From NCBI GenBank assembly GCA_024653945.1, contig JANLIT010000003.1, positions 30,097 through 94,096 on the forward strand: a stretch of DNA of 64,000 bases, read 5' to 3'. This stretch comes from Candidatus Campbellbacteria bacterium (GTDB taxonomy: Bacteria; Patescibacteriota; Minisyncoccia; Phycocordibacterales; EsbW-18). This document shows, one piece after another, positions 1 through 64,000 of this stretch (position 1 is the stretch's first letter; the number at the start of each line of letters is the position of its first letter). Made by a program: the position numbers and the translations under genes. A model generated the notes under the pieces. That model made no database searches. It saw nothing but the letters and a program-made list of their open reading frames with translations, and was not told the origin of the DNA.

Positions 1-45
1 GGCGTCTAAAGTATCATTGCAAGATAAAATCCAAGTAAACACACT

Positions 46-267
46 AGCCACGTTTTAAGTCGCGTTTTAATTGACAGTACGCGACATGATTCTGCAGAAT
101 CAACTACGTGGCACGATTTCGCGGTTGTCGCGCCTTAGTCGACAGTTGCGCGACATGATTTTGAAAAACCACGTGCTATACTTAGTCACATAGAGTTCAT
201 TACCGGCTAATTTTAGAATTTCGCCACGTAACAATCGACGGTACGTGGCACGATTTCGCTAAATCGC
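46..267 (+). repeat. Start-codon-abutting repeat element, copy A (long, composite form with internal partial duplication); ends exactly at ATG of 268..804
   Basis: Shares cacgttttaa..gtacgcgacatgattctgcagaatcaac..agttgcgcgacatgattttg with copies at 823-940, 31332-31432 (inverted) and 39400-39495 (inverted). Proximal end cgatttcgctaaatcgcATG keeps the CGATTT/AAATCG hairpin seen before the ATG of 5 other genes. Confidence 0.7.
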
Positions 268-804
268 ATGACACCACTACATAAATCTATTCTTATCATT
301 GTACTTCTTGCCGTAGCAGGAATTGGTCTTGCTGCCTACACGAAGATACAACCACCAATAGACGATGGAGGTATTGCGTGTACTGCAGATGCAAAAATTT
401 GTCCTGATGGTTCAGGTGTTGGTCGCGTAGGCCCTAATTGTGAATTTGCTCCGTGTCCAGAACCTACTCCAAGTCCTGTGCCAATAAGTCAAGGGAGTGG
501 AGTACGAGGTATTGTGTTATCTGGTCCACAGTGTCCCGTCATGCAGGTGGGTGTTCCGTGTCCTGATAAGCCACTTCAGACATCACTTACTATTGATATG
601 CCAAACAGTGAGCGTCTTAGTCCTCTACGAAATTTTAGTTCAGACAAAGAAGGGAAGTTCAGCATTGCTATCTCACCAGGTACGTACACCATTAGTACTG
701 GAGCAGATTCTGGTTTGATGTTTCCATGCCACACAGAACCTTTTGTTGTATCAGCAAACGCCTACACAAACGTGACCGTATCCTGTGACACTGGTATCCG
801 ATAG
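268..804 (+). CDS. Hypothetical secreted/membrane-anchored protein with N-terminal TM helix and Cys-Pro motifs (CPxxxxC)
   Basis: 178-aa ORF with hydrophobic N-terminus SILIIVLLAVAGIGLAAY. Cys-rich motifs ICPDG, CPVMQVGVPCPD. Possible paralog of 62153..62629, which has the same upstream repeat. Confidence 0.5.
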   Translation: MTPLHKSILIIVLLAVAGIGLAAYTKIQPPIDDGGIACTADAKICPDGSGVGRVGPNCEFAPCPEPTPSPVPISQGSGVRGIVLSGPQCPVMQVGVPCPDKPLQTSLTIDMPNSERLSPLRNFSSDKEGKFSIAISPGTYTISTGADSGLMFPCHTEPFVVSANAYTNVTVSCDTGIR

Positions 805-822
805 ACCTTCTTTATGTAAAAT

Positions 823-940
823 TTTGTCGCGCTCTAGGTCACGTAACAAGTCACGTTTTAAGTCGCGTTTTAATTGACGGTACGCGACATGATTCCGCAG
901 AATCACGTACGTGACATGATTCCGCAGAATCACTTGCGTT
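823..940 (+). repeat. Repeat element copy G (5' part only, with internal 27-bp tandem duplication gtacg[c/t]gacatgattccgcagaatcac x2); not followed by a gene
   Basis: Sequence tcacgttttaagtcgcgttttaattgacggtacgcgacatgattccgcagaatcac almost identical to 46-104. Lacks the ..cgattttgtgaaatcgtATG end. Confidence 0.65.
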
Positions 941-1356
941 ATTTTTATTTTCATGTATAGTAGTAGCTGAAGGTCGCGGAGTGTCCTGCGCATGCATGGG
1001 CGTGCTGGTGGAACACAGAGTACGTGTGGAAGAACTCTTGGGGACCCTCCCAGTTGACGAGGAACTTGGACAATCCCTCTCAACTACCCTAGGTTCATCC
1101 TGCCCGAACCTGCTAGGACAGCAGACGGGTGCAATGGCAGGCACTTCGCGATCTTCGACCTTTGTCCCGCTCTTTTCGTTTTCTTTTCGCTCCTCTTCCA
1201 GGAGCACCTTCGGGTCCGTGCGAAATGTACGGGCCTTTTCTTATGGCGAGTTTTTTATTTGATGTGCTATTATTTTTGTACACAACTAAGGTGATGGATC
1301 CCGATAGTGATCAGGTGGCGATATAAAAAATATTTAAACTGCTTTAGACACACAGT

Positions 1357-2679
1357 ATGTCCAATAAAAAAAACAACGTGGTAGATGAAGCCACTATCGG
1401 GATGGAAAAAATTGTATCACTCTGTAAACGACGTGGTTTTATATTTCAGGGTTCTGAAATCTACGGCGGTCTCGCGGGGACATTTGACTACGGACCGTTG
1501 GGTGTGGAACTCAAAAACAACATCAAAGCACTCTGGTGGAAACGATTTATTCACGACCGAAACGATATGTACGGTGTAGATGCTGCTATTTTGATGAATC
1601 CGAAAGTGTGGGTGGCCTCAGGTCACGTGTCTGGATTCTCTGACCCACTTATTGAATGCACAAAGTGTAAACGACGTTTTCGCGCAGACCAGCTTAAAGA
1701 CCCAAAGAAATGCCCTGACTGTGGTGGAACACTTGGTGAAGAAAAACAATTCAATATGATGTTCACAACGCATGCGGGAACACAAGAAGATGAAAACTCA
1801 CTGACGTACTTACGTCCCGAAACTGCAGGAGGAATTTTTGTGAACTTCAAGAATGTGCTGGACTCACTCCATCCGAAGTTGCCGTTTGGTATCGGACAAA
1901 TTGGAAAAGCATTTAGAAACGAGATTGCTCCGCGTGATTTTCTTTTTCGTTCGCGAGAATTTGAACAAATGGAAGTTGAATATTTTGTTGCGCCTGAAAA
2001 CTGGGAAGGTGCGTTTGAGGAATGGAGAAAACAAATGCTCATGTGGACTGCAGAAATTGGTTTGAAAAATGAACATGTGCATGAACATGAGATTGCAAAA
2101 GAAGACCTAGCATTTTATTCAAAGCGAACAATTGATTTTGAATTTGATTATCCGTTTGGTCAGAAGGAACTCTATGGACTTGCATACCGCACCGACTATG
2201 ACCTCGGAGCTCACGCCGAGCACTCAAGCGTTGACCTCACCTATTTTGATGAAGACCTTAAAAAGCGCTTTATTCCACACGTTATTGAGCCGTCTCTTGG
2301 GGTGGATAGGACCGTCCTAGCCGTCTTATGCGACGCCTACAGAGAGGAAACCGTGGAAGGTGAGGTTCGGGTCGTTTTGGGCCTTTCGGCCTCAATTGCG
2401 CCCTACCACATGGCCGTACTACCCCTCATGAAGAAAGATGGTCTCTCTGAGAAAGCGCAAGAAGTATACAAAGAACTCTCTAAAAACCACCGAGTGCTCT
2501 ATGACGAATCTGGTTCAATAGGGAAGCGCTACCGACGACAAGATGAAATCGGAACACTGCTCTGTATTACTATTGACCACCAGACGCTTGAAGACGGCAC
2601 TATGACCGTTCGCGACCGCGACACCATGAAGCAGGAGCGCGTCACACTTGAAACTATTATTGCAATGCGCAGAACATAA
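1357..2679 (+). CDS. glyQS: Glycyl-tRNA synthetase (dimeric glyQS-type class II)
   Basis: 440 aa. N-terminal MEKIVSLCKRRGFIFQGSEIYGGLAGTFDYGPLGVELKNNIKALWW is typical of GlyRS2. Confidence 0.9.
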   Translation: MSNKKNNVVDEATIGMEKIVSLCKRRGFIFQGSEIYGGLAGTFDYGPLGVELKNNIKALWWKRFIHDRNDMYGVDAAILMNPKVWVASGHVSGFSDPLIECTKCKRRFRADQLKDPKKCPDCGGTLGEEKQFNMMFTTHAGTQEDENSLTYLRPETAGGIFVNFKNVLDSLHPKLPFGIGQIGKAFRNEIAPRDFLFRSREFEQMEVEYFVAPENWEGAFEEWRKQMLMWTAEIGLKNEHVHEHEIAKEDLAFYSKRTIDFEFDYPFGQKELYGLAYRTDYDLGAHAEHSSVDLTYFDEDLKKRFIPHVIEPSLGVDRTVLAVLCDAYREETVEGEVRVVLGLSASIAPYHMAVLPLMKKDGLSEKAQEVYKELSKNHRVLYDESGSIGKRYRRQDEIGTLLCITIDHQTLEDGTMTVRDRDTMKQERVTLETIIAMRRT

Positions 2680-2761
2680 GGATGTTTGGTTTTTTGTTGT
2701 AAAATCAAAACATCTGGAGCACAATAGCCCCAGACGAACCCTACATGAGAAGGGAGGGTAT

Positions 2762-3448
2762 ATGGACTCAAGCGCTGCGCGCGCCCAGTGGCAAGCGACG
2801 CGGGAGTCCAATACTCCCCACGTCGTCAGTCTGTTCTACGAACAGCTCACACAGAAGTTGACGGGTGCAGAACATGCACCGAGCTACGATGAAGGTGACC
2901 TCATCCTCTGGCTTCCCAAGGGGGCAACGTTTGGCCTTGAGGTCAAAGGCGGTAGTTCCAACCACGCCTTCCGCATCGAGGACGAACAACTCGCCCGTCA
3001 TCACGTTCTCGCCGATCGGTATCCGTACGATGGTTTCCTGTACTTTCTGTTCGGCTACACATCGTACGAACCACGCAAGGTGGAGAACGGCGACCGACGT
3101 CGGTGCATGGTACGCAACGCAATCCTCAGAGGCTTTGGACGGAGGTTTCTTATCGAGAGAACTCGTCATCTCTGGATTGTGCCCGTGCAACTCATTGAGA
3201 CGCTACACCAGATGGTGGGAATCGGGGCGTCCGCGTTCCCGACTGGGTCCGGCGTACGCATCCAACGACGCATGCTCCAGACCTTTGCGCATGAGACGCA
3301 GGAGGCGCAGAACAGCTGGAGCGTCCGCAACGGCACGGTAGACATCCTACCACCACGCGGACGGACAAGGCGCATCTCCTTTGGGGTTACTATGTTCTGC
3401 TATAACGGCATGCCTGACATTCCCGTCAGGGGTGCTGTATGGAAGTGA
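2762..3448 (+). CDS. PD-(D/E)xK nuclease-like protein (VRR-NUC-like)
   Basis: Motif GDLILWLPKGATFGLEVKGG (D..E-V-K) fits the PD-ExK/VRR-NUC core. SD aagggagggtatATG. The listed 2648 start overlaps glyQS, so the internal ATG at 2762 with SD is preferred. Confidence 0.5.
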   Translation: MDSSAARAQWQATRESNTPHVVSLFYEQLTQKLTGAEHAPSYDEGDLILWLPKGATFGLEVKGGSSNHAFRIEDEQLARHHVLADRYPYDGFLYFLFGYTSYEPRKVENGDRRRCMVRNAILRGFGRRFLIERTRHLWIVPVQLIETLHQMVGIGASAFPTGSGVRIQRRMLQTFAHETQEAQNSWSVRNGTVDILPPRGRTRRISFGVTMFCYNGMPDIPVRGAVWK

Positions 3449-3450
3449 CC

Positions 3451-3480
3451 GCACCCGCTTGTAAGGGGGTGCGTTTTTGT
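3451..3480 (+). terminator. Rho-independent terminator after nuclease gene
   Basis: gcacccgcttgtaagggggtgc followed by gttttt. Confidence 0.6.
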
Positions 3481-3618
3481 ATTTCGGAAATAATTATTTC
3501 ACAATCTGGTTACAATCTAGTCAATAATTCCTTATGCATAAAGGGCGTATACTCTGAAACAGATGCACCTCACAACACGAATACAACCCGTATCGCACCA
3601 CAACCAAGGAGATGGGAG

Positions 3619-6318
3619 ATGCTCAATAACGCTGATGCACTCACTGTACACAGTGAGGACATCCGCGCCCTTCAGAGCTCCTCACCATCATTCTGGGTGT
3701 GGGCACGAGAGGCGTGGATCAAAGGATACCTTGACATCGTCGTCGAGGCCGTTATCACGACTGGCGTAGCCAATGATGTACCGGGGACGCTCGCATATCT
3801 TCAGGCGATTTACCTAGACCAAGTCGGTGGTTCAAAAAAAGTAGCACTCACCGATTTTGCAGGGAAAAATCCCTGGAACAAGCTCCACGCACGTCTGAGT
3901 ATCGCACTGGGCAAGACAAAACCCGCCACTGAACAAGATCTCACGCTTATGCACGGGATTATTGGTCACGCTGCGCTTCCACGACTATTTTCGAGCCGCT
4001 TATTCAGGGAACGAAATCATCGTGTCCTGCGCGAGGAAATGCGCCAAAGCTTGTTGTCGTTCTCTCCGAAGGAAACCGAGATTGGACAAATGACGTTCGG
4101 TTTCGGCGCTGATGTTCCTGCTACCTACGACGCTGTCGGACGCTTGGAAAGCGGTAAATCCGTTCTTGCACGAACAGCTCTGAAAAGAGCGATGACGTTC
4201 TGGAAGGAACACCGCTTGGCAGTCAATGAAGATAACCGCGCACAGTGGCGCGTGCTCGTTCCAAGACTTCGCGTAATCATGGAACCGATTTTCGGTCACT
4301 ATGTCTCGCGACTCGATCTGCATCCAGCCGCTAATCCCGAGATGACGTTCCTGACGCTCATGAGTTGGGCGAGTACGCTGTACTACTGGAAAGAGAATTA
4401 TCGTCGGGTTCTCTTCTCCGAGATAAATACCGTGCTCTCTACGCACGGTTTTCCCGGAGGAAGAGTTGACGCGGTTGAACTCCGCAGAATTGAAGGGGAA
4501 CGACTGACAAGAAAACAGGGTCTCATTCTCGAGTCCCTCAAGGTTCTCCGAAATCGTTCTGCGGGTGAACTCGTTGGTAGGTTCCAACGACAATTTCCCG
4601 GCGTTCTTGAAATTGCAATTCTCGACTGGAAGTTTGCTGTCGGAGACGCACTGGTTCGAGGAGAAATCATCAAACCAAGTGATATCGCGCGCGAACCGTT
4701 TCCAAAGCATCGCTTTCAAGTTGAGCGGTATCTCGCGCTGGCAATTCTTGACCACAGTCTGCAACATGGCATTCGGTATGACGACGAGGTATGGGCCCAG
4801 TACGGACATCGGCTTACCGCCGATGTTGTGTACTTTCTGCCGGGCACACTGCCAATCGTGCATACCGTTGCTCCGGATACTGCACTGCTCAAAGAAGTCT
4901 TCACGACCAGCACTGCCCAGCCTTGGGATAACGCGCGTGACCGCTCGACAATACGTCTGGCCAATAACGCAATCCTAGGACACCTTCTGGGTCTCATTGA
5001 GGGCGGACACAAAGGTAAACAGAACAAGAATGGCACGTCCGCAACTCTACAGGCAGAACTCTTCGACGGACGCACTGGATACGCATCCGTGACGGACATC
5101 ATTGAGAAGCACAAAAACGGGAAGACGGCCGTCGACGTTCACGGCATCATCTTCAAGACGGCGAACGGCAGTTACGAGATGCACTTTGATCGGTTGGTTG
5201 CTGCGGTCGAGCGAGATGATATCGGAACTCGGAATTTCTCCGCCGAATACGGAGGCAAGGTTTCGTGCATGATGCCAGGTCATGATGATTCTGGTCCATC
5301 CATGCACATCTACCTTGACGGAACCCCGCGATTCTTTTGCTTCGGCTGCGAAGCGCGCGGTATCATCGCTGTCAGCTCACTACCCGATCACTTCGAGATA
5401 TCACCCAGCACATTCCGTCGGCACCATATGCCGATGCAGACGGGGGAAAAGGAGACCAGTCTCGATATCTTGATTCCCGAGCGTTACCATCACCTGTTCA
5501 CCACTCTGCAAGAAAGTCTTGCGAGCGCTTTTCACGGAAGCTCTGCGGAACGGTACGTCGCATACAAGCGCAGAATCGACCCTGATCTTGCGTTCACCTA
5601 TGGCGCCGGTTTCGGTACATCGGCGTTACTCAACGACTTACTCGATGCGAAATGCTCGCTTGAGGAGCTTGCGACAAGTGGTATCATCCGCTTCTCTTCA
5701 GAGGTCAAGCCTGACAGCGTCGTCCCACGGCTCTTGAAACGGCACGGCATGCACATTGAGGAACTGACGCGGACCGTGAAGAAAAAGCCCGCATTGCCGT
5801 ACTGTCTTCTCTTTGACCGTGTTACGTTTCCTCTGACGTTTGAAGGTCGTCTCTCGAACTTCTACGCACGTAGCATATCGCCGAGAGGTCTTCCTCATGT
5901 GAAGCTTTCCACGCACCTCACGCAGGGTGGCTTCAACATGGTTGCTCTTGCTGACCCGAACTCCTCTGAAGTAATTATGACCGAAGGAGCCTTTGACGCG
6001 CTCACCCTCATTTCGATGGGGTTTACGAATGTCTTCTCGCTCATCGGCGTATTCAATGTCCCGTTGTTCGGGAGCATCATGCGTTCCGGCAAAGATCTGG
6101 CAACTGCCTTCGACCGCGATTCAAACGTCTACAAAACAGGGCAGACGAAAACCTTGAAGATTGAGAAAAAACTGCGGGAGTGGGGATTTCCGGGACGTGT
6201 TTGTGACTATACCGAAGCCTTCATTCAGAAGCTTCCTCCTGAGGAACGTCCGTCTGAAGGAGATGGTACAAAGTGGGATTTCAACGGATGGTGGTGCGAC
6301 CCTGCCCGCCGCCGTTAA
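3619..6318 (+). CDS. Large (~900 aa) fusion protein: N-terminal ~550-aa domain of unknown function + C-terminal DnaG-type primase core (CHC2 zinc finger + TOPRIM)
   Basis: CMMPGHDDSGPSMHIYLDGTPRFFCFGCEARG matches the DnaG CHC2 zinc-binding motif. VIMTEGAFDALTL (TOPRIM E) and AFDRDSNV (DxD) lie downstream at primase-like spacing. SD aaggagatgggagATG at 3619. The upstream 60 codons of the track ORF span the terminator. Confidence 0.6.
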   Translation: MLNNADALTVHSEDIRALQSSSPSFWVWAREAWIKGYLDIVVEAVITTGVANDVPGTLAYLQAIYLDQVGGSKKVALTDFAGKNPWNKLHARLSIALGKTKPATEQDLTLMHGIIGHAALPRLFSSRLFRERNHRVLREEMRQSLLSFSPKETEIGQMTFGFGADVPATYDAVGRLESGKSVLARTALKRAMTFWKEHRLAVNEDNRAQWRVLVPRLRVIMEPIFGHYVSRLDLHPAANPEMTFLTLMSWASTLYYWKENYRRVLFSEINTVLSTHGFPGGRVDAVELRRIEGERLTRKQGLILESLKVLRNRSAGELVGRFQRQFPGVLEIAILDWKFAVGDALVRGEIIKPSDIAREPFPKHRFQVERYLALAILDHSLQHGIRYDDEVWAQYGHRLTADVVYFLPGTLPIVHTVAPDTALLKEVFTTSTAQPWDNARDRSTIRLANNAILGHLLGLIEGGHKGKQNKNGTSATLQAELFDGRTGYASVTDIIEKHKNGKTAVDVHGIIFKTANGSYEMHFDRLVAAVERDDIGTRNFSAEYGGKVSCMMPGHDDSGPSMHIYLDGTPRFFCFGCEARGIIAVSSLPDHFEISPSTFRRHHMPMQTGEKETSLDILIPERYHHLFTTLQESLASAFHGSSAERYVAYKRRIDPDLAFTYGAGFGTSALLNDLLDAKCSLEELATSGIIRFSSEVKPDSVVPRLLKRHGMHIEELTRTVKKKPALPYCLLFDRVTFPLTFEGRLSNFYARSISPRGLPHVKLSTHLTQGGFNMVALADPNSSEVIMTEGAFDALTLISMGFTNVFSLIGVFNVPLFGSIMRSGKDLATAFDRDSNVYKTGQTKTLKIEKKLREWGFPGRVCDYTEAFIQKLPPEERPSEGDGTKWDFNGWWCDPARRR

Positions 6319-6371
6319 TGCGCACCGCTCAAACGGTCGTAAGAAGAACTGTTCCTTTGAAATTTGTGAAT

Positions 6372-6399
6372 TGCCCGGCATGCGCTGGGCAGTTTTTTT
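6372..6399 (+). terminator. Rho-independent terminator after primase-fusion gene
   Basis: ttgcccggcatgcgctgggcag followed by ttttttt. Confidence 0.55.
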
Positions 6400-6430
6400 A
6401 ACCTGCGTTTTCTGTTAAAGTATAGGGGTA

Positions 6431-7408
6431 ATGAAAAGCACCGGTAAAAAAATCGCACTTTCAGGCGTGAAGCCAACAGGCCGACCACACATCGGAAATT
6501 ATTTTGGTGCAATGAAGCAGTTTGTTGAACTGCAGGAAACACACGAGAATTATATTTTTGTTGCCAACTACCACGCGCTCATTGGTGTACAAAACGCGAA
6601 GACGCTTGCACAAGACACACGCGACGTGATTATTGATTATTTGGCAATCGGCATTGACCCAGATACAACAACACTCTTTTTGCAGTCAGATATTCCAGAA
6701 GTGACAGAACTTGCATGGATTTTTAACACACTCGTCACCGTTCCATACTTGCAACGAGCTCACGCATATAAAGATGCCATTGCAAAAGGAAAGGAGGCAA
6801 CCGTGGGACTTTTTGATTATCCCGTGTTGATGGCGGCGGATATTTTGCTTCCGAATGCGGATGTGGTGCCCGTTGGTGCAGACCAGAAACAGCATGTGGA
6901 GTATGCTCGAGACATTGCACAAAAATTTAATCTTGCGTTTGGCGATACCTTCACGGTTCCTGAACCTCTCATTTTGAAAGATGTTGCGATTATTCTCGGC
7001 ACCGACGGACAAAAAATGAGCAAGAGTTACAACAATACCATTCCATTGTTTGCGACACGTGATGAAATTACGAAGGCGGTGATGAGTATTCCAACCGATT
7101 CTGCTGGAGTTGCTGACCCCAAAGATCCTGAAAAAGATTTTGTATTCCAATTCCACAAACTATTCGCAGGAGATAAACTCGCAGAGATTCGCGCTGGCTA
7201 CGAAAAAGGTGGGCTCGCGTATTCAGAATCAAAGAAAATGCTCATTGAAGAAATAGATGCGTTTTGTGCGCCTCTCCGAGAAAAACGCGCGAAGATTGCC
7301 GGCGATACAAAAATGGTTGACCGTGTCATTGCCGAGGGTAGAGACAAAATCCGTCCACACGCACAGGAATTGATGAAAAAAGTTCGCGAGAAAGTGGGGA
7401 TTGTATGA
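6431..7408 (+). CDS. trpS: Tryptophanyl-tRNA synthetase
   Basis: 325 aa. N-terminal GVKPTGRPHIGNYFG (HIGH-type), KMSKS present, and size typical of TrpRS. Confidence 0.9.
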   Translation: MKSTGKKIALSGVKPTGRPHIGNYFGAMKQFVELQETHENYIFVANYHALIGVQNAKTLAQDTRDVIIDYLAIGIDPDTTTLFLQSDIPEVTELAWIFNTLVTVPYLQRAHAYKDAIAKGKEATVGLFDYPVLMAADILLPNADVVPVGADQKQHVEYARDIAQKFNLAFGDTFTVPEPLILKDVAIILGTDGQKMSKSYNNTIPLFATRDEITKAVMSIPTDSAGVADPKDPEKDFVFQFHKLFAGDKLAEIRAGYEKGGLAYSESKKMLIEEIDAFCAPLREKRAKIAGDTKMVDRVIAEGRDKIRPHAQELMKKVREKVGIV

Positions 7409-7503
7409 AGTGTGCAAAAAAAAGATATTGACATACCGTATTCTTCATTTATAATACAGATAGAAAGGTTCAACCGACACACAATCAATTGAGGAGACTG
7501 GCG

Positions 7504-7728
7504 ATGAACAGCATTCCGAAGGACAAGAGTTACCCAAGTGATTCCGTGCAGTGCGGTGGTTGTCGTGGACGTGGGTGCAAGGAGTGCGAACAGCGGGGAT
7601 GGTTCACGCCAGCATCTCATCCAAGGGGGCAACGTTGTTGGCTGGGAACGTGCGAGAAGCCCCTCCCCCCAAACCACATTGCAGTCTACTGTTCCAACCA
7701 GTGCGCCCAAGACGACGCCACGGACTGA
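7504..7728 (+). CDS. Small Cys-rich (zinc-ribbon-like) protein, GC-rich cassette
   Basis: 74 aa. CGGCRGRGCKECEQRG ... CWLGTC ... CSNQC. SD gaggag 7 nt upstream. Terminator follows. Confidence 0.35.
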   Translation: MNSIPKDKSYPSDSVQCGGCRGRGCKECEQRGWFTPASHPRGQRCWLGTCEKPLPPNHIAVYCSNQCAQDDATD

Positions 7729-7756
7729 TGTTCTCGTCGCTCGCTTTCCGCCCTAG

Positions 7757-7790
7757 GAGCCGCTGCTCTTCGGGCGGCTCTTTTGTTTTT
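7757..7790 (+). terminator. Rho-independent terminator
   Basis: gagccgctgctcttcgggcggctc followed by ttttgttttt. Confidence 0.7.
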
Positions 7791-7865
7791 GGAGTTGCAT
7801 TTTTGGTTACCATTTCGTACACTCATATGTGGACGCGCAATCCAGCGCGACGAAAGGAGCACGGT

Positions 7866-7982
7866 ATGAGTAAGCCCCGGCAGGGTCGCAACCGTCACTG
7901 CAAGCGCTTGAGCCGCATGTTCAACCTCAAGAACGGCTGGCCCATGCATCGGCGGGTGATCCTCCGGCTTCGGGCCGCGTAG
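7866..7982 (+). CDS. Very small basic Arg-rich peptide (38 aa), GC-rich cassette
   Basis: SD aaaggagcacggtATG. MSKPRQGRNRHCKRLSRMFNLKNGWPMHRRVILRLRAA. Own terminator downstream. Confidence 0.3.
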   Translation: MSKPRQGRNRHCKRLSRMFNLKNGWPMHRRVILRLRAA

Positions 7983-8011
7983 ACCCGAGCATCCTTCTCT
8001 CAACCACCACC

Positions 8012-8041
8012 GGGCGCCCCACAAGGGCGCCCTTTATCTTT
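8012..8041 (+). terminator. Rho-independent terminator
   Basis: gggcgccccacaagggcgccc followed by tttatcttt. Confidence 0.6.
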
Positions 8042-8103
8042 AACATACGGCTTGTGCACATTTGGGAAGAGGGGAAAAAACCTATATACTATGTATATGA
8101 ATC

Positions 8104-8219
8104 ACGTTAGAAATAACACAGTAGGCGTGACGCATTATCAGACCGCGGGAGCAAACATTGGTAATGGGGTGTGTTTTATTAAATAGCATTGGAAACGAAC
8201 GTTTCTGATTTCTAACGTG
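8104..8219 (+). promoter_or_regulatory. aspS leader with long-range 12-bp perfect inverted repeat (CACGTTAGAAAT ... ATTTCTAACGTG) whose 3' arm abuts the start codon, plus internal palindrome GAAACGaaCGTTTC
   Basis: Direct reading: 8104-8115 is the reverse complement of 8208-8219, and the ATG is at 8220. Confidence 0.4.
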
Positions 8220-9620
8220 ATGAAAAACCGTATTTATATAAAAGACCTTGAAAAACACATTGACACTAGCGTTACCATCGCTGGGTGGGTATCTGTACGG
8301 CGTGACCACGGAAAGCTTATTTTTATTGATGTTCGCGACGAAACAGGAAAAGTGCAGGTTGTCGTAACACCTAAAAATGCCGAGGCGCTTGCCGTAGCAA
8401 ACAACCTGCGCTCTGAGTGGGTTATTACCATCACTGGACTCATCAAAAAGCGTCCTGATAATTTGATTAATGCAGATGAATTAAACGGCATGCTTGAATG
8501 TGTGGCTGAAGAAATAACGGTGCTTGCCGAAGCAACAACTCCTCCATTTGATATTACTCAAGACACGATGGGTCTTAATGAAGAGGCACGCCTACAGTAC
8601 CGATACGTAGACCTGCGAAGCGCACGAATGCAGAAAAATATTCGTATTCGAAGCGAGTTTGTACAGAAGTGTCGTGAATATCTTTTTTCAAAAGGATTTG
8701 TTGAAATTGAAACTCCACTCCTCACACAATCAACACCGGAAGGTTCTCGCGACTTCCTTGTGCCATCACGACACGCACCTGGACAATTTTATGCACTGCC
8801 ACAATCACCTCAGCAATACAAACAACTCTTGATGACGTCTGGCTTTGAAAAATATTTTCAACTTGCTCGATGTGTGCGTGATGAAGACCTTCGTGCCGAC
8901 CGTGGATATGAACACACACAATTGGACCTTGAAATGGCCTTTGTCACACGTGACGAAGTTATGGACACTATTGAAGGCATGATTATTTTTGTGATGGAAG
9001 GTTTGGGTAAAACAATCAAACAAAAACCATTTCCACGAATGACGTATGCGGAAGCTATAAAAACATACGGCGCCGACAAATTTGATATGCGCACACCAGA
9101 AGATACAGAGAAGGGAATTCTTGCGTACGCATGGGTAACTGATTTTCCATTCTTTGAAAAAACAGATGACGGCAAATGGACGTTCTCTCACAACCCATTT
9201 TCAATGCCAAAGGAAGAGCATTTGGAGTGGCATATGAAAGGCGAGCACGTTGACGAAATAATCACACAGCAGTACGATCTCGTCTGTAACGGATTTGAAA
9301 CAGGAGGAGGAAGTATTCGTGCACATCGTCCAGAAATTCTTGAAGCAACCTACAAAATTATGGGGTATTCGGATACGGAAATAAAAGACAGCGTTGGTCA
9401 TATGCTTGAAGCATTTGCACACGGTGCGCCACCACATGGAGGTATTGGATTGGGAATTGAGCGAGGTGCAATGATTTTGACTGGTGAAGCATACCTGCGT
9501 GAAGTACAGGCATTTCCTATGACAGGAAAAGGAAAGACAGCGGTGATGCACGCACCAGGACCAATTGACCCGATTGTATTGCGAGACCTTGGATTGTCCA
9601 TTTTAAAGAAGAAAGAATAG
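8220..9620 (+). CDS. aspS: Aspartyl-tRNA synthetase (compact bacterial-type, lacking the large insertion domain)
   Basis: QSPQQYKQLLMTSGFEKYFQLARCVRDEDLRADRGYEHTQLDLEMAF closely matches bacterial AspRS motif 2. Has an N-terminal OB-fold. 467 aa. Confidence 0.85.
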   Translation: MKNRIYIKDLEKHIDTSVTIAGWVSVRRDHGKLIFIDVRDETGKVQVVVTPKNAEALAVANNLRSEWVITITGLIKKRPDNLINADELNGMLECVAEEITVLAEATTPPFDITQDTMGLNEEARLQYRYVDLRSARMQKNIRIRSEFVQKCREYLFSKGFVEIETPLLTQSTPEGSRDFLVPSRHAPGQFYALPQSPQQYKQLLMTSGFEKYFQLARCVRDEDLRADRGYEHTQLDLEMAFVTRDEVMDTIEGMIIFVMEGLGKTIKQKPFPRMTYAEAIKTYGADKFDMRTPEDTEKGILAYAWVTDFPFFEKTDDGKWTFSHNPFSMPKEEHLEWHMKGEHVDEIITQQYDLVCNGFETGGGSIRAHRPEILEATYKIMGYSDTEIKDSVGHMLEAFAHGAPPHGGIGLGIERGAMILTGEAYLREVQAFPMTGKGKTAVMHAPGPIDPIVLRDLGLSILKKKE

Positions 9621-9639
9621 CAAAAAGAACACGCACGTC

Positions 9640-10398
9640 ATGAGTGAGTTTCATATTAAAACACCGGTGTTTGAAGGACCACTAGAACTTCTCCTCTCGC
9701 TCATCGAAAAAAGAAAAGTATTTATTAGCGACATATCACTCGCTGATGTTGCTGACGAATATATGGCGTTCGTGAAGCAGTTGGAACACTTTCCCCTCAA
9801 GGAAGCGGCGCAATTTGTACTTATCGCATCCACGCTTGTTCTTATAAAATCAAAATCGTTGTTGCCTGAATTTACGCTCACACAAGAAGAAGAAGCAGAC
9901 ATCAAAGATTTGGAGGAACGACTTCGTGTGTATCAGCGTGTGCAACAACTCTCAAAAGAAATTGGTCTTCGTTTTGGCACACACATACTCTTTCCTCGAG
10001 CGCACACATCGCTCTATCGTGAAGCTGTGTTTGCACCACATGAGTCAATCACTACAAATGCACTCATTGATGCCCTCCACGGCGTGATTGCACGACTCCC
10101 AAAGAAAGAGGTTCTAAAAAAAGTTATTGTTGAAAAAATTATGAGCTTGGAAGATATGATGAAGAATTTGTCGGAGCGTATCGGACACGCACTCAAACTT
10201 CGTTTTAGTGATATCGCAAAAACACACGCACAAAGTGACGCCACGGAAAGGGAAGTGCGCGTGAATACTATCGTCAGTTTTCTTGCCATGCTGGAGTTGG
10301 TCAAGCAAGGAATACTTGCTGTTCGCCAACATCAAACATTTTCCGATATTGAAATGGAAACCGAAACCGTTACCACACCTTCATACGCCCGCCCATGA
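9640..10398 (+). CDS. scpA: Segregation and condensation protein A
   Basis: FEGPLELLLSLIEKRKVFISDISLADVADEY is the kleisin ScpA N-terminal signature. Confidence 0.85.
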   Translation: MSEFHIKTPVFEGPLELLLSLIEKRKVFISDISLADVADEYMAFVKQLEHFPLKEAAQFVLIASTLVLIKSKSLLPEFTLTQEEEADIKDLEERLRVYQRVQQLSKEIGLRFGTHILFPRAHTSLYREAVFAPHESITTNALIDALHGVIARLPKKEVLKKVIVEKIMSLEDMMKNLSERIGHALKLRFSDIAKTHAQSDATEREVRVNTIVSFLAMLELVKQGILAVRQHQTFSDIEMETETVTTPSYARP

Positions 10399-10952
10399 AC
10401 ACACACGCTACACAACTTGAAGCTATTCTTTTTTTCAAAGGCGAACCGCTTTCTTTTTCTGAAATTGCACACCTTTTGAATATTTCTGAAAATAACGTAC
10501 AAACGGCTGGACAGGAACTCAAGGAACACCTCGCACGAGAAAACCGCGGCATTCGTCTCATGGAAAATAATGGCGCATACATGTTGGCCACAGCGCCTGA
10601 AATGGCACCTCGTATTGAGAAACTCATTAAAGATGAGCTGGAACGTGACCTTGGAAAAGCTGGCCTTGAAACACTCTCTATTGTCTTGTACTACGGCCCA
10701 ATTACTCGTGCTCGCATTGACCATATTCGTGGCGTGAATTCATCATTCACCGTCCGACAACTTGCCATACGCGGTCTTATTGAACGCGAGGAAAATCCAA
10801 ACGACCAACGAAGCTACCTCTACAAACCGACATTTGAACTGCTCTCATATCTCGGTGTTACCAATGTGTCCGAGTTACCCGAATATACACACACCAAAGA
10901 AGAACTAGAGAACTTTAGTGCATCGCCAGATAGCGACGAAACACATGAGTAA
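10395..10952 (+). CDS. scpB: Segregation and condensation protein B
   Basis: LEAILFFKGEPLSFSEIAHLL winged-helix ScpB signature. Overlaps the scpA stop. Confidence 0.85.
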   Translation: MNTHATQLEAILFFKGEPLSFSEIAHLLNISENNVQTAGQELKEHLARENRGIRLMENNGAYMLATAPEMAPRIEKLIKDELERDLGKAGLETLSIVLYYGPITRARIDHIRGVNSSFTVRQLAIRGLIEREENPNDQRSYLYKPTFELLSYLGVTNVSELPEYTHTKEELENFSASPDSDETHE

Positions 10953-11883
10953 TGACACTTCAAACTATGATTCGTTTTTGCGCGTAACCCCACTTCTTGT
11001 GGGGGGACTTGTTATTGCTTGTTTTGTCATACTGCTCGGCACCATTGTGCTTCCAAAAAATGTACAGCAAGACACACCCACACCAACGCTTCCCAAAGTG
11101 CCAGTGGCCTCAGTTTTTGATTCAATCAACATTGAGGCTCGTTCAGCATATGTGTATGACGCACAAACGGACTCGGCACTCTTTGAGAAAAACGCGTATG
11201 AAGCACTTCCTCTTGCTTCTATTACAAAACTCTTATCTGTTGTTGTCGCACAATCAGTATTTCCTTCTGGAACTATCATTACTATTTCTCCTGAAGCACT
11301 TTCAGAAGTTGGCGATTCAGATCTTTTTGTGGGGGAGCGTTGGCTATTACGCGACCTCCTGCGGTACACCCTCACCGTTTCTTCAAATGATGGGGCTAGT
11401 GCGGTTGCACACACCTATGATGAACGGGGGGCAACCACGTTCGTTACAAAACTCAACGAATATTCTCAAAGCTTAGGTCTCTCTTCATTTTCATTTACAA
11501 ATGCGACGGGACTTGATGAAAAAGGTACGTGGAAAGCAGCAAATTTTGGCTCCGCACGCGATGTTACATTTTTATTTGCACACGCACTTACCACTATTCC
11601 CGATATTCTTGACGCCACACGAATAGGGCAGGGAAGTATCTCCTCTTTAGACCGCATACACCGTGTTTCAAACACCAACACGATGATTGATAGCATTCCA
11701 AACGCCATTGGTTCAAAAACAGGATTCACAGATGCCGCTGGTGGAAATCTCGTGCTCTCATTTGATGTTGGCATCGGCCACCCGGTGATTATTGTCGTGC
11801 TTGGGTCAAGTAAAGATGGACGTTTTACTGATATGCAAAAGCTTGTTGGTGCCACCAATGCACACTATGCACTACGAGATTAA
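10945..11883 (+). CDS. dacA: D-alanyl-D-alanine carboxypeptidase (PBP5/6-type serine peptidase S11)
   Basis: SITK (SxxK), SSND (SxN) and KTGFT (KTG) motifs in order, with an N-terminal TM. Confidence 0.8.
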   Translation: MSNDTSNYDSFLRVTPLLVGGLVIACFVILLGTIVLPKNVQQDTPTPTLPKVPVASVFDSINIEARSAYVYDAQTDSALFEKNAYEALPLASITKLLSVVVAQSVFPSGTIITISPEALSEVGDSDLFVGERWLLRDLLRYTLTVSSNDGASAVAHTYDERGATTFVTKLNEYSQSLGLSSFSFTNATGLDEKGTWKAANFGSARDVTFLFAHALTTIPDILDATRIGQGSISSLDRIHRVSNTNTMIDSIPNAIGSKTGFTDAAGGNLVLSFDVGIGHPVIIVVLGSSKDGRFTDMQKLVGATNAHYALRD

Positions 11884-11913
11884 AAAATGAGTATTTGATA
11901 CACTATATATTCT

Positions 11914-12966
11914 ATGGATATCATTGACACTATTAAAGTAATTTTTCCAACAACAGTATCATTTACTATTGGTATTCTTATAACGCCAATTGTTACGCAC
12001 TATCTCTACAAATATCAGTGCTGGAAAAAAACAAGCGTGGTAAAAGCGAGTGATGGGGGAGAGGCGCCGATTTCACAAAAACTTCATAATGATGAGGAAC
12101 GAAAAACGCCACGCATGGGGGGAATTGTTATCTGGGCGAGTGTCCTTCTTACAACAGTATTTTTTGTGATTATATCTTCATTTGCTGACGGAATGTTTCA
12201 AACAATATCATTTCTCAGTAGAAACCAGACATGGCTCCCGTTGTTTACCCTCATCGTTGGGGCGCTCGTCGGTCTGTTTGATGACTACCTCAGCATCAAA
12301 GGCTCACTTGATTATGTTGGAGGTGGATTGTCACTCACCAAGCGTGTCGGTCTCGTCACGCTTGTGGGAATAATTGGTGCCTGGTGGTTTTATGAGAAAT
12401 TGGACGTATCAAGCGTCATTGTGCCATTCTTTGGAACATTTGATATCGGCTGGCTCTTCATTCCATTCTTTATTCTTGTCATGCTCGGCACCTACTCTGG
12501 GGGTATTATTGATGGCCTTGATGGCCTTTCTGGTGGCATCTTTGCATCAATATTTTCCGCATACGGCGTTATTGCATTCGCACAAAATCAAATTGACCTC
12601 GCAGCTCTGTGTTTTGTAATTGTGGGAGCCTTGCTCGCTTTTTTATGGTTCAATATTCCACCCGCGCGTTTCTTTATGACAGAAACAGGAATTATGGCGC
12701 TCACTATGACACTTTCGGTTATTGCATTTCTTACACAGCAGGTGCTCATACTGCCTATCATTGCGTTTCTTCTTGTAGTCACCTCTTTATCATCAAGTAT
12801 GCAACTGTTGTCAAAACGGTTCCGAGGTAAAAAAATATTTCTTGTCGCGCCACTCCATCACCACTTTCAAGCCATTGGATGGCCTGCGTCCAAAGTTGTC
12901 ATGCGCTATTGGGTACTCTCTGTCATTTGTGCAACGGTTGGTGTCCTCATAGCACTCTTGGGGTAA
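11914..12966 (+). CDS. mraY: Phospho-N-acetylmuramoyl-pentapeptide transferase
   Basis: Polytopic membrane protein with KTPRMGGIVIW (MraY KxGTPTMGG-like motif), in a dac-mraY-ftsW-murG context. Confidence 0.8.
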   Translation: MDIIDTIKVIFPTTVSFTIGILITPIVTHYLYKYQCWKKTSVVKASDGGEAPISQKLHNDEERKTPRMGGIVIWASVLLTTVFFVIISSFADGMFQTISFLSRNQTWLPLFTLIVGALVGLFDDYLSIKGSLDYVGGGLSLTKRVGLVTLVGIIGAWWFYEKLDVSSVIVPFFGTFDIGWLFIPFFILVMLGTYSGGIIDGLDGLSGGIFASIFSAYGVIAFAQNQIDLAALCFVIVGALLAFLWFNIPPARFFMTETGIMALTMTLSVIAFLTQQVLILPIIAFLLVVTSLSSSMQLLSKRFRGKKIFLVAPLHHHFQAIGWPASKVVMRYWVLSVICATVGVLIALLG

Positions 12967-12992
12967 GAGTACTGAATGCTATACTGAACCAC

Positions 12993-14105
12993 ATGCAGCG
13001 CGGTATTGACAAACCTTTTCTTTTTATCACAAGCATTCTTGTTGTTGCGGGAATGTTTATTTTTATTTCTGCATCAATTGGACTTCTTGCTCGAGCAGAG
13101 AATCTTAATGTTTCTGGACAGATTATTAACCAACTTCTGTCTCTAGGAATTGGTCTTGCCCTTGCACTTCTTGTGTTCCGATTTCCTGTTACTTTTTGGC
13201 ACACCTACTCATTTTATATTTTGTTGGCAGGACTTGCCGCAACACTATTAGTACTCATACCGGGCTTTGGACCCGAACACGGAGGCGCGCGCCGCTGGAT
13301 TGAGATTGGCTCCGTATCACTTCAACCGGCCGAGTTTTTGAAATTTGCGTTCATACTTTATTTTGCCGCCTGGTGTACCGGCGTTCGAAAACGCATACAC
13401 ACATTTACCTATGGCCCGCTTGCACTGCTCCTTCTTCTTGTGCCTGTTGGGTTTGTCCTCTGGTTACAGCCCGACTACGGTTCAATCACCATTATTGGCG
13501 CTACGGGAATGTGCATGTTGATATTTGCGGGAGCACGTTGGAAACATATTATTTCGCTTTCTTTGATTGGTGGTGTGTGTGCACTACTGGTCGTACTTTT
13601 TGTTCCCTACATACAAGACCGAGTGGACACCTTTTTGCATCCGGGAAAAGATCCACTTGCCTCTGGGTATCAAATTAAACAATCACTTATTGCTATTGGC
13701 TCTGGTCAAATAACTGGACGTGGGTTTGGACAAAGCACTCAGAAATTTAATTTTCTTCCTGAACCAATGGGAGATTCGGTATTTGCTGTTTTTGCTGAAG
13801 AGTGGGGATTTGTTGGTGGCATTGTTCTCATCGGTTTATTTATTGCCTTTTTAAACTTCGGTTATCGCATTGCTCTGCGCGCTGAAACGGCCTTTTCTCG
13901 TCTCGTGGTATTAGGTTTCGTTACCGCAATCGTAACGCAATCTTTCATTAATATGGGGTCTATGCTTGGCGTATTTCCACTCACAGGAGACCCTCTTGTT
14001 TTTGTGAGTAAGGGCGGAACATCACTTGTTTTTACCCTCATTGAAATCGGTATTATTTTGGCAATATCAAAACACACAAAAGAGCCGGGTACTGCAAAAA
14101 CCTAG
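12993..14105 (+). CDS. ftsW: SEDS family lipid II flippase/polymerase FtsW/RodA
   Basis: QPAEFLKFAFILYFAAW, PDYGS, GSGQITGRGFGQSTQKFNFLPEPMGDSVFAVFAEEWGFVGG. Start set at the internal ATG (12993) to avoid overlap with mraY. Confidence 0.85.
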   Translation: MQRGIDKPFLFITSILVVAGMFIFISASIGLLARAENLNVSGQIINQLLSLGIGLALALLVFRFPVTFWHTYSFYILLAGLAATLLVLIPGFGPEHGGARRWIEIGSVSLQPAEFLKFAFILYFAAWCTGVRKRIHTFTYGPLALLLLLVPVGFVLWLQPDYGSITIIGATGMCMLIFAGARWKHIISLSLIGGVCALLVVLFVPYIQDRVDTFLHPGKDPLASGYQIKQSLIAIGSGQITGRGFGQSTQKFNFLPEPMGDSVFAVFAEEWGFVGGIVLIGLFIAFLNFGYRIALRAETAFSRLVVLGFVTAIVTQSFINMGSMLGVFPLTGDPLVFVSKGGTSLVFTLIEIGIILAISKHTKEPGTAKT

Positions 14106-14175
14106 TAACGAAAGGGGGTATTTCTGATATACTTATGGAGTACTGTTCGCTGTATACGAGCAGTGTAATACTTTT

Positions 14176-15330
14176 ATGCGCATTATTCTTACAGGCGGGG
14201 GTTCCGGAGGGCACTTTTATCCAATGATTGCTGTTGCTCAGCAAATTCATGAGATTGCAAAGCTCGACCATTTGGTTGAACCTGAGCTTTTGTACATGGC
14301 TGCTGAACCGTACGACATGGACGCACTTCTTGAAAATAATATAGAGTTCAAACACATAACCGCCGGAAAACAAAGACGTTATTTCTCATTTAAAAATGCC
14401 ATTGACGTGTTCAAGATAGGGTGGGGGATGGTAAAGGCAGTTATAAAAGTGTTTCTCTCATTTCCCGATGTTGTGTTCAGTAAGGGCGGATATCCAAGTG
14501 TTCCTGTTGTGTTTGCAACAAAACTATTTCGTATTCCGCTCGTCATTCACGAATCTGATACCGAACCAGGACGTGCAAACGCATGGGCCGCAACATATGC
14601 ACAGCGTATTGCAATTTCATATCCAGAGTCAGTGGACTATTTTGAAAAAATCACCGCACGACGAAAAAGAAAACCGAGAATTGCGCTCACAGGAAACCCT
14701 GTCCGTCACGAACTACAGACCGTTGCAGTATCTGGTGCACATGAATTTTTAAAACTAGAACAAGGCACGCCAACTATTTTAGTTCTTGGCGGTTCTCAAG
14801 GTGCCCAAGCCATCAACGAAACTATTATTGAAGCACTTCCTCGACTCATTGAAAAATATCAGATTCTTCATCAGACAGGATCCGCGCTCTACGACATAAC
14901 TATTGGCAGCGCAGATACTATTCTTGAAGGAAATCCGCTCAAAGAACGCTACCACGCATTTCCATTTCTTAATGTTGTAGCTATGCGCATGTCTGCCGGC
15001 GCCGCTGATCTTATTATTTCCCGCTCTGGCTCGGGTTCTATTTTTGAGATTGCTGCATGGGGTAAACCATCAATTCTCATTCCTATTCCAACAGGCGTCA
15101 GTCATGACCAAGAAAAAAATGCCTTCGCATACGCACGTACCGGCGCAGGACTTGTTGTTGAACAAGCAAACCTGACACCAAACCTCTTGGTATCTGAAAT
15201 TGACCGTCTGATGAGCGCACCTGACGAAATGGCTTCCATGGCACGCAAAGCATCGGAATTCGCACGCCCCGATGCCGCTGAAAAAATTGCCCGCGAAGTG
15301 CTTGATGTCGCTCTTGAACATGAAAAATAA
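14176..15330 (+). CDS. murG: Undecaprenyldiphospho-muramoylpentapeptide beta-N-acetylglucosaminyltransferase
   Basis: MRIILTGGGSGGHFYPMIAVAQQI has the MurG N-terminal G-loop. 384 aa. Confidence 0.9.
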   Translation: MRIILTGGGSGGHFYPMIAVAQQIHEIAKLDHLVEPELLYMAAEPYDMDALLENNIEFKHITAGKQRRYFSFKNAIDVFKIGWGMVKAVIKVFLSFPDVVFSKGGYPSVPVVFATKLFRIPLVIHESDTEPGRANAWAATYAQRIAISYPESVDYFEKITARRKRKPRIALTGNPVRHELQTVAVSGAHEFLKLEQGTPTILVLGGSQGAQAINETIIEALPRLIEKYQILHQTGSALYDITIGSADTILEGNPLKERYHAFPFLNVVAMRMSAGAADLIISRSGSGSIFEIAAWGKPSILIPIPTGVSHDQEKNAFAYARTGAGLVVEQANLTPNLLVSEIDRLMSAPDEMASMARKASEFARPDAAEKIAREVLDVALEHEK

Positions 15331-16657
15331 TCCCTCACAAAATGTGGTTGTCAGATTTGCTCCGTCTCCAACGGGTTTTCTTCATATTGGTGGTGTACGC
15401 GGTGCACTTTTTAATTTTTTGTTTGCACGTAAACACGGTGGTACCTATGTACTGCGCATTGAAGATACTGACAAAGAACGTAATAAAGAGGAGTGGACAA
15501 AGGGTTTAATTGACGATCTTGCGTGGCTTGGTCTTCATCATGATGTGTTTGCAAAACAATCAGAGCGAACCGACCTCTATCGTAGCGCTCTTCAAAAACT
15601 TATTGATTCGGGACATGCATACGTCTCAAAAGAAACGCCAACAGAGCCTGGACAACGTGACGAGGTCATTCGTTTTAAAAATCCAAACACCATTGTTACG
15701 TTTGATGACATGATTCGTGGCACAGTGTCCGTTGATACAACCGACCTTGGTGACTTTGTTATTGCTCGAAGCATGGATGAACCTCTCTATCATCTTGCAG
15801 TCGTTGTTGATGATGGAGACATGAATATTACGCACGTTATTCGAGGCGAAGAACACCTTTCAAACACACCACGGCAAATCCTTATTCAAGAAGCCCTTGG
15901 GTTATCTCGTCCAACATATGCGCACCTTCCACTTGTACTCGCAACAGACAAATCAAAACTCTCAAAGCGCAAGCACGGCGAAGCGGTGTCTCTTACACAC
16001 TATCGAAGTCGTGGGTATCTTCCCGAGGCACTTTTAAATTTTGTGGTATTCATGGGATGGAATCCTGGAACCGACAAGGAATTCTTTACTATGGATGAAA
16101 TGATTGAGGCGTTTGATATTTCAAAAGTACAAAAAGGTGGAGCGGTATTTAATGTCGAAAAACTCAACTGGATTAACCGACACTACATTCATCTCATGAC
16201 CCCAGAGCAACAACTCGCTCGTATTTCTGAATATGCACCCAAAGGGACAGATGGAGATATGCTTGCAAAACTGCGTCCAATCATTATTGACCACATACAA
16301 ACATTTGGAGATGTTGCAACAATGTTTGAAAGCGGAGAGCTTGCATACTTTTTTGCTTTACCAGAATATGATAGTGCACGATTGTTGTGGAAAACTGACC
16401 CTACAGAAACGGCACTGAAGCACCTTTCGTGGATTGCAGAAAAACTAAAATCTATTCCTGAATCTTTTACACATGATGAAATAAAAGAGGCTGTGTGGCC
16501 GTATGCAGAAAGCGAGGGGAAGGGAAGCGTGCTCTGGCCATTTCGGTTTGCACTCACAGGACAAGAAAAATCACCGGATCCGTTTACGGTTGCTGGTATT
16601 TTGGGTTATGAAGAGACATATAAACGTGTGAGCAACGCACTCAAACGTCTCTCATGA
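15320..16657 (+). CDS. gltX: Glutamyl-tRNA synthetase
   Basis: VVRFAPSPTGFLHIGGVRGALFNFLFARKHGGTYVLRIEDTDKERN class I HIGH region. Start ATG at 15320 overlaps the murG stop. Confidence 0.9.
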   Translation: MKNNPSQNVVVRFAPSPTGFLHIGGVRGALFNFLFARKHGGTYVLRIEDTDKERNKEEWTKGLIDDLAWLGLHHDVFAKQSERTDLYRSALQKLIDSGHAYVSKETPTEPGQRDEVIRFKNPNTIVTFDDMIRGTVSVDTTDLGDFVIARSMDEPLYHLAVVVDDGDMNITHVIRGEEHLSNTPRQILIQEALGLSRPTYAHLPLVLATDKSKLSKRKHGEAVSLTHYRSRGYLPEALLNFVVFMGWNPGTDKEFFTMDEMIEAFDISKVQKGGAVFNVEKLNWINRHYIHLMTPEQQLARISEYAPKGTDGDMLAKLRPIIIDHIQTFGDVATMFESGELAYFFALPEYDSARLLWKTDPTETALKHLSWIAEKLKSIPESFTHDEIKEAVWPYAESEGKGSVLWPFRFALTGQEKSPDPFTVAGILGYEETYKRVSNALKRLS

Positions 16658-17958
16658 AAAATACCTCACTCAACGCACTGGGATTAGGTTTATTTCTTCT
16701 TATAGGAGTAAGTTTTTTTTCATCTCCACTGTATGCCGCCGTCTCTCTTGACGAACTCCAAAATAAAATTAATGAGAAGTCCGCACAAATTGAGCAGATT
16801 GAAAAAGATATTGCGAAATACGAAAAAGAACTTCAAACAGTAGGGGGCGAACGAAAAACACTTGAGAGTGCTATTGCACAACTTAATTTGACACGACAAA
16901 AATTACTAAGTGACATAACACTCACTCAAAAAAAGATTGAGCAAACTGGATACTCTATTGAAAAAACCGTGTCCGCAATACAAGAACAGGAACAAAAAAT
17001 TGAACAAAATAATACTGTTATAGGACACGCTATTCAAGTCATGCATGAATCAGATAATGAATCTTTTGTTGAAATCGTATTGAGTAAAAATTCTTTGACT
17101 GATATATGGACCGAGTTTGACCAGTTAGAACAAATCCAGACCAATCTACGAAATCAATTGCAAGAACTGCGTTTGTTGAAGGCTGATTTATCTGATAAAA
17201 AAGATTTGGAGCAAAAAGAACATGATTCCCTGAGCGCCTACAAATCAAAATTAGATGGCCAAAAAAAGGTTATTGAAGTTAACAAACAACAAAAAGACCA
17301 ATTACTCACCACAACAAAAAGCAAAGAGGGTGAGTATCAAAAACTTTTGGAAGAAAAACGTTTGGCCGCACAAAAATTTGAAAGTGAATTGCAAGACTAT
17401 GAAGCACAACTGCAGTACGCACAAGATCCTTCAAAGCTTCCACAAAAGGGGAGTGCGGTGCTTTCGTGGCCTGTTGAAAACCCCGTCATCACCCAAGGCT
17501 TTGGCTTGACAAGTTTTGCTTTAAGTGGTGCTTATGGATACAAGAACGGTCAACCAAACCCACACCGAGGAATTGATTTTAGGGCTTCTGTTGGAACTCC
17601 GCTGCTTGCTACAGCTGCAGGAACGGTCCGCGACGCGGTTAATATGGATGCGGTGCCCGGATGTTATTCCTACGGAAGGTGGATTCTTATTGACCATGAC
17701 AATGGGCTTTCAACACTATACGCACACATGTCAGTTATGAGCGTTTCTGCTGGTGAGTATGTCAAGACAGGTCAAATTATTGGATATGCAGGTGCCAGTG
17801 GATATGCAACTGGACCTCATTTACACTTTAGCGTCTTTGATCGTGATGCGGTGCAAGTTTCTCCATTTTCGTGGAGTATTGGATGTAAGAACACAAGGAT
17901 TCCGTTCGCACCGTATGAAGCGTATCTTAATCCACTTGAGTACCTTCCCAAAATGTAA
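16654..17958 (+). CDS. M23 family metallopeptidase with N-terminal coiled coil (EnvC-like)
   Basis: Signal/TM, then a long coiled coil, then PHRGIDF ... GPHLHFSVF (HxxxD and HxH M23 motifs). Confidence 0.85.
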   Translation: MKNTSLNALGLGLFLLIGVSFFSSPLYAAVSLDELQNKINEKSAQIEQIEKDIAKYEKELQTVGGERKTLESAIAQLNLTRQKLLSDITLTQKKIEQTGYSIEKTVSAIQEQEQKIEQNNTVIGHAIQVMHESDNESFVEIVLSKNSLTDIWTEFDQLEQIQTNLRNQLQELRLLKADLSDKKDLEQKEHDSLSAYKSKLDGQKKVIEVNKQQKDQLLTTTKSKEGEYQKLLEEKRLAAQKFESELQDYEAQLQYAQDPSKLPQKGSAVLSWPVENPVITQGFGLTSFALSGAYGYKNGQPNPHRGIDFRASVGTPLLATAAGTVRDAVNMDAVPGCYSYGRWILIDHDNGLSTLYAHMSVMSVSAGEYVKTGQIIGYAGASGYATGPHLHFSVFDRDAVQVSPFSWSIGCKNTRIPFAPYEAYLNPLEYLPKM

Positions 17959-17982
17959 TTAAACGTGTTATAAAGGTTATAT

Positions 17983-18291
17983 ATGTATACACACATACCA
18001 AACTACCAGGGATTTATCAAAATTATCCTCATTATAGTGATTGCGCTTATCGTCCTTGGATATTTCGGACTCAATATAACAGACATTCTGGCTTCACCGG
18101 TTGTGAAAGAGAACCTTGCATGGTTCTGGAATTTTTTGACTCATATTTGGTCAACGTACTTGAGTGGACCAGCAACATGGCTTTGGAATCATCTTATAAA
18201 ATTATTGTGGGATATGTTTGTACAAGGTATAGGAAACCTTAAGGCAAACGGCGGACAGATACCAGTTACACCTATAACTGTTGGAAATTAG
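17983..18291 (+). CDS. Hypothetical small membrane protein
   Basis: 102 aa. Hydrophobic helix IKIILIIVIALIVLGYFGL. Confidence 0.4.
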   Translation: MYTHIPNYQGFIKIILIIVIALIVLGYFGLNITDILASPVVKENLAWFWNFLTHIWSTYLSGPATWLWNHLIKLLWDMFVQGIGNLKANGGQIPVTPITVGN

Positions 18292-18412
18292 AAGTATGAG
18301 GAGAGGTTTTTGTCTTTGTCCGTATGTTCTAGGTATATAGGTCGGAAAAGATATATTGTGCGACACATATCTTCTCAGAAACTGGACCCTTAAAGGGCTA
18401 CCCCACTAGGGA

Positions 18413-18865
18413 CTATTGACAGTTTCCTGCTTTTGTATATCCGGCCGATTGCGCATCTTTCTCTGACGCATACCACACTTTATTTTCTTCTTTGATTTGC
18501 CCAGCCCCAGCACACCACGGAAAATGGTATTTTGTTCCATTCTTGGAAACAACGACTCCCCCTGCCCCACCTCCTATAGACACCTCTGTTTTTTGTGGTT
18601 GTATTTTTGTTTCAGTTTTTTCACTCACATACAGAGAAGTTGTCTGTGGGCTCGTAAAAGGCTCTATATCAATCGCTAGAGGACATTGGAGACCTGTATG
18701 GGTCATAATCCTACCCAAGTAAAACGACGAGATACCAACGCTTCCGACGACCGCAAATGTAAGCCCTGCACTCACCAAAAACCTCAAGGGACGCTTGTTT
18801 TTTTGGACATAGTACGGTATAGTGTTGAGCACTTCAGTAAATAACATTAGAGATATATGGCACAT
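18413..18865 (-). CDS. Hypothetical membrane-anchored protein with C-terminal YHxxxC...GYxxxxNC (sunset-like) domain
   Basis: N-terminal TM, then a Gly-rich linker, then [38 protein letters not shown]. Confidence 0.5.
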
Positions 18866-19135
18866 AGAAAAGCCGGTGGAACAGCAAAAAACCTACGAGA
18901 TTCAAACCCAAAATTCCTTGGTGTAAAGATTGGTGACGGACAAAGCGCCCGCCCAGGAGCTATTATTGTACGCCAGCGAGGTACACGTATTCTCCCAGGA
19001 AAGAATGTTGACATGGGAAAGGATCATACACTTTTTGCGCTAAAAGAAGGTGTGGTTAAATTCCGTATGAAACGAGCCGTACGATTTAATGGCGCGTCTC
19101 AACGAAAGAAGATTGTAGACGTCCTTGTTAAATAG
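18857..19135 (+). CDS. rpmA: 50S ribosomal protein bL27
   Basis: [24 protein letters not shown]...[27 protein letters not shown]. Confidence 0.9.
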
Positions 19136-19154
19136 AAGATAAAATCTCACATTT

Positions 19155-19181
19155 AAAAAACCACCCGCTTGGGTGGTTTTT
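19155..19181. terminator. Bidirectional rho-independent terminator between rpmA and rplI
   Basis: aaaaaaCCACCCgcttGGGTGGttttt. Confidence 0.75.
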
Positions 19182-19196
19182 GATTGGTATCTCTTT

Positions 19197-19646
19197 TTAT
19201 TTTTTGTCAGCTTCAATAGATACAATGAGTGTCGCTTTCGTTTTTCCTGATTGAAGTACTACCTCCGTATCTCCAGCTTTCTTCAGTGGTTCTTCCAACA
19301 TCAAACACTCTACAGGAATAGACACACCGAGCTGGTTGTATAGTGCCTCAACAACTTTGTCCGGATGGAGTGAACCAAATAAGTGTCCTTTCTCATTTAC
19401 TTTTTCTTTCAAAACAACCTTTTTCCCATCAATCGCCGTAATATCTTTCTCAAGGGCCTCATCGTGTGCACGATGTTGGGCTCCGAGTTTTGCTTTTTGA
19501 AGTTCAATGGACTTGCGTGACGACGCGGTGGCCGCACGAGCACACCCTTGAGGAATAAGAAAATTAATAGCGTATCCTTCAGAAACAGACACAATATCAA
19601 ACTTTTTTCCTACTTTTGCGACATCTTTGAGTAAAATAACTTCCAT
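19197..19646 (-). CDS. rplI: 50S ribosomal protein bL9
   Basis: MEVILLKDVAKVGKKFDIVSVSEGYAINFLIPQG matches the bL9 N-domain. 149 aa. Confidence 0.9.
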   Translation of the reverse strand: MEVILLKDVAKVGKKFDIVSVSEGYAINFLIPQGCARAATASSRKSIELQKAKLGAQHRAHDEALEKDITAIDGKKVVLKEKVNEKGHLFGSLHPDKVVEALYNQLGVSIPVECLMLEEPLKKAGDTEVVLQSGKTKATLIVSIEADKK

Positions 19647-19768
19647 ATGCCACCAAGCATACTATAAAATATGCTCATTGAATATCTTGACGCGCGCATG
19701 TTATTGATAAACAATGCGGGCAGAAGTACCTAGCGCGTACAAACTCATTTGAAAGGGGTGATGCCGGT

Positions 19769-20035
19769 ATGAGCCAGAAACCCAACATAGCAAGCCTTTT
19801 TCTCATCCAAAAGCATGAGCGCCGATTTATTTCGGAACTCGGCCCGGTTGGTGAGGAAAAGCTTCTCTGCCAGGTTCTGGTAATTGAAAGTGACGGTGTC
19901 AGCGAGGTTCGCTTCCCTTCCACGGGGGAAAAGATCGCTCCATTTGACCTCAAGGGACGAACTGTTGAAGAGGCCGCAAGAGAACTACTTCAGGACGAGG
20001 AGAGAACGTATGGTGGGGCAAAGAAGGCAGGCTGA
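19769..20035 (+). CDS. Hypothetical 88-aa protein (GC-rich cassette)
   Basis: SD gaaaggggtgatgccggtATG. Higher GC than flanks. Hairpin + T-run downstream (20056-20105). Confidence 0.3.
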   Translation: MSQKPNIASLFLIQKHERRFISELGPVGEEKLLCQVLVIESDGVSEVRFPSTGEKIAPFDLKGRTVEEAARELLQDEERTYGGAKKAG

Positions 20036-20112
20036 GTACCAACTGCGCGCTATGGGTTTCAAGCCGGCCTTTTTGTCGGAAGACAAGAAGATACCGGCTT
20101 TTTTATTCTCAA

Positions 20113-21315
20113 TTATTTTGTATTCAAAATCTGCACCGCTGAATCCATTTGCGGGTCTTTGTCTGCCTGAGCATCTTCAGCAGTCATAGTAACAAGAACA
20201 TCTGGTGTAAGTCCGCCCTGAGAAATAGATTTACCATTTGGTGTTGTCCATTCTCCGACGGTCAGCTTCAGTGACCCGCCCCCGGCAATTGGAATAAGCT
20301 CCTGAACAGACCCTTTTCCAAATGTTTTCTGTCCCACAAGCTTTGCGATACCGTGTTCTTGGAATGCACCCGCAAGAATTTCAGACGCTGATGCTGAACC
20401 GCCATCAACAAGCACGACCATATCAAATGTATTTTTCAAGAGACTGTGACCTGTACTTCTATATGCGTCCTCTCCCTTTCCTTGATCAAATCGTTCTCTA
20501 ACAACGACAGTACCCTCCGGTAAAAAGTAACTTGCAATATCTATTGATGCGTCAAGAAATCCTCCAGGGTTGCCACGCATATCAAGAATAAGTTTGGTAC
20601 TTTTTGATGCAACAAATGTTTCAAGTGCTTCACGAACTTTTTCGGGCGACTTAGCATCAAAGTTATACAAAGAAATAACAAAAATACCATCAGAACGAAG
20701 TACTGTATCAAGTGTTGGTATAGAAATATTTTCGCGTGTAACGGTAACAATTAAAAACTCGTCAACTCCTTCACGGGCGAGTGTTAACACAACATTCGTG
20801 CCAATCTCCCCGCGAATGAGTCTAACCACAGCATCTACCGATAACTCCATTGCAGAAGCCCCGTCTACCTCAATAATATTGTCTCCTGCACGAATACCAG
20901 CACGCTCAGCGGGTGACCCTTTTAGCGGTGCAATAACAGTAATGGCACCCTCCTTCTCCCCCACCTCCATTCCAACACCTCCAAAACTTCCAAGAATCAT
21001 ATCCTCAAACATTTTTGCATCCTCTGGTGGAAAAAACATACTGTGTGGGTCACCGAGGGAGTCAACGAGACCACCAATTGCTCCCCATACTTTTTCTTGT
21101 GCGACTGTTGTTGAAGCGGAAAAATATTTATCATTGACGAGATTCCATACGGACCAAAATTGGTCAAAATCAGCAACCAACGCTTCTGGTGCTTGTGTGT
21201 TTGTAACATCCGTCACCCGTGTGCTTGGTAAAACACTATCACGCCCGACATAAAAACCGACTCCTAAAAGAGCCAGCGCACACAAAAAGATGGCAATCTT
21301 GTGAACACGAATCAT
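20113..21315 (-). CDS. ctpA: Carboxyl-terminal processing protease (S41 family)
   Basis: N-terminal TM, PDZ-like segment, GNPGGFL and VVLVDGGSASASEILAGAFQ S41 core. Confidence 0.85.
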   Translation of the reverse strand: MIRVHKIAIFLCALALLGVGFYVGRDSVLPSTRVTDVTNTQAPEALVADFDQFWSVWNLVNDKYFSASTTVAQEKVWGAIGGLVDSLGDPHSMFFPPEDAKMFEDMILGSFGGVGMEVGEKEGAITVIAPLKGSPAERAGIRAGDNIIEVDGASAMELSVDAVVRLIRGEIGTNVVLTLAREGVDEFLIVTVTRENISIPTLDTVLRSDGIFVISLYNFDAKSPEKVREALETFVASKSTKLILDMRGNPGGFLDASIDIASYFLPEGTVVVRERFDQGKGEDAYRSTGHSLLKNTFDMVVLVDGGSASASEILAGAFQEHGIAKLVGQKTFGKGSVQELIPIAGGGSLKLTVGEWTTPNGKSISQGGLTPDVLVTMTAEDAQADKDPQMDSAVQILNTK

Positions 21316-21356
21316 GGTAAGATAATATCACACGCAGTACCATAGATACACAACAC

Positions 21357-22280
21357 ATGGCCCTCACCACACATACACACAAAAATCTTACATGGATAGA
21401 TGTCGTATCTCCCACAACAGATGACGTAGACTCCCTTATTTTTAAATACGGTATTCCCTCCCCCGTGGCAACTGAGCTCCTCGTTAACACGCGACGATCC
21501 CGCAGTGATGTGTATGACTCGTGTGTGTATATTGTGCTCCACTTTCCAAAAACAGAACGCGCTGGAAACGCAAAAATGCTCAATGAAATTGATTTTATTA
21601 TCATGCCCGATGTGCTTATCACCACACGGTACGCGGATGATACTGCACTAGAAACCTTTGCAACATACTTCACAAACGATACTCAACACGTTTCTCTCTC
21701 TGAAGTACATGATGTAGGTTCTCTCATGCACGCTATGACAGAAAAACTCTACCAATCATTCGAACTTGACTTAGAACGTATTGGAAAAGCTCTTGAAAGT
21801 GTTGAGGGAAAAATATTTTCGGGACAAGAAAAAAAAGTGGTGCACTCACTCTCACTTCTCGGTCGTGAGCTTGCCGATTTTAAAAAAGCGCTTGGCTATC
21901 ATGGAGAAGCACTTGAGGAAGTTGCGGTGTCTTCATCTGGACAAACACTTCTTGGTGAAGCGTTCAATCGCCATATACGCAGCATTATCGGTGACTATCG
22001 ACGCATTCGTCACCAAATGGAAGGAGAGGAATCTTTCTTTGAAGAGTTGCGTCAGACCAATAATTCCCTTCTCACTATCAAACAAAATGAGGTCATAAAG
22101 ACACTCACGGTTATGGCGTTTATTACATTTCCACTCGCTCTGGTTGCCGCTGTTTTTGGTATGAACACTTCCGGCGCACCATTTCTTGGCAGTACATATG
22201 ATTTTTGGATTATTATCGGCATCATGCTTGTCATCGCTGTGCTGATGTATGTTTTCTTTAAACACAAACGATGGGTTTAA
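21357..22280 (+). CDS. corA: Magnesium/cobalt transporter CorA
   Basis: C-terminal two TM helices with the GMN motif (VFGMNTSG). 307 aa. Confidence 0.85.
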   Translation: MALTTHTHKNLTWIDVVSPTTDDVDSLIFKYGIPSPVATELLVNTRRSRSDVYDSCVYIVLHFPKTERAGNAKMLNEIDFIIMPDVLITTRYADDTALETFATYFTNDTQHVSLSEVHDVGSLMHAMTEKLYQSFELDLERIGKALESVEGKIFSGQEKKVVHSLSLLGRELADFKKALGYHGEALEEVAVSSSGQTLLGEAFNRHIRSIIGDYRRIRHQMEGEESFFEELRQTNNSLLTIKQNEVIKTLTVMAFITFPLALVAAVFGMNTSGAPFLGSTYDFWIIIGIMLVIAVLMYVFFKHKRWV

Positions 22281-22285
22281 TTTCT

Positions 22286-23662
22286 ATGCTGACTTTCTAC
22301 AACACCCTCACGCGCGAGCAAGAGCCATTTGAAGCATTATCCAAACCACATGTCGGCATGTACAACTGTGGTCCGACGGTGTACGACCGCGTGCATATAG
22401 GCAATCTTCGCGCGTATGTGTTTGCAGATACACTTCGTCGTGTTCTCTCTGCAAATGGCTACGACGTACAGCAAGTCATGAACATCACCGACGTCGGTCA
22501 CCTCTCGTCAGATGCCGATTCTGGTGAAGACAAAATGACGAAAGGTCTTAAGCGCGAAGGTCTTCCAATGACGCTCGTTGGAATGCGCGAATTGGCAGAG
22601 AAATATACACGAGCATTTGAAGAAGATTTGGTGTCACTTAATATTTTGCACCCACATGAATTGCCGAGAGCAACCGACAACATTCCCGAACAAATTGACA
22701 TCATCAAGCGCCTCGAAGAAAAAGGATTTACCTATGTTATTGCGGATGACGGCGTTTATTTTGATACAGAAAAAGACCCCCACTATGGACGACTTGGTGG
22801 TCTTACTCCCCTTGGAGACGTTCGCACAGATGCTGAAAGTTCGCAGAAACACGGACCGCGAGATTTTGCATTGTGGAAATTCAATCAAGAGCTCGGTTGG
22901 GAGAGTCCGTGGGGTAAGGGGTTTCCAGGCTGGCACATTGAGTGTTCTGCAATGAGTATGAAGTACCTCGGCGAGACATTTGATATTCACACGGGCGGTA
23001 TTGATCACATTCCTGTCCACCACAATAACGAAATCGCGCAGTCGGAGAATGCGACGGGAAAACCCTTCGCACGTTTTTGGTTGCACAACGCATTTCTCAA
23101 TATTGATAATGAAAAAATTGCCAAGTCACTTGGCAATGCGATTGTGCTCTCGGCTCTTGTTGAAAAAGGTATTACTCCCCTTGCCTACCGCTACTGGTTG
23201 CTCACGGGACACTACAGAAGCGAAATGAATTTTACGATGGACGCACTTTTGGCCGGACAAAATGCGTATCTCAAACTTGTTGAACGTGTCCGAGAACTCG
23301 GTGAAGATGTTGGCACGGTGAACGACGAATACTACACACACTTTATGGATGCGGTGAATGATGATTTGGGAACTCCACAGGCAATTGCCGTTTTGTGGGA
23401 CTTATTTAAAAACGACAGTGTGTCCTCTGCCGACAAAAAAGCAACCATACTTGCTTTTGATACTGTGCTTGGTTTGCAGTTGGATGCAGTTGAATCCGTG
23501 TCTATTTCTGCCGATGTACAAAAACTTCTTGACGCGCGTGAACAAGCCCGCATCGCAAAAGATTGGAAGGCCTCAGATGACTTGCGCGCAGATATTGAAA
23601 AATTAGGATTTGATGTGAAAGATACGTCTGACGGTCAGAAAATTATTCCAAAGAATGTGTAG
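22286..23662 (+). CDS. cysS: Cysteinyl-tRNA synthetase
   Basis: MYNCGPTVYDRVHIGNLRAYV (HIGH), KIAKSLGN (KMSKS-like), WHIEC zinc site. Confidence 0.9.
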   Translation: MLTFYNTLTREQEPFEALSKPHVGMYNCGPTVYDRVHIGNLRAYVFADTLRRVLSANGYDVQQVMNITDVGHLSSDADSGEDKMTKGLKREGLPMTLVGMRELAEKYTRAFEEDLVSLNILHPHELPRATDNIPEQIDIIKRLEEKGFTYVIADDGVYFDTEKDPHYGRLGGLTPLGDVRTDAESSQKHGPRDFALWKFNQELGWESPWGKGFPGWHIECSAMSMKYLGETFDIHTGGIDHIPVHHNNEIAQSENATGKPFARFWLHNAFLNIDNEKIAKSLGNAIVLSALVEKGITPLAYRYWLLTGHYRSEMNFTMDALLAGQNAYLKLVERVRELGEDVGTVNDEYYTHFMDAVNDDLGTPQAIAVLWDLFKNDSVSSADKKATILAFDTVLGLQLDAVESVSISADVQKLLDAREQARIAKDWKASDDLRADIEKLGFDVKDTSDGQKIIPKNV

Positions 23663-23960
23663 GTAAAAGAAAATAAATGAAAAAGGAGAAGGGTTCCCGT
23701 AGGTTACCACTCCTCCCCACCTGGCGCCGTTAGGGCGCAAAGGTGTTGTTGGCGGCGCACCGTGACAGTTCCCTAGTGGAACCGCCCGGTGCCGCCGCGC
23801 CGGCGATCAGGCCGAAGCGATGCTCAGATAGTCGTGCGAATAAAGCGACGAGTACATCAGGCGCATGTCTTCTCCTCGTTCTTGCTTCGGGTCCATTCCC
23901 TCAGCAAGTCCAAGAGTATTATACTCCCCCATCTGGAGTTGTCAAGCCCTCCAAAACCCT

Positions 23961-24013
23961 TTGTTTTTCAAAAGAAAACCGCCTAATGAAAGCTCGGCTT
24001 TCTTAGGCGGTGT
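23961..24013. terminator. Hairpin terminator (U-tract on minus side) downstream of GC-rich gene 24037..24525; near-identical in sequence to the terminator at 27216..27268
   Basis: aaaACCGCCTAAtgaaagctcggctttcTTAGGCGGTg, with minus-strand run ttttcttttg. Confidence 0.65.
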
Positions 24014-24036
24014 TGAGGCGCACCGCCTCCTTCTGT

Positions 24037-24525
24037 CTACCCTGTCGGAGTTACGGTAAGTTTCGCCGCGACCTCCGTGGGTTTGTTGATGAGGTGGCTC
24101 ATGTTGGAGCCGGAGTAGAAGGGGCGGTGTTGATTCCTCCGCATCCACCTGGAGAGCTCGTAACACCGTTCCACCATGTCCTTGATGACCATCTCCCGAG
24201 AAGGGATGGTTGGCGGTACCCAGTTCTCCATCTTCTCCTTCCACCAGCGAACAAATGCGTTGTAGTTCGAATGCGCCAGGACGGCTTCAACATGCCGTTG
24301 CTGGTAAACCTTGACGATTTCCACGGCGGCCTGGCGAAAGATGGTGACGATCTCGTCGACACTCAGTATCTTCCACTCCTGCCCACCCCAGATGGGAACG
24401 TTGTGAAAGAAGCCGTTGAAGCGATCGATGACAGGGCGCAGCTGAACCAGTCCGTCGAAATCCACTTCTTCCACTTGGACGACGACGGGTCCCTGCTCGA
24501 TTTTTTTGTATCCGACATGCAACAT
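24037..24525 (-). CDS. Hypothetical 162-aa protein, GC-rich cassette
   Basis: SD gggaggtgtgccATG. Terminator downstream on the same strand. The opposite-strand ORF 24010..24585 has a composition typical of antisense. Confidence 0.45.
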   Translation of the reverse strand: MLHVGYKKIEQGPVVVQVEEVDFDGLVQLRPVIDRFNGFFHNVPIWGGQEWKILSVDEIVTIFRQAAVEIVKVYQQRHVEAVLAHSNYNAFVRWWKEKMENWVPPTIPSREMVIKDMVERCYELSRWMRRNQHRPFYSGSNMSHLINKPTEVAAKLTVTPTG

Positions 24526-24551
24526 GGCACACCTCCCTTGCTGGTAAGTAA

Positions 24552-24594
24552 TGCGTTGTTTCAGAAAATTTCTTCAACGCCCTGAAACAACGCA
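24552..24594. promoter_or_regulatory. 13-bp perfect inverted repeat TGCGTTGTTTCAG-n17-CTGAAACAACGCA upstream of cassette gene 24037..24525
   Basis: Direct reading. No U-tract, so it is not a terminator; possibly an operator or a 5' leader structure. Confidence 0.35.
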
Positions 24595-24755
24595 TCACGA
24601 GCATCTGAGGCACGTTATACTACATATATATCATAGTTGTCAATCCCCATTCTACCGCCTACTTTCTACCAGCTACAAGCTACTTCTTTGTCCCCAGAAT
24701 ACGCACTCGTACTCCCCTTTTTTGTTCGAATGGGTCATTTCTCTCGTGTGCTACT

Positions 24756-26180
24756 ATGCACCTACAGATACAAAACATGCCAACACAAACACCCACAAAA
24801 CCAGTTCGCACTCCTCCGCAAGATGTTGAAACAGAGAAAGCACTTCTTGGTTCTATTCTTTTGCGACCTGAAGCAATTCACGAAGTGGTTGATATTCTTT
24901 CCGCCGAATCATTCTATGCACACAAACACGGCCTCATTTTTTCCGCCATGTTTGATATCTACAAAAAGGGCGAGCCTGTTGACCTCGTCTCACTTTCGTC
25001 TCGCCTCAAAGAATTGAAAGAAATGGATTCCGTCGGCGGTATGAGTTACCTCACCGGACTGGTAGATACCGTGCCGTCGTCAATGAACGCAAAACACTAC
25101 GCGGAAATTGTGCAGAAAAAACACACGATGCGTCAGCTCATTGAAGCCGCACACCACATTACCGAACTCGGCTTTGCTGAAGAAGAAGAACTTGAAGAAC
25201 TTCTTGATAAAGCGGAAAAGAGAATTTACGAAATCACCTCCGCACCGAGCAACAAAAAATTCGTCCCAATAGGCGACGTGCTCGGTGAAGCGTTTGAACG
25301 TTTGGATAAATTGCAAAAGTCTTCCGGCACACTGCGCGGTGTACCAACGGGCTTCCCCGAGTTGGACCATAAAATCGCCGGACTCCAACAATCAGACCTC
25401 ATCATTCTCGCCGCACGACCTTCAATGGGAAAGACATCGCTCGCACTTGATATCGCGCGCCACACCGCCATTCGTCACGGCACATCCGTCGGCATCTTCT
25501 CTCTTGAAATGAGTGCCCAGCAACTCGTCGACCGCATGCTCGCCGCCGAAGCACAGGTGGACGCGTGGCGTTTGCGCACAGGAAAACTCTCCACGGATGA
25601 CGAATTTGAACGCATCAGTGAGGCCACCAACAAACTCTCCCAAGCAAAAATATACATTGACGACCAGCCAGGCAACAACATCCTCAAAATGCGCTCTGTC
25701 GCACGCCGACTCAAGAGTGAAAAAGGTCTTGACCTCATCATTGTGGACTACCTCCAGCTCATGGTTCCCGCAGGCAAAAACCGCCAGCAAGACAACATGG
25801 TGCAACAAGTCACCGAAATATCCCGCTCACTGAAGCAACTCGCCCGCGAATTGGACGTGCCTGTGCTTGCCCTTTCACAACTTTCACGCGCCATTGAACA
25901 ACGCCGTGGCCGACCACAACTCTCCGACTTGCGTGATTCAGGTTCCATTGAGCAGGACGCCGACTTGGTGATGTTTATTCACAGCGAAGACCGCTACAAA
26001 GAAGCCAGTGAGCGCTCCAATATTATGGAACTCATTATCTCCAAGCACCGCAACGGTCCGACGGGCATGCTCGAGCTCTACTTTGATGACAAGAAAGCCA
26101 CCTTCCGCTCACTTGAACGCCACGGAGTAGACCAATTTGACGCTTCCGCACAGAGCGGTGAAGCAAGCGCGGAGTTTTAA
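24756..26180 (+). CDS. dnaB: Replicative DNA helicase DnaB
   Basis: N-terminal ETEKALLGSILLRPEAIHEVVD, Walker A ARPSMGKTSLALDIA, RecA-like C-terminus. The alternative start at 24777 (MPTQ) is equally plausible. Confidence 0.9.
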   Translation: MHLQIQNMPTQTPTKPVRTPPQDVETEKALLGSILLRPEAIHEVVDILSAESFYAHKHGLIFSAMFDIYKKGEPVDLVSLSSRLKELKEMDSVGGMSYLTGLVDTVPSSMNAKHYAEIVQKKHTMRQLIEAAHHITELGFAEEEELEELLDKAEKRIYEITSAPSNKKFVPIGDVLGEAFERLDKLQKSSGTLRGVPTGFPELDHKIAGLQQSDLIILAARPSMGKTSLALDIARHTAIRHGTSVGIFSLEMSAQQLVDRMLAAEAQVDAWRLRTGKLSTDDEFERISEATNKLSQAKIYIDDQPGNNILKMRSVARRLKSEKGLDLIIVDYLQLMVPAGKNRQQDNMVQQVTEISRSLKQLARELDVPVLALSQLSRAIEQRRGRPQLSDLRDSGSIEQDADLVMFIHSEDRYKEASERSNIMELIISKHRNGPTGMLELYFDDKKATFRSLERHGVDQFDASAQSGEASAEF

Positions 26181-26203
26181 TTTATAAAAAATAGTTTTAT
26201 CAA

Positions 26204-26869
26204 ATGGCAACTAGTTCAACTTTTTTTATCTTAGTGAATGGCTTACAAGATTATAGTGCGGCCATACAAGCTGTGTCTACGGTCATTTTAGCATTGATAA
26301 CATTAGGTTACGCTTTTTCTACCAAAAGAATGGCCAGTTTAATGGAAAAACAAATGTCTCCGAGTATTTTTATTGAAAACATTATGGCCGGCTCACCATT
26401 TATTGAAGACTGGTTTAGAGAAAGACCCGACGAACAACTTGAAAGCACCTTTTTTGAGTTAAAGGTTATTCTCGATGTGCGCAATGAAGGAAATGGTTCA
26501 GGAAGTATCTACAAACCAACTTTGACCTTAAGTTCAACTGCACACGATTTTCCTTTCTCTACAAAACTTCGCCCAATTACCATATCTCATGAAACCTATA
26601 ATCGCAGAACACAGGGGTCAATGGAAACGAGCGAGACGAGAAGCATAGACCACGGCAGTTCAGTTTTTTTGAGTGGTGGGGATTCAAGAAGGCTGGAACT
26701 CGAATATCGTTTTATGATTGAAACTAAAGATGAGTGTGATTTTATAAAAAGAGTAAAAAAGAATCCAGAAATAGTAACTTATTCTTTGGTTACTCATGAT
26801 AACCTAAATAAAGGATACAAAATTCTAGTTACTGATGTTAAAGGAGTGCGTGAGTGTAGTTTAATCTAA
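26204..26869 (+). CDS. Hypothetical membrane-anchored protein (AT-rich segment)
   Basis: 221 aa, with one N-terminal TM. Markedly AT-rich relative to the window. Confidence 0.4.
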   Translation: MATSSTFFILVNGLQDYSAAIQAVSTVILALITLGYAFSTKRMASLMEKQMSPSIFIENIMAGSPFIEDWFRERPDEQLESTFFELKVILDVRNEGNGSGSIYKPTLTLSSTAHDFPFSTKLRPITISHETYNRRTQGSMETSETRSIDHGSSVFLSGGDSRRLELEYRFMIETKDECDFIKRVKKNPEIVTYSLVTHDNLNKGYKILVTDVKGVRECSLI

Positions 26870-26909
26870 AATTTAACAATGAACGCAATATAAAAACTAA
26901 CTAAGACGT

Positions 26910-27215
26910 ATGGAAAAATATCAAAAAGAACTTGATGTGTGGTTTAAAGAAAAAGGATGGCCATATTGGGAACCACTCGCCATTGTTGCTCGCCTCTTTG
27001 AAGAAGGTGGAGAATTTGCACGTCTCGTCAATCATGTCTATGGTCCAAAAAAGAAAAAGTTGGATGAACAAAAACAAGATATGGAAGAGGAACTCGGCGA
27101 TATTATTTATACACTCATTTGCTTCGCCAATTCACACGACATCAACTTAGACACCGCAATTCGTAAAAGTTTTGATAAGGTAACTGAGAGAGATAAAGAG
27201 AGGTATAAAAATTAG
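26910..27215 (+). CDS. MazG-like nucleotide pyrophosphohydrolase (small all-alpha NTP-PPase)
   Basis: EEGGEFARLVNHVYG ... EEELGDIIYTLICFAN has the EExxE/ELGD pattern of the MazG/HisE-like fold. 101 aa. Confidence 0.6.
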   Translation: MEKYQKELDVWFKEKGWPYWEPLAIVARLFEEGGEFARLVNHVYGPKKKKLDEQKQDMEEELGDIIYTLICFANSHDINLDTAIRKSFDKVTERDKERYKN

Positions 27216-27268
27216 AAACAAGAAAACCGCCTGACGAAGCGCGGCTTTCCGTGCTTTGTCAGGCGGCG
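27216..27268. terminator. Bidirectional hairpin terminator, sequence-related to 23961..24013
   Basis: aaaACCGCCTGACgaagcgcggctttccgtgctttGTCAGGCGGcg, with minus-side run tttcttgtttc. Confidence 0.6.
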
Positions 27269-27278
27269 TGTCGAGAGA

Positions 27279-27707
27279 TTACAGCTCCTTCTTTCCAGCT
27301 TGAGCGAACGGGTAGAGTCCCCTCTCGAGACTCGGGAACTCTTTCACCATACCCTCCACAAAAACATCGAGATTCTCATAGACACTCAGGACCTCATCGA
27401 CATAAAGAGGGTCCATGAGAGTTTCATCGGTTGAAAACACCTGACAACCGAGAGAGCAAGGGGCCTGCGAGCGAACTCCCACAACCATCACGTACTCCCC
27501 ACGCCGATTTCTGTAAGCACCGAGCGACCAGTGGCAGTTGGAGTTTGTGAATTCCTTCCGCACACCGTCCGGTTTCCAGTTGGTCCGATCACACTCCAAG
27601 TGCACCAGTCCGATGATCATCGAAATCAGTTGCAGAATCCTTTTTCGCATCAGGTCGATGTTGGCAGATCCGTGAAGCAACAGTTCGGCGATTCCTATGT
27701 CGGACAT
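27279..27707 (-). CDS. Hypothetical 142-aa protein, GC-rich cassette
   Basis: SD aggaggacagggATG. GC-rich. Terminator downstream. Confidence 0.45.
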   Translation of the reverse strand: MSDIGIAELLLHGSANIDLMRKRILQLISMIIGLVHLECDRTNWKPDGVRKEFTNSNCHWSLGAYRNRRGEYVMVVGVRSQAPCSLGCQVFSTDETLMDPLYVDEVLSVYENLDVFVEGMVKEFPSLERGLYPFAQAGKKEL

Positions 27708-27861
27708 CCCTGTCCTCCTGTCTCCAGTTTCCCTCTCGGGATTGCTCTCTCGAGCGTTTGCCTATGTACGCAATGTACACAGTTCTAGGGAAATTATATA
27801 TCTATATTACACTTGTGTCAAGTTACCCCAAATAGCCCTAAAAATCTGCTAAAATGGACAT

Positions 27862-28470
27862 ATGAACGCAATCCAAAAACTAGCTGAATACTTTCAAAAG
27901 TTCCCTGGGATTGGGCCACGACAAGCAAAACGTTTCGTGCATTTTTTGCTGACGCAAGACAAGGCGTTTGTGAAAAGTTTGTCCGAGCGCATTGAAGAAC
28001 TCCAGGCATCTATTTCACGCTGTAGCCAGTGCCACCGTTTTTTTGACGCCGATGGTTACGCCGAAGTGTGCGATATCTGCTCCTCACCAAACCGTGATAC
28101 GCACTTGCTCATGGTCGTAGAAAAAGATGCTGACTTAGACGCCATTGAAAAAACACACGCATACAACGGCCACTACTTTGTCATCGGAGGCACCGTTCCC
28201 CTTCTTGAAAGCACTCCCTCAAACCTCAAGACAGAAGAGCTCACCAAGTATGTGCAGAAAAATATTAAAAACCTCAAAGAAATTATTATTGCCACAGGAG
28301 CACATCCTGAAGGTGAGATGACCGCCGATCACGTGAAGTCACTTCTCTCCCCTATCACCACTGAAAACGGCATTACCATTTCTATGCTTGGACGAGGACT
28401 TTCTACAGGAACAGAACTTGAATACTCCGACGCCGACACCATTAAAAGCGCATTTACAAATAGAAGATAG
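27862..28470 (+). CDS. recR: Recombination protein RecR
   Basis: MNAIQKLAEYFQKFPGIGPRQAKRFVHFLL (HhH), C4 zinc finger CSQCHRF..CDIC, Toprim. Confidence 0.9.
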   Translation: MNAIQKLAEYFQKFPGIGPRQAKRFVHFLLTQDKAFVKSLSERIEELQASISRCSQCHRFFDADGYAEVCDICSSPNRDTHLLMVVEKDADLDAIEKTHAYNGHYFVIGGTVPLLESTPSNLKTEELTKYVQKNIKNLKEIIIATGAHPEGEMTADHVKSLLSPITTENGITISMLGRGLSTGTELEYSDADTIKSAFTNRR

Positions 28471-28472
28471 TT

Positions 28473-28946
28473 CTAAGAATAGATCAGAAGGAAAAGAAAA
28501 AAGATAATTGGAACGGAAAGCCAGCGCAGAAAAACCTTCCTCTTCTCCTCACGTGTCAAATCTTTATTCCAAGTGCGTATAGTCTTCACTAACAGAGCAA
28601 TAGAAAACCCCGCACTACAGAAAGCTCCGATATCAGGAACTATATAAGAAGAGAAACCGGCTAGCATCCCAAGAAGAGTCGTGGTTGCGAAAGCGGCCAG
28701 TGTTATCAGTATCATTCCTATCCTAAAAAGAAACCCCTTTACAAGAATCTGACGACCAAACATACTCCACAGCCCAACAATTACGAGAGCTGCACCAACA
28801 AACGACATGAGGTTAGATTCAAAGAGATACTTGTTGTTGGCACGAAGGATGAGAAGGGTGGTACCGGCTATGATAATAATCAGCGACACCACTATGCGTG
28901 GTGTAGAAAAAAATAACTTTTTATTCTCCTTATCCAACTTTTCCAT
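28473..28946 (-). CDS. Hypothetical polytopic membrane protein
   Basis: 157 aa with about 4 hydrophobic helices. Confidence 0.4.
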   Translation of the reverse strand: MEKLDKENKKLFFSTPRIVVSLIIIIAGTTLLILRANNKYLFESNLMSFVGAALVIVGLWSMFGRQILVKGFLFRIGMILITLAAFATTTLLGMLAGFSSYIVPDIGAFCSAGFSIALLVKTIRTWNKDLTREEKRKVFLRWLSVPIIFFLFLLIYS

Positions 28947-29001
28947 ATATCTAGTATAGTTTACCTTTCATATACAAACAATTCCCGTTTCCGGGAATTG
29001 T

Positions 29002-29310
29002 TTAAACTTTCTTGATTGTTACCTTTGAAAATGGCTGGCGGTGTCCGCGCTTTTTGTAGTATCGGCTTTTTGCTTTGTATTTAATAACCACAATCTTTCG
29101 TCCACGTCCTTGTGTATCAACAGTTGCCTCAATTTTGGCACCTGCGATGTATGGAGCTCCGAGTGTTGTAGTAGAACCATCGTCCGTGAGCACAACCTTA
29201 TCAAATACAACCTTCCCTCCTGCGTCTACAGGAAGTTTTTCGGTTACTATTGACTTGTCGTCAGAAACGAGGTATTGCTTTCCGCCTGTTTCAATTACTG
29301 CAAATGTCAT
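29002..29310 (-). CDS. rplU: 50S ribosomal protein bL21
   Basis: MTFAVIETGGKQYLVSDDKSI...KIVVIKYKAKSRYYKKRGHRQPFSKVTI. Confidence 0.9.
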   Translation of the reverse strand: MTFAVIETGGKQYLVSDDKSIVTEKLPVDAGGKVVFDKVVLTDDGSTTTLGAPYIAGAKIEATVDTQGRGRKIVVIKYKAKSRYYKKRGHRQPFSKVTIKKV

Positions 29311-29495
29311 AGATGTGTAGTATACATGCTCTGGGGGCGATTACAAGTATGTAAAACAACATTTTGTAATCCAAACGGTTTAATATATATAAAATTTTTT
29401 AACCATATCAAACCATTGACTTTTTTTGTTTTTGCTGTACCATCGCACACAGACACAGATGTTCCTATCAACCCGTCTTCAAAAAGGAGAACGTC

Positions 29496-29993
29496 ATGAC
29501 GGTAGTCGGCGTGATTGTGTACTGTTTCATCGGGTTGGTCCTCGCAGTCCCCTACTGTCTTTTGGCAGGATGGAGCCCTGAGAGTCTCCCCGCCGTAGCA
29601 ACCTTCGGGCCAGCATTTCTGCTCATCTGGCTCCTGTTCGGAGTAACCTCAGGAGTCGTGGTGCCAAACAGCAATCGAAAGTGGTTGCCTGTTCGATTTC
29701 ATTGGCGTGGTTCCCGAAGTAAGTCAACCGCCCCCAGAAGCGTGTTCTGGATATGGACCGCCTACGGCCTCCTTCCCATCTTAGTGCACTGGAGTTCGAT
29801 GCTTCTCGGAAAAATGGGCTACAGCGAGATTGCTTTACTGCTCAATGCCAATCGCTACATGAGCATCGTCTACGTTTTTCTTGGTGGTCTCGTGGTAGCT
29901 TGTCTGCTCATAGTTGCCTTCGGGGTTTGGGAGGGGTTGAAAAACGCCCGGACGTGGGTGCTACACCATGTGCCGTGGCGAGTTAGTCACTAG
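29496..29993 (+). CDS. Hypothetical membrane protein, GC-rich cassette
   Basis: SD aaaaggagaacgtcATG. 165 aa with 4 hydrophobic helices. GC-rich. Confidence 0.45.
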   Translation: MTVVGVIVYCFIGLVLAVPYCLLAGWSPESLPAVATFGPAFLLIWLLFGVTSGVVVPNSNRKWLPVRFHWRGSRSKSTAPRSVFWIWTAYGLLPILVHWSSMLLGKMGYSEIALLLNANRYMSIVYVFLGGLVVACLLIVAFGVWEGLKNARTWVLHHVPWRVSH

Positions 29994-30079
29994 GAACCGG
30001 TTCTCGTCGAGTCCTTCACGAAAGGAGTTTTACACAAACTCTATCGTGTGGGACTCTTTTCGTATCCCCGTGTTCGTTG

Positions 30080-30095
30080 CAAGTATCGATACTTG
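30080..30095. promoter_or_regulatory. 16-bp perfect palindrome CAAGTATCGATACTTG between convergent cassette genes
   Basis: Direct reading. Confidence 0.3.
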
Positions 30096-30136
30096 TGCCA
30101 GATGAGCAATGCCACTATTTTATCTCAAGTCAGACC

Positions 30137-30171
30137 AACAAAAAAACATCCCCAGAACACTGTTCTGGGGG
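30137..30171 (-). terminator. Rho-independent terminator for 30195..30602
   Basis: CCCCAGAACA/TGTTCTGGGG stem, with a minus-strand run of seven T then G. Confidence 0.6.
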
Positions 30172-30194
30172 TACTACCGGGGTTCGTCTTGTGT

Positions 30195-30602
30195 CTATTT
30201 ACAAACGGACAACAGCCTGAATGCGCTGGGATTCACCGTAACGGGAGGAGGGGGTGGTTCCTCCGCGGCGTTGATGAAGACCCTGTTCTCATCGGCGAAG
30301 AACCGTAGAAGTCTCTTCCAGTCCGATGGGGGTCCAGTCACAAGGAAGAGCTTCCAGAGAACATTCCTGTTGCCCACGTCGCTGAAGACGATGTCCCCGA
30401 GATACCGGTGCACGCCATCTTCGCACTCGTACCAGAAGTATGCTCCGTTCAACCCCTCCGGCTTCACCGAGCCGACAAGCAGGTTCTTGCCGATGCGCAT
30501 CAGCGAGGCCATCTTAATGGCGGTCTCACTCACATCAACACGAACGTGTTCGCCACTGACCAGTCGGACGGTCTTCACTTGGGCTTTCCTACCTTTTTTC
30601 AT
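30195..30602 (-). CDS. Hypothetical 135-aa protein, GC-rich cassette
   Basis: SD aggaaggaacagaccATG. PPPPP tract. Terminator downstream. Confidence 0.4.
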   Translation of the reverse strand: MKKGRKAQVKTVRLVSGEHVRVDVSETAIKMASLMRIGKNLLVGSVKPEGLNGAYFWYECEDGVHRYLGDIVFSDVGNRNVLWKLFLVTGPPSDWKRLLRFFADENRVFINAAEEPPPPPVTVNPSAFRLLSVCK

Positions 30603-30690
30603 GGTCTGTTCCTTCCTGAAAAGGCTGACGGGACTCGTCTGCCTGTTTGTTTTCTATTTTTGATTATGCACTTTTCTATTTAAAAGTCAA

Positions 30691-31017
30691 TTACTTGGAG
30701 TTCAGTGTGTCTATTTTTGACGCAAGGATAAAGTCGTTCACGGACAAACCGTCGACAGCGTGCGTCCAGAGCGAGAGCTCAACAACATTATAGAAAATAG
30801 AAATGTCTGGGTGATGGCCTTCTTTTTCTGCAATAGGCATAATCGCATTTACAAAAGCAACCGATTCAGGAAATGTTTTGAACTGAAACTTTTTGTAAAG
30901 CCGTCCCTCTTTCAACGACCATGTTGGAACAAGAAGAAGATTTTTTGCAATTCCCTCCTCACTCATGGGTGGCATACCACCTTCACACGGCACACAGTGT
31001 TGTTGTGATAGTTCCAT
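30691..31017 (-). CDS. phhB: Pterin-4a-carbinolamine dehydratase (PCD/DCoH)
   Basis: FKTFPESVAFVNAIMPIAEKEGHHPDISIFYNVVELSLWTHAVDGLSVNDFILA is the PCD signature around HHPD. Start set at MELSQQ. Confidence 0.75.
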   Translation of the reverse strand: MELSQQHCVPCEGGMPPMSEEGIAKNLLLVPTWSLKEGRLYKKFQFKTFPESVAFVNAIMPIAEKEGHHPDISIFYNVVELSLWTHAVDGLSVNDFILASKIDTLNSK

Positions 31018-31025
31018 AGAATGGT

Positions 31026-31331
31026 TTACAGAATTATCGTTGTGGCAATAATGGCGAGAAATACAACAAGCCATCCGAGTGTTGCACAAAATAATATAAA
31101 TGCCTCGCGTTTCATTCCATCCAGATACAAGAGTATTGGTTTACCTAACACAAGCCCGCCAGTTATGGATGCTGAAACAACAAAGAGTAAAAGCATGAAA
31201 ATAGGGAGAGCAAAACCAGCCACGTTATCAATTCCTTGAGTATTGAATCCAAGCCACGCAATTCCAGACACATAGATACATACTCCGCCGGCATTCATAA
31301 AACTTCTCAGAAGATAGTTTGATGTTTTCAT
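31026..31331 (-). CDS. Hypothetical small membrane protein (3 TM); ATG abuts repeat copy B
   Basis: 101 aa hydrophobic ORF. Start codon directly follows ..gattttgtgaaatcgt. Confidence 0.5.
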   Translation of the reverse strand: MKTSNYLLRSFMNAGGVCIYVSGIAWLGFNTQGIDNVAGFALPIFMLLLFVVSASITGGLVLGKPILLYLDGMKREAFILFCATLGWLVVFLAIIATTIIL

Positions 31332-31432
31332 ACGATTTCACAAAATCGCGTCGCGCAATTGTTGATTCTGCAGAATCATGTCACGTACTGTCCATTAAAA
31401 CGTGACCTAAAGCGCGACGTATATTGTGATGG
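31332..31432 (-). repeat. Start-codon-abutting repeat element, copy B (long form incl. GATTCTGCAGAATC palindrome)
   Basis: The reverse complement reads cgtcgcgctttaggtcacgttttaatggacagtacgtgacatgattctgcagaatcaacaattgcgcgacgcgattttgtgaaatcgtATG. It aligns with copy A at 58-104 and 147-169. Confidence 0.75.
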
Positions 31433-31546
31433 TTATGGTTAGGTTTAGTGTAGCACCTTGAAACCACCCTGTCCTGAGCAATTTTCAAGTGTCTGAGCCC
31501 ATGTCTAAAAATGATATACTGGCATCATATACATAACCCACACACC

Positions 31547-31870
31547 ATGAGTACATCAGCACAAACATTGGACAGTTTGAGAAAAGCGCTGGAGGAAGAG
31601 GGGCGTGAACTAAAAAGAAAACAGGAAAAATATAAAGAAAAACAAGGTGACGTGGCAAGTAAAAAAAGGATGTACGAAAGCAAACAGGCATCTGCCGATG
31701 AAAAACTAGCAGAAGCAAATAAATTAAAAAGGGAATTTGAAGAAGCAGAAGCGGATGCCAACTCTCTTCAGGATGAAATTATGGTTCTTGAACAACAAAG
31801 AGAAGCGGATGCAGAAAGATTGAGCGAAATGCAAAAAGAATTGGAAAAAGCGATTAAGACCGGAAAATAG
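31547..31870 (+). CDS. Hypothetical coiled-coil protein (charged E/K-rich)
   Basis: 107 aa from MSTSAQ, with heptad-like EEEGRELKRKQEKYKEKQ. Confidence 0.4.
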   Translation: MSTSAQTLDSLRKALEEEGRELKRKQEKYKEKQGDVASKKRMYESKQASADEKLAEANKLKREFEEAEADANSLQDEIMVLEQQREADAERLSEMQKELEKAIKTGK

Positions 31871-31945
31871 TTTTTAAACTTCTGTTGTTCTTGTTTTTTT
31901 ATATGTGTAGCACCAGTGTATACTAACCTCAGTAGAATTTAGCAT

Positions 31946-32016
31946 CGGGCCGTAGTATACCGGTAGTACGCGTGCTTCGGGAGCACGTAGACCGAGTTCG
32001 ATTCTCGGCGGCCCGA
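31946..32016 (+). tRNA. tRNA-Pro (anticodon CGG)
   Basis: Manual fold: acceptor CGGGCCG/CGGCCCG, D-loop with GG, anticodon stem CGTGC/GCACG, loop TTCGGGA, T-arm CCGAG-TTCGATT-CTCGG. No encoded CCA. Confidence 0.75.
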
Positions 32017-32268
32017 CACTTTGGTTCGATTCCTGTGGGGTGCGTGTGTCTATACTACCGCAGATTATGCTTGTTTTGAAGGCATTTTATGGTATTATTT
32101 TCTTCGTTGTGGGCCTTGTATCTTCGATTACTCGATACGGGCCCTCAGCAGACCACATAAACGTTCGAATTTCCATCCTCTGCGGTTCGGTCAAAAATGA
32201 AAGCAAGCTTTCCTTTTTGTCCTCGCCTCGACGACTTCATTCTCGCGTTTGCGTGCCATCCTTTTTTT

Positions 32269-32344
32269 GGGCCCGTAGTTCATCTGGTAGAACGCCTCAT
32301 TTGCAATGAGGAGGTAAGCGGTTCGAGTCCGCTCGGGTCCACCA
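32269..32344 (+). tRNA. tRNA-Ala (anticodon UGC), CCA encoded
   Basis: GGGCCCGTAGTTCATCTGGTAGAACGCCTCATTTGCAATGAGGAGGTAAGCGGTTCGAGTCCGCTCGGGTCCACCA gives a canonical cloverleaf with G3:U70. Confidence 0.85.
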
Positions 32345-32347
32345 AAA

Positions 32348-32896
32348 ATGCAATTTCTTGAACCATTCAATATCGCTCTCTTTTATATTCTGAACTCACT
32401 TGTTGGGAAGTCAGCGTTTCTCGACAACGTGATTATATTTTTTGCCGAGCCGTTTACGTATGTGCTCATTGCAATAGTCTGCATTGTCATCTACCGAGAT
32501 ATTAATCGTGAGCGTGTGCAGGAATTTTTATGGAATGTTGCGGGTCTTATCATAAGTGTGGTTGGTGCATATGTTGTAACTGGTTTCTTTCGCCTTTTTT
32601 ATGACCACCCGCGACCTCTCTGGGCTCTTGGTGCACCACATTTGCTTATTGAAACAACTTCCTCGTTTCCATCGGCACACACTATTTTTCTTTTCAGTTT
32701 GGCAACCTCAATGTACTTTTTCGGAAATAAAAAGTTGGCGTACTTTTTGTACGCCTCTGGTCTTGTGGTAGGTATTGCTCGTGTTATTGCGGGCGTTCAC
32801 TTCCCTTTGGATATTCTCGGAGGAATTGTGTTCGGTGTTGCGATTGGATACATCGTGCGCTTCGCACTTCACCGATACGCCAAGGTAACAATGTGA
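32348..32896 (+). CDS. PAP2 superfamily phosphatase (undecaprenyl-diphosphatase-like)
   Basis: DHPRP, FPSAHT, RVIAGVHFPLD are the three PAP2 signature motifs. Confidence 0.8.
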   Translation: MQFLEPFNIALFYILNSLVGKSAFLDNVIIFFAEPFTYVLIAIVCIVIYRDINRERVQEFLWNVAGLIISVVGAYVVTGFFRLFYDHPRPLWALGAPHLLIETTSSFPSAHTIFLFSLATSMYFFGNKKLAYFLYASGLVVGIARVIAGVHFPLDILGGIVFGVAIGYIVRFALHRYAKVTM

Positions 32897-33852
32897 TCAA
32901 GAAAATGTGCGAGTGGAACCCCCACCGCATTGAGAGATTTTGGGAAAAGTGATTCTGATGTTAATCCCGGAAGCGTATTTATTTCAAGCACATACACATC
33001 TCCGCGCGGAGTAACCATGCAATCCGTTCGCGAATAGTGTGACGCACCAACTGCTTGGTGTGTGGCACGCGCCGCATCTTGAATCGCTTGTGTTTCTTCT
33101 CGTGAAAATCGTCCTGGGCATCGCTCTTCTGCTCCACCTCCATACTTTGCATCAGAATCAAAAAATGCCGATTCTTTTGGTGGAATGATTTCTATCGGCA
33201 AGAGTGTGTACACTTTTTCTCCCTTAAAATCTTCAATAACACCACACGTTGCTTCTTTGCCATTCACAAATGCTTCAATAAGCACTTCGGGAGAAAACTT
33301 TGAGGCGCGTTCTATTGCCTCACCTAGGTCATCAAATTTTCGTACAATTGAAACACCGAATGATGAACCGTCAGCGACAGGTTTTACCACACTTGGGTTT
33401 GGAAACGTTTTAAATATCTCAAGTACGTCGGAAGGTCCTTGTGTTCGTGTGTCAAAAATAATATGCGGGGGTGTTTTGATGCCATTTTGAGCAAGTACCT
33501 CTTTAGTGCGCCCTTTGTGCATCGCAAGCGCTGATGCAAACGAACGTGAGCCAGTGTATGGAGTTGCCGTGCTTTCAAGTATTCGCTGAACTTCACCGTC
33601 TTCTCCATATGCCCCATGAAGTGCATTGAACACAACATCAACACGCTTTGTCGCGTGCTCGGGTGCTAGTGGGAATCCATCTGCGTGCCATTGTCCCGCT
33701 TTATCAATAAAAATATCCACGGGCTCATATTTTTCGCGTTCGAGTGTATCCAAAACCGTCTTCCCTGTTTTCAGAGAAATATCGTATTCATTACTCGGAC
33801 CTCCACGAAGTACACCAACTCGAATTTTTGTCATGTATAAAGTATACCGCAC
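32869..33852 (-). CDS. ddl: D-alanine--D-alanine ligase
   Basis: IRVGVLRGGPSNEYDISLKTG ... HGAYGEDGEVQRILE ... ATP-grasp C-terminus. 327 aa (or from MTKI at 33834). Confidence 0.85.
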   Translation of the reverse strand: MRYTLYMTKIRVGVLRGGPSNEYDISLKTGKTVLDTLEREKYEPVDIFIDKAGQWHADGFPLAPEHATKRVDVVFNALHGAYGEDGEVQRILESTATPYTGSRSFASALAMHKGRTKEVLAQNGIKTPPHIIFDTRTQGPSDVLEIFKTFPNPSVVKPVADGSSFGVSIVRKFDDLGEAIERASKFSPEVLIEAFVNGKEATCGVIEDFKGEKVYTLLPIEIIPPKESAFFDSDAKYGGGAEERCPGRFSREETQAIQDAARATHQAVGASHYSRTDCMVTPRGDVYVLEINTLPGLTSESLFPKSLNAVGVPLAHFLDHIVTLAYR

Positions 33853-33865
33853 ACATGAACATTTT

Positions 33866-33898
33866 TGAAAAAGAAAAGCGGCGCCTTATCGTAGCGCC
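33866..33898 (-). terminator. Minus-strand hairpin terminator ending an ORF-poor GC-rich transcript unit (just upstream of ddl)
   Basis: GGCGCCttatcgtaGCGCC, with minus run cttttctttttc. Confidence 0.45.
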
Positions 33899-34152
33899 GT
33901 TTTCCGAGTACTGAGACGTCCTCGCGAGCTTTCCGTGGGGCACGGTTCAGCTGGGTTGGATGTTCTCGGAACAGTACGCGACCTTCAGATTCTTTTGAGT
34001 GGAGAATCGGAAAAGGTCGAAGAAAAGAACCGGAGATCGATAAGGCTCATGTCTTTAGCCCCATCAGACGTTCGCGCCCACGGCCCGGTCGATCAGCTGG
34101 CCAGTAGATTGCAGGGCGTTTGAACCTGCCTGTAGTATACCACAAAAAATAA

Positions 34153-34185
34153 GACAAAAAGAAAACCCCGGATTACGCTCCGGGG
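34153..34185 (-). terminator. Minus-strand hairpin terminator inside the ORF-poor GC-rich segment
   Basis: CCCCGGAttacgcTCCGGGG, with minus run ttttctttttgtc. Confidence 0.5.
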
Positions 34186-34514
34186 GTCGAGTGGTAACTT
34201 TTTTTCGCATGTTCGTGTGAACGACATGCGGTGCTGGGCTCGAGGCGTTCCCTACCTGAAATCGGTGCAATCTCGCCCAACCATCTACTCACACTCTGTG
34301 CGCCATTTTTTCTTTCCCTAAGAGGAAAATCGGGTTGGAACCCAAAAGCGCTTTGAGACGCCCCTTTCAAGGTATTTTGAGCGTCTCGGACGGGCGCAAC
34401 GAAAGCGGCTTCTCTGCTTGATACACAGGAAGGTCCGGAGGGGTCATCCAAAAAGTGACCCACCAACCCGCCTGAACGTGCGCCCGTGGACCTTATAGTA
34501 CTTATCCTAGTATT

Positions 34515-35738
34515 TTAATGCAACCTTAATGTTTTTTTCCTAAACGTAGAGATTGCAAAACGATGTGCCTCATTGTTGGCGAGAAGAATTTCCTTTCCAT
34601 ACTCTGTGATGTGTTCCTTATTTCCAAGCAATTTTTCAGGTCGGTGTCGTTCGTTTTTTGTAACCGCAACAACAGGAATTTGATAGCCAAAGGTTTTCAA
34701 CACTTTTTCTGCGGTATTCTTTTGAGCAATACCACCATCCACAACAATAAGTTTCGGCAACTGCCATTCGTTGTGATTGAGTCGTCGTTCTAAAATTTCA
34801 GCAAGTCCTGCGGTGTCCCCTTTTTGATGTGTTTTAATAGTGAATGTTCGATATTCTTTTTTGTTGGATTCCCCATTTTCCACAACCGTCATCACTCCCA
34901 CTCGAGCCGTTCCAGAAATATGCGCCACATCATATGCTTCAATACGGAACGAGTTTGTAGCTTGTAGCTTGTAGCTTGTAGCTTTTAAAAGAGACACGTC
35001 CTGAATATGTTGCAGAGCGTACAGACGACGTTTCATTTCAGACGCCATTTCAAATTGTTTTGTCCTAGCATACGCCTTCATGTCACGCGTAATGGCACGG
35101 ATAAGTTGTTTCTTTTTCCCCTCAAAAAAGAGCACAATATGCCGAATTGTTTTTTTGTACTCACGTGGAGTGATATTCTTCGATTGGGGTGAAAGTCCAA
35201 TCTCTTCATACAAACGAGACGCTCGTCTTCTGTCCGTCGCAAGAGGTGCATCTGTCTTTCCGCGATACGGAAATATTTTACGTATAATTTTGAGCGCTTC
35301 CTGTAACTGTGTCCCATATGGAAACGGTCCAAATGTTTTTTGATATTTGATATTTAATATTTGATTTTGCAACAGTTCTCGGTGGCGTATCGTAAAGACA
35401 CGAGGAAATTGCTCAAAGGTGATTACGACGTAATTAAAGCTGGTGTCACTTTTTTCTTTTGCGTTGTACTTCGGCTGGTGCTTTTTAATAAGCACCGCTT
35501 CAAGGATAAGCGCCTCCAATACCGAGTCGGTTTTCTCCACACGAACACCTGTTGCCTCCTCAAGCATTTTTACAATGCGCGGTCCACGTGTCTCTGTAAT
35601 ATCAGACAAGAAATAACTTTTCACCCGAGAACGGAGCGATGTTGCCTTTCCAATGTACAAAATCTTCTTTCCTTTTAAGAAGAAGTACACGCCCGGCATG
35701 TCGGGAAGTGTGTGTATTTTAGAATCAATGAATTTCAT
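34515..35738 (-). CDS. uvrC: Excinuclease ABC subunit C, compact form (GIY-YIG + UvrBC + RNase H-like endonuclease domain, no C-terminal HhH pair)
   Basis: PGVYFFLKGKKILYIGKATSLRSRVKSYF (GIY-YIG), FEMASEMKRRLYALQHI (UvrBC), RIEAYDVAHISG... endonuclease domain. 407 aa. Confidence 0.75.
   Translation of the reverse strand: MKFIDSKIHTLPDMPGVYFFLKGKKILYIGKATSLRSRVKSYFLSDITETRGPRIVKMLEEATGVRVEKTDSVLEALILEAVLIKKHQPKYNAKEKSDTSFNYVVITFEQFPRVFTIRHRELLQNQILNIKYQKTFGPFPYGTQLQEALKIIRKIFPYRGKTDAPLATDRRRASRLYEEIGLSPQSKNITPREYKKTIRHIVLFFEGKKKQLIRAITRDMKAYARTKQFEMASEMKRRLYALQHIQDVSLLKATSYKLQATNSFRIEAYDVAHISGTARVGVMTVVENGESNKKEYRTFTIKTHQKGDTAGLAEILERRLNHNEWQLPKLIVVDGGIAQKNTAEKVLKTFGYQIPVVAVTKNERHRPEKLLGNKEHITEYGKEILLANNEAHRFAISTFRKKTLRLH
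34955..34982. repeat. Tandem microsatellite (GTAGCTTG)x~3.5 inside uvrC coding sequence (encodes ATSYKLQAT)
   Basis: Direct reading: tttgtagcttgtagcttgtagcttgtagc. Confidence 0.7.
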
Positions 35739-35744
35739 CTCACA

Positions 35745-36707
35745 TTAGGCGACCTTTCGTAATTCTGCTTCTGTGGCATGCAATTCTTCTTCTGCTTTAC
35801 GCAATTCCGCCCTAGCTTTTGCTTCCTCTGCTTTTTTGTCAACCAACTCCCTCTCTTTAGTCTTCATGCTATGGCTACCTGGAAGAAGTTTACCTTGTGC
35901 TGTGGCAATTGTTTTTTTAGCAACATCTTCTTCGGTGCTACTTTTTTGTAGTGTTGCTTCCTGCATCTTTGCCTGACGCGTGGTAGTTTCCAATTCTCCT
36001 GCAACCTTTTGAATTTCTCCCTCTATAGAGTGTAATAATGTTTCCGTCTTCTTTGTATCTGCCTCTCTCTTTTTTTCCTCTATCTGCAGTGTGTCCTTGT
36101 TCCGTGCCCCTTTTTGAGTTACGGTGGTTATTTTTGTAAGTTTTTGTTTAGTCTGTTCTAATTGCGTCTTTTCTTGTAAAAGGGTTGCTTTTTCTTCATT
36201 CAAACGTGCTTCATCTGCGCGTATACTTATTGTAAGAGTTTCCATCTCTTTTTCTAGAACACTTAATAGGCGCTCTAGTTCAAGTTTTTCCTGTTCATCT
36301 TTTTGGCTACCTGTTGGTGTTTTACTAGCAGCTTTCTGCCCTAATTCTGCAAGGGTTGCTGTAAACTCTGCTTTCTTTTTAGTCAGTTCTGCCAACTGAG
36401 TTTTGAACGTTTTTATTTTAGCAACAATACCTTGACTTTCCGTTTTTCCGCGCACCGTTGTTCCAAAAACTTGTCTGAGTTTCTCTTTTGCTTTTTTTTC
36501 TTCTTGCCCAATCGCTTCTTGTTGCGCAACAAGAGCGGTGTGATCCCGTTCACTGTCGTGAATTTCATCTCCCAGCTTTCTCAATTTCTCCGTTAGGTTT
36601 TTTATGTGCAGTTCTTCGTCTCTTTTTTTTGTGGCAAGTTGGTTTTTTTGAATATTCCTTGTCTCCTCTTGGGCACGCTTCAAATCGTCTGGGTGTAGAT
36701 TGGGCAT
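35745..36707 (-). CDS. Hypothetical long coiled-coil protein encoded between uvrA and uvrC
   Basis: About 320 aa, highly charged E/K/Q-rich with heptad periodicity and no TM. Start set at MPNLHP to avoid overlap with uvrA. Confidence 0.5.
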   Translation of the reverse strand: MPNLHPDDLKRAQEETRNIQKNQLATKKRDEELHIKNLTEKLRKLGDEIHDSERDHTALVAQQEAIGQEEKKAKEKLRQVFGTTVRGKTESQGIVAKIKTFKTQLAELTKKKAEFTATLAELGQKAASKTPTGSQKDEQEKLELERLLSVLEKEMETLTISIRADEARLNEEKATLLQEKTQLEQTKQKLTKITTVTQKGARNKDTLQIEEKKREADTKKTETLLHSIEGEIQKVAGELETTTRQAKMQEATLQKSSTEEDVAKKTIATAQGKLLPGSHSMKTKERELVDKKAEEAKARAELRKAEEELHATEAELRKVA

Positions 36708-36738
36708 AATTGATTGTGATAAGTAGTAAGCGTTTGAA

Positions 36739-39399
36739 TTATTCTTTGGACTTTGTACTTTGAACTTTGTGCTTACGCAATGCTTTGTGTAGATACTTTC
36801 CTGTGTGTGTACCAGAATCCGCAACTTCTTCTGGTGTTCCGTGAGCAACAACCTTCCCGCCTTCATTTCCTCCGTCAGGGCCTATATCTATAATGTAATC
36901 CGCACTCTTCACAATGTCCATGTTGTGCTCAATGAGGATAACGGAGTTTCCTTTTGTGGTAAGCATTTGGAGTATTTCTATCAGTTTTCGCACATCTTCG
37001 TAATGAAGCCCAATTGTCGGCTCATCAAGGAGATAAAGTGTTTTTTGTACGTGTGTGCGGTAGAGTTCAGAAGAAATTTTGACACGCTGTGATTCCCCAC
37101 CTGAGAGCGTTGTGGCCGATTGGCCGAGTTGTAAATACCCAAGACCTACCTCATTGAGTGTGTTGAGTCGGTCAAATATTGCAGGAATATCATTAAAAAA
37201 TGCGAGAGCTTCCTCAACGGTCATTGAAAGCACGTCGTGGATGCTCTTGTTTCGATATTCAATTTCTAGTGTTTCGCGCATAAACCGTTTGCCATGACAC
37301 ACATCACACCCAACATACACCGTCGGCAAAAAGTGCATCTCAACCGCAATCTCACCTTTTCCTTCACATGCTTCACATCGCCCACCTTTTACATTGAATG
37401 AAAAACGACTTGCTTTCCAGCCACGAGCACGAGCTTCTGCTGTTGTGGCGAACATGTCACGAATATGGGTGAATGCGCCAGTGTATGTTGCTGGATTACT
37501 GCGTGATGTGCGTCCAATCGGCGACTGGTCAATCATAATCGTTCGAGACACATACTCTGTTCCTGTGATAGACCCACAATTAAACGTTTGCGCGGTGCGA
37601 TATTTTCTCTCAAGGCGCGCCTGCAAATTTTTGTACAAAATCTCATACATGAACGACGATTTTCCGGAACCAGAAACACCCGTGACAACAATAAACTTGC
37701 CGAGTGGAATATCCACATTCATATTTTTTATATTGAAGATGTTTCCTCCGCGAATTTTAATCGTTCCCTTATCCGCCGTACGGCGCATCTCGGGAAGTTC
37801 AATTTGTTTTTCTCCGCGCAAATAGGCAAGCGTGAGTGATTTTCCTTTCACTGGAGGTTCTTTTGCGGTCAATAATTCTTCCAAATCTCCGGCAACGACG
37901 ATTTTCCCTCCATGAATACCGGCACCGGGCCCAATGTCCACAATATAATCGGATGAAAAAATGGTGTCCTCATCATGTTCAACAATAATCACGGTATTTC
38001 CAAGGTCGCGAAGATTGTGGAGTGTTCTGATGAGACGATCGTTATCATGAGCGTGAAGTCCTATTGTTGGTTCATCAAGCACATAGAGAGCGCCCACAAG
38101 TCCTGAGCCGAGTTGGGAAGCAAGTCTGATGCGTTGTGCTTCCCCACCTGAAAGTGTGTTTGCACGACGGTCCAGTGTCAGATACCCAATCCCCACATTC
38201 TGCATAAATTTGAGGCGGTCAATAATTTCACGCACCACCACATTTGAGATTTCTTTTTCTTTCTCCGTCAACGGCAAATCAACAAAAAATGCATGGGCGT
38301 CATCTACAGACAAGGCCGTGAGCTCAACAATATTTTTTTCATGAATACGCACGTGGAGTGCTTCGGGACGAAGACGTGCACCGTTACACACTAAACACGG
38401 GTCGTTAACAAAAAAGTCCTGCGTTCCTAACCCATTACATTCTGCACATGCACCATACGGACTGTTGAATGAAAATAAACGTGGTTCAATTTCTGGGTAC
38501 GAGTAGCCGTCATTTGGACATGAAAACTTGGACGACATAAGCACGCCGATGTCGTTTGTTCCTTTCTTTGTAAACTCATCAATGCCAGAAAAGACAATGC
38601 GCACAAGTCCTTGTGCTTCATGAAGCGAACGTTCAAGTGACTCACGCAACCGTTCAACAGCATTATCTTTCGATTCAACAAAATCAACCAACGGAATACG
38701 GTCAATGAGAATATCAATGTCGTGCTTTTTGTGTTTCTCTAGAATAATTTGCTCACGGAGTTTTTTACGCACACCATCCACCAACACCTCCGTATAGCCA
38801 CGATTGAGAAAGTCATACAACTGTTGGTAGTACTCTCCTTTTCGTCCACGTACAATAGGAGAAAGAATTTCGAGTGCAGGACCACCTTGTGCATCAGTAA
38901 TTGCTTCGGAGAGATTTTTTTGCGTACGTTTCTTGAGACCAGCCGATGCTTTAATAATTTTTTCAAGAATAAAATGCTGAATTTCTTCGTTCGTCAAACG
39001 TTTAATCGGTTCACCACACACCAAACAGTGCGGAATACCAATGCGCGCGTACAAAATACGAAGATAATCGGAAATTTCCGTAATGGTTGCAACAGTTGAA
39101 CGTGGATTATTTGAACGAGATTTTTGGTCAATTGAAATTGCAGGAGAAAGCCCGACGATTTCATCAACATCTGGTTTTGGCATTTGGCTGATAAATTGTC
39201 GCGCGTATGCGGACAGTGATTCAACGTATCGACGTTGGCCTTCAGCAAAAATGGTATCAAACGCAAGGGATGATTTTCCGGAGCCAGACAAACCAGTAAA
39301 CACCACCATTTTGTTGCGTGGCATTTCAACCGTAATATTTTTAAGGTTGTGGGTTCGTGCGCCTTTGACGATTATTTTATCGCTATCTGGTTTTTTCAT
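36739..39399 (-). CDS. uvrA: Excinuclease ABC subunit A
   Basis: Two ABC ATPase modules ([10 protein letters not shown].., GVSGSGKSS..), LSGGE signatures, zinc-finger cysteines. 886 aa. ATG abuts repeat copy C. Confidence 0.9.
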
Positions 39400-39495
39400 T
39401 TGATTTCACAAAATCACGTCGCGCAAGTGATTCTGCGGAATTATGTCGCGTACCGTCCACTAAGACGCGACCTTGAGGCGCGACGTATTCTTCAT
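39400..39495 (-). repeat. Start-codon-abutting repeat element, copy C (long form)
   Basis: The reverse complement reads tacgtcgcgcctcaaggtcgcgtcttagtggacggtacgcgacataattccgcagaatcacttgcgcgacgtgattttgtgaaatcaaATG. The second hairpin is TGATTT/AAATCA, a compensatory change relative to CGATTT/AAATCG. Confidence 0.75.
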
Positions 39496-39645
39496 TACCT
39501 GCTTTGTCCCACACCATGGACAGTGCCATTCTTTTTTGGTAGTTGGTGCATCACCAACTGACCACCACTTATTGCACACTCCACATCGAAAATGTGAAAG
39601 ACGCTCTACCGAACGAAGTCCTTGTTGTTGTGTTTTTTTCTTCAT
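39460..39645 (-). CDS. Small zinc-ribbon protein (CxxC...CxxC), 3' end overlapped by repeat copy C
   Basis: MKKKTQQQGLRSVERLSHFRCGVCNKWWSVGDAPTTKKEWHCPWCGTKQV... Confidence 0.35.
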   Translation of the reverse strand: MKKKTQQQGLRSVERLSHFRCGVCNKWWSVGDAPTTKKEWHCPWCGTKQVMKNTSRLKVAS

Positions 39646-39694
39646 ATATGCAGTAATGCCCCCTGTTTTTTGTAGGGGGGGGTACATGGGCAAG

Positions 39695-39760
39695 TATAGC
39701 AGAAAAGGGATAAGTAGGAAGTAGTAGGTAGAATGTAGTAAGTAGTAGGTAGAAAGCAAA
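39695..39760. repeat. GTAG-rich degenerate tandem repeat tract (AGTAGTAGGTAGAA x2 plus variants)
   Basis: Direct reading: aagtaggaagtagtaggtagaatgtagtaagtagtaggtagaaagc. Confidence 0.5.
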
Positions 39761-39764
39761 ATGT

Positions 39765-39810
39765 TGGGAAAAGAAAAAGGCGCAGACTAGGATTTCTCCC
39801 AGAGTGCGCC
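39765..39810 (-). terminator. Rho-independent terminator for 39833..40360
   Basis: GGCGCAgactaggatttctcccagagTGCGCC, with minus run tttttcttttccc. Confidence 0.55.
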
Positions 39811-39832
39811 TCACTAACACCAACCGGCGACC

Positions 39833-40360
39833 TTACTTCGTGGCAGCCTTGCGCCCCCGCTTGGAGGAGTCGATGACAGTCTTGCCCCGCACGACGCTCA
39901 CTCGCGTGAGCCGTTTCTGGGTCTCGCCGTCCTTCAGGATTGCCTTCGCCTCGGCTGAGGTGAAGAGCAAGAGGCTCGTGCTGTCGGGAGGGATGATCTT
40001 GACGGCAGGAGCGTCCCCCACGAAGCTGCCGGTGGCCACCTTGACCTCGGTCGACTTCGACTTCTCGGGCTGCTTCTCGTTGTCCTCGATAGCAACAACC
40101 TGAAGGATGGCGGCGATCATGGCCTTGTCACCCTTGATGAGGTTGTAGTCGACGAGGTTCTTGTCCTCGCTCTTCGGCTTCGCGTTGAAGTTGCGGAGAA
40201 CCGTCTCCGCATCATGGAAGCGTGCTTTGGCTTCCGTGAAGTTCGCCGTGGGGAACTTCACCTCGTACTCGGCGAGTCGGCCCTCCAGCACGTTCAGGCG
40301 AGAGACGAGGATGTCGCGGACCGAAATCTGAATCGACTGCTTCTGAAGCTTGGTGTTCAT
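39833..40360 (-). CDS. Hypothetical 175-aa protein, GC-rich cassette
   Basis: SD gggagaaagaaccATG. GC-rich. Own terminator. Confidence 0.45.
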   Translation of the reverse strand: MNTKLQKQSIQISVRDILVSRLNVLEGRLAEYEVKFPTANFTEAKARFHDAETVLRNFNAKPKSEDKNLVDYNLIKGDKAMIAAILQVVAIEDNEKQPEKSKSTEVKVATGSFVGDAPAVKIIPPDSTSLLLFTSAEAKAILKDGETQKRLTRVSVVRGKTVIDSSKRGRKAATK

Positions 40361-40654
40361 GGTTCTTTCTCCCTTGCGACCTTGGTCGCGGTTGGTTGAT
40401 TTGTTCTACTGCAGAATTTTACGCACCGTTCATAAAATTCTTATAAAGTGCCCAAAATTCCGAAGTAGAACCTCTTTTAAAGATCGTACGTGTACAGTAT
40501 ATCATATACATTGTATTTGTCAACCCCATTAGAGATTTCCCTTTAAACAAGCTAAAAAACCTAATAATATAAAGGTACTTTTGACACTGGCAAATGTAAC
40601 AAATCTATACAAACTCTAACGGGGTCAGGCACCCCTCCTTATACCCTTTTAACA

Positions 40655-40906
40655 TTGAGAAATAAGGCCAAAAGGACTACGTTTAAGAGAGCATTACCAA
40701 CTAACTACATACATATGTCACACAAAAGCTTTATCTCCATTACTACGTTTATTTTTGCGGTCATTGGTATTCTGCACCTTATGCGTGTTCTCTACGCGTG
40801 GAACGCAGTTATTGCGGGCTGGATGGTTCCTATGTGGCTTTCCTGGCTTGCGGTGCTCGCCTGCGCCCTCCTTGTTTGGAGCGGGCTTAAGTTGAGACGT
40901 CACTAA
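40655..40906 (+). CDS. Hypothetical small membrane protein
   Basis: Two hydrophobic helices. Start may instead be MSHKSF at about 40715. Confidence 0.35.
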   Translation: MRNKAKRTTFKRALPTNYIHMSHKSFISITTFIFAVIGILHLMRVLYAWNAVIAGWMVPMWLSWLAVLACALLVWSGLKLRRH

Positions 40907-40917
40907 TAAACAAACTT

Positions 40918-40959
40918 TTTTCCATTATAAAACGCGTACGCGTTTTATAATGGAAAAAT
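40918..40959. promoter_or_regulatory. 42-bp perfect palindrome (20-bp arms TTTTTCCATTATAAAACGCG-ta-CGCGTTTTATAATGGAAAAA); candidate bidirectional terminator or protein-binding site
   Basis: Direct reading. Flanked by T/A runs on both sides. Confidence 0.6.
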
Positions 40960-41064
40960 CAGAATCTCCTTTGCGTTTGACGTAAGAGAAATAGTTTGGT
41001 ATATTCCACACAGTTTTGTACTGTGATTGCCTACTTGTGGGTGCCACATCAGAGGAGGTTTGCG

Positions 41065-41418
41065 ATGGCAAAGAAGCGACGTTTTGCAACGCAGGACCAG
41101 CGTACGAGGGGGGAGATGTTGAATGACCTCTCCCGACAAGGGGAAGAGCTTCGAGATCTTACCAAGGAGAGGGACGAACTTCTCGGCGAGAGACACGTCC
41201 TTCGCCAGGCGAGAGCTGACCTCTTCTTGAACTTTGGGACCGCCAAGCTGGATGTCGCCAGTCTCTCGGAAGAGAAGGCGCACCTTCTGGCGAGAGTCGA
41301 GAACCTCCTAGGGAACGCCGAGGAGATGAGGAAGAGGCACGACGGAGAAAACGAGCGCCATCAGGCCTTCGTCGACGGACTTTCTCTGGCACTCAGAGTC
41401 GTCACCGGCAAGGTGTGA
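41065..41418 (+). CDS. Hypothetical 117-aa charged coiled-coil protein, GC-rich cassette
   Basis: SD agaggaggtttgcgATG. GC-rich. Terminator downstream. Confidence 0.4.
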   Translation: MAKKRRFATQDQRTRGEMLNDLSRQGEELRDLTKERDELLGERHVLRQARADLFLNFGTAKLDVASLSEEKAHLLARVENLLGNAEEMRKRHDGENERHQAFVDGLSLALRVVTGKV

Positions 41419-41454
41419 GTCCTCGTTCGGATGAACAACCTCTCGGGAGTAAGA

Positions 41455-41502
41455 GCGGGACGACCATTCAATTGGTCCTCCCGCTTTGTTTTTTATTTTT
41501 TC
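41455..41502. terminator. Rho-independent terminator (serves cassette gene; T-run overlaps uvrB stop)
   Basis: GCGGGACGACCattcaattGGTCCTCCCGC, then tttgttttttattttttc. Confidence 0.65.
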
Positions 41503-43589
41503 TTTCCCCCCTTCCCCGCCCTCTGTGTAGAATGTGTAGGTTTTTTCTTTTCCAATAGGTGTGTCAGTGCAAGAATTTCATCACGTACAATCGCCGCTGT
41601 TTCAAAATCCAATACCTTCACCGCGTCACTCATTTCTTTTTCTTTTTGTTTGATAAGCTGTTTGAGATTTGCTCCTCCCGCAGTATCAAGTGCCACCAGT
41701 TCGGCGACCGTCGCACCATGTTCACGCAACATATAATCCGTGATGTCTGAGATTTTCTTTTGAATCGTTTTTGGTGTAATGCCGTGTTTCGTATTGTACG
41801 CAATCTGAATTGCACGACGACGGTTTGTCTCACTAATCGCGCGCTCCATTGAGCCAGTCATGGTATCAGCATAGAGAATGACACGCCCGAGCACGTTTCG
41901 CGCCGCACGACCAATGGTTTGAATGAGCGACGTCTCACTGCGTAGAAATCCTTCCTTATCTGCGTCCAAAATACCGATGAGTTCAACTTCGGGTAAATCC
42001 AATCCTTCACGAAGCAAGTTAACTCCCACAATCATGTCAAAACCACCGTTCTTGGAACCTTTTCTAAATTTTGTTAGCAATTCAATGCGTTCAATCGTTT
42101 TAATATCACTGTGTAAATATTCTGCCGAAATCCCCTTCTCTTTCAAATAGTCAGCGACATCTTCCGCCATACGCTTCGTGAGCGTTGTGGTAATGACACG
42201 CGCCCCACTTGCAATAACTTTCTCCGCCTCCGCAATAAAATCATGCACCTGCCCTGCATAGTTTCCTTTTGCTTGGATGGGCCGAACAATCACCTCCGGA
42301 TCAATGAGGCCTGTTGGTCGGATGATTTGCTCCACCACATGACCCTTACTCTTTTCTAATTCATACACGGCCGGCGTTGCCGACGTGTACACCACTTGCC
42401 CCACGCGTTCAGAAAATTCGCTGAATTGCAGTGGACGGTTATCAATCGCCGACGGCAGACGAAAACCAAACTCAATGAGTGTTTTTTTGCGCGAACGGTC
42501 TCCCGCGTACATACCACCAATCTGCGGAACACTCACGTGCGATTCATCAATGACCGTTAAGAAATCGGGTGTGCCGTCTGCTTTTTTTGGAAAATATTCA
42601 AGAAGTGAAAACGGGGGCTCACCTGGCGCGCGTCCGTCAAAATGTCGTGAGTAGTTTTCAATACCACTCACGTAACCAACCTCACGAATCATGGCAAGAT
42701 CATATGACGTACGTCGTTTCAAACGTTCTGCTTCAAGCAACTTCCCTTCCAGGGTTAGTTTTGCAACGTGCTCATCAAGTTCTTCCTTGATACTTTTGAG
42801 AGCTTTTTGTATATCTTCTTTGTCGGACACGAAATGCTTCGCTGGAAAAATAAACACCGATTCAACTTCACTTCGAATCACACGCGACACAGCATCAATA
42901 ATAGAAATTGATTGTATATGGTCATCCGTAAGGTCAATGCGATAGACGATTTTTTCATTCACGGGCATTATTTCAATAGCGTTTCCAATTGCGCGGAATG
43001 TTCCGGGTTTAAGGTCACTGTTGGTGCGCTCAAAATAAATACGAATGAGTTCTCGAATAAAGTGCGAGCGATTTATTTGTGCACCACGCTCAAGTTTGAC
43101 GTGTACTTTTTCGTATTCCTCTGGACGACCGAGGTTGTAAATGCACGACACCGATGCAACCACGATGACATCTTTTCGTGTGAGAAGTGCTTGTGTGGAC
43201 GCATGACGAAGTCGGTCAATCTCTTCGTTGATTTGTGCTTCCTTTTCAATGTAGGTATCGGTAACAGGAACGTACGCTTCTGGTTGATAGTAGTCGTAGT
43301 ACGACACAAAATAGTGCACGGCGTTTTTAGGAAAAAACTCTCGGTACTCTTGCGCCAATTGTGCGGCAAGTGTTTTGTTGTGCGCAATCACCAGCGTTGG
43401 TTTGCCAATGTTTGCAATGACATTTGCCATCGTAAATGTCTTTCCGGAGCCCGTAACGCCCAAAAGCGTCTGGTGTTGCACACCGTCACGAACCCCTTGT
43501 GTGAGGTCTTGTATTGCTTTCGGCTGGTCTCCTGCCGGCTCGAAATGGCTGTATAATTTAAATAGATTTTTTGTCATAGAAACACTCAT
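41493..43589 (-). CDS. uvrB: Excinuclease ABC subunit B
   Basis: 698 aa. N-terminal MTKNLFKLYSHFEPAGDQPKAI, helicase motifs GVTGSGKTFT and DESH, C-terminal UvrB/UvrC interaction coiled coil. Confidence 0.9.
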   Translation of the reverse strand: MSVSMTKNLFKLYSHFEPAGDQPKAIQDLTQGVRDGVQHQTLLGVTGSGKTFTMANVIANIGKPTLVIAHNKTLAAQLAQEYREFFPKNAVHYFVSYYDYYQPEAYVPVTDTYIEKEAQINEEIDRLRHASTQALLTRKDVIVVASVSCIYNLGRPEEYEKVHVKLERGAQINRSHFIRELIRIYFERTNSDLKPGTFRAIGNAIEIMPVNEKIVYRIDLTDDHIQSISIIDAVSRVIRSEVESVFIFPAKHFVSDKEDIQKALKSIKEELDEHVAKLTLEGKLLEAERLKRRTSYDLAMIREVGYVSGIENYSRHFDGRAPGEPPFSLLEYFPKKADGTPDFLTVIDESHVSVPQIGGMYAGDRSRKKTLIEFGFRLPSAIDNRPLQFSEFSERVGQVVYTSATPAVYELEKSKGHVVEQIIRPTGLIDPEVIVRPIQAKGNYAGQVHDFIAEAEKVIASGARVITTTLTKRMAEDVADYLKEKGISAEYLHSDIKTIERIELLTKFRKGSKNGGFDMIVGVNLLREGLDLPEVELIGILDADKEGFLRSETSLIQTIGRAARNVLGRVILYADTMTGSMERAISETNRRRAIQIAYNTKHGITPKTIQKKISDITDYMLREHGATVAELVALDTAGGANLKQLIKQKEKEMSDAVKVLDFETAAIVRDEILALTHLLEKKKPTHSTQRAGKGGKKK

Positions 43590-43617
43590 TCTACCATTAT
43601 TTTGATTCTATAGAATT

Positions 43618-43654
43618 AAAAACAAAACCCGCTTCGGTCAAACCAAAAGCGGGG
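43618..43654 (-). terminator. Rho-independent terminator for 43699..44148
   Basis: CCCGCTTcggtcaaaccaaAAGCGGG, with minus run ttttgttttt. Confidence 0.55.
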
Positions 43655-43659
43655 TCTTT

Positions 43660-43690
43660 GCATCGCGTCGGAATTGAACCGACGCGATGC
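43660..43690. promoter_or_regulatory. 12-bp-arm perfect palindrome GCATCGCGTCGG-aattgaa-CCGACGCGATGC (shares CGCGTCG/CGACGCG core with the repeat family)
   Basis: Direct reading. Confidence 0.4.
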
Positions 43691-43698
43691 GCTGCAGT

Positions 43699-44148
43699 CT
43701 AGAGCATGGCGAGCCGAAGTCGTCGCTCATGCCAGTAGATGCTCGTGAGCCACAGGCCGAGGAGAGCTGTGCCGATGATTGCTGGCCAGAGGAGCCCGAG
43801 ATTCAGAGTCAGAAAAATCGCACCAGCCACCAGTAAATCTGCCACGAGAACGAAACGGAAACGAATCCGCGGGTTGTCGGCGGCGACGATGGCTATGTGG
43901 AGGACGACGAGAAAGGCCATAACGATGGCAAAACTAACAATGGCAAAACTGATGACCCTTGAACCTTCGGGGGGCGAACTGAAAAGATACGCCACTGTCA
44001 CAAAGGCAATCATCCCGATCGCCCACCAAAGCACGAACTTCAGTTGGCTGTTCAGCATCTTTTTTCTCACTTTCTCCGCAGTGCGGATAAACTGCATATT
44101 TAATTTACGATTGGACACAGTCCAATCAAGATCATTCCGCACGCACAA
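43699..44148 (-). CDS. Hypothetical membrane protein, GC-rich cassette
   Basis: 3-4 hydrophobic helices. Internal 15-bp tandem (caatggcaaaact x2) encodes ISFAIVSFAIV. True start is uncertain (MQF or MLNSQ). Confidence 0.4.
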   Translation of the reverse strand: MCVRNDLDWTVSNRKLNMQFIRTAEKVRKKMLNSQLKFVLWWAIGMIAFVTVAYLFSSPPEGSRVISFAIVSFAIVMAFLVVLHIAIVAADNPRIRFRFVLVADLLVAGAIFLTLNLGLLWPAIIGTALLGLWLTSIYWHERRLRLAML

Positions 44149-44169
44149 TACTCTTTAAATTGATTTTTG

Positions 44170-45483
44170 TCAAATACGTGAAATATCGCGTTTGGTGAAA
44201 AGATTGATGGTCCACTCAAGCGCTGTGCGTAATTTTGCGCGGATACCAACAAGCGTGAACAGATACGCAGTTCGGTACACCCACCACGCAAGAGGTCCTG
44301 AAAATCGAACACCCCTCACTTCGGCGACCGCACCCCCTTCTCCGAGCGATAGAATAAATCCCTTGTCGTCCCACTCAAATGGCACAACTGTTTCTCCTCG
44401 AATCGTCCGTACAATATTTCGCGCGGTCGCAATTCCCTGCTTCATAGCAATTTGCGCGCGCATTGGATACTGACACGCGGTACTGCGGACAAGCGCTTGG
44501 TCGCCAAGCACGTACACATCGGAATACTGCGAAAGTCGCAGTATGCCATCAACAGGAATACGTCGACTTCGTTCATCAACAACAACGGCGCCAGCGGGAA
44601 GCCATGCTACTTCCGATGCCTTCACACCAGCGGTCCAAATGGTAAGTGTTGAAGGAATCAGTGCGCCATGTGTAGCCACACCTTGCGCTGTTACCTTTTC
44701 AACATGTGTGTTGAGCATAACCTTCACGTTTGGTCGGTGCTCAAGTATTTTTTGTGCCTTAGCACTAATCCATGTATGTGCTCCTTTGACGAGAACATCA
44801 TTACCATCAAGGAGTGTGATTGAGTGAGGAACGCGCACATCACTGTATGTTGTTGAGAGAAGTTCCATAAAATCAGAGAGTTCACCCGTCAGTTCAACTC
44901 CCGTTGCCCCACCACCCACAACAACTACATTAACTTCGGCGGACTTTCCAATACGAAGATGGTCTGCTGAATCATCAAACGCAGAAAGTATTTTGTTTTT
45001 GAGATGTTTTGCGTCATCCAAACTTTTGAGTTGCAACGCGTACTCTTCTGCTCCTTGTGTATTAAAAAAGTTTGTGGTGGACCCAATGCCCATGATGAGT
45101 GTGTCGTAGGAGTAGTTTTTTGAAATACCTTCAGTCAACGCAACCGTCACTTGTTTTGTGTTGAGGTCAACCGCTGTCACACATCCTTCAAGAAACTCGC
45201 GTATATACGGACCCACCATATTTCTAAGTGAGTAGGTGATGCTGTCTGGACGAAGTAATCCAGTGGCAACCTCATGAATCATGGGAATAAAGGTGAAGGA
45301 ATCGGTTGCCGAGACAATGGTAATCTCAATGTTGTCGGATGCCCGCAGTATGCGTGTGAGGGTCAAATACGCATGAAGTCCCGCAAACCCCATACCAACA
45401 ATGATTATGTGTTTCTTTGGGTGCACTTTCATAGATGCACCTATGATACCAAAATACGGCTTAATAAGAAGCTTTTTGGACAC
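44170..45483 (-). CDS. ndh: Type II NADH:quinone oxidoreductase (NDH-2)-like FAD-dependent oxidoreductase
   Basis: HIIIVGMGFAGL Rossmann GxGxxG, then a second nucleotide-binding fold VVVVGGGATGVELTGEL. 437 aa. Confidence 0.7.
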   Translation of the reverse strand: MSKKLLIKPYFGIIGASMKVHPKKHIIIVGMGFAGLHAYLTLTRILRASDNIEITIVSATDSFTFIPMIHEVATGLLRPDSITYSLRNMVGPYIREFLEGCVTAVDLNTKQVTVALTEGISKNYSYDTLIMGIGSTTNFFNTQGAEEYALQLKSLDDAKHLKNKILSAFDDSADHLRIGKSAEVNVVVVGGGATGVELTGELSDFMELLSTTYSDVRVPHSITLLDGNDVLVKGAHTWISAKAQKILEHRPNVKVMLNTHVEKVTAQGVATHGALIPSTLTIWTAGVKASEVAWLPAGAVVVDERSRRIPVDGILRLSQYSDVYVLGDQALVRSTACQYPMRAQIAMKQGIATARNIVRTIRGETVVPFEWDDKGFILSLGEGGAVAEVRGVRFSGPLAWWVYRTAYLFTLVGIRAKLRTALEWTINLFTKRDISRI

Positions 45484-45567
45484 CCCTTTTTTGAGATAAA
45501 GTTTTTATAAAGTCCTCTTTTAAAAAACTGGACAAGAGGAAAGCTTTTGTGATACAAGGAACACTGT

Positions 45568-46242
45568 ATGAAAATTCTGGTCATAGAAGACGAAGCCATT
45601 ATACGTTCCGTCATACGATCGACCCTCCTAGACGAGTTTTTTACTGTTGATACTGCTAGTGATGGTGAGGAAGGAGCTTTTCTCGCCAAAACCAATGAGT
45701 ACGACCTCATAATTTTGGACAACATACTACCCAAGAAAGATGGTATTTCCATCTGTCGTGAAGTTCGTGGGTGTGGCAAAACTGTGCCCATTTTGTCACT
45801 TTCTGTTCAAGGCGACACCTCAACAAAAGTAAACCTTCTGGATGCGGGGGTTGACGACTACCTTACCAAACCATTTTGTGTGGATGAACTCATTGCGCGA
45901 GTACGCGCACTCTTGCGCCGTCCATTTAAAGCCAATGAAGACACGTTGACCGTTGACACATTAACACTGGACTCGCAACGCCACACAGCACAGCGTGGAA
46001 AAGAAAAACTCTCACTCACGCGTAAAGAATTTATGCTTTTGGAATACCTCATGCGAAATGCCGACTACGCTGTTACCCGCGGAATGATTATGGAACATGT
46101 GTGGGAACGAGATGTTGACCCGTTCTCAAATACCATTGAGGCACACATACTGAGTTTGAGAAAAAAGATAGAACGGCCCGGACGTCAAAAACTTATTCAT
46201 ACGATTCCCGGGCAAGGCTACAAGCTCGCGCAGTGTATATGA
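45568..46242 (+). CDS. OmpR-family response regulator
   Basis: Receiver domain MKILVIEDE..DLIILD..K, winged-helix output YLTKPFCVDELIARVRALLRR. Confidence 0.85.
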   Translation: MKILVIEDEAIIRSVIRSTLLDEFFTVDTASDGEEGAFLAKTNEYDLIILDNILPKKDGISICREVRGCGKTVPILSLSVQGDTSTKVNLLDAGVDDYLTKPFCVDELIARVRALLRRPFKANEDTLTVDTLTLDSQRHTAQRGKEKLSLTRKEFMLLEYLMRNADYAVTRGMIMEHVWERDVDPFSNTIEAHILSLRKKIERPGRQKLIHTIPGQGYKLAQCI

Positions 46243-47006
46243 AGACTCCCGAACTTTCTGACGGCGCACATCGCCGTTTTTTTATTAAAAAGACATCCAT
46301 ATCGACCCGCGAAGTGCCGGAAAGTGCTACGGATATTTTCACTGACATATCACACGCACTTCAGACACCACTCGCCTGTCTCGTGGGAGAATTAGAATTA
46401 TTGGAACGAAAGACACCACAATCACACAAAGGACATGTGCAGAGATGCGAGAAAATAATTCATAACATGTCTGCACTCATTCATAACGCACTCTACATAT
46501 CACGTCTTGAACAAACTGAATTTACAAAATTTATGAAGGATGTAAGTCTCAGTGAGCTCCTCCATGAAATTGTAGAATACATAGAAACCCTTGTCGGCGA
46601 ACGACATATTTTTCTTCATGCGGATATCCAAGAAGATATTTGGGTACGAGGAATAAAAGAAAAAGTTGAAGAGCTTATTATGGCCGTGCTCAGTAACAGT
46701 ATTAAATATAGTAAGCCACGTGGAAAACGAACACTTTTTATTACCCTTCACGGAAATAGCGCAAACACCATTATACATGTGAAAGATAATGGTATTGGTA
46801 TTGCTGATGAGGACTTGCCCCATATCTTTAATAGATTTTATCGTACCCCACATGCAAGCGCACAATCAGAACGTGGGACAGGACTTGGGCTTGCTATCGC
46901 ACAAAAAATTGCAGAAAAACACAAAGCATCAATCACTGTTGAAAGTACGCTTGGTAAAGGCACCCATGTACAAATCTTATTTCCAACACACGAAAGAGTC
47001 CTCTAG
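46233..47006 (+). CDS. Sensor histidine kinase (cytoplasmic, no TM/sensor domain)
   Basis: H-box ISHALQTPLACLVGELELLE, plus N/G1/G2 boxes (HVKDNGIGI, GTGLGLAI). Overlaps the RR stop. Confidence 0.8.
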   Translation: MYMKTPELSDGAHRRFFIKKTSISTREVPESATDIFTDISHALQTPLACLVGELELLERKTPQSHKGHVQRCEKIIHNMSALIHNALYISRLEQTEFTKFMKDVSLSELLHEIVEYIETLVGERHIFLHADIQEDIWVRGIKEKVEELIMAVLSNSIKYSKPRGKRTLFITLHGNSANTIIHVKDNGIGIADEDLPHIFNRFYRTPHASAQSERGTGLGLAIAQKIAEKHKASITVESTLGKGTHVQILFPTHERVL

Positions 47007-47719
47007 TGTGCTCCTTTTTGTTGCTTATCGGAAACAATCATTCCGTCTTGAATTTCAATAAGCCGGTCAGCGTAGGCTGCGTATTCTGGCTCATGCGTCA
47101 CCATAACGATTGTTTGTCCATTTTTATTGTGCAATTCGTTTATAACACGCATTACTTCCTCACCTGACACACTGTCAAGATTGGCAGTTGGTTCATCAGC
47201 AAAAAGAATATCCGGTGTGTGGGCAATGGCACGCGCAATAGACACGCGTTGTTGTTCACCACCAGAGAGTTGACTAGGAAGGTTGTCATGGCGATGTCCA
47301 AGACCAACCGCATCAAGTGCAGTCATCGCTTGCTCGAGGGCGGCTCGTTTTTCCGTGCCAAGCATGAGAATAGGAAGCACAACATTTTCTACCGCGGACA
47401 ATTCTGGAATAAGAGCGTAATCCTGAAAAATATAACCAAGTCGATTTAATCGAAAATCCGTGCGCTCTGTTTCGGTAAAATTCTCCGTGTTAATACCATC
47501 CAAAATAATTTGTCCGCTTGTTGGCATATCAAGAATACTCATTTGATACAGAAGCGTTGACTTGCCAGCACCCGACTTTCCTTGAATAGCAACGAATTCT
47601 CCTTTGGTGATGTGCAGGTTAATACCGCGGAGCACTTTCGTGACCACTTCCCCACTTCCGAAATTTTTTATGAGATTGGTAACTTGAATCATATATTTAT
47701 CTACCAAGAATTGAATCAA
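47003..47719 (-). CDS. ABC transporter ATP-binding protein (MacB/LolD/FtsE-like)
   Basis: Walker A GKSGAGKSTLL, signature LSGGEQQRVSIARA, Walker B ILFADEPT. Confidence 0.85.
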   Translation of the reverse strand: MIQFLVDKYMIQVTNLIKNFGSGEVVTKVLRGINLHITKGEFVAIQGKSGAGKSTLLYQMSILDMPTSGQIILDGINTENFTETERTDFRLNRLGYIFQDYALIPELSAVENVVLPILMLGTEKRAALEQAMTALDAVGLGHRHDNLPSQLSGGEQQRVSIARAIAHTPDILFADEPTANLDSVSGEEVMRVINELHNKNGQTIVMVTHEPEYAAYADRLIEIQDGMIVSDKQQKGAH

Positions 47720-48959
47720 GTGTGTTTTTCTTAATAATCATCCATGCAGGAATATATCCAGCAATGAGTGTTGAGATTACAAGAACAGCCAGTTTTATCA
47801 TCGTACTTGAGAGTGGCGCAACCAAAATACCGTCGGAAAACGGGAAGTTAATTGGATTTGCATTAAAAAATGGGACGAGAAAACCATAAATAATGATAAG
47901 GGCGAGACCTGAGCCAACAACCGCATACATGAGTGACTGAATCACGTATGAAAACTCAATAGCCCCTGCACGAATACCAATTCCCTTCATAATACCGATG
48001 TACTTACGTCGTGTAATTGCGTTCACAAAGATAACAATAAAAATAGTGACCGAAGAAACAAGTAGGCCAACAGAACTAATACCGTTACCCAACAAATCAA
48101 ATGTTTTAATCATATCGAGCAAGAACGTCGGTAAACCCTCACGTGAAAGGCGCACAAGTGCATTTGTTCCAATACCACTATCTAGAAGTGCTTGTTTTAC
48201 TTTTGGTGCATCTGCAGGTGTCGTGGCCCTGATAGAAACTTCGTTCACGTTAAGATTTGTTCGTCCAGTAAACCGTACAAATTCTTTCTCAGGCAAAAAG
48301 GCACGGCGAGAAATTTCATCTACCTTTGTTTTGAGTATTCCCTTTACAATATATTCCTTAGTAGCACCATTTACTGTTACGCGGACACGTGAACCTATGT
48401 GCACATCTTTAACTGTCGGAAAACCCGCATCATCACCCTGCGCTCCCAACGGAGAGTACTGCTCCAAAAGCATTGAACCTAGCACAATATAATTTGTGTC
48501 GTCTGGCAAAATATACTCACCTTCAATAAGGTATTTTGAAATATGTGTGAGTGCTTCTTCAGACGTAGGATTAATACCCGCCAGATTTGTTCCAACAGTA
48601 TCTCGCAACTGTTGTGGGTCACGCCGTATACGATAATTCGCCTCAATGGTGGAACCTTCTGTGTATCGGGCAGAGTAACTAGCAACACCCGGAATCGTAT
48701 CCAGTGTTGCAAGCATGTCATTACTTTTTTCTATATATTTTTTTCCAGCAAGTGTTGAAACAAAAACGTCCCCAGTAAACTGGTCGCTGTATGCTTTCAC
48801 AGATCCCTCAATAAGCCCGACAAGAATTCCTGAGACGGCAACGAGATTCAGGAACGTAAGCATCATGATGAAAATAATGAGCCCAGTCGTCCATTTACTT
48901 GCATGGCGTATTTGCCGTACACCAAGGAGAAATCCTATCTGTATCGTTTCTTTCCACAT
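47697..48959 (-). CDS. ABC transporter permease, FtsX/MacB-type with large extracytoplasmic domain
   Basis: N-terminal TM, then about 230-aa periplasmic domain, then 3 C-terminal TMs. Confidence 0.75.
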   Translation of the reverse strand: MWKETIQIGFLLGVRQIRHASKWTTGLIIFIMMLTFLNLVAVSGILVGLIEGSVKAYSDQFTGDVFVSTLAGKKYIEKSNDMLATLDTIPGVASYSARYTEGSTIEANYRIRRDPQQLRDTVGTNLAGINPTSEEALTHISKYLIEGEYILPDDTNYIVLGSMLLEQYSPLGAQGDDAGFPTVKDVHIGSRVRVTVNGATKEYIVKGILKTKVDEISRRAFLPEKEFVRFTGRTNLNVNEVSIRATTPADAPKVKQALLDSGIGTNALVRLSREGLPTFLLDMIKTFDLLGNGISSVGLLVSSVTIFIVIFVNAITRRKYIGIMKGIGIRAGAIEFSYVIQSLMYAVVGSGLALIIIYGFLVPFFNANPINFPFSDGILVAPLSSTMIKLAVLVISTLIAGYIPAWMIIKKNTLDSILGR

Positions 48960-48969
48960 ATCAGAATAC

Positions 48970-50421
48970 TTATGAAGAGATGTGCACCCTGTCTCCCTCG
49001 GAAAGTCCGCTTAGTACCTCAAAAAACCCATCTGAGCCACGCAATCCGAGTGTTACATCTACCTCTTGTGTTTCACCATTTCCGCCTATCTCTGCAGAAA
49101 CATACGGGGCACCATCTGTGCGATAGAGAATAGCCCTAGCAGGAACCGCGAGTACACCCTTTTGTTCATCAGTTGTAATGGTAACTTCTGCTGTCATTCC
49201 AGATGCAATGCGTTCATCTTGAACATCAAACGCAATGCGCGCCTCATACACCGACACGCTATCAACAATAGTTTCTGTCCTGTTTACCGAAACGACGGTT
49301 GCTGAAAAAATAGTGTCAGTGCCAAAAGCATCAAGTATCACGGACGTCTTGTCACCAATCTTCACTTTTATACTATCAATTTCTGGAAGATCAATTTCAA
49401 CCCCAAAACCTCCTTGAGAAATGAGCGAAACGGCTGGTACGCCAACGGCAGCTGATTCGCCTGGATCAATGTGCACCGCCGTAACAATACCGTTGAAGGG
49501 CGCTACAAGTGTTCTCTCTCTAATCTGTGACCCAACACGTGTTACCTCTGCCTGTGCTTGGACCACTTCTGCTTCTGCAATAGATGAACCTGCGTTTTGT
49601 GCACGTAATTCTGCCTCCGCATCTTCTATTGCACGCTGGCGTTCATTGAGAGCTGTTTGGTACGCATTGTAATTTGTTGTGTATGAAACTCCTTTTTCGT
49701 TTGGAAGTGTCACAAACCATGTTGTGTTTCTATATGTAGAAATAGCATCTGGAAACGAAATAAAAAGTCCACGCGTACCAAGTGGGGTTGGCCCCGTTCT
49801 ATTTATTTCAACTTCTTCCGTACTTTCTAAATCAAAAACGCGAAGTGTTTCTCTTGATTGTTGTACTCCCGACTCTATTCGTATTTTATATGTACCAGGC
49901 TCACCAACATATCGTCCTGTAATTGTAGGGATTGTCTGGGTAAATGTTGAACTCTGTGGTTCTGCTTCCACATCATCTGATAACATCTCACTCAAGGCAT
50001 TTGCAACAAGAGTATCTTGTTTTTTCTTTACCGTATCTAAACTAACAGTGGTATTCGCAACCTGAGCTTTTTTAATAAGAAGACTTGCTTGGGCGGACTG
50101 AAGTTCTGCCTGAAGAGTTCCTAGACCAAGACGGGCCAGAGTGGCTCCCTGAAATACCACATCATTTACAGATACAAATACATCCCGAACAACACCGGAT
50201 GCTTCAAATCCAAGATCGGATACAATATCTGCCTCTACTGTTCCTGAAAGTACCACCCTCTCAACCACATCTCGTTTTTCAATAGTAATAACCTCATCGG
50301 AACCATTGCCATTTTTTGCTACCCCAAACCAAATAGCAATAATACACACGAGTGCTAGTGGCACTCCGTAGAGAACTTTTTTGTTCTTAAATAATGACTG
50401 CATAGACATCCAGTATAGCAC
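48970..50421 (-). CDS. Periplasmic adaptor (membrane fusion protein, HlyD/MacA-like)
   Basis: N-terminal TM anchor, long coiled coil, beta-barrel/lipoyl-like segments. Sits in a MacAB-like gene order. Confidence 0.7.
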   Translation of the reverse strand: MLYWMSMQSLFKNKKVLYGVPLALVCIIAIWFGVAKNGNGSDEVITIEKRDVVERVVLSGTVEADIVSDLGFEASGVVRDVFVSVNDVVFQGATLARLGLGTLQAELQSAQASLLIKKAQVANTTVSLDTVKKKQDTLVANALSEMLSDDVEAEPQSSTFTQTIPTITGRYVGEPGTYKIRIESGVQQSRETLRVFDLESTEEVEINRTGPTPLGTRGLFISFPDAISTYRNTTWFVTLPNEKGVSYTTNYNAYQTALNERQRAIEDAEAELRAQNAGSSIAEAEVVQAQAEVTRVGSQIRERTLVAPFNGIVTAVHIDPGESAAVGVPAVSLISQGGFGVEIDLPEIDSIKVKIGDKTSVILDAFGTDTIFSATVVSVNRTETIVDSVSVYEARIAFDVQDERIASGMTAEVTITTDEQKGVLAVPARAILYRTDGAPYVSAEIGGNGETQEVDVTLGLRGSDGFFEVLSGLSEGDRVHISS

Positions 50422-50482
50422 AAATACGTGATATCTAGACGTATTTTAGAACATAAACTCCTTCATCCAGTGTCGTACATTA

Positions 50483-51109
50483 CTATGTACTAAACATTTT
50501 TGGAAATACTTTTGTAAGTAGTGTTGTACTGTGACCAGAGAGATTAAAGAGAATGACAAACATAAAAAGAAACAGTGAGACATGTACGTTAAGGAAGCTC
50601 ACCAAAATTGCAATGCACGACATGTACACTGGAACGAGAATACGCAATGTGCTGTGTTGAAGTTGCACAGGATCCATTTCCATATTGCGTATTGTTGGAG
50701 ATGAAATAATATACTGCCGCATCCAATACAACAACAAACCAATACAAATAATATTTAAACCATAGAGGGTGATGGCCGCCTGTGTAAAGAAATATTTTCC
50801 TAAAAGAAGCGTTGAAAATGGAACGAGCCCAACCAGTAGAAAGAAGAATGCATTAATAGTTGTCAGTTTTGCATCAATATTTTGTGCAAGAACCGAGGCA
50901 ATAGAGTGGTGACCGCGCCAATAGGTAAAGAGGAGGAGAAAACTGAGTGAATAACTGAGGATATGTGGTGTAAGAGAGACAACCGCATACCACACAGAGG
51001 CATTGCCCACTTCCCCAACAAGTGCTGGAACACGAATCTCGAGTGCTAGAAGCGTCATAACAATTGCAAAAATTCCGTCAGCAAGATTATCAAAGCGTGT
51101 TTGTTTCAT
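50483..51109 (-). CDS. TMEM175/DUF1211 family membrane protein (putative K+ channel); ATG abuts repeat copy D
   Basis: RFDNLADGIFAIVMTLLALE matches the RxxxFSDGVFAIxxTLLVLE signature. 6 TM helices. Confidence 0.65.
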   Translation of the reverse strand: MKQTRFDNLADGIFAIVMTLLALEIRVPALVGEVGNASVWYAVVSLTPHILSYSLSFLLLFTYWRGHHSIASVLAQNIDAKLTTINAFFFLLVGLVPFSTLLLGKYFFTQAAITLYGLNIICIGLLLYWMRQYIISSPTIRNMEMDPVQLQHSTLRILVPVYMSCIAILVSFLNVHVSLFLFMFVILFNLSGHSTTLLTKVFPKMFST

Positions 51110-51175
51110 ACGATTTCACAAAATCGCACCGCGCAATTGAAACATGACACAAGAGCGCGGTGGTATTTGTATTAC
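51110..51175 (-). repeat. Start-codon-abutting repeat element, copy D (short form; hairpin 1 is CACCGCGC/GCGCGGTG, a compensatory variant)
   Basis: The reverse complement reads ccaccgcgctcttgtgtcatgtttcaattgcgcggtgcgattttgtgaaatcgtATG. Confidence 0.75.
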
Positions 51176-51331
51176 ATACATACAGTATACCCTGCGGTAT
51201 GAATAGTTTCTATGTCTCCTATCCACTTTTCATACAATAGATGCCCAACAATGGCAACCGAGACAAAATCACGCTTGGAGGTGGTGGCCCCGAAGCGCGA
51301 TTTTGTCGTGCGTACATTTTTTGATTTCAAA

Positions 51332-51805
51332 CTACTTAATTGCGAGAAGTTCAACATCAAAAAGAAGTGTTGCATTTGGTGGAATCACACCACCCGCACC
51401 TTGTGCTCCGTAGCCCAATTCTGGCGCAATAGTAAGCTTCCTTTTTTCTCCAATTTTCATTCCAGCAACTCCCGCATCCCAACCAGCAATAACCTGCCCT
51501 ACACCAAGTTGGAATTCAAACGGAACCCCTCGATCAACACTTGAATCAAATTTTGTTCCATCTGTAAGTGTTCCTGTGTAATGTACTGAAACAGCGTCTC
51601 CTGCCTTTGCCTCTTGTCCGCTTCCTTCCTGCAAAACTTCAACGGTAAGTCCTGGTACTGGTGTCATGGTTCGTATGATGCCCTCCTGTTGTGTTGTTGG
51701 CGTTTCTCCTTGAATAACAGGAGCCTGTGCCTTCTTACCCCACATCACGAGTGCAATAAGTGCTACTACAATAATAATTCCGACAACGATATTTTTTGTG
51801 TGCAT
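51332..51805 (-). CDS. FKBP-type peptidyl-prolyl cis-trans isomerase (secreted)
   Basis: N-terminal TM/signal, GDAVSVHYTGTLTDGTKFDSS...FQLGVGQVIAGWD...LLFDVELL. Confidence 0.85.
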   Translation of the reverse strand: MHTKNIVVGIIIVVALIALVMWGKKAQAPVIQGETPTTQQEGIIRTMTPVPGLTVEVLQEGSGQEAKAGDAVSVHYTGTLTDGTKFDSSVDRGVPFEFQLGVGQVIAGWDAGVAGMKIGEKRKLTIAPELGYGAQGAGGVIPPNATLLFDVELLAIK

Positions 51806-51807
51806 AG

Positions 51808-52962
51808 TTATGGTGTTAATTCTTTTTCAATAGCTCGTAGTCTATCATACTTTACTTTTCTTTCAGGCTGGACAGGGGCACCTATCTTTATTCCATCTGC
51901 ACCCACCCCGTACGCAAAATCAGCTATAAACGTATCGTCCGTCTCACCCGAACGATGTGACGCAACAACTGTCCACCCGTACCCACGCGCCGTGCGCACG
52001 GCTTCAAGTGCCTCACTCACTGTGCCAATTTGATTTGGTTTTATAATCACCCCTGTAATACTCCTCTCCGCATGTGCCCTTGCAATACGAGTGATATTTG
52101 TTGTGGTGAGGTCATCTCCAACAACCACTACATTTGGAAGCATTTCCTGTAATGTTGAAAATAAAGAAAAAGATTCTTCACCGTACGGATCTTCCAAGAA
52201 TCGTAGTGGAAACGTATTAGACATTTCAACAAACAACGTGGTTCGCTCCTCATCTGTGTATATACTATCTGTTGCGGCAGCATCAAGTGCAAAAAAAACA
52301 TTGTCTCCACTGTGTTTTTGCAACAACAAGAAAGGCTCTAGTGGATTCTGTGTTTGTAGTGCATACCCCCCCTCGTCCCCTCGTGGTGTTTCGGGATATA
52401 AAGTTTGAATTTCTTTTCCAACCTCCTTTAAAATATGCTCCGCCGATGAAAGACACGCATCCACTGAATCCTCTTGTGGAACGACAATATATTCTTGAAA
52501 CAGTTTTGTGTTTCCTGTATGCGCCCCACCATTTATGACATTCACAAATGGACGCGGGAACAAACTTGGAAACGTATCTATATGCGAACTATCACGAAGA
52601 TATCTCCACAGAGGAATTCCGATTTCTTGTGCATGTGCTCGTGCAACAGCAATTGAAACAACCAATGTCGTGTTTCCACCTATTTCTTTTTTTTGTTCAC
52701 CACCAAGCTCACACAAAATAGTGTCAATTTCTTTTTGATTACCGCTATCAAGTCCAATCAGTCGTGGAAAAATTTGAGTTTTAATGACACTCACAGCAAT
52801 TTCTGCAGGCACAGATACCGCTTCATGTGACCCCACACTTTTTCCCCTCGGCACCGAGGCACTGGCCGTACTACCACTTGCAAGTGTCACTGTGCACAAA
52901 ACCGTTTCTTCTCCTCGAGAATCTTTGACTGTAGTACCAACAATAGTGGAAATACGACTCAT
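51808..52962 (-). CDS. eno: Enolase (phosphopyruvate hydratase), compact
   Basis: SHRSGETDDTFIADFAYG, IKPNQIGT, and active-site E/D/K pattern. 384 aa. Confidence 0.85.
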   Translation of the reverse strand: MSRISTIVGTTVKDSRGEETVLCTVTLASGSTASASVPRGKSVGSHEAVSVPAEIAVSVIKTQIFPRLIGLDSGNQKEIDTILCELGGEQKKEIGGNTTLVVSIAVARAHAQEIGIPLWRYLRDSSHIDTFPSLFPRPFVNVINGGAHTGNTKLFQEYIVVPQEDSVDACLSSAEHILKEVGKEIQTLYPETPRGDEGGYALQTQNPLEPFLLLQKHSGDNVFFALDAAATDSIYTDEERTTLFVEMSNTFPLRFLEDPYGEESFSLFSTLQEMLPNVVVVGDDLTTTNITRIARAHAERSITGVIIKPNQIGTVSEALEAVRTARGYGWTVVASHRSGETDDTFIADFAYGVGADGIKIGAPVQPERKVKYDRLRAIEKELTP

Positions 52963-53981
52963 ACACCGGTAACAATATTTTGTGGCGCACCCTTCACAAA
53001 CGCATCAATATTATCAATCGTTGTCTCTAAAATGCGCCCAACGGCTTCTTTTGTATTAAAGGCAATATGTGGAGTGATGATGACATTCGGCATATCAATA
53101 AGCACATGATTTGCGAGCACTGTTCGCAAATCATGTCCCTCACCTTTTCCCGAAAGGATAAATTGCATTTCATCTTGAATAATTCCCTCTTCTTCCAACA
53201 CATCAAGACCTGCAGCACTAATCTGACCATCGGTGAGAGCCTTGACGAGTGCTTCAGTATCCACAACGGCCCCACGACTTGTGTTGATGAGCACAACTCC
53301 ACGCTTCATTTTTGCGATTGATTCTGTATTAATAAGATGGTGTGTATCTGGAGTATGTGCAACATGAAGCGTTATCACATCACTTTTTGACAACAGTTCA
53401 TCAAGAGAAACATATGAGAAACCGAGTTGTGTGGCCAATTCTGGTTTAGGAAAGAGGTCGTACGCAAGAACATTCATACCAAATCCCTTCGCAATGGCAA
53501 TACTATGACACCCGATACGGCCTGCCCCAACCACACCAATTGTCTTTCCTTTGAGATCAAATCCCTGTAATGCTTCAAATTCAAAATCACCTTTTTCACG
53601 AATCTGTTCAAATCCTGCAAAAATCTTTTTTGATAGTGCGAGGAGAAGTCCAAAAGCATGTTCAGCAACTGTGTTTTCCCCATATGACGGAACATTTGAA
53701 ACAATAATGCCCCTCTTTGTGGTGGCGGCAATAGTAATGTGGTCATACCCCGTTGATCGTGTTGCTATATATTTTAATTGCGGCAATTTTTGCAATTCTT
53801 CTTCAGAAACAGGAGAGGCACTGAACACGGAAATAATCGGTGCATCAAGAGCAAGGGGGAGCGTTTCTTCAGAAAGAATTTCTGGTACATAGACCGCCTC
53901 TATGGACATTCCACGTTCACTCATTCGCCGTACAAGATATGTCTCGTGTTCTTTTGAACATCCAAAAAATACTGCTTTCAT
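52959..53981 (-). CDS. D-isomer-specific 2-hydroxyacid dehydrogenase (D-lactate/phosphoglycerate dehydrogenase family)
   Basis: NAD-binding GVVGAGRIGCHSIAIAKGFGMNVLAYD, catalytic R/E/H in the C-terminal half. Confidence 0.8.
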   Translation of the reverse strand: MKAVFFGCSKEHETYLVRRMSERGMSIEAVYVPEILSEETLPLALDAPIISVFSASPVSEEELQKLPQLKYIATRSTGYDHITIAATTKRGIIVSNVPSYGENTVAEHAFGLLLALSKKIFAGFEQIREKGDFEFEALQGFDLKGKTIGVVGAGRIGCHSIAIAKGFGMNVLAYDLFPKPELATQLGFSYVSLDELLSKSDVITLHVAHTPDTHHLINTESIAKMKRGVVLINTSRGAVVDTEALVKALTDGQISAAGLDVLEEEGIIQDEMQFILSGKGEGHDLRTVLANHVLIDMPNVIITPHIAFNTKEAVGRILETTIDNIDAFVKGAPQNIVTGV

Positions 53982-53987
53982 AATATG

Positions 53988-56423
53988 TTAGTTTCTAGAG
54001 AGCGACTGCTCTGTTTTATAAATAGCATCTATAGTTTTAATCACCACATCAGAATTCAGCGACATACTTTGAATTCCTTCTTGAACAAGAAAACGCGCAA
54101 ATTCTGGAATGTCAGATGGTCCTTGTCCACAAATGCCAATGTACTTTCCACGCCTCTTACAGGCAGAAATGGCTTTTGAAATAAGGTCTTTTACCGCATC
54201 GTTGTTTTCATTGCCAATATACGATAGTGTTCCTGCATCACGATCAAGCCCAAGGGTTAATTGTGTTAAATCATTTGAACCAATAGACATACCATCAAAC
54301 ATGTCTAGAAATTTTTCTGCCAAGAGCACGTTCGAAGGAATTTCACACATCATGTATACCGGAACCGCTTTTTCTGAACGTCGGTGTCCTTGTAGTTGTG
54401 CATACTCAGACACAAGTCCCTCATGTGCCATAAGCATCAGTGTCTGCTCACCCTCTTTGAGAGTTCGACAAAATGGAACCATGGGGATGACGTTATCAAA
54501 CCCCATATCATCACGCACACGTTTGATTGACTTGCACTCTAGTGCAAACGCCGGAGCAAACCGTGCATCTGAATACCGAGAGGCACCACGCCACCCAATC
54601 ATTGGGTTCTCTTCTTGTGGTTCATATGCATCTCCACCAAGAAGTGTTCGATACTCATTTGTTTTAAAATCAGAAAATCGCACAATAACTGGTCGCGGAT
54701 AAAACGCGGCAGCAATTGTCGCAATACCATACGAAAGGCGGTCAACATAAAACGCCACTTTATCATCCCACCCTCTCGTCTTTGCATCAATTTGTTTTTT
54801 AAGTGTGCTTGAAAGTTTTTTGTACTCCAAGAGAGCCATGGGATGCACGCCCACAGAAGCAATAATAAACTCCTCACGCGCAAGCCCCACACCGGAGACT
54901 GGTAAAAACGACGCTTCAAATGCGTGGTCTGGAGAGGCGATGTTTACCATGACACTTGTTTTTGGTTTCGGTAGGTGCGCGATATTATGCTGCAGTGTGG
55001 AAAACTGCAAAATTCCCTTAAAGACGACACCCGTCGTTCCTGTGGTATCTACGGTGATGTCCATTCCTGTTTTTATTTTTCGTGTTGCGTTTCCTGAACC
55101 AACAATCGCGGGAATACCTAATTCACGTGAGACAATTGCAGCGTGTGATGTGCGTCCGCCTTTATCAGTTACAATTGCCGATGCAATTTTCATAATTGGT
55201 TCCCAGTCGGGATCCGTCATATCTGTCACCAACACCTCTCCTTTTTTAAATGTATGTGCTTGTTTTGGCGAAAGAATAACGCGTGCCTTTCCTGTAGCAA
55301 TTTTACTTCCCACCGACATTCCTTCACACAATACGGGGGCATTTCCATGTCGTGTGTATTCAACAATAACCGCCCTGTCGCGTAGCGCCTGTACTGTTTC
55401 TGGTCGTGCTTGCACAATGTATAACTTGCCATCACGTCCATCTTTTGCCCATTCAATATCCATCGGTGTCCAAACACCCGCACGCGCTGTATAATGTTTT
55501 TCAATTTCAATTCCCCACTGCGCAAGTGTGCGAATCTCCATTTCAGAAAGAACCCACGAATCTCGTTCATTTTCTTTGGTTGCTACAACTTTTGTTTGCT
55601 TGATACTCTTACCGCCACCTGTTCCGTACAACATTTTTGAAAGCTTTGAACCGAGCACTTTGTTGATGATGGGCAATTTTCCTTTTGCTCGTGCTTCTTT
55701 GTACACAAGATATTCATCAGGAGTTACTTTTCCTTGTACCACCATTTCTCCAAGGCCCCACGATGCGTTAATAACCACAGTATTCTTAAAACCTGTTTCC
55801 GTATCAATGGTAAACATAACCCCTGACGCACCAACATCAGAGCGAACCATTTTTTGAACCCCTACCGAGAGCGCAATGGTTGATTGTTCAAACCCTTTAT
55901 CTACTCGATATGAAATAGCACGGTCGGTAAACAAAGATGCTATTGCTGCTTGTACCGCAAGCACCGTACGTTCAATACCAATAATACCGAGATACGTGTC
56001 GTGTTCTCCAGCAAATGACGCACCTGGAAGATCTTCAGCGGTCGCACTTGAACGCACGGCAACACTTACTCCTTTGCCATATTTCTTTTCCATTTCTGTA
56101 TAGGCAAACGCGATTTCACTTCGCAATTCCTTTGGCATCTTCGCTTTAACAATCGCCTTACGAATTTTTTCTCCACGCTTTGCTAAATCTTTTATATTAT
56201 GCGTATCAAGTCCTTTAAGGGTTGTAGCAACAAAGGTGTCCATACCTGTTTCTTTCATAAAAAATCGATATGCATCCGCAGTTGTTACAAAACCTGATGG
56301 CACCATAATACCCTTACCACCTAATTCCTTAATCATTTCTCCAAGAGATGCATTTTTTCCACCAACGCGCGAAACGTCTGCAAGAGTAACACCGTCGAGA
56401 GGAAGAATGTATCGTGAGTTCAT
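53988..56423 (-). CDS. ppsA: Phosphoenolpyruvate synthase (pyruvate, water dikinase)
   Basis: N-terminal ATP-grasp LADVSRVGGKNASLGEM, central phosphohistidine domain GGRTSHAAIVSRELGIPAIVG, C-terminal PEP-utilising TIM barrel. 811 aa. Confidence 0.9.
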   Translation of the reverse strand: MNSRYILPLDGVTLADVSRVGGKNASLGEMIKELGGKGIMVPSGFVTTADAYRFFMKETGMDTFVATTLKGLDTHNIKDLAKRGEKIRKAIVKAKMPKELRSEIAFAYTEMEKKYGKGVSVAVRSSATAEDLPGASFAGEHDTYLGIIGIERTVLAVQAAIASLFTDRAISYRVDKGFEQSTIALSVGVQKMVRSDVGASGVMFTIDTETGFKNTVVINASWGLGEMVVQGKVTPDEYLVYKEARAKGKLPIINKVLGSKLSKMLYGTGGGKSIKQTKVVATKENERDSWVLSEMEIRTLAQWGIEIEKHYTARAGVWTPMDIEWAKDGRDGKLYIVQARPETVQALRDRAVIVEYTRHGNAPVLCEGMSVGSKIATGKARVILSPKQAHTFKKGEVLVTDMTDPDWEPIMKIASAIVTDKGGRTSHAAIVSRELGIPAIVGSGNATRKIKTGMDITVDTTGTTGVVFKGILQFSTLQHNIAHLPKPKTSVMVNIASPDHAFEASFLPVSGVGLAREEFIIASVGVHPMALLEYKKLSSTLKKQIDAKTRGWDDKVAFYVDRLSYGIATIAAAFYPRPVIVRFSDFKTNEYRTLLGGDAYEPQEENPMIGWRGASRYSDARFAPAFALECKSIKRVRDDMGFDNVIPMVPFCRTLKEGEQTLMLMAHEGLVSEYAQLQGHRRSEKAVPVYMMCEIPSNVLLAEKFLDMFDGMSIGSNDLTQLTLGLDRDAGTLSYIGNENNDAVKDLISKAISACKRRGKYIGICGQGPSDIPEFARFLVQEGIQSMSLNSDVVIKTIDAIYKTEQSLSRN

Positions 56424-56430
56424 GAGAATA

Positions 56431-57711
56431 TCATTTTAATGCAATAATAAGATCTGATACATTTGACCCAGTGTTACCTGTTATAATCTGGGACGAAACT
56501 TTTTCAAAAAAGAGAAAGGAATTGTGGGACGCAAGGTGCTCTTCGATTGAAATACCTTGCTCGTGTGCTCTCCTTTGGGCAACGGCGTCACCTATCGCAC
56601 CCGCGATATCTGTATTATCACGCCCATCAGACGCACATGCAATAAGCGTCTCTCCATCACGAATATCCAAAAACCCGGCGAGAACAACCTCCTGATTTCG
56701 TCCGCCAACTCCGTGAGGACCTTCTGATATAACCGTTGTTTCACCACCAAACAATAGAACTGTTTTTTCTAGAGCCGTGTGCAGGCGATTTAGGGTTTCC
56801 TGCGCAATGTTGTGCGCTTCACCAGTGAGTGTTGTGGTAACAATCTCTGCCAAATACCCACGTGCCACGGCCTCTTTCTTCATCGCCTCAAGCGCAACTC
56901 TGTTTGAAACAACAACGATGTTGAGAGTGTGTTCAAAAACCTCTTTTTCTTTTGGTGTTTCAATAAGATATTCCGACACATGCTCAATAGTATATTTTTT
57001 AAGAATTGTCCGTGCGTCGATAGCTGTTGTTGTATCCAACACGGTCGGTCCAGATGCAATAAACGAAACATCATCACCGGGCACATCAGAAAAAATAAGT
57101 GCGACAAGTGTTGCGGGATGCGCATGCTGTGCCAAACCCCCACCACGGGCCGTTGAGAGATGTTTTCGCACTGTGTTCATTTCTTGAATCGTTGCTCCCT
57201 CATCCATAAGTGATGTAATAAGACGTGCCTCATCGCTAACCATCATGGACTGTGGTGGTTGAGAAAGAAGTGTTGAACCACCGCCTGAAATAACTACCAA
57301 AACAAGATCCCGTGATGTACACGAATCTAAAAATGTTAATAGCTTTGCAGTTGCATCAACATTTGCCTGTGTAGGAAGCGGATGAGTGCCAACAAAAAAA
57401 GAAACTCTCCCTGTTTGAGAGGTACCGGGCACAATATCTATAGCCATTCCGTCAGTCAATACGTCTCCTAGCACTTCTTCAAAAGTACGCACGGCCTCAA
57501 CAGAGCATTTACCGACCCCTACAACACGCACACGATCAAAGTCAGAGAGTGTATATAAACCATCAGCAGCATGAAGCACTCCCCCTTCTATAAAAACGGT
57601 TTTCTGAATTACCGCTCGTGTATCAATCGCAGAGAGTCCGGCGTCTAAAATTGAAAGTGCGTCGGTTCGCTGTGGTGTGGTCGCTAATTGCTCAAAATTC
57701 TTTATTTTCAT
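56431..57711 (-). CDS. Glycerate kinase (MOFRL family, GckA/TtuD-like); ATG abuts repeat copy E
   Basis: GVGKCSVEAV, ISGGGSTLL, DGRDNTD MOFRL motifs. 426 aa. Confidence 0.75.
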   Translation of the reverse strand: MKIKNFEQLATTPQRTDALSILDAGLSAIDTRAVIQKTVFIEGGVLHAADGLYTLSDFDRVRVVGVGKCSVEAVRTFEEVLGDVLTDGMAIDIVPGTSQTGRVSFFVGTHPLPTQANVDATAKLLTFLDSCTSRDLVLVVISGGGSTLLSQPPQSMMVSDEARLITSLMDEGATIQEMNTVRKHLSTARGGGLAQHAHPATLVALIFSDVPGDDVSFIASGPTVLDTTTAIDARTILKKYTIEHVSEYLIETPKEKEVFEHTLNIVVVSNRVALEAMKKEAVARGYLAEIVTTTLTGEAHNIAQETLNRLHTALEKTVLLFGGETTVISEGPHGVGGRNQEVVLAGFLDIRDGETLIACASDGRDNTDIAGAIGDAVAQRRAHEQGISIEEHLASHNSFLFFEKVSSQIITGNTGSNVSDLIIALK

Positions 57712-57770
57712 GCGATTTCACAAAATCGCGTCGCGCAAGTGTCAATTAAAGCGCGACGAATACTTGTGTG
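57712..57770 (-). repeat. Start-codon-abutting repeat element, copy E (short form)
   Basis: The reverse complement reads tcgtcgcgctttaattgacacttgcgcgacgcgattttgtgaaatcgcATG. Confidence 0.75.
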
Positions 57771-57835
57771 TACTCTCAGTGTACCAAGCAGGATCTAAAA
57801 ATACCACGGATAGCTGTATGACCTCATATAATAGA

Positions 57836-57870
57836 AAAACCACCCCGCCTTGGCGGGATGGTTTTTCTTC
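57836..57870. terminator. Bidirectional rho-independent terminator after cspA
   Basis: aaaaaCCACCCCGCCttgGCGGGATGGtttttc. Confidence 0.7.
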
Positions 57871-57877
57871 ACGACGC

Positions 57878-58075
57878 TTATGCGCGTGATACGTTTGTTG
57901 CTGCAGGGCCCTTCTCCCCGTCTACAACATCAAAGGAGACAACATCGCCAACCTTCAATTCTTCAAACGTAACGCCGTTCAATTCCTTAGAGTGGAAGAA
58001 AAGGTCCTTTGTTTCGCCTTCGCGAGAAATGAATCCAAATCCTCGATCTGTAAGAGTTTTGATAACTCCGTTCAT
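57878..58075 (-). CDS. cspA: Cold-shock protein (CspA family)
   Basis: MNGVIKTLTDRGFGFISREGETKDLFFHSKEL (RNP1/RNP2). 65 aa. Confidence 0.9.
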   Translation of the reverse strand: MNGVIKTLTDRGFGFISREGETKDLFFHSKELNGVTFEELKVGDVVSFDVVDGEKGPAATNVSRA

Positions 58076-58238
58076 ATTGATTTGATATATTTAAGACTAC
58101 TCAATAGCGAGAAACTCGACTTTATTTCTGCATCTCGCACCAGACTAGTGTATCTTATGTCAACACTTTTTGCAACGCCTTCTGTGGCTCGTCAATATGG
58201 CCTTATTTCAAGCCATAGTTAGTCATCTTGACCTGTGG

Positions 58239-59759
58239 CTATTCTATAAATGTTAACGCGTTGCCTGTTTTACTTCCACGGCCCGTTCGTCCTATGCGGT
58301 GGATGTAGTCGTCAAACGTCTGTGGCAAATCATAATTGATGACGTGTGTGATGTCAGCAATATCAAGACCTCGAGCTGCAACATCTGTTGCAACGAGAAC
58401 TTGCACATGATTTTCTTTGAATGAGCGGAGTGCACGTTGACGTCGTGCGTGATTTTTATCTCCATGAATTGATTCTGCTTTAAATCCTCGTTCAATAAGT
58501 TTTTGTGAAAGTTTTTCAACGCCGTGCTTTGTGCGTCCAAAAATCAATACTTTACTGAACTCTTTTTTATTGAGGAGGTCATGCAGAATATCCAATTTGT
58601 CTGCACCTGGGGCAACTCGTATAATATTTTGCTCAACACCTTGGGCTGTTTCTTGTGTTTTTACAGAAATAGAAACAGGTTCAACAAGAAAATCTTTAAT
58701 AAGTTTTTGAATATCACCCGAGAGTGTTGCTGAGAAGAAAAGTGTGTGGCGAGGTGTGGGCATTTTACCCATAATAAACTTCATATCATTGATGAATCCC
58801 ATATCAAGCATTCGGTCAGCTTCGTCAAGTACCACTGTGGCAAATTGTGCAGGACTAATTTTTCCTCGGGCAATGAGGTCTTTCAAACGACCCGGGGTTC
58901 CAATAATCACATTGTGTTGGCGATGTAAATCAGAAATCTGCTTGCCGATGCTCATACCCCCAACACAACACACTGAAAAAAGTCGCATACCACGCGCAAA
59001 TCCTTTAAACTCTTCATCAATTTGAAGCGCGAGCTCTCGGGTGGGTACCATAATGAGAATTTTTTCAACTGGACGAGTGCTTATTTTCTCAATAAGTGGA
59101 ATGAGAAACGCTGCAGTTTTCCCTGTTCCTGTATTTGCAATACCAACGACGTCCGACCCATTAAGAATGTGGGGAATAATTCTATCTTGAATTGGTGTTG
59201 GAAATTCGTATCCTTTTGAGACGATGGCTTGTTTTAAAGCTCCTGAAATTTTAAAATCATCAAAACGGTGTTCTGGAATAAAGTGTTCTACCTTTTCAGT
59301 AATAACGGCCTTGTTGATGAAACGATTGAAATCAATTCGCTCTCCACGGCCACGACTCCCTCCTTGTGGACCGCGACGAAATCCTCCTTTTTGTGGAGGA
59401 CGACCATAGGACACATGAGAAGAAGAACGCCCTCCTACACGTGGTGTGTATCCAGCTGGGCGTGGTCCATGTGCATGAGACGCAAAAGGACGAGCACCGT
59501 ACTGGCGTGGCTCCTGAGAATATGCGGAAGATGACACACCGCTTGGGCGTGGTGCATAGTTGTGAGGACGATGTGGTGAAGGTGCAGATGCAGGACGCAC
59601 ATACAGATGACCACCTGTGCGGGCACCAGATGCACTTGGAGCATGTGAAGAGTGCCCTCCTGGACGAGATGTTGAAGGACGTGAAAATGAGCGAGTACGA
59701 CCACCTACAGATCGAGAACCTCGCGGACGCGAAGAATTACTTGAGTTTTTTTGAAACAT
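58239..59759 (-). CDS. DEAD-box ATP-dependent RNA helicase with ~140-aa N-terminal R/S/G/P-rich low-complexity extension
   Basis: Q-motif F..PTPIQ, AQTGTGKT-like GIANTGTGKTAAF, DEAD (VLDEADRMLDMGF), SAT, HRIGRTGR. The N-terminus is RS/RG-rich. Confidence 0.85.
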   Translation of the reverse strand: MFQKNSSNSSRPRGSRSVGGRTRSFSRPSTSRPGGHSSHAPSASGARTGGHLYVRPASAPSPHRPHNYAPRPSGVSSSAYSQEPRQYGARPFASHAHGPRPAGYTPRVGGRSSSHVSYGRPPQKGGFRRGPQGGSRGRGERIDFNRFINKAVITEKVEHFIPEHRFDDFKISGALKQAIVSKGYEFPTPIQDRIIPHILNGSDVVGIANTGTGKTAAFLIPLIEKISTRPVEKILIMVPTRELALQIDEEFKGFARGMRLFSVCCVGGMSIGKQISDLHRQHNVIIGTPGRLKDLIARGKISPAQFATVVLDEADRMLDMGFINDMKFIMGKMPTPRHTLFFSATLSGDIQKLIKDFLVEPVSISVKTQETAQGVEQNIIRVAPGADKLDILHDLLNKKEFSKVLIFGRTKHGVEKLSQKLIERGFKAESIHGDKNHARRQRALRSFKENHVQVLVATDVAARGLDIADITHVINYDLPQTFDDYIHRIGRTGRGSKTGNALTFIE

Positions 59760-59915
59760 AAAGATTGCGATGACCAGTGTCTCGCCAGTTCTTTATGAGG
59801 TCTGTAATAAAAATAGTGACACCTCGCGTGTGGGACAAAGCCCTACACAAAACTAATGAGAATAGTTACCTGAGGTCACTATATCCTAGATACTCACCTT
59901 TGTCAACAAACACAC

Positions 59916-61706
59916 CTACCGACGAGCTTTTGCTCGATCTAGTTCAGAAAGATATTGTTTGCGAATGCGAACGTTTTTGGGAGTAATTTCTAAATATTCG
60001 TCTTCATTGATGACCTCTAGACCACGCTCAATACTGATTTCCAGTGGTGGAAAAAGAATAATTGCCTCATCGGTACCCGACGCGCGCATGTTGGTGAGTT
60101 GTTTTCCTTTAGTTGGGTTCACTGGCATTTCTTCTCCTTTTGACGTGTTTCCAACAACCATTCCTTCGTACACCTCAACTCCAGGACCAATGTAGAGTAC
60201 TCCTCGATCTTGTAAACCCCACAATGAAAAGGCAACTGATTTTCCTGATACCATAGAAATCATAGAACCAACGGCCTTTCGTTTTATTTCTCCAGCATAC
60301 GGTTTGAACCCGAGTACATGAGAGGCAAGAATTCCCTCCCCTTTTGTATCAATAACAAACTGGTTTCGATACCCAAGAAGACCCCGTGTTGGACCTTCAA
60401 AAATAATTCGGGAGGTAAGACCTCCGTGTTCTTGAAGTATACCTTTCAATATGAAACCTCTATTACTCAAACGATCAATAACACTTCCTTGAAATTCATT
60501 CGGTACATCAATGACCACTTCTTCAAACGGTTCACTTTTTACACCGTTTTCTTCACGAATGATGACGTGTGGTTGAGATACTTGTACTTCATATCCCGCA
60601 CGTCGCATATTTTCAAGAAGAATCGCAATATGCAATTCTCCACGTCCATATACTTTAAAACTATCATTTCCAGAAAAATCAATTTTCAATCCAACATTCA
60701 CCTCAATTTCTCGTTCCAAGTATTCACGTATTTGTCGTGACGTCACATATTGGCCGTCTTTACCCGCAAAAGGAGAATTATTGACCAAAAATTGCAATAC
60801 AATTGTTGGCTCATCAACGGCAATTGCTGGAAGTGGTCCAGCGTCAGCGTCTGAGGTGATAGTTTCTCCAATATCAATATCAGGAAGACCTGCAACAATC
60901 ACAATGTCACCTGCACGAGCACTTTTTGCTTCAACTCGAGCAAGACCCTCAAAGGTAAACACGGAGGTAATCTTACCTGCACGTGTTGTCCCATCTGGTT
61001 TTTTAACAAACACATTCATTCCTGGCGCAATTTCACCTTCATAAATACGTGCAACGGCCATACGCCCAAGGAAATTGTCGTATGCAAGGTTAAATGACTG
61101 AAGACGAAGTGGGTGTTGGTTTTTTTCAGGAGACGATGCTGGTTGCACATGTTCAAGAATAACATCAAGAAGTGGCATTAAATCTTGAGAATCATCCTCT
61201 AAATTTTTCTTTGCAATTCCTGCTCGTCCAATCGCATACACAACAGGAAAATCAAGCTGGTTTTCTGCTGCGCCGAGCTCCATAAACAATTCCAGCACTT
61301 CATCGTGACAACGAGCTGGGTCAGCCGCTGGTTTATCAATTTTGTTAATAACGACAATTGGCTTGAGTCCGAGCTCGAGAGATTTCTTAAGTACAAAACG
61401 TGTCTGAGGCATTGGACCCTCCTGCGCATCAACAACAAGAAGCACGCAGTCAATGGAGCGCAACACTCGTTCAACCTCAGAACCAAAGTCGGCGTGTCCT
61501 GGTGTGTCAACAATGTTCACTTTTGTACCCTTGTACATCAGTGATGCATTTTTTGCATAAATAGTAATACCACGCTCTAGTTCAAGTGTATTTGAGTCCA
61601 TGGAGACACCCTCTTTGGTGGCACCTGTTTGGCGCATGAGTGCGTCGGTAAGAGTTGTCTTGCCGTGGTCCACGTGTGCAATTATTGCGATATTTCTGAT
61701 TTCCAT
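59916..61706 (-). CDS. typA: Translational GTPase TypA/BipA
   Basis: [29 protein letters not shown]. 596 aa. EF-G-like domain order without domain IV. Confidence 0.85.
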
Positions 61707-61824
61707 ATGAAAGTGGGTATTCTTTAGCGGGATAAAAAAATCCCGCCCGGCGGGTACTGCTACACTATACGCTCTTTACACCAATGCGTCAAAGCACCCT
61801 TTCTGTGGGTCCTTTGATAGAAAC

Positions 61825-61855
61825 AAAAATACCCCGCCAAAGGCGGGGTATTTTT
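61825..61855. terminator. Bidirectional rho-independent terminator
   Basis: aaaaaTACCCCGCCaaaGGCGGGGTAttttt. Confidence 0.75.
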
Positions 61856-61861
61856 AGTTTG

Positions 61862-62062
61862 TTATTTGAGTGCTGCCGCGTCTTCCTTAGAGAGGAATTT
61901 GAACATTCCTGTTCCGCAGACCGCACACTTACCTTTTGCGGAATATTTTTTTGCTCCACCCTTTCCTTCCTTTTCCAAGACATTTATATCCGTCATTACT
62001 TGCATTTGGTGCTCCTTACCTTTTTGTCGACACTTCATGCAAAGTGCTTTAAGTTCTGCCAT
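61862..62062 (-). CDS. Small C4 zinc-ribbon protein (DUF5679-like)
   Basis: MAELKALCMKCRQKGKEHQMQVMTDINVLEKEGKGGAKKYSAKGKCAVCGTGMFKFL (CxxC..CxxCG). Start set at the internal ATG. Confidence 0.55.
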   Translation of the reverse strand: MAELKALCMKCRQKGKEHQMQVMTDINVLEKEGKGGAKKYSAKGKCAVCGTGMFKFLSKEDAAALK

Positions 62063-62152
62063 GTAATTGTTATTAGTGACTAATACTTCCCCAATAGTAC
62101 CATAAAACCCATAAAACGCAAAACACCACTTTATTGGTTCTGTATACACTAC

Positions 62153-62629
62153 CTACATGTTCTCCGGCAAGGGGTTGATACCAAGGATAGGAGCTATATA
62201 GAAGGTCACTACATACTCTTGTGGGTTGATACTAATGGTCGATTTTGGAGTGGGTGTAACCGAGAGTAGTGAGACGCGGTAGCCCGCAAAAGTGACCGGT
62301 TGCTCATTTTCTACCATGGTTACTGTTGTTTTTTCAGTTCCACTTTGGAGTGTGACATCAACAGTAACTGCGCCTGCCCAAATACACTGTACGTCGGTAG
62401 GACAACGGCTATCTGATACCACCTTATTGAGTGTCAGGGAAAGCCCCGCACCTTCCCCAGTCTTTCCTACCCCAAGCGCAACTTCTGCAGGTGCGCGAAC
62501 TCGTCCGTCATCTGTATTTTGATTTTCATCTTCAGGAGTAATTGGTTCTTGTGTACGCGAAGAAAAAATCACATACGACACTCCAGAAAGAATTACGAGG
62601 CCAATAACAATGTAAAATATTTTTTTCAT
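62153..62629 (-). CDS. Hypothetical secreted protein (N-terminal TM, CPxDVQC motif); ATG abuts repeat copy F
   Basis: 158 aa. SDSRCPTDVQCIWAGAVTVDV resembles the CPxxxxC motif of 268..804. Confidence 0.5.
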   Translation of the reverse strand: MKKIFYIVIGLVILSGVSYVIFSSRTQEPITPEDENQNTDDGRVRAPAEVALGVGKTGEGAGLSLTLNKVVSDSRCPTDVQCIWAGAVTVDVTLQSGTEKTTVTMVENEQPVTFAGYRVSLLSVTPTPKSTISINPQEYVVTFYIAPILGINPLPENM

Positions 62630-62690
62630 ACGATTTCACAAAATCGTGTCGCGCAACTGTCCGCTAAAGCGCGACGTTAATTTTATTTTT
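62630..62690 (-). repeat. Start-codon-abutting repeat element, copy F (short form)
   Basis: The reverse complement reads acgtcgcgctttagcggacagttgcgcgacacgattttgtgaaatcgtATG. Confidence 0.75.
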
Positions 62691-62785
62691 ATTTGTTAAT
62701 GTTTTGCTCTAGATAAGTATACCCAACACATAGGGATTACCCAAACTATTATGTGCTGGGTTGTATTTCTTAATCCCAGAAAACA

Positions 62786-62818
62786 AAAGCCCCTCCACTG
62801 TGGTCGGGGCTTTTGTTG
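62786..62818 (-). terminator. Rho-independent terminator after poly-Asp protein gene
   Basis: aaaAGCCCCtccactgtggtcGGGGCTtttgttg. Confidence 0.65.
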
Positions 62819-62832
62819 ATTATACGAGATGA

Positions 62833-63495
62833 TTAGTTGTCGTCATCATCGTCATCATCATCGTCGTCGTCATCATCGTCGTCGTCATCATCGTCATCAT
62901 CATCGTCGTCATCATCGTCGTCGTCACCGTCACTACAATCATCAATACCGTCATTGACGCCGTTTGCCCACGTCTTGTCACTTGCACGACTTACGCGGTT
63001 CTCTGTTTCAATAACAAGCTCATCCTCAACTTGAGTAAGAGTTAGTGTGCTGTATTCCGCAAGAACATCCTCAATAATATCTGCTCGTACTGTTGAACTT
63101 GTTGTGAAGAGATCTTTTGTACCATTGAACTCAACCTTAATGAGAGTTTCATTGGTGTAGACTTTTGCTTCAAGTTCAGTAAGTCCTGATGTGTTTGTTG
63201 TACTCGTTGCACAATCATCATCTGAGTCATCATTTGAGTCATCATTTGAGTCATCATTTGAATTGTTTTCCCCTCTGCTGAGAAGTGCGAGTTGATTTGT
63301 CAGAAGTTCAATTAACCTCTGTAGCAACGATTCGAGGGTCTTTTGAAGTTGCTCAATATTTGCTACCGAATTTGAATTGTCCGACTCTGCGTGAACATAC
63401 TTCACGTTCAGTGTACTAAAAAGACCAACACCCAAAATAAGTGCTAGTGCAAATGCCACAAATGCTTTTTTATACGATTTTTTTTGCATAAACAA
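62833..63495 (-). CDS. Secreted acidic protein with ~45-residue poly-Asp C-terminal tail and internal (DDSN)n repeats
   Basis: Signal peptide MFMQKKSYKKAFVAFALALILGVGLF. ...NDDSNDDSNDDSDDDC... and a C-terminal D(45)N. Confidence 0.55.
   Translation of the reverse strand: MFMQKKSYKKAFVAFALALILGVGLFSTLNVKYVHAESDNSNSVANIEQLQKTLESLLQRLIELLTNQLALLSRGENNSNDDSNDDSNDDSDDDCATSTTNTSGLTELEAKVYTNETLIKVEFNGTKDLFTTSSTVRADIIEDVLAEYSTLTLTQVEDELVIETENRVSRASDKTWANGVNDGIDDCSDGDDDDDDDDDDDDDDDDDDDDDDDDDDDDDN
62835..62935. repeat. (GAY)n trinucleotide microsatellite encoding the poly-Asp tail
   Basis: About 100 bp of gtcgtc/atcatc repeats read directly. Confidence 0.8.
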
Positions 63496-63628
63496 TAATA
63501 TTATGTATAAATTAGTGTCCGCTAATATGCGGACTTACTACTAGTATATGATACCGCACTGGAAGCGTTACATCTAGTACGAACAAAAAATACGGGAATA
63601 CAAAATATATATTTGTCAAAATAAAGAA

Positions 63629-63991
63629 CTATTCTTGTACGCAGGTGTTGTGTGCTTTCACTTGCGCATTATACGTTGCAACGTCATTTTTTGATTGCTC
63701 AACAAACACATTGTACTGGTGCACGAGTGTGTTGTATACATCAACTTTCTGTGTATACACAGAACCGCGAGTTGGTTTTGTCGCCTCTATATCGTCAAGC
63801 ATGTCCGATAATTTTTGTTCAAGCTCAGAAAGTAATTGCTGGCTTGCTTCAATCTGATTGTTGAGGGTGATGCTTACTTCTGGACAATCAGACGTTGGCC
63901 GACCAAATTCTTGCACCGCCAACCATACTGCTTCTCCATTAAATAGTCCCTTTTTAATCGCCACGCCAATTTCTGTATATTTTGAATTCAA
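63629..63991 (-). CDS. Hypothetical protein (possibly N-terminally truncated by window edge)
   Basis: 120-aa ORF ending 9 nt from the window end. No recognisable motif. Confidence 0.3.
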   Translation of the reverse strand: MNSKYTEIGVAIKKGLFNGEAVWLAVQEFGRPTSDCPEVSITLNNQIEASQQLLSELEQKLSDMLDDIEATKPTRGSVYTQKVDVYNTLVHQYNVFVEQSKNDVATYNAQVKAHNTCVQE

Positions 63992-64000
63992 AATATTCTC

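Follow-up and report, generated by a model that had tools for sequence, protein, structure and literature searches.

A REP/MITE-like hairpin repeat that abuts start codons in a Campbellbacteria genome without Shine-Dalgarno signals, and its possible co-option as an mRNA leader

The repeat family reported here may be likened to the REP and MITE elements, and it occurs among bacteria of the CPR, which keep YchF, said to promote the translation of leaderless mRNAs, and retain both RNase J and RNase III (PMC12641178). No match to the family was found in Rfam, among phages or plasmids, or in the literature, and its members come from Campbellbacteria-type Patescibacteria (CPR). An earlier note had called it lineage-specific, which needs qualifying: the family is present in several genomes of Campbellbacteria/Paceibacteria type, and in higher-GC relatives the copies lie off start codons.

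The window, by which we mean the whole 64 kb stretch analysed (64,000 nucleotides of a Candidatus Campbellbacteria MAG), contains the family as small (47-90 nt), non-coding, modular and interspersed repeats. Each unit consists of a stable, GC-rich hairpin 1, with a stem of 7-8 bp and a conserved loop of ~14 nt (YTTAATNGACAGT), and this is immediately succeeded by hairpin 2, which is weak and AU-rich, with a stem of 6-7 bp at about -4 to -6 kcal/mol. In the long forms, complete units are nested within the hairpin-1 loop of another unit; GATTCYGCAGAATC, previously described as an internal perfect palindrome, is actually the hairpin 2 that belongs to such a nested inner unit. The core motif TTGCGCGACGCGATTTTGTGAAATCG occurs five times in the window at up to 2 mismatches, against 0 expected, and the hairpin-2 core 11 times at up to 3 mismatches, against 1.2 expected. 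A covariance model made from 15 units was scanned over the 64 kb and recovered exactly seven loci (A-G) and zero extra; these are the seven of the earlier note, although the extents given below are tighter. The analysis as a whole drew on some 30 units, from fragmentary genomes.

Two copies lie on the plus strand. In copy A (48-267), module 1 (48-122; covariance-model match 57-103, 70.7 bits) has outer arms CCACGT (48-53) and ACGTGG (106-111), then a truncated hairpin 2 (114-122); they enclose a complete inner unit made up of GTCGCG (59-64), CGCGAC (80-85) and the hairpin 2 GATTCTGCAGAATC (88-101). Module 2 (127-170; match 125-172, 61 bits) pairs GTCGCGC (127-133) with GCGCGAC (148-154) and carries a degenerate hairpin 2, GATTTTGAAAAACC (157-170), with one A.C mismatch. 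The terminal unit (223-267; match 221-267, 59.1 bits), for which RNA folding gives both hairpins, comprises GCCACGT (223-229) and ACGTGGC (243-249), then CGATTT (251-256) and AAATCG (261-266) around the loop cgct, and finally c (267), so that CGATTTcgctAAATCG-c-ATG closes the copy, and the ATG, at 268, opens a gene (268-804, plus strand) for a signal-peptide-like protein of 178 aa with no Pfam family. Copy G (826-938; covariance-model matches 860-906, 70.3 bits, and 909-933) is truncated: stacked 5' arms (GTCGCGC 826-832, GTCACG 838-843 and 850-855, GTCGCG 862-867) precede two modules of 3' arm plus GATTCCGCAGAATC (883-904 and 910-931), and the outermost 3' arm is broken off after GCG (936-938), leaving neither a terminal hairpin 2 nor an ATG.

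The remaining copies and their genes are on the minus strand. Copies B (31332-31419) and C (39400-39485), delimited by sequence and covariance model, are nested forms whose outer hairpin 1 pairs CGTCGCGC with GCGCGACG (31419-31412 with 31356-31349 in B, 39485-39478 with 39424-39417 in C), with inner units at 31408-31362 and 39473-39427. Copy B, for which a three-way fold is predicted (z = -4.8), continues with hairpin 2 (31348-31333), t (31332) and the ATG at 31331 of a gene (31026-31331) for a small membrane-type protein of 101 aa. Copy C continues with hairpin 2 (TGATTT/AAATCA, 39416-39401), a (39400) and the ATG at 39399 of uvrA (36739-39399; Pfam UvrA_inter and ABC_tran), the product of which is a 100% match to a Campbellbacteria UvrA. 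Upstream of uvrA is a zinc-ribbon ORF of 61 aa (39460-39645, minus strand) whose reading frame now stops within copy C (TAG, 39462-39460). The same ORF in CP064977 ends TAG-gt-ATG and is coupled straight to uvrA without an element, whereas in the window the 86 nt of copy C part the two, so that uvrA must initiate behind the element. Copy D (51110-51162, from sequence) pairs CACCGCGC (51162-51155) with GCGCGGTG (51134-51127), followed by hairpin 2 (51126-51111), t and the ATG at 51109 of a TMEM175-family channel gene (50483-51109; Pfam PF06736, 1.6e-19); judging by its sequence, its 20-nt loop looks like a nested form collapsed through deletion between CAATT repeats. Copies E and F are short forms, each supported by sequence, covariance model and RNA folding. 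Copy E (57712-57758) pairs CGTCGCGC (57758-57751) with GCGCGACG (57736-57729) across the loop tttaattgacactt, and hairpin 2 (57728-57713) and c lead to the ATG at 57711 of a glycerate-kinase-family gene (56431-57711; Pfam DUF4147/MOFRL), the gene upstream being cspA (Pfam CSD). Copy F (62630-62676) pairs CGTCGCGC (62676-62669) with GCGCGAC (62654-62648), and hairpin 2 (62646-62631) and t lead to the ATG at 62629 of a gene (62153-62629) for a signal-peptide-like protein of 158 aa with no Pfam family. The Pfam matches agree with the names earlier given to uvrA, cspA and the TMEM175 and glycerate kinase genes. Counting relatives, the occupied genes include those for UvrA, a K+ channel, glycerate kinase, a TrxB-like oxidoreductase, a cupredoxin, PLD and small secreted proteins.

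Six copies thus end one nucleotide before the ATG of six unrelated genes, as had been claimed. In the five minus-strand copies the intervening base is t, a, t, c and t; the T or C said to occupy this position holds for most copies, with A in copy C. Among 12 independent start-codon-type loci (window A-F, L001, L005, L009 twice, L026 twice), the gap between hairpin 2 and ATG is 1 nt in ten, 3 nt in one and 7 nt in one; of the two intercistronic copies in CP064977, 15 and 26 nt past the stop codon of the preceding gene, the 1-nt gap holds for one. A binomial estimate, at 1/64 per locus, puts the probability of this junction at ~6e-17, and the earlier idea of a mobile or duplicated leader module is supported: the element behaves as one sited at the 3' end of leaders, and the junction is far beyond chance and recurs in the sequence of relatives. 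The ATGs are true starts, since the N-termini are conserved also in orthologs that lack the element and PLD homologs are 343-344 aa long. Only 3 weak cases of ATG-abutting hairpins were found among 47 genes without the element. The coding starts of the genes with it are unstructured and A-rich (0.63 vs 0.37, p = 0.001). The element precedes 5 of the 12 window genes that begin ATGAAA and 1 of the 41 others (p = 0.0015), an association that fits an insertion-site preference as well as a functional need. We are highly confident in describing the family as a structured interspersed repeat that lies in leaders and abuts the ATG.

Pairing within the hairpins is kept through compensatory changes. In a comparison of 21 units from 8 genomes or contigs, with shuffles and slid partners as controls, 93.1% of cells were paired, compared with 83% after shuffling and 20-49% when partners were slid; double changes affected 9 of 14 pairs, the covariation score was attained by 0 of 500 shuffles, and RNAalifold independently predicts both hairpins. 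The proposed covariation is supported, and the compensatory variants singled out in copies C and D are confirmed, that of copy D being a locus-specific stem common to the ortholog in L027. A 26-mer quoted for six copies is present in five, and the wholly different hairpin 1 of copy A (GCCACGT/ACGTGGC) amounts to further covariation. All eight A.C mismatches fall in internal, degenerate or non-ATG units; by inspection, the ATG-adjacent terminal units counted have none and G.U in one, and the outer stems of nested copies are perfect. The -1 base could pair with the base preceding hairpin 2 in 8 of 10 copies (G-C in 2, A-U in 2, G.U in 4). On the sense strand G.U (5) is not in excess of A.C (8), so that nothing directly shows RNA, rather than single-stranded DNA, to be the selected fold.

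Native genes had been said to lack Shine-Dalgarno sequences, and such motifs precede 6 of 53 window genes against 9% of random positions, which is background; in five window genes TANNNT lies exactly 6 nt upstream of the ATG, a leaderless geometry. Promoters are predicted upstream of the element: a -10-like TATACT (177-182, plus strand, within gtgcTATACT) lies 41 nt before the terminal unit of copy A, and boxes of the same TGnTAYACT type precede other copies on the minus strand, at 31447-31452 (TACACT, copy B), 51184-51189 (TATACT, copy D, conserved in L027), 57778-57783 (TACACT, glycerate-kinase operon) and 62716-62721 (TATACT, copy F). The glycerate-kinase box is kept both in relatives that have the element and in those that lack it, and the promoter-like cacttggTACACT at that locus is also found in the empty alleles L021, L027 and L028. 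The suggestion that the element is itself a promoter was accordingly rejected, because empty alleles retain the promoter of the gene itself and the intercistronic copies of CP064977 leave no room for one; neither inspection nor a consensus scan found a -10 inside the element at a distance fitting the ATG.

The explanation that we favour, and to which we give about an even chance, is that a REP/MITE-like structured repeat has been recruited to serve as a leader that abuts start codons in a genome free of Shine-Dalgarno signals, with a host-level role at start codons. The observation made in the earlier note is confirmed and its interpretation partly supported. The element probably acts as a portable mRNA leader affecting translation start. 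Transcription would reach it from the promoter that the gene has upstream, or it would be carried in intercistronic RNA; either way it would form the last part of the leader, with its terminal unit in sense orientation and hairpin 2 ending 1 nt upstream of the start codon. Once folded in vivo, hairpin 1 would clamp the leader and hairpin 2 would end at -1/-2, exposing the AUG and the A-rich, unstructured coding start at the 3' foot of the fold. In the absence of Shine-Dalgarno pairing, the fold might mark the 5' boundary of the ribosome landing site, and initiation might then resemble that at the 5'-terminal AUG of a leaderless mRNA. The AUG might be used in this way as it stands, or once an endonuclease has cut the U/A-rich, single-stranded junction at the base of hairpin 2. 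This specific leaderless-like or processing mechanism is put forward tentatively and with low confidence. Against the reading as a whole, 30S binding would normally be hindered rather than helped by a helix with its end at -1/-2.

The strongest rival holds that the family is a selfish, hairpin-guided mobile element with no host function, its hairpins being recognised in single-stranded DNA by a transposase encoded elsewhere. A short target, N|ATGAAA (...TTTCAT-N| on the other strand), would direct insertion in one orientation; in a compact genome nearly all viable targets would be start codons, where insertions would be tolerated as there is no Shine-Dalgarno sequence to displace. The ATGAAA enrichment, the lack of strand bias between G.U and A.C, the self-nesting and truncated copies, and the strict orientation of the element relative to its own flank all suit this account. 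So does variation at orthologous sites among close relatives, which may be filled or empty (L022 filled and L027 empty, with proteins 88% identical) and short or nested at one site. In higher-GC relatives (L010, L012/L016, L030/L031) the landing context differs: there are no copies at start codons, and the family is intergenic and for the most part antisense, hairpin 2 being the end that adjoins the A-run of a terminator. The family can evidently persist without a start-codon role, and a DNA-level, mobile-element origin must be part of any explanation; it began as a mobile or recombining repeat between genes, and may be one still. Yet the junction invariants are only CAT/ATG plus one base, and so short a target (3 nt) cannot account for copies being placed at start codons exclusively; of 10 occupied starts, 4 do not read ATGAAA, and just 12 of the 73 ATGAAA in the window are at starts. 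Neither terminal inverted repeats nor target duplications were seen on inspection of any element flank, and the window proteins scanned contain no transposase, RAYT or integrase domain. ATG-fused terminal units, unlike other units, are free of A.C mismatches. Non-autonomous copies should, moreover, decay, yet copy E is identical at 56 of 56 positions between the window and L006, even though the leader has diverged outside the element and conserved four-fold-type codons of the adjacent gene agree at only 38% of their third positions (69/180). At the sequence level, one orthologous copy is thus strongly conserved against a background of synonymous saturation, although the identity could stem from constraints of a transposition machinery or from gene conversion rather than host function. 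On balance we consider a wholly selfish element rather unlikely.

An mRNA regulon operator seems to us more improbable still. Here the hairpins would be the site of a single RNA-binding protein, or would make up a thermo-labile gate, and the translation of dispersed genes would be repressed or timed by covering the region 5' of the AUG. Loops (tttaattgacactt and tgtg) are kept between species as stems are, the weak, AU-rich hairpin 2 (-4.3 to -6 kcal/mol) is easy to melt or clamp, and long forms repeat identical hairpin-2 modules, such that several GATTCYGCAGAATC hairpins would bind several copies of the protein. The downstream genes, however, are without common function, occlusion by a protein needs no fixed 1-nt spacing, the AUG is unpaired in every predicted fold and no candidate binding protein was identified.

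A DNA-level transcription signal, whether mobile promoter, transcription-factor operator or leader terminator or attenuator, is largely refuted and very improbable: TTGACA is often found in the hairpin-1 loop, both hairpin 2 and GATTCTGCAGAATC are palindromic and TTTT follows hairpin 1 by 3 nt, but neither TTGACA nor the ATG has a -10-like hexamer at a workable distance, the native promoter persists in empty alleles, copies are present inside operons, a sequence-reading dimeric factor would not tolerate compensatory stem variation within one genome, a terminator right before uvrA and other needed genes would do harm, and upstream genes own canonical terminators, those after cspA, the poly-Asp gene and ORF 39833-40360 being visible and separate, as had been reported, so that the element is not merely a terminator.

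With regard to known systems, the purely selfish reading likens the element to IS200/IS605-derived PATEs or to REP/RAYT repeats, and the reading that we favour likens it to a REP/MITE-type repeat that has been put to use in front of start codons.

Within the window the 26-mer TTGCGCGACGCGATTTTGTGAAATCG has five matches on the minus strand at no more than two mismatches, where none is expected, and the hairpin-2 core is likewise far more frequent than chance. When read on the gene strand, all five of these copies end in the same way, with hairpin 2, one base and then the ATG of an open reading frame. The reading frames so attached encode a 101-aa membrane-type protein (copy B, 31332-31419), UvrA (copy C, 39400-39485), a TMEM175 channel (copy D, 51110-51162), a DUF4147/MOFRL glycerate kinase (copy E, 57712-57758) and a 158-aa secreted-type protein (copy F, 62630-62676), those behind C, D and E being identified by Pfam. 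On the plus strand, copy A (48-267) closes with a terminal unit at 223-267 whose hairpin 1 (GCCACGT/ACGTGGC) is unlike that of the other copies and whose hairpin 2, CGATTT-cgct-AAATCG, is separated by a c from the ATG at 268, while copy G (826-938) is truncated and has no gene attached. A covariance model trained on 15 units and run over the 64-kb window returned these seven loci only, which are the seven that the earlier note had listed. Directly upstream of copy F lies a minus-strand gene (62833-63489) with a long terminal poly-Asp tract written in GAT/GAC repeats (tandem-repeat family D1).

Each unit comprises a GC-rich hairpin 1 of 7-8 bp, variable in sequence and closed by a loop of ~14 nt (consensus YTTAATNGACAGT), a linker of 0-2 nt, and a hairpin 2 with arms YGATTY and RAATCR around a 4-nt loop. 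Hairpin 2 has a terminal subtype, GATTTTGTGAAATC, which is the last module in every case, and an internal subtype, GATTCYGCAGAATC. The 'internal palindrome' first described in the long forms is present as sequence, but it is not a separate feature, being the second hairpin of a whole inner unit that sits within the outer hairpin-1 loop, as in copies B, C and module 1 of copy A. Copy G consists of stacked 5' arms followed by stacked '3' arm plus hairpin 2' modules, and copy D, when compared with the related locus L005, looks like a nested form shrunk by deletion between two CAATT repeats. RNA folding recovered hairpin 1 in all copies folded and hairpin 2, or a three-way junction in nested forms, in most of them, with the AUG unpaired in every predicted fold. 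Hairpin 2 is weak (-4.3 to -6 kcal/mol), and a gate function for it is possible on these models. Some minimum-free-energy folds pair the 5' flank (ACAAAT-like) with GATTTTGT in a long-range helix; this was rejected because that flank is native leader, present in the empty allele L027, and is not conserved among loci.

The glycerate kinase and UvrA of the window match proteins of a Candidatus Campbellbacteria MAG at 100% identity. Motif scans covering one genome per species and the JGI metagenomes found three copies in the MAG CAZVYH01 (L001, L005 and L006) and four loci in two soil-type samples (L009, L010, L012 and L016); the neighbourhoods of homologous proteins added covariance-model matches at L022, L026 (two copies in the complete genome CP064977), L027 and L030/L031. 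Of the other motif matches, most were discarded as Sphingomonas-type genome sequence encoding a Tat-signal-like peptide (MSLSRRDFVKS...), the leftovers as chance matches in GC-rich genomes. The long form had no BLAST match in phage and plasmid collections, the terminal and internal motifs found nothing in IMG/VR, and Rfam reported only two tRNAs at the gathering threshold and nothing overlapping any copy at E <= 1. We found no description of the element in the literature, the nearest analogue being the TAACTGA repeats. CAZVYH01 is recorded under the title 'uncultured Candidatus Saccharibacteria'; at its cspA-glycerate kinase locus, however, it shares synteny with Campbellbacteria records and is nearly identical to them in non-coding DNA, and the taxonomic label is probably wrong.

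The exact junction with start codons, claimed originally for the window, recurs at the new copies outside it. Hairpin 2, one base and ATG precede a pyridine-nucleotide-disulfide oxidoreductase gene (L001), a signal-peptide protein gene (L005), a cupredoxin-like protein gene (L009) and a DUF3850/ASCH gene (position 20579 of CP064977), and the same arrangement is found at the orthologs of copy E in L006 and L022. The spacer is 3 nt at position 9264 of CP064977, where hairpin 1 is degenerate, and 7 nt at the second L009 copy, which precedes a PLD-family gene. With orthologs counted once, 10 of 12 independent loci of the start-codon type have exactly 1 nt, for which a binomial at 1/64 per locus gives ~6e-17 by our own arithmetic. 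Judged by comparison with element-less relatives, the adjoining ATGs are genuine starts, since the kinase N-terminus MKIKNF and the UvrA N-terminus are unchanged there. For the PLD-family protein of L009 (P0241, 3004-4101) the database start is an ATG upstream of the element, which is translated through to give 365 aa, whereas most of the closest homologs have 343-344 aa; these lengths set the true start, leaving 21 extra residues, and the element is thus a cause of N-terminal over-extension in automatic gene calling.

The pairing was assessed in an alignment of 21 units from the window, L001, L005, L006, L009, L010, L012, L016, L022, L026 and L027. Standard pairs occupy 93.1% of cells, compared with 83% when partners are shuffled and 20-49% when they are slid by 1-3 columns; double-sided changes occur at nine of the 14 pairs (42 cells), and the observed covariation score was matched in none of 500 shuffles, so that the earlier note's claim of covarying hairpins is supported. 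RNAalifold, unaided, arrived at the same two helices with compensation in eight of 13 pairs, and the relatives contribute further stems (CCGTGT/ACACGG, GTCGTG/CACGAC, CGGTTC/GAACCG, CGATG/CATCG and TAATTT/AAATTA). On this comparative evidence, selection is acting on the fold, whether of RNA or of single-stranded DNA, and not on a palindromic protein-binding sequence. The 13 non-Watson-Crick cells are all transitions, which on the sense strand are five G.U and eight A.C; all eight A.C cells sit in internal, degenerate or non-ATG units. By our reading, the ATG-adjacent terminal units counted contain no A.C mismatch and only one has a G.U, and the outer stems of nested copies are perfect. In eight of ten copies the -1 base could pair with the base 5' of hairpin 2 (G-C in two, A-U in two, G.U in four), but this is our own count and only suggestive.

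Orthologous sites with and without the element indicate where it lies relative to native signals. Upstream of glycerate kinase the short form is present in the window and L006, the nested form in L022, and the site is empty in L027, L028, L021 and L023; the kinases of L027 (empty) and L022 (filled) are 88% identical. Apart from L023, the most distant, where gcTACAAT takes its place, all genomes compared, filled or empty, have the box cacttggTACACT upstream of this gene, and the empty alleles L021, L027 and L028 have an unstructured leader of 27-28 nt without SD. Retention of the box in empty alleles means that the promoter of glycerate kinase is native to the locus and places the element within the leader. 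In CP064977 a zinc-ribbon ORF is directly coupled to uvrA (TAG-gt-ATG), whereas in the window the two are separated by the 86-nt element at 39400-39485, with the end of the small ORF now within it. This mini-ORF (~58-61 aa, CxxC...CxxC) is conserved directly 5' of uvrA (39460-39645 on the minus strand of the window; 9822-9998 in L026), and in the window its C-terminal tail has been rewritten by the insertion. The two CP064977 copies begin 15 and 26 nt past the stop codon of the preceding gene and are therefore intercistronic. Together, the native box, the separation of uvrA and the intercistronic copies exclude a promoter role, one of the options first offered for the element, and imply that uvrA and genes in a comparable position are necessarily translated from behind the fold. 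The 5' side is short of 5 nt at the uvrA site and of ~16 nt at the glycerate-kinase site, reflecting either replacement or unrelated indels.

Individual copies are also constrained. Copy E is identical at 56 of 56 positions between the window and L006, while the third positions of conserved four-fold-type codons in the adjacent gene are only 38% identical (69/180) and substitutions and indels have accumulated in the leader from the -10 box to the element. A locus-specific stem, CACCGCGC/GCGCGGTG, is common to copy D and its ortholog in L027, which indicates inheritance by descent; the loops of the two differ, each being a 'canonical' form of the family, and this suggests exchange between copies. 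The family consensus, both loops included, is the same in several species.

The main rival to a functional reading is a purely selfish, hairpin-guided element with an N|ATG(AAA)-type target preference. It accounts for presence and absence at orthologous sites, for nesting, and for a second context found in higher-GC relatives (L010, L012/L016 and L030/L031), where arrays of diversified units lie between genes. There the hairpin-2 end adjoins the A-run of an intrinsic terminator, four of five loci are antisense to their neighbours and one is sense, just past a stop codon, and none of the five independent loci is at a start codon; in L016 one gene is preceded by a visible SD of the AAGGAG type. 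Lineage does not cleanly separate the two contexts, since L009 has two start-codon copies although its PLD protein is most similar to those of the higher-GC organisms. From the second context it follows that, at its root, this is a family of mobile or recombining intergenic repeats preferring an A-rich 3' flank. On the complementary strand CAT+N precedes 10 of 12 copies and TTTCAT+N six, only three nucleotides being invariant, and in the other relatives TTTTT replaces this flank. Within the window the element is found on five of 12 genes starting ATGAAA but on one of 41 others (p = 0.0015), and A content at +4 to +15 is 0.63 in genes with the element versus 0.37 (p = 0.001), an association that could be a target preference or a functional need. 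What the selfish element leaves unexplained is exclusive use of start codons with just three invariant target bases, and the conservation of orthologous copies, since individual non-autonomous copies would not be expected to be so conserved. It is possible that this conservation comes from constraint by the mobilising enzyme combined with gene conversion. A regulon operator or thermosensor is also possible, but neither would require fixed spacing.

The best-supported interpretation remains a REP/MITE-like structured repeat that, in the window genome and its close relatives, is now the last segment of the mRNA leader adjoining the start codon, with its fold and spacing under selection there. 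The family would then be seen in two states, one selfish (mostly antisense, by terminators) and one apparently co-opted as a start-codon leader. SD-like motifs precede six of 53 window genes, compared with 9% of random positions, so there is no enrichment and the original remark that native genes lack an SD is upheld. The window proteins with a Pfam match are housekeeping genes, and hairpins adjoining the ATG are not general among other genes of the window. The leaderless-transcript geometry, TANNNT exactly 6 nt 5' of the ATG, occurs in only five of 53 genes, too few to say that many genes are leaderless. Boxes of the form TAYACT/TAnnnT lie 6 nt (in one case 5 nt) 5' of the ATG at ~27862, 28946(-), 33834(-), 21315(-) and 63489(-). 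The leader of copy D (51167-51189, minus strand) carries TATACT, 6 nt and then an ATG-TAA start-stop pair at the leaderless position, which is probably fortuitous, given that the ATG of the L027 ortholog is just 2 nt from the box.

We propose that in this SD-less system the element marks the 5' limit of the site where ribosomes land, for which two routes can be envisaged: the fold may act directly on ribosome landing, or cleavage at the foot of hairpin 2 may yield a leaderless AUG. Organisms of the Candidate Phyla Radiation (CPR) have reduced ribosomes. According to one study, CPR bacteria retain YchF, which that study ties to leaderless translation, together with RNase J, RNase III and PNPase (PMC12641178). 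A tentative suggestion, to which we give rather less than even credence, is that CPR bacteria have in this element a portable device for initiating translation independently of Shine-Dalgarno pairing: its fold, ending at -1/-2, would either let an internal AUG act on the ribosome as a leaderless 5' end or guide a nuclease cut at its 3' foot that frees a leaderless mRNA, and a mobile-element mechanism would have spread it between genes. The element offers a handle on start-codon choice by CPR ribosomes, having been placed repeatedly to the nucleotide and kept across species, and from it particular 5' ends, toeprints and reporter effects can be predicted.

Several blocks of the window depart from this SD-less pattern. 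GC-rich blocks with good-SD ORFs (for example 24037-24525(-), 39833-40360(-), 41065-41418(+) and 960-1260) look like foreign cassettes in an otherwise SD-less, ~44% GC genome. A second, unrelated repeat, CTACNNN runs of period 7 (nine matches versus 0.08 expected in the window), occurs at 24652-24683 (+), 34957-34981 (-), 39714-39752 (-) and ~955-966, the first, third and fourth of these adjoining a GC-rich block of this kind. A perfect 42-bp palindrome without spacer, TTTTTCCATTATAAAACGCGT|ACGCGTTTTATAATGGAAAAA (40917-40958), sits between two GC-rich cassette-like ORFs. Copy G ends at 938, where the ~300-nt GC-rich block at 960-1260 begins (region 938-1356); this block, which has no Pfam or Rfam match, may have inserted into copy G and removed its terminal hairpin 2 together with its junction to the gene that follows at 1357, which encodes a class II aminoacyl-tRNA synthetase.

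Other element classes were considered, of which the promoter, terminator, attC and transcription-factor readings were rejected. An intrinsic terminator does not fit a loop of 14 nt, or of a whole nested unit, or a U-run that begins 3 nt past the stem; as already noted from the window, the element is not merely a terminator, being preceded by separate canonical terminators; copies also occur within operons. A sigma-70 promoter, sought as -35 and -10 boxes spaced by 16-18 nt that would start transcription no further downstream than the ATG, would have to be made of the loop TTGACA and, at 17 nt, TGTGAA, and the promoter scan found none within the element. A transcription-factor operator is countered by compensatory change in the stems and selection on the fold, and an RNA thermometer of the fourU/ROSE type by the lack of an SD and an AUG that is free in all predicted folds, although with so weak a hairpin 2 a gate function is possible. 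A MITE is contradicted by ends (CGTCGCGC... and ...GAAATCG) that are not inverted repeats and by flanks with no duplication common to 10 copies. REP/REPIN elements share hairpin-forming imperfect palindromes of ~20-40 nt, here represented by the covariation-supported hairpins 1 and 2, but the alignment has no GT(A/G)G head, and the units are co-oriented and nested and not inverted doublets. No RAYT, transposase or integrase domain was found by Pfam among the proteins scanned in the window, which is 64 kb of the genome. Mimicry of a tRNA minihelix for RNase Z is attractive in its geometry, one unpaired base and then a cut; it was rejected on a hairpin 2 of only 6-7 bp and a hairpin 1 that stacks at the wrong end. 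Integron attC sites are dismissed by the absence of a GTTRRRY core from the alignment and by copies scattered among syntenic housekeeping genes.

That interspersed hairpin repeats (REP/BIME, BOX, Correia) end up in mRNAs is well known; what is new is a covarying, nestable double hairpin that is joined to the AUG through a single nucleotide and is found in a CPR lineage, and the coexistence of 'selfish' and 'co-opted' contexts, while a new SD-independent initiation or leader-removal device is plausible but unproven. REP/BIME sequences and REPINs in Proteobacteria, with their RAYT transposases, are short extragenic palindromic repeats that form GC-rich hairpins and are dispersed singly or in composite arrays; REP/BIME are co-transcribed with neighbouring genes, their stems are kept by compensatory change, and REPs have a conserved GTAG-type head and usually lie 3' of genes as inverted doublets. 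GC-rich hairpins, many dispersed copies, composite arrays and compensatory stems are common to both, but our element has two different hairpins in fixed order, its units are co-oriented and nested, and the terminal unit is at start codons. Small modular repeats that fold stably are also known from Streptococcus pneumoniae (BOX) and Neisseria (Correia); their ends are fixed while the number of modules inside varies, and they occur in the leaders of unrelated genes and alter their expression, Correia hairpins in mRNAs being substrates of RNase III. The modularity, stable folding and occurrence in leaders of unrelated genes are alike, yet there is no sequence relation, neither BOX nor Correia is known to be positioned to the nucleotide at start codons, and the terminal inverted repeats and TA duplication of Correia elements are absent here.

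The palindrome-associated element (PATE), derived from IS200/IS605, has hairpin ends but neither inverted terminal repeats nor a target duplication, and inserts in an orientation set by a short conserved flank. Our element has such hairpin ends, likewise lacks terminal inverted repeats and target duplication, and is strictly oriented relative to its flank, as an insertion of this kind might be; it differs in that the conserved flank is CAT+N only, with the hairpin starting 1 nt from it, that no TnpA is found in the window, and that copies are conserved at orthologous sites. In mitochondrial tRNA punctuation, a folded RNA directly 5' of the AUG is removed to leave a leaderless mRNA. The geometry proposed here is alike, as a mechanistic analogy only, and a nuclease cut at the 3' foot, if true, would be a bacterial counterpart of such 'punctuation'; the element itself is not tRNA-like, with no tRNA or Rfam match on its copies, and a hairpin of 6-7 bp falls short of what RNase Z or RNase P would recognise. 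Any cleavage is hypothetical. The direct TAACTGA repeats of marine Beggiatoaceae are the one described parallel for a start-codon-hugging repeat in SD-poor leaders (PMC4679880): they lie a few nucleotides upstream of the starts of functionally unrelated genes, are lineage-restricted, and occur in leaders without canonical ribosome-binding sites, with other contexts in other taxa (PMC4679880). They are, however, unstructured tandem heptamers (PMC4679880), whereas the element described here is a covarying double hairpin, nested, and joined to its start codon through 1 nt.

Follow-up and report, generated by a model that had tools for sequence, protein, structure and literature searches.

Ten inserts carrying twelve cassette ORFs lie in the spacers separating core genes in a contig of a Candidatus Campbellbacteria MAG, 64 kb of which (hereafter the window) was analysed in the current study, the organism being a very small symbiont; together the inserts amount to approximately 10.4 kb and all are situated before 44.2 kb of the window. 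With some reservation, we favour as the probable reading that these are moron-like accessory expression cassettes in a CPR chromosome, which come from a CPR gene pool and are exchanged by recombination.

Results

Composition of the inserts

Quantitative analysis revealed that composition along the window is not uniform. Median GC is 0.553 for the 12 cassette ORFs versus 0.434 for the 50 core ORFs (Mann-Whitney U = 600, the maximum being 600; p = 9e-8), the corresponding median GC3 values being 0.66 and 0.355. All nine segments listed as GC-rich in a preliminary description of this DNA, which had proposed at least ten such cassettes among core genes, are indeed elevated (0.49–0.605 in 400-nt windows versus a window mean of 0.449), if only mildly for segment 19760-20110 (0.49–0.52), and an additional GC-rich insert, without a convincing ORF, was located at 33853-34514. 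Regarding codon usage, GC-richer CPR relatives are a better match for the cassettes than is the core of the window itself (−1.69 versus −1.91 bits per codon), which is weak evidence as any GC-rich model would score likewise. The inserts and their signals are as follows.

2681..6430, plus strand: cassette 1, a 3.75-kb insert separating trpS from a class II aminoacyl-tRNA synthetase gene (1357-2679)
2681-2701: relic of the old trpS 5' end, read from the junction
2762-3448: 228-aa ORF of cassette 1, terminator 3450-3481
3619-6318: 899-aa DnaG-type primase-like ORF of cassette 1, terminator 6372-6399
6400-6433: new trpS start region, read from the junction
7428..7788, plus strand: cassette 2a, promoter TTGACA-N16-TATAAT at 7428-7455, SD, terminator 7757-7788
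7504-7728: cassette 2a ORF, 74-aa Cys-rich peptide with a CxxCxGxG motif
7850..8040, plus strand: cassette 2b (GC 0.64, GC3 0.87), SD, 38-aa very basic peptide (7866-7982), terminator 8012-8040
19670..20134, plus strand: cassette 3, a 465-bp insert flanked by rplI (L9) and an S41 peptidase gene
19769-20035: cassette 3 ORF, 88 aa with SD; a hairpin with T-run lies downstream, near 20073-20107
23665..24036, minus strand: small GC-rich unit, promoter TTGACA-N16-TATAAT (23945-23918), SD
23867-23808: 19-aa ORF of the small unit, with GC-rich hairpins
23970-24036: tandem-hairpin terminator module of the small unit, which also terminates cassette 4
24037..24650, minus strand: cassette 4, promoter 24643-24614, SD, 162-aa ORF (24525-24037)
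About 24598-24553: 19-bp 5'UTR hairpin of cassette 4 (−31.4 kcal/mol, z = −4.0)
27207..27830, minus strand: cassette 5, promoter TTGACA-N17-TATAAT (27821-27793), structured leader, AGGAGG SD
27707-27279: cassette 5 ORF, 142 aa
27207-27267: "L repeat" of cassette 5, a long hairpin terminator
27813-27904: "R repeat", the recR promoter and 5' region, adjoined by the −35 box of cassette 5
29349..30709: 1.36-kb insert flanked by rplU (L21) and a pterin-4a dehydratase gene, with cassettes 6a and 6b
29496-29993, plus strand: cassette 6a ORF, 165-aa membrane protein
30602-30195, minus strand: cassette 6b ORF, 135 aa, promoter TTGACT-N17-CATAAT, terminator 30172-30140
33853..34514, minus strand: ORF-less GC-rich insert with two apparent minus-strand transcription units and no Rfam match
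Near 34150-34128: extended −10 promoter of the ORF-less insert, whose terminators are at 34187-34156 and 33900-33866
39765..40530, minus strand: cassette 7, promoter 40523-40496, leader of approximately 130 nt with a long hairpin (z = −6.0), SD, terminator 39812-39769
40360-39833: cassette 7 ORF, 175 aa, Lys-rich, GC3 0.85
40960..41493, plus strand: cassette 8, promoter TTGACG...TATATT (about 40977-41006), AGGAGG SD
41065-41418: cassette 8 ORF, 117-aa coiled-coil protein
41454-41493: cassette 8 terminator, abutting the uvrB stop codon
43631..44170, minus strand: cassette 9, promoter TTGACA-N17-TATTGT (44170-44142), terminator 43655-43631
44097-43699: cassette 9 ORF, membrane protein of about 132 aa, without SD
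43690-43658: tRNA-like minihelix of cassette 9

Expression signals

Strong SD sites, taken as those with an anti-SD pairing predicted to be at least as strong as −6 kcal/mol, precede 11 of the 12 cassette ORFs versus 2 of the 50 core ORFs (Fisher p = 1.8e-9), bearing out the earlier observation that native genes largely lack an SD, while the membrane gene at 43699-44097 is the one exception to the proposal that each cassette ORF has a strong one. The anti-SD motif itself was detected in only 48% of Parcubacteria (PMC9297842). Scanning for near-consensus sigma-70 promoters (TTGACA-N16-18-TATAAT, at most one mismatch) identified seven in the window versus 2.1 expected from shuffles, and five of these lie directly upstream of cassettes (7428+, 23945−, 24643−, 27821− and 40523−). 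The cassette layout thus comprises a near-consensus sigma-70 promoter, a leader of 40–130 nt, frequently folding into a strong hairpin, then a strong SD, a single small ORF and, mostly, an intrinsic terminator of its own. Dedicated terminators, which had been ascribed to every cassette, were found for most units as a hairpin plus T-run, the ORF at 29496-29993 having none of its own; those of the window cassettes are dissimilar to one another.

Core genes are laid out without an SD and often with a −10-like box a few bases 5' of the start codon, an arrangement suggestive of mRNAs with very short leaders or none; a TANNNT box 4–10 nt upstream of the start was found in 11 of 50 core versus 1 of 12 cassette genes, a difference that is not significant (p = 0.43). 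Based on composition, SD use and promoters, cassettes and core form two cleanly separated gene classes. The ribosomal-protein genes of the window, for which high expression is presumed, are low in GC and have no SD sites.

Occupied and empty sites in relatives

Core gene order is conserved in the relatives, and every insert that could be checked is lacking in one relative or more, the flanking core genes then being adjacent. The cassettes are therefore variable and, with their own signals, can be regarded as the self-contained, compositionally foreign, moron-like units that had been proposed. Cassettes 1, 3, 4, 6, 7, 8 and 9 and the insert at 33853-34514 are missing in relatives at approximately 73–84% nucleotide identity. 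At the cassette 1 site, 1–3 nt separate the two synthetase genes in L001 and L002, at the cassette 3 site in L005, L006 and L007 there is a gap of only about 75–80 nt, and at the cassette 6a/6b site in L003 the gap is only 38–51 nt. The ddl-uvrC gap, which is the site of the ORF-less insert, measures 12 nt in L003 as against 78 nt in L051, and in the latter locus the sites of cassettes 7 and 8 are reduced to about 20 nt and 42 nt, respectively, while at that of cassette 9 there are 9 nt between the NDH2 gene and uvrB. The cassette 4 unit is missing in L003; the small GC-rich unit at 23665..24036 is kept in L004, and its terminator module is also present in L007 (92.5%).

Slots in relatives are filled by other genes, which are unannotated, mostly GC-rich and often SD-led. 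Most slot genes in L003 to L007 have a GC of 0.49–0.65 and a GC3 of up to 0.95 (the latter in L007), and many have an AGGAGG-type SD, which the core genes of these loci do not. When 34 loci were pooled using a crude gene caller, an SD was found in 20 of 29 high-GC3 genes versus 80 of 667 others, a signal that stems almost wholly from the window and its close relatives, most of the distant loci having zero high-GC3 genes. A prophage-like element in L005 is low-GC and SD-less, so mobile DNA in Campbellbacteria is not always cassette-like.

ORF replacement, arrays and altered core genes

At the cysS|dnaB slot the terminator (about 92%) and the promoter with its 5'UTR hairpin are conserved between the window and L007, and similarity breaks off at the stop codon on one side and close to the SD on the other; the enclosed ORFs are unrelated, that of the window encoding 162 aa and that of L007 encoding 276 aa with a weak receiver-domain match. 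The promoter and UTR of cassette 4 are likewise conserved in L004, again with an unrelated ORF. In L003, an array of at least three units is bounded by a 190-bp module consisting of the recR promoter, the first approximately 45 nt of recR, a linker and a hairpin terminator, copies of which are 88–100% identical. A second array, upstream of dnaB in L055, repeats a terminator-promoter-UTR module with different ORFs, and one terminator module family is present in two slots. The evidence for swapping and arrays, and with it the support gained for the cassette shuffling suggested earlier, comes from relatives only (dnaB slot; L003 and L055 arrays), as no repeated boundary module or array was found within the 64-kb window. 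The 5' end of recR is duplicated in relatives, while in the window a relic of the trpS 5' end marks the left edge of cassette 1, the present trpS N-terminus being new. In agreement with the preliminary description, none of the window proteins scanned proved to be a recombinase, and no att site was identified; a transfer function was not found either.

Cassette proteins and their homologues

The largest cassette had been thought to encode a nuclease and a primase-like protein. The latter assignment was upheld by a DnaG-type region at aa 546-859 of the 899-aa protein, while a nuclease identity of the 228-aa protein was not supported by any search. One homologue of the primase-like protein was found, which lies in an SD-led island next to a Mu Gam-like gene; phage and plasmid collections gave no match. 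Since the neighbouring core genes of the homologue's genome have no SD sites, we read that genome as CPR-like. For the 142-aa protein a family of 113 representatives was found, and both of its members with a source name are CPR (Yanofskybacteria and Vogelbacteria), in which the gene stands alone, in different slots, without excess GC and with promoter, leader, SD and terminator arranged as in the window. These two proteins are the only ones that tie cassettes to CPR relatives of other lineages. For the 74-aa peptide, the only homologue is that at the same site in the close relative L001 (6006-6227; 71% nucleotide and 62% aa identity), and the 175-aa protein matched only itself among 5.8 billion protein clusters. 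The view of the cassette proteins as ORFans is weakened for the 74-aa and 899-aa proteins and fails for the 142-aa protein.

Cassette orthologues, including that of the 142-aa protein in L005 (43%), share 43–62% aa identity, while RecR and TrpRS cluster with the relatives' copies at 90% or more, which points to fast evolution of the cassette proteins. Despite this divergence, orthologous cassettes stay GC-high (0.517 versus 0.525; 0.58 versus 0.60), so they are not accounted for by a simple scenario of recent import with subsequent decay toward the composition of the host. Tentatively, the cargo may be supposed to consist of strain-specific, fast-evolving, highly expressed small proteins for interactions with host, phage or competitors.

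Discussion

Transcription units that are SD-led and of sigma-70 type are typical of ordinary bacteria, and the core genes use neither feature. Together with a GC3 of up to 0.85 in the window and 0.95 in L007, this could indicate that the genes were captured directly from a non-CPR host or neighbour that is GC-rich and uses SDs, for example the epibiont's bacterial host, by competence uptake, integration in spacers and later deletion down to the expressed gene. We consider such capture unlikely: the Actinobacteria-like source suggested earlier found no support in searches with three of the 12 cassette proteins, among which the most GC-skewed (175 aa) has no homologue beyond itself, the primase-like protein has its sole homologue in the genome read as CPR-like, and the named members of the 142-aa family are CPR without excess GC. 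Furthermore, Campbellbacteria genomes share promoter and terminator modules around different ORFs, which argues for exchange within the lineage.

An integron-like site-specific system, in which a recombinase elsewhere in the genome would move SD-ORF-hairpin units into defined sites by core-gene starts with conserved hairpin modules acting like attC sites, accords with the tandem arrays of ORF and repeated hairpin module, with the ORF-precise variable segment (SD to stop codon), with the terminator module family shared by two slots and with the duplicated recR target and clipped trpS 5' end. It is nevertheless a doubtful proposition given that no integrase was found in the 64 kb, that no GTTRRRY-type core sites were seen by eye, that window terminators are dissimilar and the boundary repeat is absent from the window, and that homologous or unequal recombination could equally produce the module copies.

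That the cassettes are native, vertically inherited, fast-evolving genes, whose GC and SD are held by selection (for instance for very high expression or mRNA stability) and whose absences reflect loss, would be in keeping with the similarly high GC of orthologues in diverged genomes, with an SD kept in each of the two orthologous pairs examined as well as in two distant members of the 142-aa family, and with structured 5'UTRs and consensus promoters suggestive of expression tuning. We regard this as very improbable, as the same slot holds unrelated ORFs, empty sites (L003 cysS|dnaB; L005/L007 L9|S41) retain no recognisable relic of cassette signals, one family occupies different slots in different CPR classes, and ribosomal-protein genes lack both traits. 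An assembly or binning chimera with reads from a GC-richer organism, conceivable for a MAG since misassembly can give compositional mosaics, is scarcely credible when approximately ten separate inserts are all intergenic and mostly filled by a complete promoter-to-terminator unit, when the same architecture recurs in independent assemblies (including the 811-kb contig CP064977.1) and when, for two cassettes, other assemblies contain an orthologue at the same site.

In the reading we favour, that of CPR accessory cassettes exchanged by recombination, occupied slots would recur across Campbellbacteria with their cargo replaced over time, which our data show in part and suggest for the rest. ORFs would be exchanged between conserved promoter/UTR and terminator modules, units could pile up as tandem arrays, and some insertions would leave the downstream core gene with a clipped or duplicated 5' end, as for trpS in the window and recR in relatives. 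The source may be a pool common to Paceibacterota/Parcubacteria and their mobile elements, the high GC here reflecting arrival from GC-richer CPR lineages or elements, and exchange may proceed through DNA uptake together with recombination, either homologous or of the Campbell type, at shared modules and core flanks, without a cassette-borne integrase. Horizontal gene transfer in Patescibacteria is reported to take place mostly among Patescibacteria (PMC12455944).

The presence of different genes at the same sites in related genomes thus suggests exchangeable accessory cassettes rather than genes of a GC-rich host. That every cassette has its own promoter, a further point against an integron-like system, is what distinguishes them from the cassettes of integrons.

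Composition and expression signals of the cassettes

By exact matches of its proteins, the window belongs to a 228-kb contig of a Candidatus Campbellbacteria MAG (NUW02 locus tags), a lineage of the CPR/Parcubacteria. The large genes of the window, which has a mean GC content of 0.449, are housekeeping genes and include those for aminoacyl-tRNA synthetases, scpA, mraY, ftsW and murG, together with an S41 peptidase gene, corA, dnaB, recR, ddl, uvrABC, typA and the genes for enolase and PPDK. Rfam matches in the window are limited to two tRNA genes (31946-32344), neither of which adjoins a cassette. All nine segments listed as GC-rich in the preliminary description are indeed raised (0.49-0.605 in 400-nt windows), and a tenth GC-rich insert was found beyond that list at 33853-34514; the inserts sum to approximately 10.4 kb, or 16% of the window, and every one of them lies before 44.2 kb. 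Comparison of the 12 cassette ORFs with 50 core ORFs, all taken from the window, revealed that the GC-rich cassettes are real and statistically strong.

Composition and Shine-Dalgarno (SD) sites of cassette and core ORFs in the window
Median GC: cassette ORFs 0.553, core ORFs 0.434 (Mann-Whitney p=9e-8, complete separation)
Median GC3: cassette ORFs 0.66, core ORFs 0.355 (p=1e-7)
Strong SD, defined as a predicted duplex of -6 kcal/mol or stronger: cassette ORFs 11/12, core ORFs 2/50 (Fisher p=1.8e-9)

The contrast in SD use between cassettes and native genes was thus borne out, although the claim that an SD precedes every cassette ORF fails at cassette 9, whose membrane-protein gene has none. 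Near-consensus promoters (TTGACA-N16-18-TATAAT) occur seven times in the window against 2.1 expected, five of them driving cassettes. Individual promoters can be recognised for approximately 10 of the 12 cassettes, the 228-aa ORF of cassette 1 and the 38-aa ORF of cassette 2 lacking a clear one, while a hairpin followed by a T-run terminates most units, the 165-aa membrane-protein ORF of cassette 6 having no terminator of its own. The earlier view of the cassettes as self-contained transcription units therefore holds for most of them but not for these exceptions. Cassette leaders measure 40-130 nt, and several fold strongly, into hairpins outside which the SD remains free (z=-3.9 to -6.4); no Rfam family was found for any cassette leader or for the insert at 33853-34514. 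Four minor features are associated with the cassettes or the spacers around them:

33853-34514, minus strand: 662-bp GC-rich insert with promoter/terminator signals for two transcripts and no convincing ORF, which may specify non-coding RNAs or very small proteins
23808-23945, minus strand: consensus promoter, SD and 19-aa ORF (MRLMYSSLYSHDYLSIASA) followed by GC-rich hairpins, kept in one relative (locus L004), which may be a leader peptide or small regulatory unit
43658-43690, minus strand: tRNA-like minihelix between the cassette 9 gene and its terminator, with a 7-bp acceptor-like stem stacked on a T-arm and a GGTTCAATTCC loop region, a full tRNA being absent; this may represent the relic of an att site or else a 3' processing/stabilising element
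40917-40958: perfect 42-nt AT-rich palindrome immediately 3' of a small, conserved gene for a membrane protein; it marks the left edge of cassette 8 and probably acts as a bidirectional terminator

Several core genes, namely recR, rplU, trpS and the S41 peptidase gene, display a -10-like box 5-9 nt 5' of the ATG. Judged from sequence, core mRNAs are suggested to be leaderless or near-leaderless, with a match to the strict TANNNT rule in only 11 of the 50 core genes, an excess over the cassettes that is not significant. Six core genes, uvrA among them, are preceded by the palindrome CGATTT(TGTG)AAATCG, which stops 1-3 nt short of the ATG (six matches in the window against 0.22 expected); it forms part of a repeated upstream element of 35-85 bp that is also present in three loci of related genomes (L003, L004 and L051), and it may serve a regulon as a common operator or as a start-site element.

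Sites of the palindrome CGATTT(TGTG)AAATCG in the window
252-265
31334-31347
39402-39415
51112-51125
57714-57727
62632-62645

Two core genes depart from their neighbours. The DEAD-box helicase gene (58239-59759) carries a GC-rich N-terminal extension of approximately 187 aa (region 59400-59906). Unlike other core genes, it is preceded by approximately 120 nt of leader under a near-consensus promoter (59906-59878). The GC content of dnaB (24756-26180) is 0.507, above that of other core genes; since several relatives are likewise raised (0.46-0.505), this is a property of the gene and not of a cassette.

Cassette-encoded proteins

When the cassette proteins were compared with Pfam, NCBIfam, PHROGs, PADLOC and PDB sequences, the sole match was the DnaG-type primase region of the 899-aa protein encoded by the second ORF of cassette 1, which had previously been termed primase-like. 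Residues 546-859 match phrog_47 at 2.5e-16; TIGR01391 is matched at 3.7e-7, far below that model's cutoff, and Toprim_2 at 21.8 bits against a cutoff of 22.1 bits. Approximately 540 N-terminal residues are without any match. Cassette 1 is the only place in the window where a phage-type primase occurs. The designation of the accompanying 228-aa protein as a nuclease drew no match from the same five collections, a D...EVK motif recognised by eye being the sole hint of a PD-(D/E)xK nuclease. Single-sequence AlphaFold models of this protein and of the 162-aa protein of cassette 4 (pLDDT 30 and 52, respectively) were too poor for fold searches.

Empty sites and divergence in related genomes

Loci from related genomes (L001-L007 and L051) were reached via 90%-identity clusters of TrpRS, RecR and UvrA, and their core genes share approximately 73-84% nucleotide identity with those of the window. 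The earlier question of whether the cassettes are strain-variable was answered by synteny: every checkable insert is absent from at least one relative.

Inserts of the window and the relatives' loci that lack them
Cassette 1: absent from L001 and L002, where the two synthetase genes lie 1-3 nt apart
Cassette 3: absent from L005, L006 and L007, with a gap of approximately 75-80 nt
Cassette 4: absent from L003, with 47 nt unaligned and a cysS-dnaB gap of 120 nt
Cassette 6, both ORFs: absent from L003, with a gap of 38-51 nt
Insert 33853-34514: absent from L003 and L051, with gaps of 12 and 78 nt
Cassettes 7, 8 and 9: absent from L051, with approximately 20, 42 and 9 nt at the site

Same-site counterparts were found for the 142-aa protein of cassette 5 (L005, 43% amino-acid identity) and the 74-aa Cys-rich peptide of cassette 2 (L001, 62%). 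These two shared cassettes are far more diverged than the core, RecR and TrpRS clustering with the relatives' copies at 90% identity or more. The SD is kept in both orthologous pairs and also in distant members of the 142-aa family (loci L083 and L084), a retention which argues, indirectly, that the cassette SD sites are functional. An anti-SD motif has been detected in only 48% of Parcubacteria 16S rRNAs (Tsurumaki et al., PMC9297842); if the present lineage lacks it, strong SD retention in orthologous cassettes would need a new explanation.

In L003-L007 the corresponding spacers ("slots") hold different unannotated genes, mostly with a GC content of 0.49-0.65 and a GC3 of up to 0.95, many of them preceded by AGGAGG-type SDs, while the core genes there have no SD; scans of the relatives' cassettes against family and structure libraries were equally without matches. 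Across 34 pooled loci, annotated with a crude gene caller, an SD precedes 20 of 29 high-GC3 genes vs 80 of the remaining 667. Nearly all of this signal is contributed by the window together with its close relatives, and most of the distant Paceibacterota loci have no high-GC3 genes near recR. At the NDH2-type oxidoreductase gene (44170-45483), which is partly GC-elevated (0.53), no blastn alignment was obtained with the L051 counterpart, though the genes on either side are 77-83% identical; this gene may be a replaced allele.

Turnover of cargo within slots

In the slot between cysS and dnaB, both the tandem-hairpin terminator (window 23970-24036) and the promoter with its 5'UTR hairpin (window 24526-24650) are kept in L004 and L007, at 92.5% and approximately 78% identity to L007, respectively, and the promoter can still be discerned in a further relative, L055. 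Unrelated ORFs lie between these signals, that of the window encoding 162 aa and that of L007 encoding 276 aa with a weak receiver-domain match; the flanking similarity reaches the stop codon on one side and breaks off close to the SD on the other. Upstream of dnaB, L055 contains an array in which different SD-ORF units are split by a repeated terminator-promoter-UTR module. The dnaB-recR slot of L003 holds at least three minus-strand cassettes, each bordered by a module of approximately 190 bp. In this module the recR promoter and roughly the first 45 nt of the gene are joined by a linker to a long hairpin terminator, and identity between the copies is 88-100%; extra copies of the recR 5' end occur in both L004 and L005. 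A terminator family, AAGAAAACCGCCTrATGAAAGCkCGG, is common to the two slots. In L003 (8071-8424) and L004 (8169-8520), a duplicate recR promoter drives a low-GC gene of 108 aa, whose stop codon overlaps a recR 5' fragment (ATGA), an arrangement that suggests an ancestral operon of this gene and recR, later split by insertion.

In the window itself, trpS has been clipped by cassette 1: a relic of the old start persists at 2681-2701, and the insert provides, at its right edge, the different N-terminus with which trpS now begins. No boundary repeats were found between cassettes within the window, where units are single or paired only. Cassette shuffling, as previously proposed, is accordingly upheld by the ORF swaps and arrays of the relatives but not by any array or boundary repeat in the window. 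These patterns fit an inferred mechanism of exchange by recombination on shared modules or core flanks, with Campbell-type single crossovers, which would duplicate the target, among the candidate routes; no recombinase was found among the scanned window proteins, and the window has no boundary repeats. SD-like microhomology flanking the ORFs was considered as a driver of the swaps and rejected, as cassette 4 alone repeats the motif beyond its stop codon.

Origin of the cargo

Homologue searches with three cassette proteins gave no support to capture from a GC-rich host. Among 5.8 billion clusters, the 175-aa protein of cassette 7 (GC3 0.85) had no match but itself. For the 899-aa protein a single homologue (30% identity) was found, next to a gene resembling Mu Gam, in a GC-richer, SD-led island of a genome that we read as CPR-like because the neighbouring core genes have no SD; tblastn of the 899-aa protein against phage and plasmid collections returned nothing. 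Among viral contigs, the primase alignment hit a generic zinc-finger motif only and the 142-aa family had zero matches, while the metagenome-contig scan yielded two short contigs and nothing else. An exhaustive HMMER search placed the 142-aa protein in a family of 113 representatives, of which ten were looked up; the two that bore a source name are both from CPR bacteria (Yanofskybacteria and Vogelbacteria), where they are lone genes in the slots TGT-uvrB and relA-parB, with a consensus promoter, a 65-90 nt leader, a strong SD and a terminator, and no GC excess. This indicates that the architecture moves with the gene and that the GC excess depends on the recipient. The description of the cassette products as ORFans does not hold for the 142-aa protein and is weakened for the 74-aa and 899-aa proteins.

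Direct import from a non-CPR host is improbable in our estimation. Cassette codon usage agrees more closely with CPR relatives of higher GC than with the core of the window, as it would with any GC-rich model. Horizontal gene transfer in Patescibacteria has been inferred mostly from other Patescibacteria (PMC12455944). A prophage-like element of L005 (13480-20600), absent from the window, adjoins tRNA-Pro and tRNA-Ala genes and encodes a 542-aa serine recombinase, GP3_package (terminase-like) and SocA_Panacea; as it is low in GC and has no SDs, the cassettes do not simply have the usual appearance of mobile DNA in this lineage.

Interpretation and significance

The best-supported reading, which we favour with modest confidence, is that these are moron-like accessory cassettes that occupy reusable slots, belong to a CPR-wide gene pool and are exchanged by recombination. 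A dedicated integron-like system would likewise account for hairpins 3' of the cassette ORFs, one family of which recurs in relatives; no intI or recombinase domain was detected in the scanned window proteins, no attI was found and no canonical attC core sites (RYYYAAC, GTTRRRY) were seen by eye, and we hold such a system to be unlikely. The canonical integron was rejected, there being no intI among the scanned proteins and no tandem array in the window and most cassettes having their own promoters. Set beside the empty sites and unrelated ORFs of the relatives, the reading of the cassettes as native, fast-evolving genes seems quite unlikely. Core gene order is kept between the window and its relatives, one of whose loci sits on an 811-kb contig (CP064977.1). 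An assembly artefact is barely credible.

Within the favoured reading of exchangeable accessory cassettes, we tentatively raise the less probable proposition of a previously undescribed, integrase-free cassette exchange in Campbellbacteria and related Paceibacterota, in which portable modules serve as landing pads for SD-ORF cargo. These pads would be promoter/5'UTR and hairpin-terminator modules beside the starts of SD-less core genes, and the cargo would be exchanged there, pile up in arrays and pass between CPR lineages. If true, a second, SD-dependent expression class would exist where core translation uses no SD sites. The searchable literature yielded no earlier account of GC-rich cassettes in CPR bacteria, nor of morons or leaderless genes there.

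Given that CPR/Patescibacteria possess tiny, streamlined genomes whose accessory-gene variation is poorly understood, it is of interest that variation here is confined, 16% of the window being strain-variable, unannotated cargo in reusable core-gene slots. Two expression layouts coexist in one genome, the core having no SD and probably little or no leader and the accessory genes having a consensus promoter, a structured leader and a strong SD, and ORFs swapped under conserved signals point to a simple recombination route for cargo. If confirmed, these findings would offer a practical way to spot the genes most likely to act in host, phage or competitor interactions of uncultured epibionts, might equip CPR genetics with insertion sites and natural expression modules, and would bear on SD-dependent translation in Parcubacteria that possibly have no anti-SD motif.

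Comparison with known systems

Phage morons, as defined by Hendrix, Juhala and colleagues, are additional genes carried by lambdoid and other phages. Most cassettes resemble them in comprising one ORF with its own sigma-70 promoter and intrinsic terminator, in lying between genes that are adjacent in relatives (empty sites in L001, L002, L003, L005, L007 and L051), in a composition at odds with that of their neighbours (GC 0.553 vs 0.434; GC3 0.66 vs 0.355) and in a function that is usually unknown. Unlike morons, they reside in a cellular chromosome amid synthetase, mur, dnaB, recR and uvrABC genes, with no phage structural or integrase genes found in the window; the host genes around them use another start layout, without SD, and the slots are re-used with conserved promoter/terminator modules and, in relatives, tandem arrays.

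Integron arrays share with the cassettes small, mostly unannotated single-ORF units whose content varies between strains at a fixed chromosomal site, and the relatives' tandem arrays have a repeated hairpin-forming element 3' of each ORF. In contrast to integrons, the cassettes mostly carry their own promoter (approximately 10/12) instead of being promoterless under a common Pc, they occupy many separate single-cassette sites and not one platform, and the repeated modules of the relatives include promoters and even the 5' end of a neighbouring core gene. Integrative islands or elements differ in that the window has no integrase, flanking repeats or cassette-adjacent tRNA gene.

Flexible genomic islets, or replacement islands, of marine bacteria are exchanged by homologous recombination in conserved flanks. 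Together with the islands of Patescibacteria, they are similar to the cassettes in their variable cargo at conserved positions of a syntenic core and in exchange mainly within the lineage. A published estimate puts the share of a Patescibacteria genome that derives from horizontal gene transfer at up to approximately 13% (PMC12455944), compared with the 16% of the window made up by the inserts. The cassettes differ from such islets in being single transcription units of 0.35-1.4 kb, in a leadered, SD-dependent layout that contrasts with that of the core, and in the ORF-precise replacement of cargo inside conserved expression signals in at least one slot.

Follow-up and report, generated by a model that had tools for sequence, protein, structure and literature searches.

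A solitary nuclease-primase fusion with RecB-like and DnaG-like modules in the glyS-trpS slot of a Candidatus Campbellbacteria chromosome

Introduction

Primases of the DnaG type, such as those of Aquifex aeolicus (2au3) and E. coli (1dd9), present a CHC2 zinc finger, an RNA-polymerase core and a TOPRIM domain in a characteristic order and spacing, together with a basic ridge and the acidic residues that bind metal (E, DxD, D). DnaG-like primases are also found in other settings. According to the portion of the survey by Iyer et al. 2017 (PMC5512222) available to us, a 'DaN' motif before strand 4 is the signature of mobile-element DnaG-like primases, and the genes of the Toprim_2/3/4 group are without exception carried by conjugative elements that have a T4SS; no fusion with a RecB-like nuclease is found in that portion of the survey. 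DnaG-type primases are also included in class 3 UG/Abi (DRT) defence systems, namely UG6/UG24/UG29 (PMC9226505).

The closest architectural analogues of the protein described here are Dna2 and T7 gp4/Twinkle, which likewise join two ssDNA-directed replication or repair activities in one polypeptide. In these, however, the partner of the nuclease or primase is a helicase, whereas in the present protein nuclease and primase are joined to each other and a motor is missing, an architecture that was not found in the literature and family libraries searched. Its gene (gene B) and a neighbour (gene A) were studied in a stretch of 64,000 nucleotides, hereafter the window. A first-pass annotation had taken the two for a foreign island, possibly a degenerate phage or satellite replication module or a nuclease plus TOPRIM defence-type pair.

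Results

Organization of the locus

In this Candidatus Campbellbacteria MAG (Paceibacterota, CPR) both genes lie on the + strand, where the first-pass annotation had placed them, and their position between the glycyl-tRNA synthetase gene (glyS) and trpS was confirmed. The locus comprises:

1357-2679, glyS, flank of gene A
2762..3448, + strand, gene A, ORF of 228 aa, NCBI hypothetical NUW02_01935
3450..3483, + strand, terminator-like hairpin with U-run directly 3' of gene A
3484..3618, + strand, AT-rich spacer upstream of gene B, from reading of the sequence
3619..6318, + strand, gene B, 899 aa, fusion of RecB-like nuclease and DnaG-like primase
6368..6399, + strand, terminator hairpin with U7, after gene B and upstream of trpS
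6431-7408, trpS, flank beyond gene B

The mechanically called ORF of gene B begins at 3439 and has 959 aa, but the true start codon is the ATG at 3619, located 7 nt after the SD AAGGAG (3606-3611), where the alignments of its homologues also start. The resulting 899-aa product matches NCBI MCR4274789.1 ('toprim domain-containing protein') at every residue. Gene A is preceded by the SD GGGAGGG. Folding assigned -17.2 kcal/mol (z -2.2) to the hairpin after A (3450-3473) and -19.1 kcal/mol (z -3.8; 0 of 200 shuffles equally stable) to that after B (6368-6395). When the spacers were compared, a hairpin was also seen at this position after A in the relative L004. Candidate -10 elements TATGCAT and TATACT were spotted by eye only in the spacer 3484..3618, in which a consensus promoter scan called no site. 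Each gene has its own SD and its own hairpin with U-run, as had been proposed, and A and B are two independent transcription units in a variable glyS-trpS slot of the chromosome.

GC content is 0.50-0.58 over 2750-6250 versus 0.42-0.46 in the flanks. GC3 reaches 0.67 in A and 0.57 in B, versus 0.379 +/- 0.079 across the window's 31 long ORFs, a reference set that itself contains B and an antisense shadow ORF of B. However, dnaB in the same window also has a high GC3 (0.54), and GC3 alone is weak evidence for transfer. Flanking direct repeats, a tRNA and an integrase were looked for around A and B and none was found. Of the suggested foreign origin, the atypical composition stands; a single island is not supported.

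The nuclease moiety of B

The product of gene B is one of a family of ~900-aa proteins, previously uncharacterised and made up of three modules, a helical N-terminal region, an Fe-S-free RecB/AddAB/Cas4-type nuclease and a DnaG-like primase, distributed along the gene as follows:

3619..4335, + strand, aa 1-239, alpha-helical N-terminal region (AF2 secondary structure, pLDDT, conservation)
4336..4998, + strand, aa 240-460, RecB/Cas4-family PD-(D/E)xK nuclease domain
4999..5238, + strand, aa 461-540, linker and small beta-beta-alpha element before the zinc finger (AF2, lower confidence)
5251..5373, + strand, aa 545-585, DnaG-type CHC2 zinc finger (C550, H555, C574, C577)
5374..5964, + strand, aa 586-782, N-terminal subdomain of the primase RNA-polymerase core (hhalign, hmmsearch, conservation)
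5965..6315, + strand, aa 783-899, TOPRIM domain

In the AF2 model obtained from a 112-sequence alignment (pLDDT 86, pTM 0.84), aa 240-460 form a restriction-endonuclease-like alpha/beta core that is closest to RecB-family structures. All the catalytic motifs (D...(D/E)xK...QxxxY) are present, the key residues being E268, G-R282-x-D284, (D/E)336-W-K338, G342-D343, H364, Q367-x3-Y371 and Y405. Across 88 sequences D284, K338 and Y371 are conserved in 100%, E268 and D/E336 in 99% and Q367 in 98%. The family consensus, GGRIDAL...DWKFAVGD...QxxRY, fits the classic RecB/AddAB motif pattern.

When compared with the nucleases of AdnAB/AddAB/RecBCD, Dna2, Cas4, MGME1 and Exo5, B differs in having no helicase or motor and no conserved Walker A. 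Nor does its nuclease domain match any Pfam, NCBIfam or PDB sequence profile, including the PDDEXK (PF12705 PDDEXK_1) and Cas4 (TIGR00372) families. There are no cysteines in aa 1-540 of the B protein of the window and no conserved Cys column in the family N-domain, and hence no Fe-S cluster; the four-Cys cluster of Cas4, AddB, Dna2 and Exo5 is missing and the domain resembles the cluster-free members RecB, AddA, RecE and MGME1. Features additional to the RecB family are the invariant G342-D343 and the 240-aa helical N-terminal region, in which D79 is near-invariant (98%), G113 and H117 are invariant, and aa 151-177 form a disordered, variable loop in the model. This region may act as a lid or arch, or donate a metal ligand to the nuclease.

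The ~550 residues preceding the finger had been described as devoid of a Walker A motif or any other recognisable feature. The first part of this description holds; the second does not, since a RecB/Cas4-family domain occupies this region, which means that the nuclease that matters is inside B. A Walker-A-like string, GRLESGKS (aa 174-181), was dismissed as a chance match lying in a non-conserved, low-pLDDT loop. Assignment of B as a T7 gp4-like phage primase-helicase was likewise rejected, there being no SF4 helicase domain or any other helicase domain found in the protein.

The primase moiety of B

The strings CMMPGHDDSGPSMHIYLDGTPRFFCFGCEARG, TEGAFD and DRD are all present in B, and the prediction of a ~900-aa protein with a DnaG-type primase core is borne out by primase matches far above chance. 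The CHC2 finger, for which the Pfam Zn_ribbon_DnaG match is weak in the B protein of the window (E 0.041) and better in the homologue L011 (2.8e-6), is substantiated by the family profile against 1d0q (E 2e-9) and by conservation (C550, C574 and C577 100%, H555 86%). The family profile also matches Aquifex DnaG 2au3 (E 9e-25) and five further structures of DnaG (E 1e-10 to 1e-13), and hhalign aligns B with a canonical CPR DnaG over DnaG residues 29-334, taking in finger, core and TOPRIM (probability 99.4%, E 7e-22). Among family libraries the best match is phrog_47 'DNA primase' (E 2.9e-16); PADLOC RTasDnaG-like also matches (E 8.9e-14, aa 702-913 in the 959-aa numbering), and the best Pfam match is Toprim_2 (E 2.4e-4).

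Both the order and spacing of the modules are those of DnaG, as are the metal ligands and the basic ridge, the latter conserved as Y749-G-R751 and H760-R-K762-L. The TOPRIM acidic residues are intact on alignment at DnaG-like spacing, in agreement with the first-pass annotation: E789 (98%), D793, D832 (85% D, plus 12% N), D834 (95%) and D887 (97%). In contrast to DnaG, B carries a 540-aa nuclease-bearing N-terminal extension and a ~35-aa family-specific insertion in the core (aa 586-782), and its third acidic motif is D-aromatic-N in place of DPxD (KDPGD in canonical DnaG). The absence of the C-terminal helicase-binding domain was also corroborated, as B has no DnaB_bind match and stops ~65 aa past the DxD. 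Together with the Toprim_2 match, the D-aromatic-N motif (D887 97%, F/Y/W 888, N889 91%) likens B to the mobile-element primases as characterised in the available portion of PMC5512222, although the fourth position of the 'DaN' motif described there is acidic in only ~30% of the B family.

Distribution of the B family and accessory status

The N-domain of B is matched by 204 clusters (50% identity); the best 151 of these include 106 with the full nuclease-primase architecture and 27 that are nuclease-only. Members that could be placed come from Paceibacterota/Minisyncoccia MAGs. No homologue above 36% identity to B was found, though genomes of relatives are in the database. Strong purifying selection acts on both catalytic centres, and conservation of both active sites across ~200 clusters indicates that B is not degenerate, contrary to what had been suggested.

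Family members occur singly, with mostly housekeeping genes as neighbours and no conserved gene neighbourhood that would link them to a pathway. Their GC content exceeds that of the flanks by 2-7 points in 8 of the 9 loci measured, which, like the GC3 of dnaB, weakens composition as a sign of transfer. Some homologues adjoin genes for Mu Gam, GIY-YIG, a Cas4-like protein or a Y1 transposase.

The 64-kb window contains no DnaG-like gene other than B, which is chromosomal and sits among housekeeping genes, as would be the case if it were the replicative primase of the organism, a lineage-specific DnaG with an N-terminal extension. However, on the contig of L011/L026 a family member (921 aa) lies 3.7 kb from a canonical 569-aa DnaG (DNAG_N 1e-32, zinc ribbon 1e-31, DnaB_bind present), which makes B an accessory rather than a replicative primase. 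The replicative interpretation is further opposed by the lack of a DnaB-binding domain in B while the window codes for a normal DnaB with its N-terminal domain, by a score of 29.3 bits against the dnaG equivalog TIGR01391 (cut-off 283.6), by the 27 of the 151 best representatives that have no primase part and by the lack of an orthologue at the glyS-trpS slot of close relatives; we regard it as exceedingly improbable. B is thus an accessory enzyme that coexists with canonical DnaG, a coexistence seen in one organism only.

Search for mobile-element relatives

If B were left over from a replication module of a phage, satellite, plasmid or conjugative element, consisting of an initiator nuclease and a primase, this could account for the atypical composition, for phrog_47, a phage primase family, being the best family-library match and for the D-aromatic-N motif, which the available part of PMC5512222 attributes to mobile-element primases. 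Yet no relatives of the B family were encountered in IMG/VR (pattern scan), in INPHARED (50,697 phage records) or in PLSDB (72,556 plasmids), and BFVD returned no significant fold match. Also, no helicase, integrase, T4SS or structural genes adjoin any B homologue, and no T4SS-type transfer genes occur within 6-10 kb of any of them. In this respect B is unlike the Toprim_2 group of conjugative elements as presented in that part of the survey. Given also the housekeeping neighbours and the conserved active sites, the phage or satellite module put forward earlier appears improbable.

Gene A and turnover of the slot

The product of gene A is small and basic and has a PD-(D/E)xK-like motif (E27, GD(46), E(60)VK(62)) of typical spacing, invariant in all 4 known homologues. 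No match was obtained in Pfam, PHROG, PADLOC, NCBIfam or PDB by profile and sequence searches. The D..EVK core of PD-ExK/VRR-NUC type assigned previously is retained as a motif, by which the product can be called PD-(D/E)xK-like.

Only three other lineages with gene A are known, and in each it lies directly 3' of glyS. In L004 and L023 the order is glyS-A-X-trpS, X being a different gene of 342-351 aa, and in a third lineage the contigs stop either after A or 18 codons into an X-like ORF. B is absent from the slot in these relatives, where A is present, and in the genome of the window it holds the place that X has elsewhere. In L004 a restriction- or defence-like island follows trpS directly. 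The identities of A are incongruent with those of glyS: between L004 and L007 A is 84% and glyS 75% identical, while the A of the window is 52% and its glyS 78% identical to both. A is best explained as a fast-evolving gene unrelated to B, swapped between lineages and habitual at the 3' flank of glyS.

Adjacency on the same strand, GC3 richness of both genes and the location between two housekeeping genes are what one would expect of a single foreign island, or of two genes that form a nuclease plus TOPRIM pair of defence type. However, gene A is absent from all of the ~20 other B-family loci examined and, where readable in other lineages, X or an X-like start follows A. A 170-nt spacer and the terminator hairpin separate the two genes, A keeps the glyS 3' slot without B, and the locus has none of the repeats, tRNA or integrase mentioned above. 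The paired reading is already contradicted by these comparative data and is very improbable; A is a resident of the glyS 3' slot in Campbellbacteria and not the partner of gene B.

Discussion

The biological role of B, be it in repair and priming or in defence, is one that we infer. Against an accessory repair function, the patchy distribution, fast divergence (identities of at most 36%), atypical GC3 and variable slot would be explained no less well by a gene for conflict or defence. As a stand-alone anti-phage or anti-plasmid gene, B would have the same molecular anatomy and differ only in its biological role: invading ssDNA or intermediates of replication would be recognised by the DnaG-like module, or serve it as templates for priming, and would be destroyed by the RecB-like nuclease or, alternatively, aberrant priming would poison the replication of the invader.

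Several observations are in line with such a conflict gene. B stands alone, with a candidate promoter and a terminator of its own, in a slot that differs in content among close relatives, and belongs to a fast-evolving family without a close orthologue in them. Its GC3 is atypical, and its TOPRIM is of the mobile-element 'DaN' type as given in the available portion of PMC5512222. The island after trpS in L004 and the Mu Gam, GIY-YIG, Cas4-like or Y1 transposase genes beside some homologues point in the same direction, as does the RTasDnaG-like match, non-replicative DnaG-type primases being common to B and the class 3 DRT systems (PMC9226505). However, that match covers the generic primase core only, no PADLOC system as a whole was matched, and B has no reverse transcriptase or C-N hydrolase nearby. 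In addition, the neighbours of the homologues are mostly ordinary housekeeping genes rather than defence islands, and a single-gene nuclease-primase defence is, to our knowledge, without precedent. A role in conflict is possible, though unlikely.

We consider it rather probable that B is an accessory nuclease-primase involved in ssDNA end-processing and re-priming during repair, recombination or conversion of incoming ssDNA, its activities being predicted from conserved residues. As such, B would need no replicative helicase to act on ssDNA or on DNA ends. In its nuclease domain D284, D/E336 and K338, assisted by Q367/Y371 and possibly H117, would carry out the Mg2+-dependent cleavage that trims or resects a flap or an ssDNA end. 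On the strand so exposed, the zinc finger and TOPRIM core tethered to the nuclease could then synthesise a short RNA primer, which would let a DNA polymerase fill in.

Organization of the glyS-trpS region

The window derives from a Candidatus Campbellbacteria MAG in which glyS and trpS are separated by two genes lying on a single 228-kb contig: gene A, a small putative nuclease gene whose product is 100% identical to the hypothetical protein NUW02_01935, and gene B, a large gene whose product is 100% identical to NCBI record MCR4274789.1.

Features of the glyS-trpS region (window positions)
1357-2679: glyS, the 5' flank
2762-3448: gene A, 228 aa, preceded by GGGAGGG
3450-3483: hairpin with U-run after A (-17.2 kcal/mol, z -2.2)
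170 nt: AT-rich spacer between the A hairpin and B
4000-4863, minus strand: antisense ORF of 287 aa inside B
6368-6399: hairpin with U7 closing B (-19.1 kcal/mol, z -3.8)
6431-7408: trpS, the 3' flank

The observation made in the first-pass annotation is confirmed, and every string that it quoted is present. The A and B region is atypical in composition, with a GC content of 0.50-0.58, versus 0.42-0.46 in the flanks. The mechanical ORF start of B at position 3439 corresponds to 959 aa; the real start is the ATG at 3619, located 7 nt after AAGGAG, and B is thus 899 aa long, as in the NCBI record, with alignments of its homologues starting there too; residue numbers for B refer to this 899-aa form. 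The antisense ORF, considered as an additional GC3-outlier gene, was rejected as a mere shadow of B, whose coding sequence is GC-rich. A Rfam search of positions 1-12000 retrieved no match. Around the insert, which had been proposed to be a foreign island, no flanking direct repeats, tRNA or integrase were found; the sole direct repeat candidate (19 nt, 79% match) falls within the coding regions of glyS and trpS and was judged to be a chance match.

The C-terminal module of B is a DnaG-type primase core

The DnaG-type core attributed to B proved to be real. As a single sequence, B is matched from the zinc finger to the TOPRIM domain by phrog_47 'DNA primase' (E 2.9e-16), and also by PADLOC 'RTasDnaG-like' (E 8.9e-14), Pfam Toprim_2 (E 2.4e-4) and Zn_ribbon_DnaG (E 0.041), and by TIGR01391 dnaG with an E value of 3.7e-7 but only 29 bits versus a cut-off of 284. 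Profile searches and conservation analysis were based on 88 homologues. The resulting family profile matches Aquifex DnaG 2au3 (E 9e-25) and five other DnaG structures (E 1e-10 to 1e-13), and hhalign aligns B with canonical CPR DnaG (99.4% probability, E 7e-22) over DnaG residues 29-334, which comprise finger, core and TOPRIM.

Across the 88 sequences the finger residues C550, C574 and C577 are conserved at 100% and H555 at 86%, and the core motifs Y749-G-R751 and H760-R-K762 are conserved too. In the TOPRIM domain, E789 (98%), D793 (81%), D832 (85%, with N in another 12%) and D834 (95%) are followed by a third motif containing D887 (97%) and N889 (91%); the acidic residues E789, D832, D834 and D887 are therefore conserved rather than absent. 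B ends about 65 residues past the DxD and has no DnaB-binding domain, in agreement with the initial description of a primase devoid of the C-terminal helicase-binding domain of DnaG. The D887-[F/Y/W]-N889 motif, in place of which the canonical DnaG in locus L011 has KDPGD, corresponds to the 'DaN-' signature that Iyer et al. (PMC5512222) assign to the DnaG-like primases encoded by mobile elements (Pfam Toprim_2/3/4).

The N-terminal module of B is a predicted RecB-type nuclease

The N-terminal ~540 residues of B (the N-domain), initially taken as a region without recognizable features, are instead predicted to include a RecB-type nuclease domain, as judged from AF2 modelling and conserved residues. 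Single-sequence and 4-sequence inputs gave unusable models (pLDDT 42), and a 112-sequence alignment was used instead, yielding a confident model with pLDDT 86 and pTM 0.84. In this model a helical region (aa 1-239) precedes an alpha/beta core (aa 240-460), whose strand 1 carries E268 (99%), strand 2 G-R282-x-D284 (D 100%) and strand 3 (D/E)336-W-K338 (99% and 100%), followed by a helix with Q367-x3-Y371 (98% and 100%). Also invariant in the family are G113, H117, G342 and D343, with D79 conserved at 98%. E268, D284, (D/E)336-W-K338 and Q367-x3-Y371 all fall on the expected structural elements, and residues 240-460 conform to the pattern GxxD / (D/E)xK / QxxxY, by which RecB-type nucleases are defined. 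Foldseek returned no significant match to the N-domain from PDB or BFVD and none of the Pfam, NCBIfam and PDB sequence profiles recognizes it, which points to a strongly diverged version of the fold. The N-domain contains zero cysteines and hence lacks the Fe-S cluster present in Cas4, AddB, Dna2 and Exo5. A single Walker A regex match in B falls in a variable, low-confidence loop, and no conserved Walker A was found.

An exhaustive N-domain profile search over 1.84 billion representative proteins recovered 204 clusters, 142 of them at E <= 1e-30. Among the best 151 of these 204 clusters, 106 are proteins of 820-980 aa with the same architecture as B and 27 are complete proteins of 440-560 aa consisting only of the N-domain. 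Three of the loci analyzed carry such nuclease-only members, with all nuclease motifs kept.

Nuclease-only members of the B family (~500 aa)
L015, 220-1746
L024, 1053-2561
L025, 6001-7491

No primase gene was found near any of the three, nor was a conserved partner or split primase gene found for them. In L015 a Cas4-like gene (1748-2521, minus strand; TIGR00372 E 1.6e-3) abuts the nuclease-only member in convergent orientation; the L024 member has a Y1 transposase upstream.

Distribution and genomic context of the B family

All members that could be placed belong to Paceibacterota/Minisyncoccia MAGs, a few records bearing other automatic labels, and their database names are restricted to 'toprim domain-containing protein' or 'hypothetical protein'. 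Genes of the replicative machinery were identified both in the window and beside a family member.

Replicative genes
Window, 24756-26180: replicative DnaB helicase (DnaB_C E 1e-101; DnaB N-terminal domain 4e-34)
L011, 8302-10011 (12409-14115 in L026, the same organism): canonical DnaG of 569 aa, 3.7 kb downstream of a 921-aa B-family member on the same contig

The L011 DnaG has the domains Zn_ribbon_DnaG (1e-31), DNAG_N (1e-32), Toprim and DnaB_bind, and its presence beside a B-family member rules against B being the replicative primase: B is an accessory enzyme. The next ORF after this DnaG encodes 401 aa.

An all-versus-all BLAST of the ORFs from 11 loci revealed no shared neighbour of the B homologues. 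Their immediate neighbours are of the housekeeping kind (thyX, groEL, lemA, msrA, glmS, ftsH, serS, ftsX, prfA and a response regulator), with Mu Gam, GIY-YIG and Y1 transposase genes adjacent in occasional cases. In L002 a Mu Gam-like (DNA-end-binding) gene (9156-9761) lies directly upstream of the B homologue and a run of small ORFs with no Pfam match lies downstream, possibly representing a prophage remnant or a repair setting. The initial suggestion of a phage or satellite replication module was not sustained, given that no relatives of B were found in IMG/VR, 50,697 phage records or 72,556 plasmids; this absence, together with the housekeeping neighbours, contradicts an origin of B as a phage remnant.

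Gene turnover downstream of glyS

Outside the window, A occurs in only three other lineages among 5.8 billion proteins, in each case directly after glyS, and it was not found in JGI metagenomes. Residues E27, D46 and E60-V-K62 are invariant in 4 homologues with a spacing typical of PD-(D/E)xK enzymes, and on this basis A is hypothesized to be a nuclease of this class. The motif proposed by the first-pass annotation is present; for the fold itself, searches against Pfam, PHROGs, PADLOC and NCBIfam, against PDB sequences with both the single sequence and a profile, and by phage tblastn gave no match. A relationship of A to the B family was rejected, hhalign showing none.

In L004/L005/L006 and in L023 the gene order is glyS-A-X-trpS, where X is a different gene; the L007 sequence ends after A, and that of L008 reaches 18 codons into an X-like ORF.

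Gene X (342-351 aa, after A)
L004, 10806-11861
L023, 2210-3238
L008, 922-975 (start only)

X is unrelated to B, has a C-x2-C-x5-C cluster near its C-terminus and weakly matches the EndoIII Fe-S motif (E 0.25), with no match in PDB or PADLOC; perhaps it is a diverged protein of the DNA glycosylase type. It is absent from the 64-kb window. Window and L004 share a hairpin at the same position after A but show no similarity beyond it, so that B, which brings a promoter region and a terminator of its own, stands in the place of X. Also, A is absent from all of ~20 other B-family loci, none of which is at glyS or trpS. A and B are thus not a pair, contrary to the original reading of a single island, and these arrangements reveal that genes turn over in the interval behind glyS in Campbellbacteria.

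The A genes of L004 (10001-10690) and L007 (5603-6292) share 84% identity while their GlyRS share only 75%; the A of the window is 52% identical to both, versus 78% for GlyRS. In low-GC hosts the GC3 of A is high (0.67 versus 0.38 in the window, 0.58 versus 0.30-0.37 in L007), and in high-GC genomes the GC3 of A and X matches that of the host. The incongruence with glyS and the high GC3 in low-GC hosts indicate that A has been exchanged laterally, yet always directly 3' of glyS, as might be expected of a cassette of the homing type or of a recombination hotspot.

For B (GC3 0.57, also high) the evidence of transfer is weaker than for A. Its elevated GC as proof of recent transfer must be tempered, as B-family genes exceed their flanks by 2-7 GC points in 8 of 9 measured loci, and dnaB itself has a GC3 of 0.54, ~2 SD above the window mean, which implies that GC3 outliers in the window are not all foreign genes. 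No homologue of B exceeds 36% identity even though genomes of relatives are in the searched database, arguing that B is not a vertically conserved Campbellbacteria gene.

Right after trpS in L004 lies a low-GC island (12900-17700; GC 0.35-0.45, against 0.54 for the genome). With genes for an MzaB-like HATPase protein (PADLOC E 4.5e-7), for a cytosine methylase and for a MutH-like endonuclease, it looks like a restriction or defence cluster beside the glyS-trpS slot. In the window, a second GC-rich insert (7410-8050, GC 0.586) separates trpS from aspS; no homologue of its ORFs occurs in the loci compared, and Pfam gave no convincing match for them.

Features of the trpS-aspS insert (window positions)
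~7427-7455: near-consensus promoter TTGACA-17-TATAAT, upstream
7489/7504-7728: Cys-rich ORF of 74-79 aa, GC3 0.64
7865-7981: Arg-rich ORF of 38 aa

Possible roles and significance

The general view is that a bacterium relies on a single DnaG primase, which is tied to DnaB; DnaG-type primases without a replicative role have been described mainly in conjugative elements and in a small number of reverse-transcriptase defence systems. B is a fusion of two well-known catalytic modules and represents a sizeable uncharacterised CPR family. Literature searches found no published description of a nuclease-primase fusion, and the architecture, already suspected to be novel, appears undescribed in the literature searched.

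In B a helical region, a RecB-type nuclease, a CHC2 finger, a DnaG core and a TOPRIM domain follow each other in this order, with no motor or helicase-binding domain, and the nuclease module can also occur by itself. Across ~100 diverged full-length members, the two catalytic centres are conserved. Both modules would be directed to ssDNA, in which case B could act at ssDNA ends, flaps or gaps with no need of the replisome: the nuclease would trim or resect an end and the tethered primase would lay an RNA primer, making fill-in synthesis possible. A role in accessory repair, recombination or the processing of incoming DNA is placed slightly ahead of a function as a stand-alone defence gene. The two are poorly separated, B being solitary, fast-evolving, patchily distributed, located in a variable slot and equipped with a TOPRIM of mobile-element type.

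A broader interpretation is offered only tentatively, and is considered rather unlikely. The B family would constitute a new motor-less nuclease-primase class specific to ultra-small CPR bacteria, acting either in the processing and priming of foreign or broken ssDNA (e.g. conversion to duplex of DNA acquired from a host or the surroundings, or restart of synthesis at resected ends in genomes without RecBCD/AddAB) or as a single-gene defence against mobile elements. A, in turn, may be the marker of a fixed hotspot on the 3' side of glyS (glyS-trpS where the far side is readable), at which this fast-evolving, laterally exchanged putative nuclease would travel with interchangeable DNA-processing cargo, X or B, much like a free-standing homing endonuclease cassette.

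The family of about 200 clusters, all placements to date being in Paceibacterota/Minisyncoccia MAGs, joins a non-replicative type of primase and a RecB-type nuclease in one polypeptide without a motor. If both activities are real, B would give organisms whose repair repertoires are minimal a compact tool for end processing and priming. It might also be of use as an enzyme, and it would bear on break repair, the handling of acquired DNA or phage resistance in CPR bacteria.
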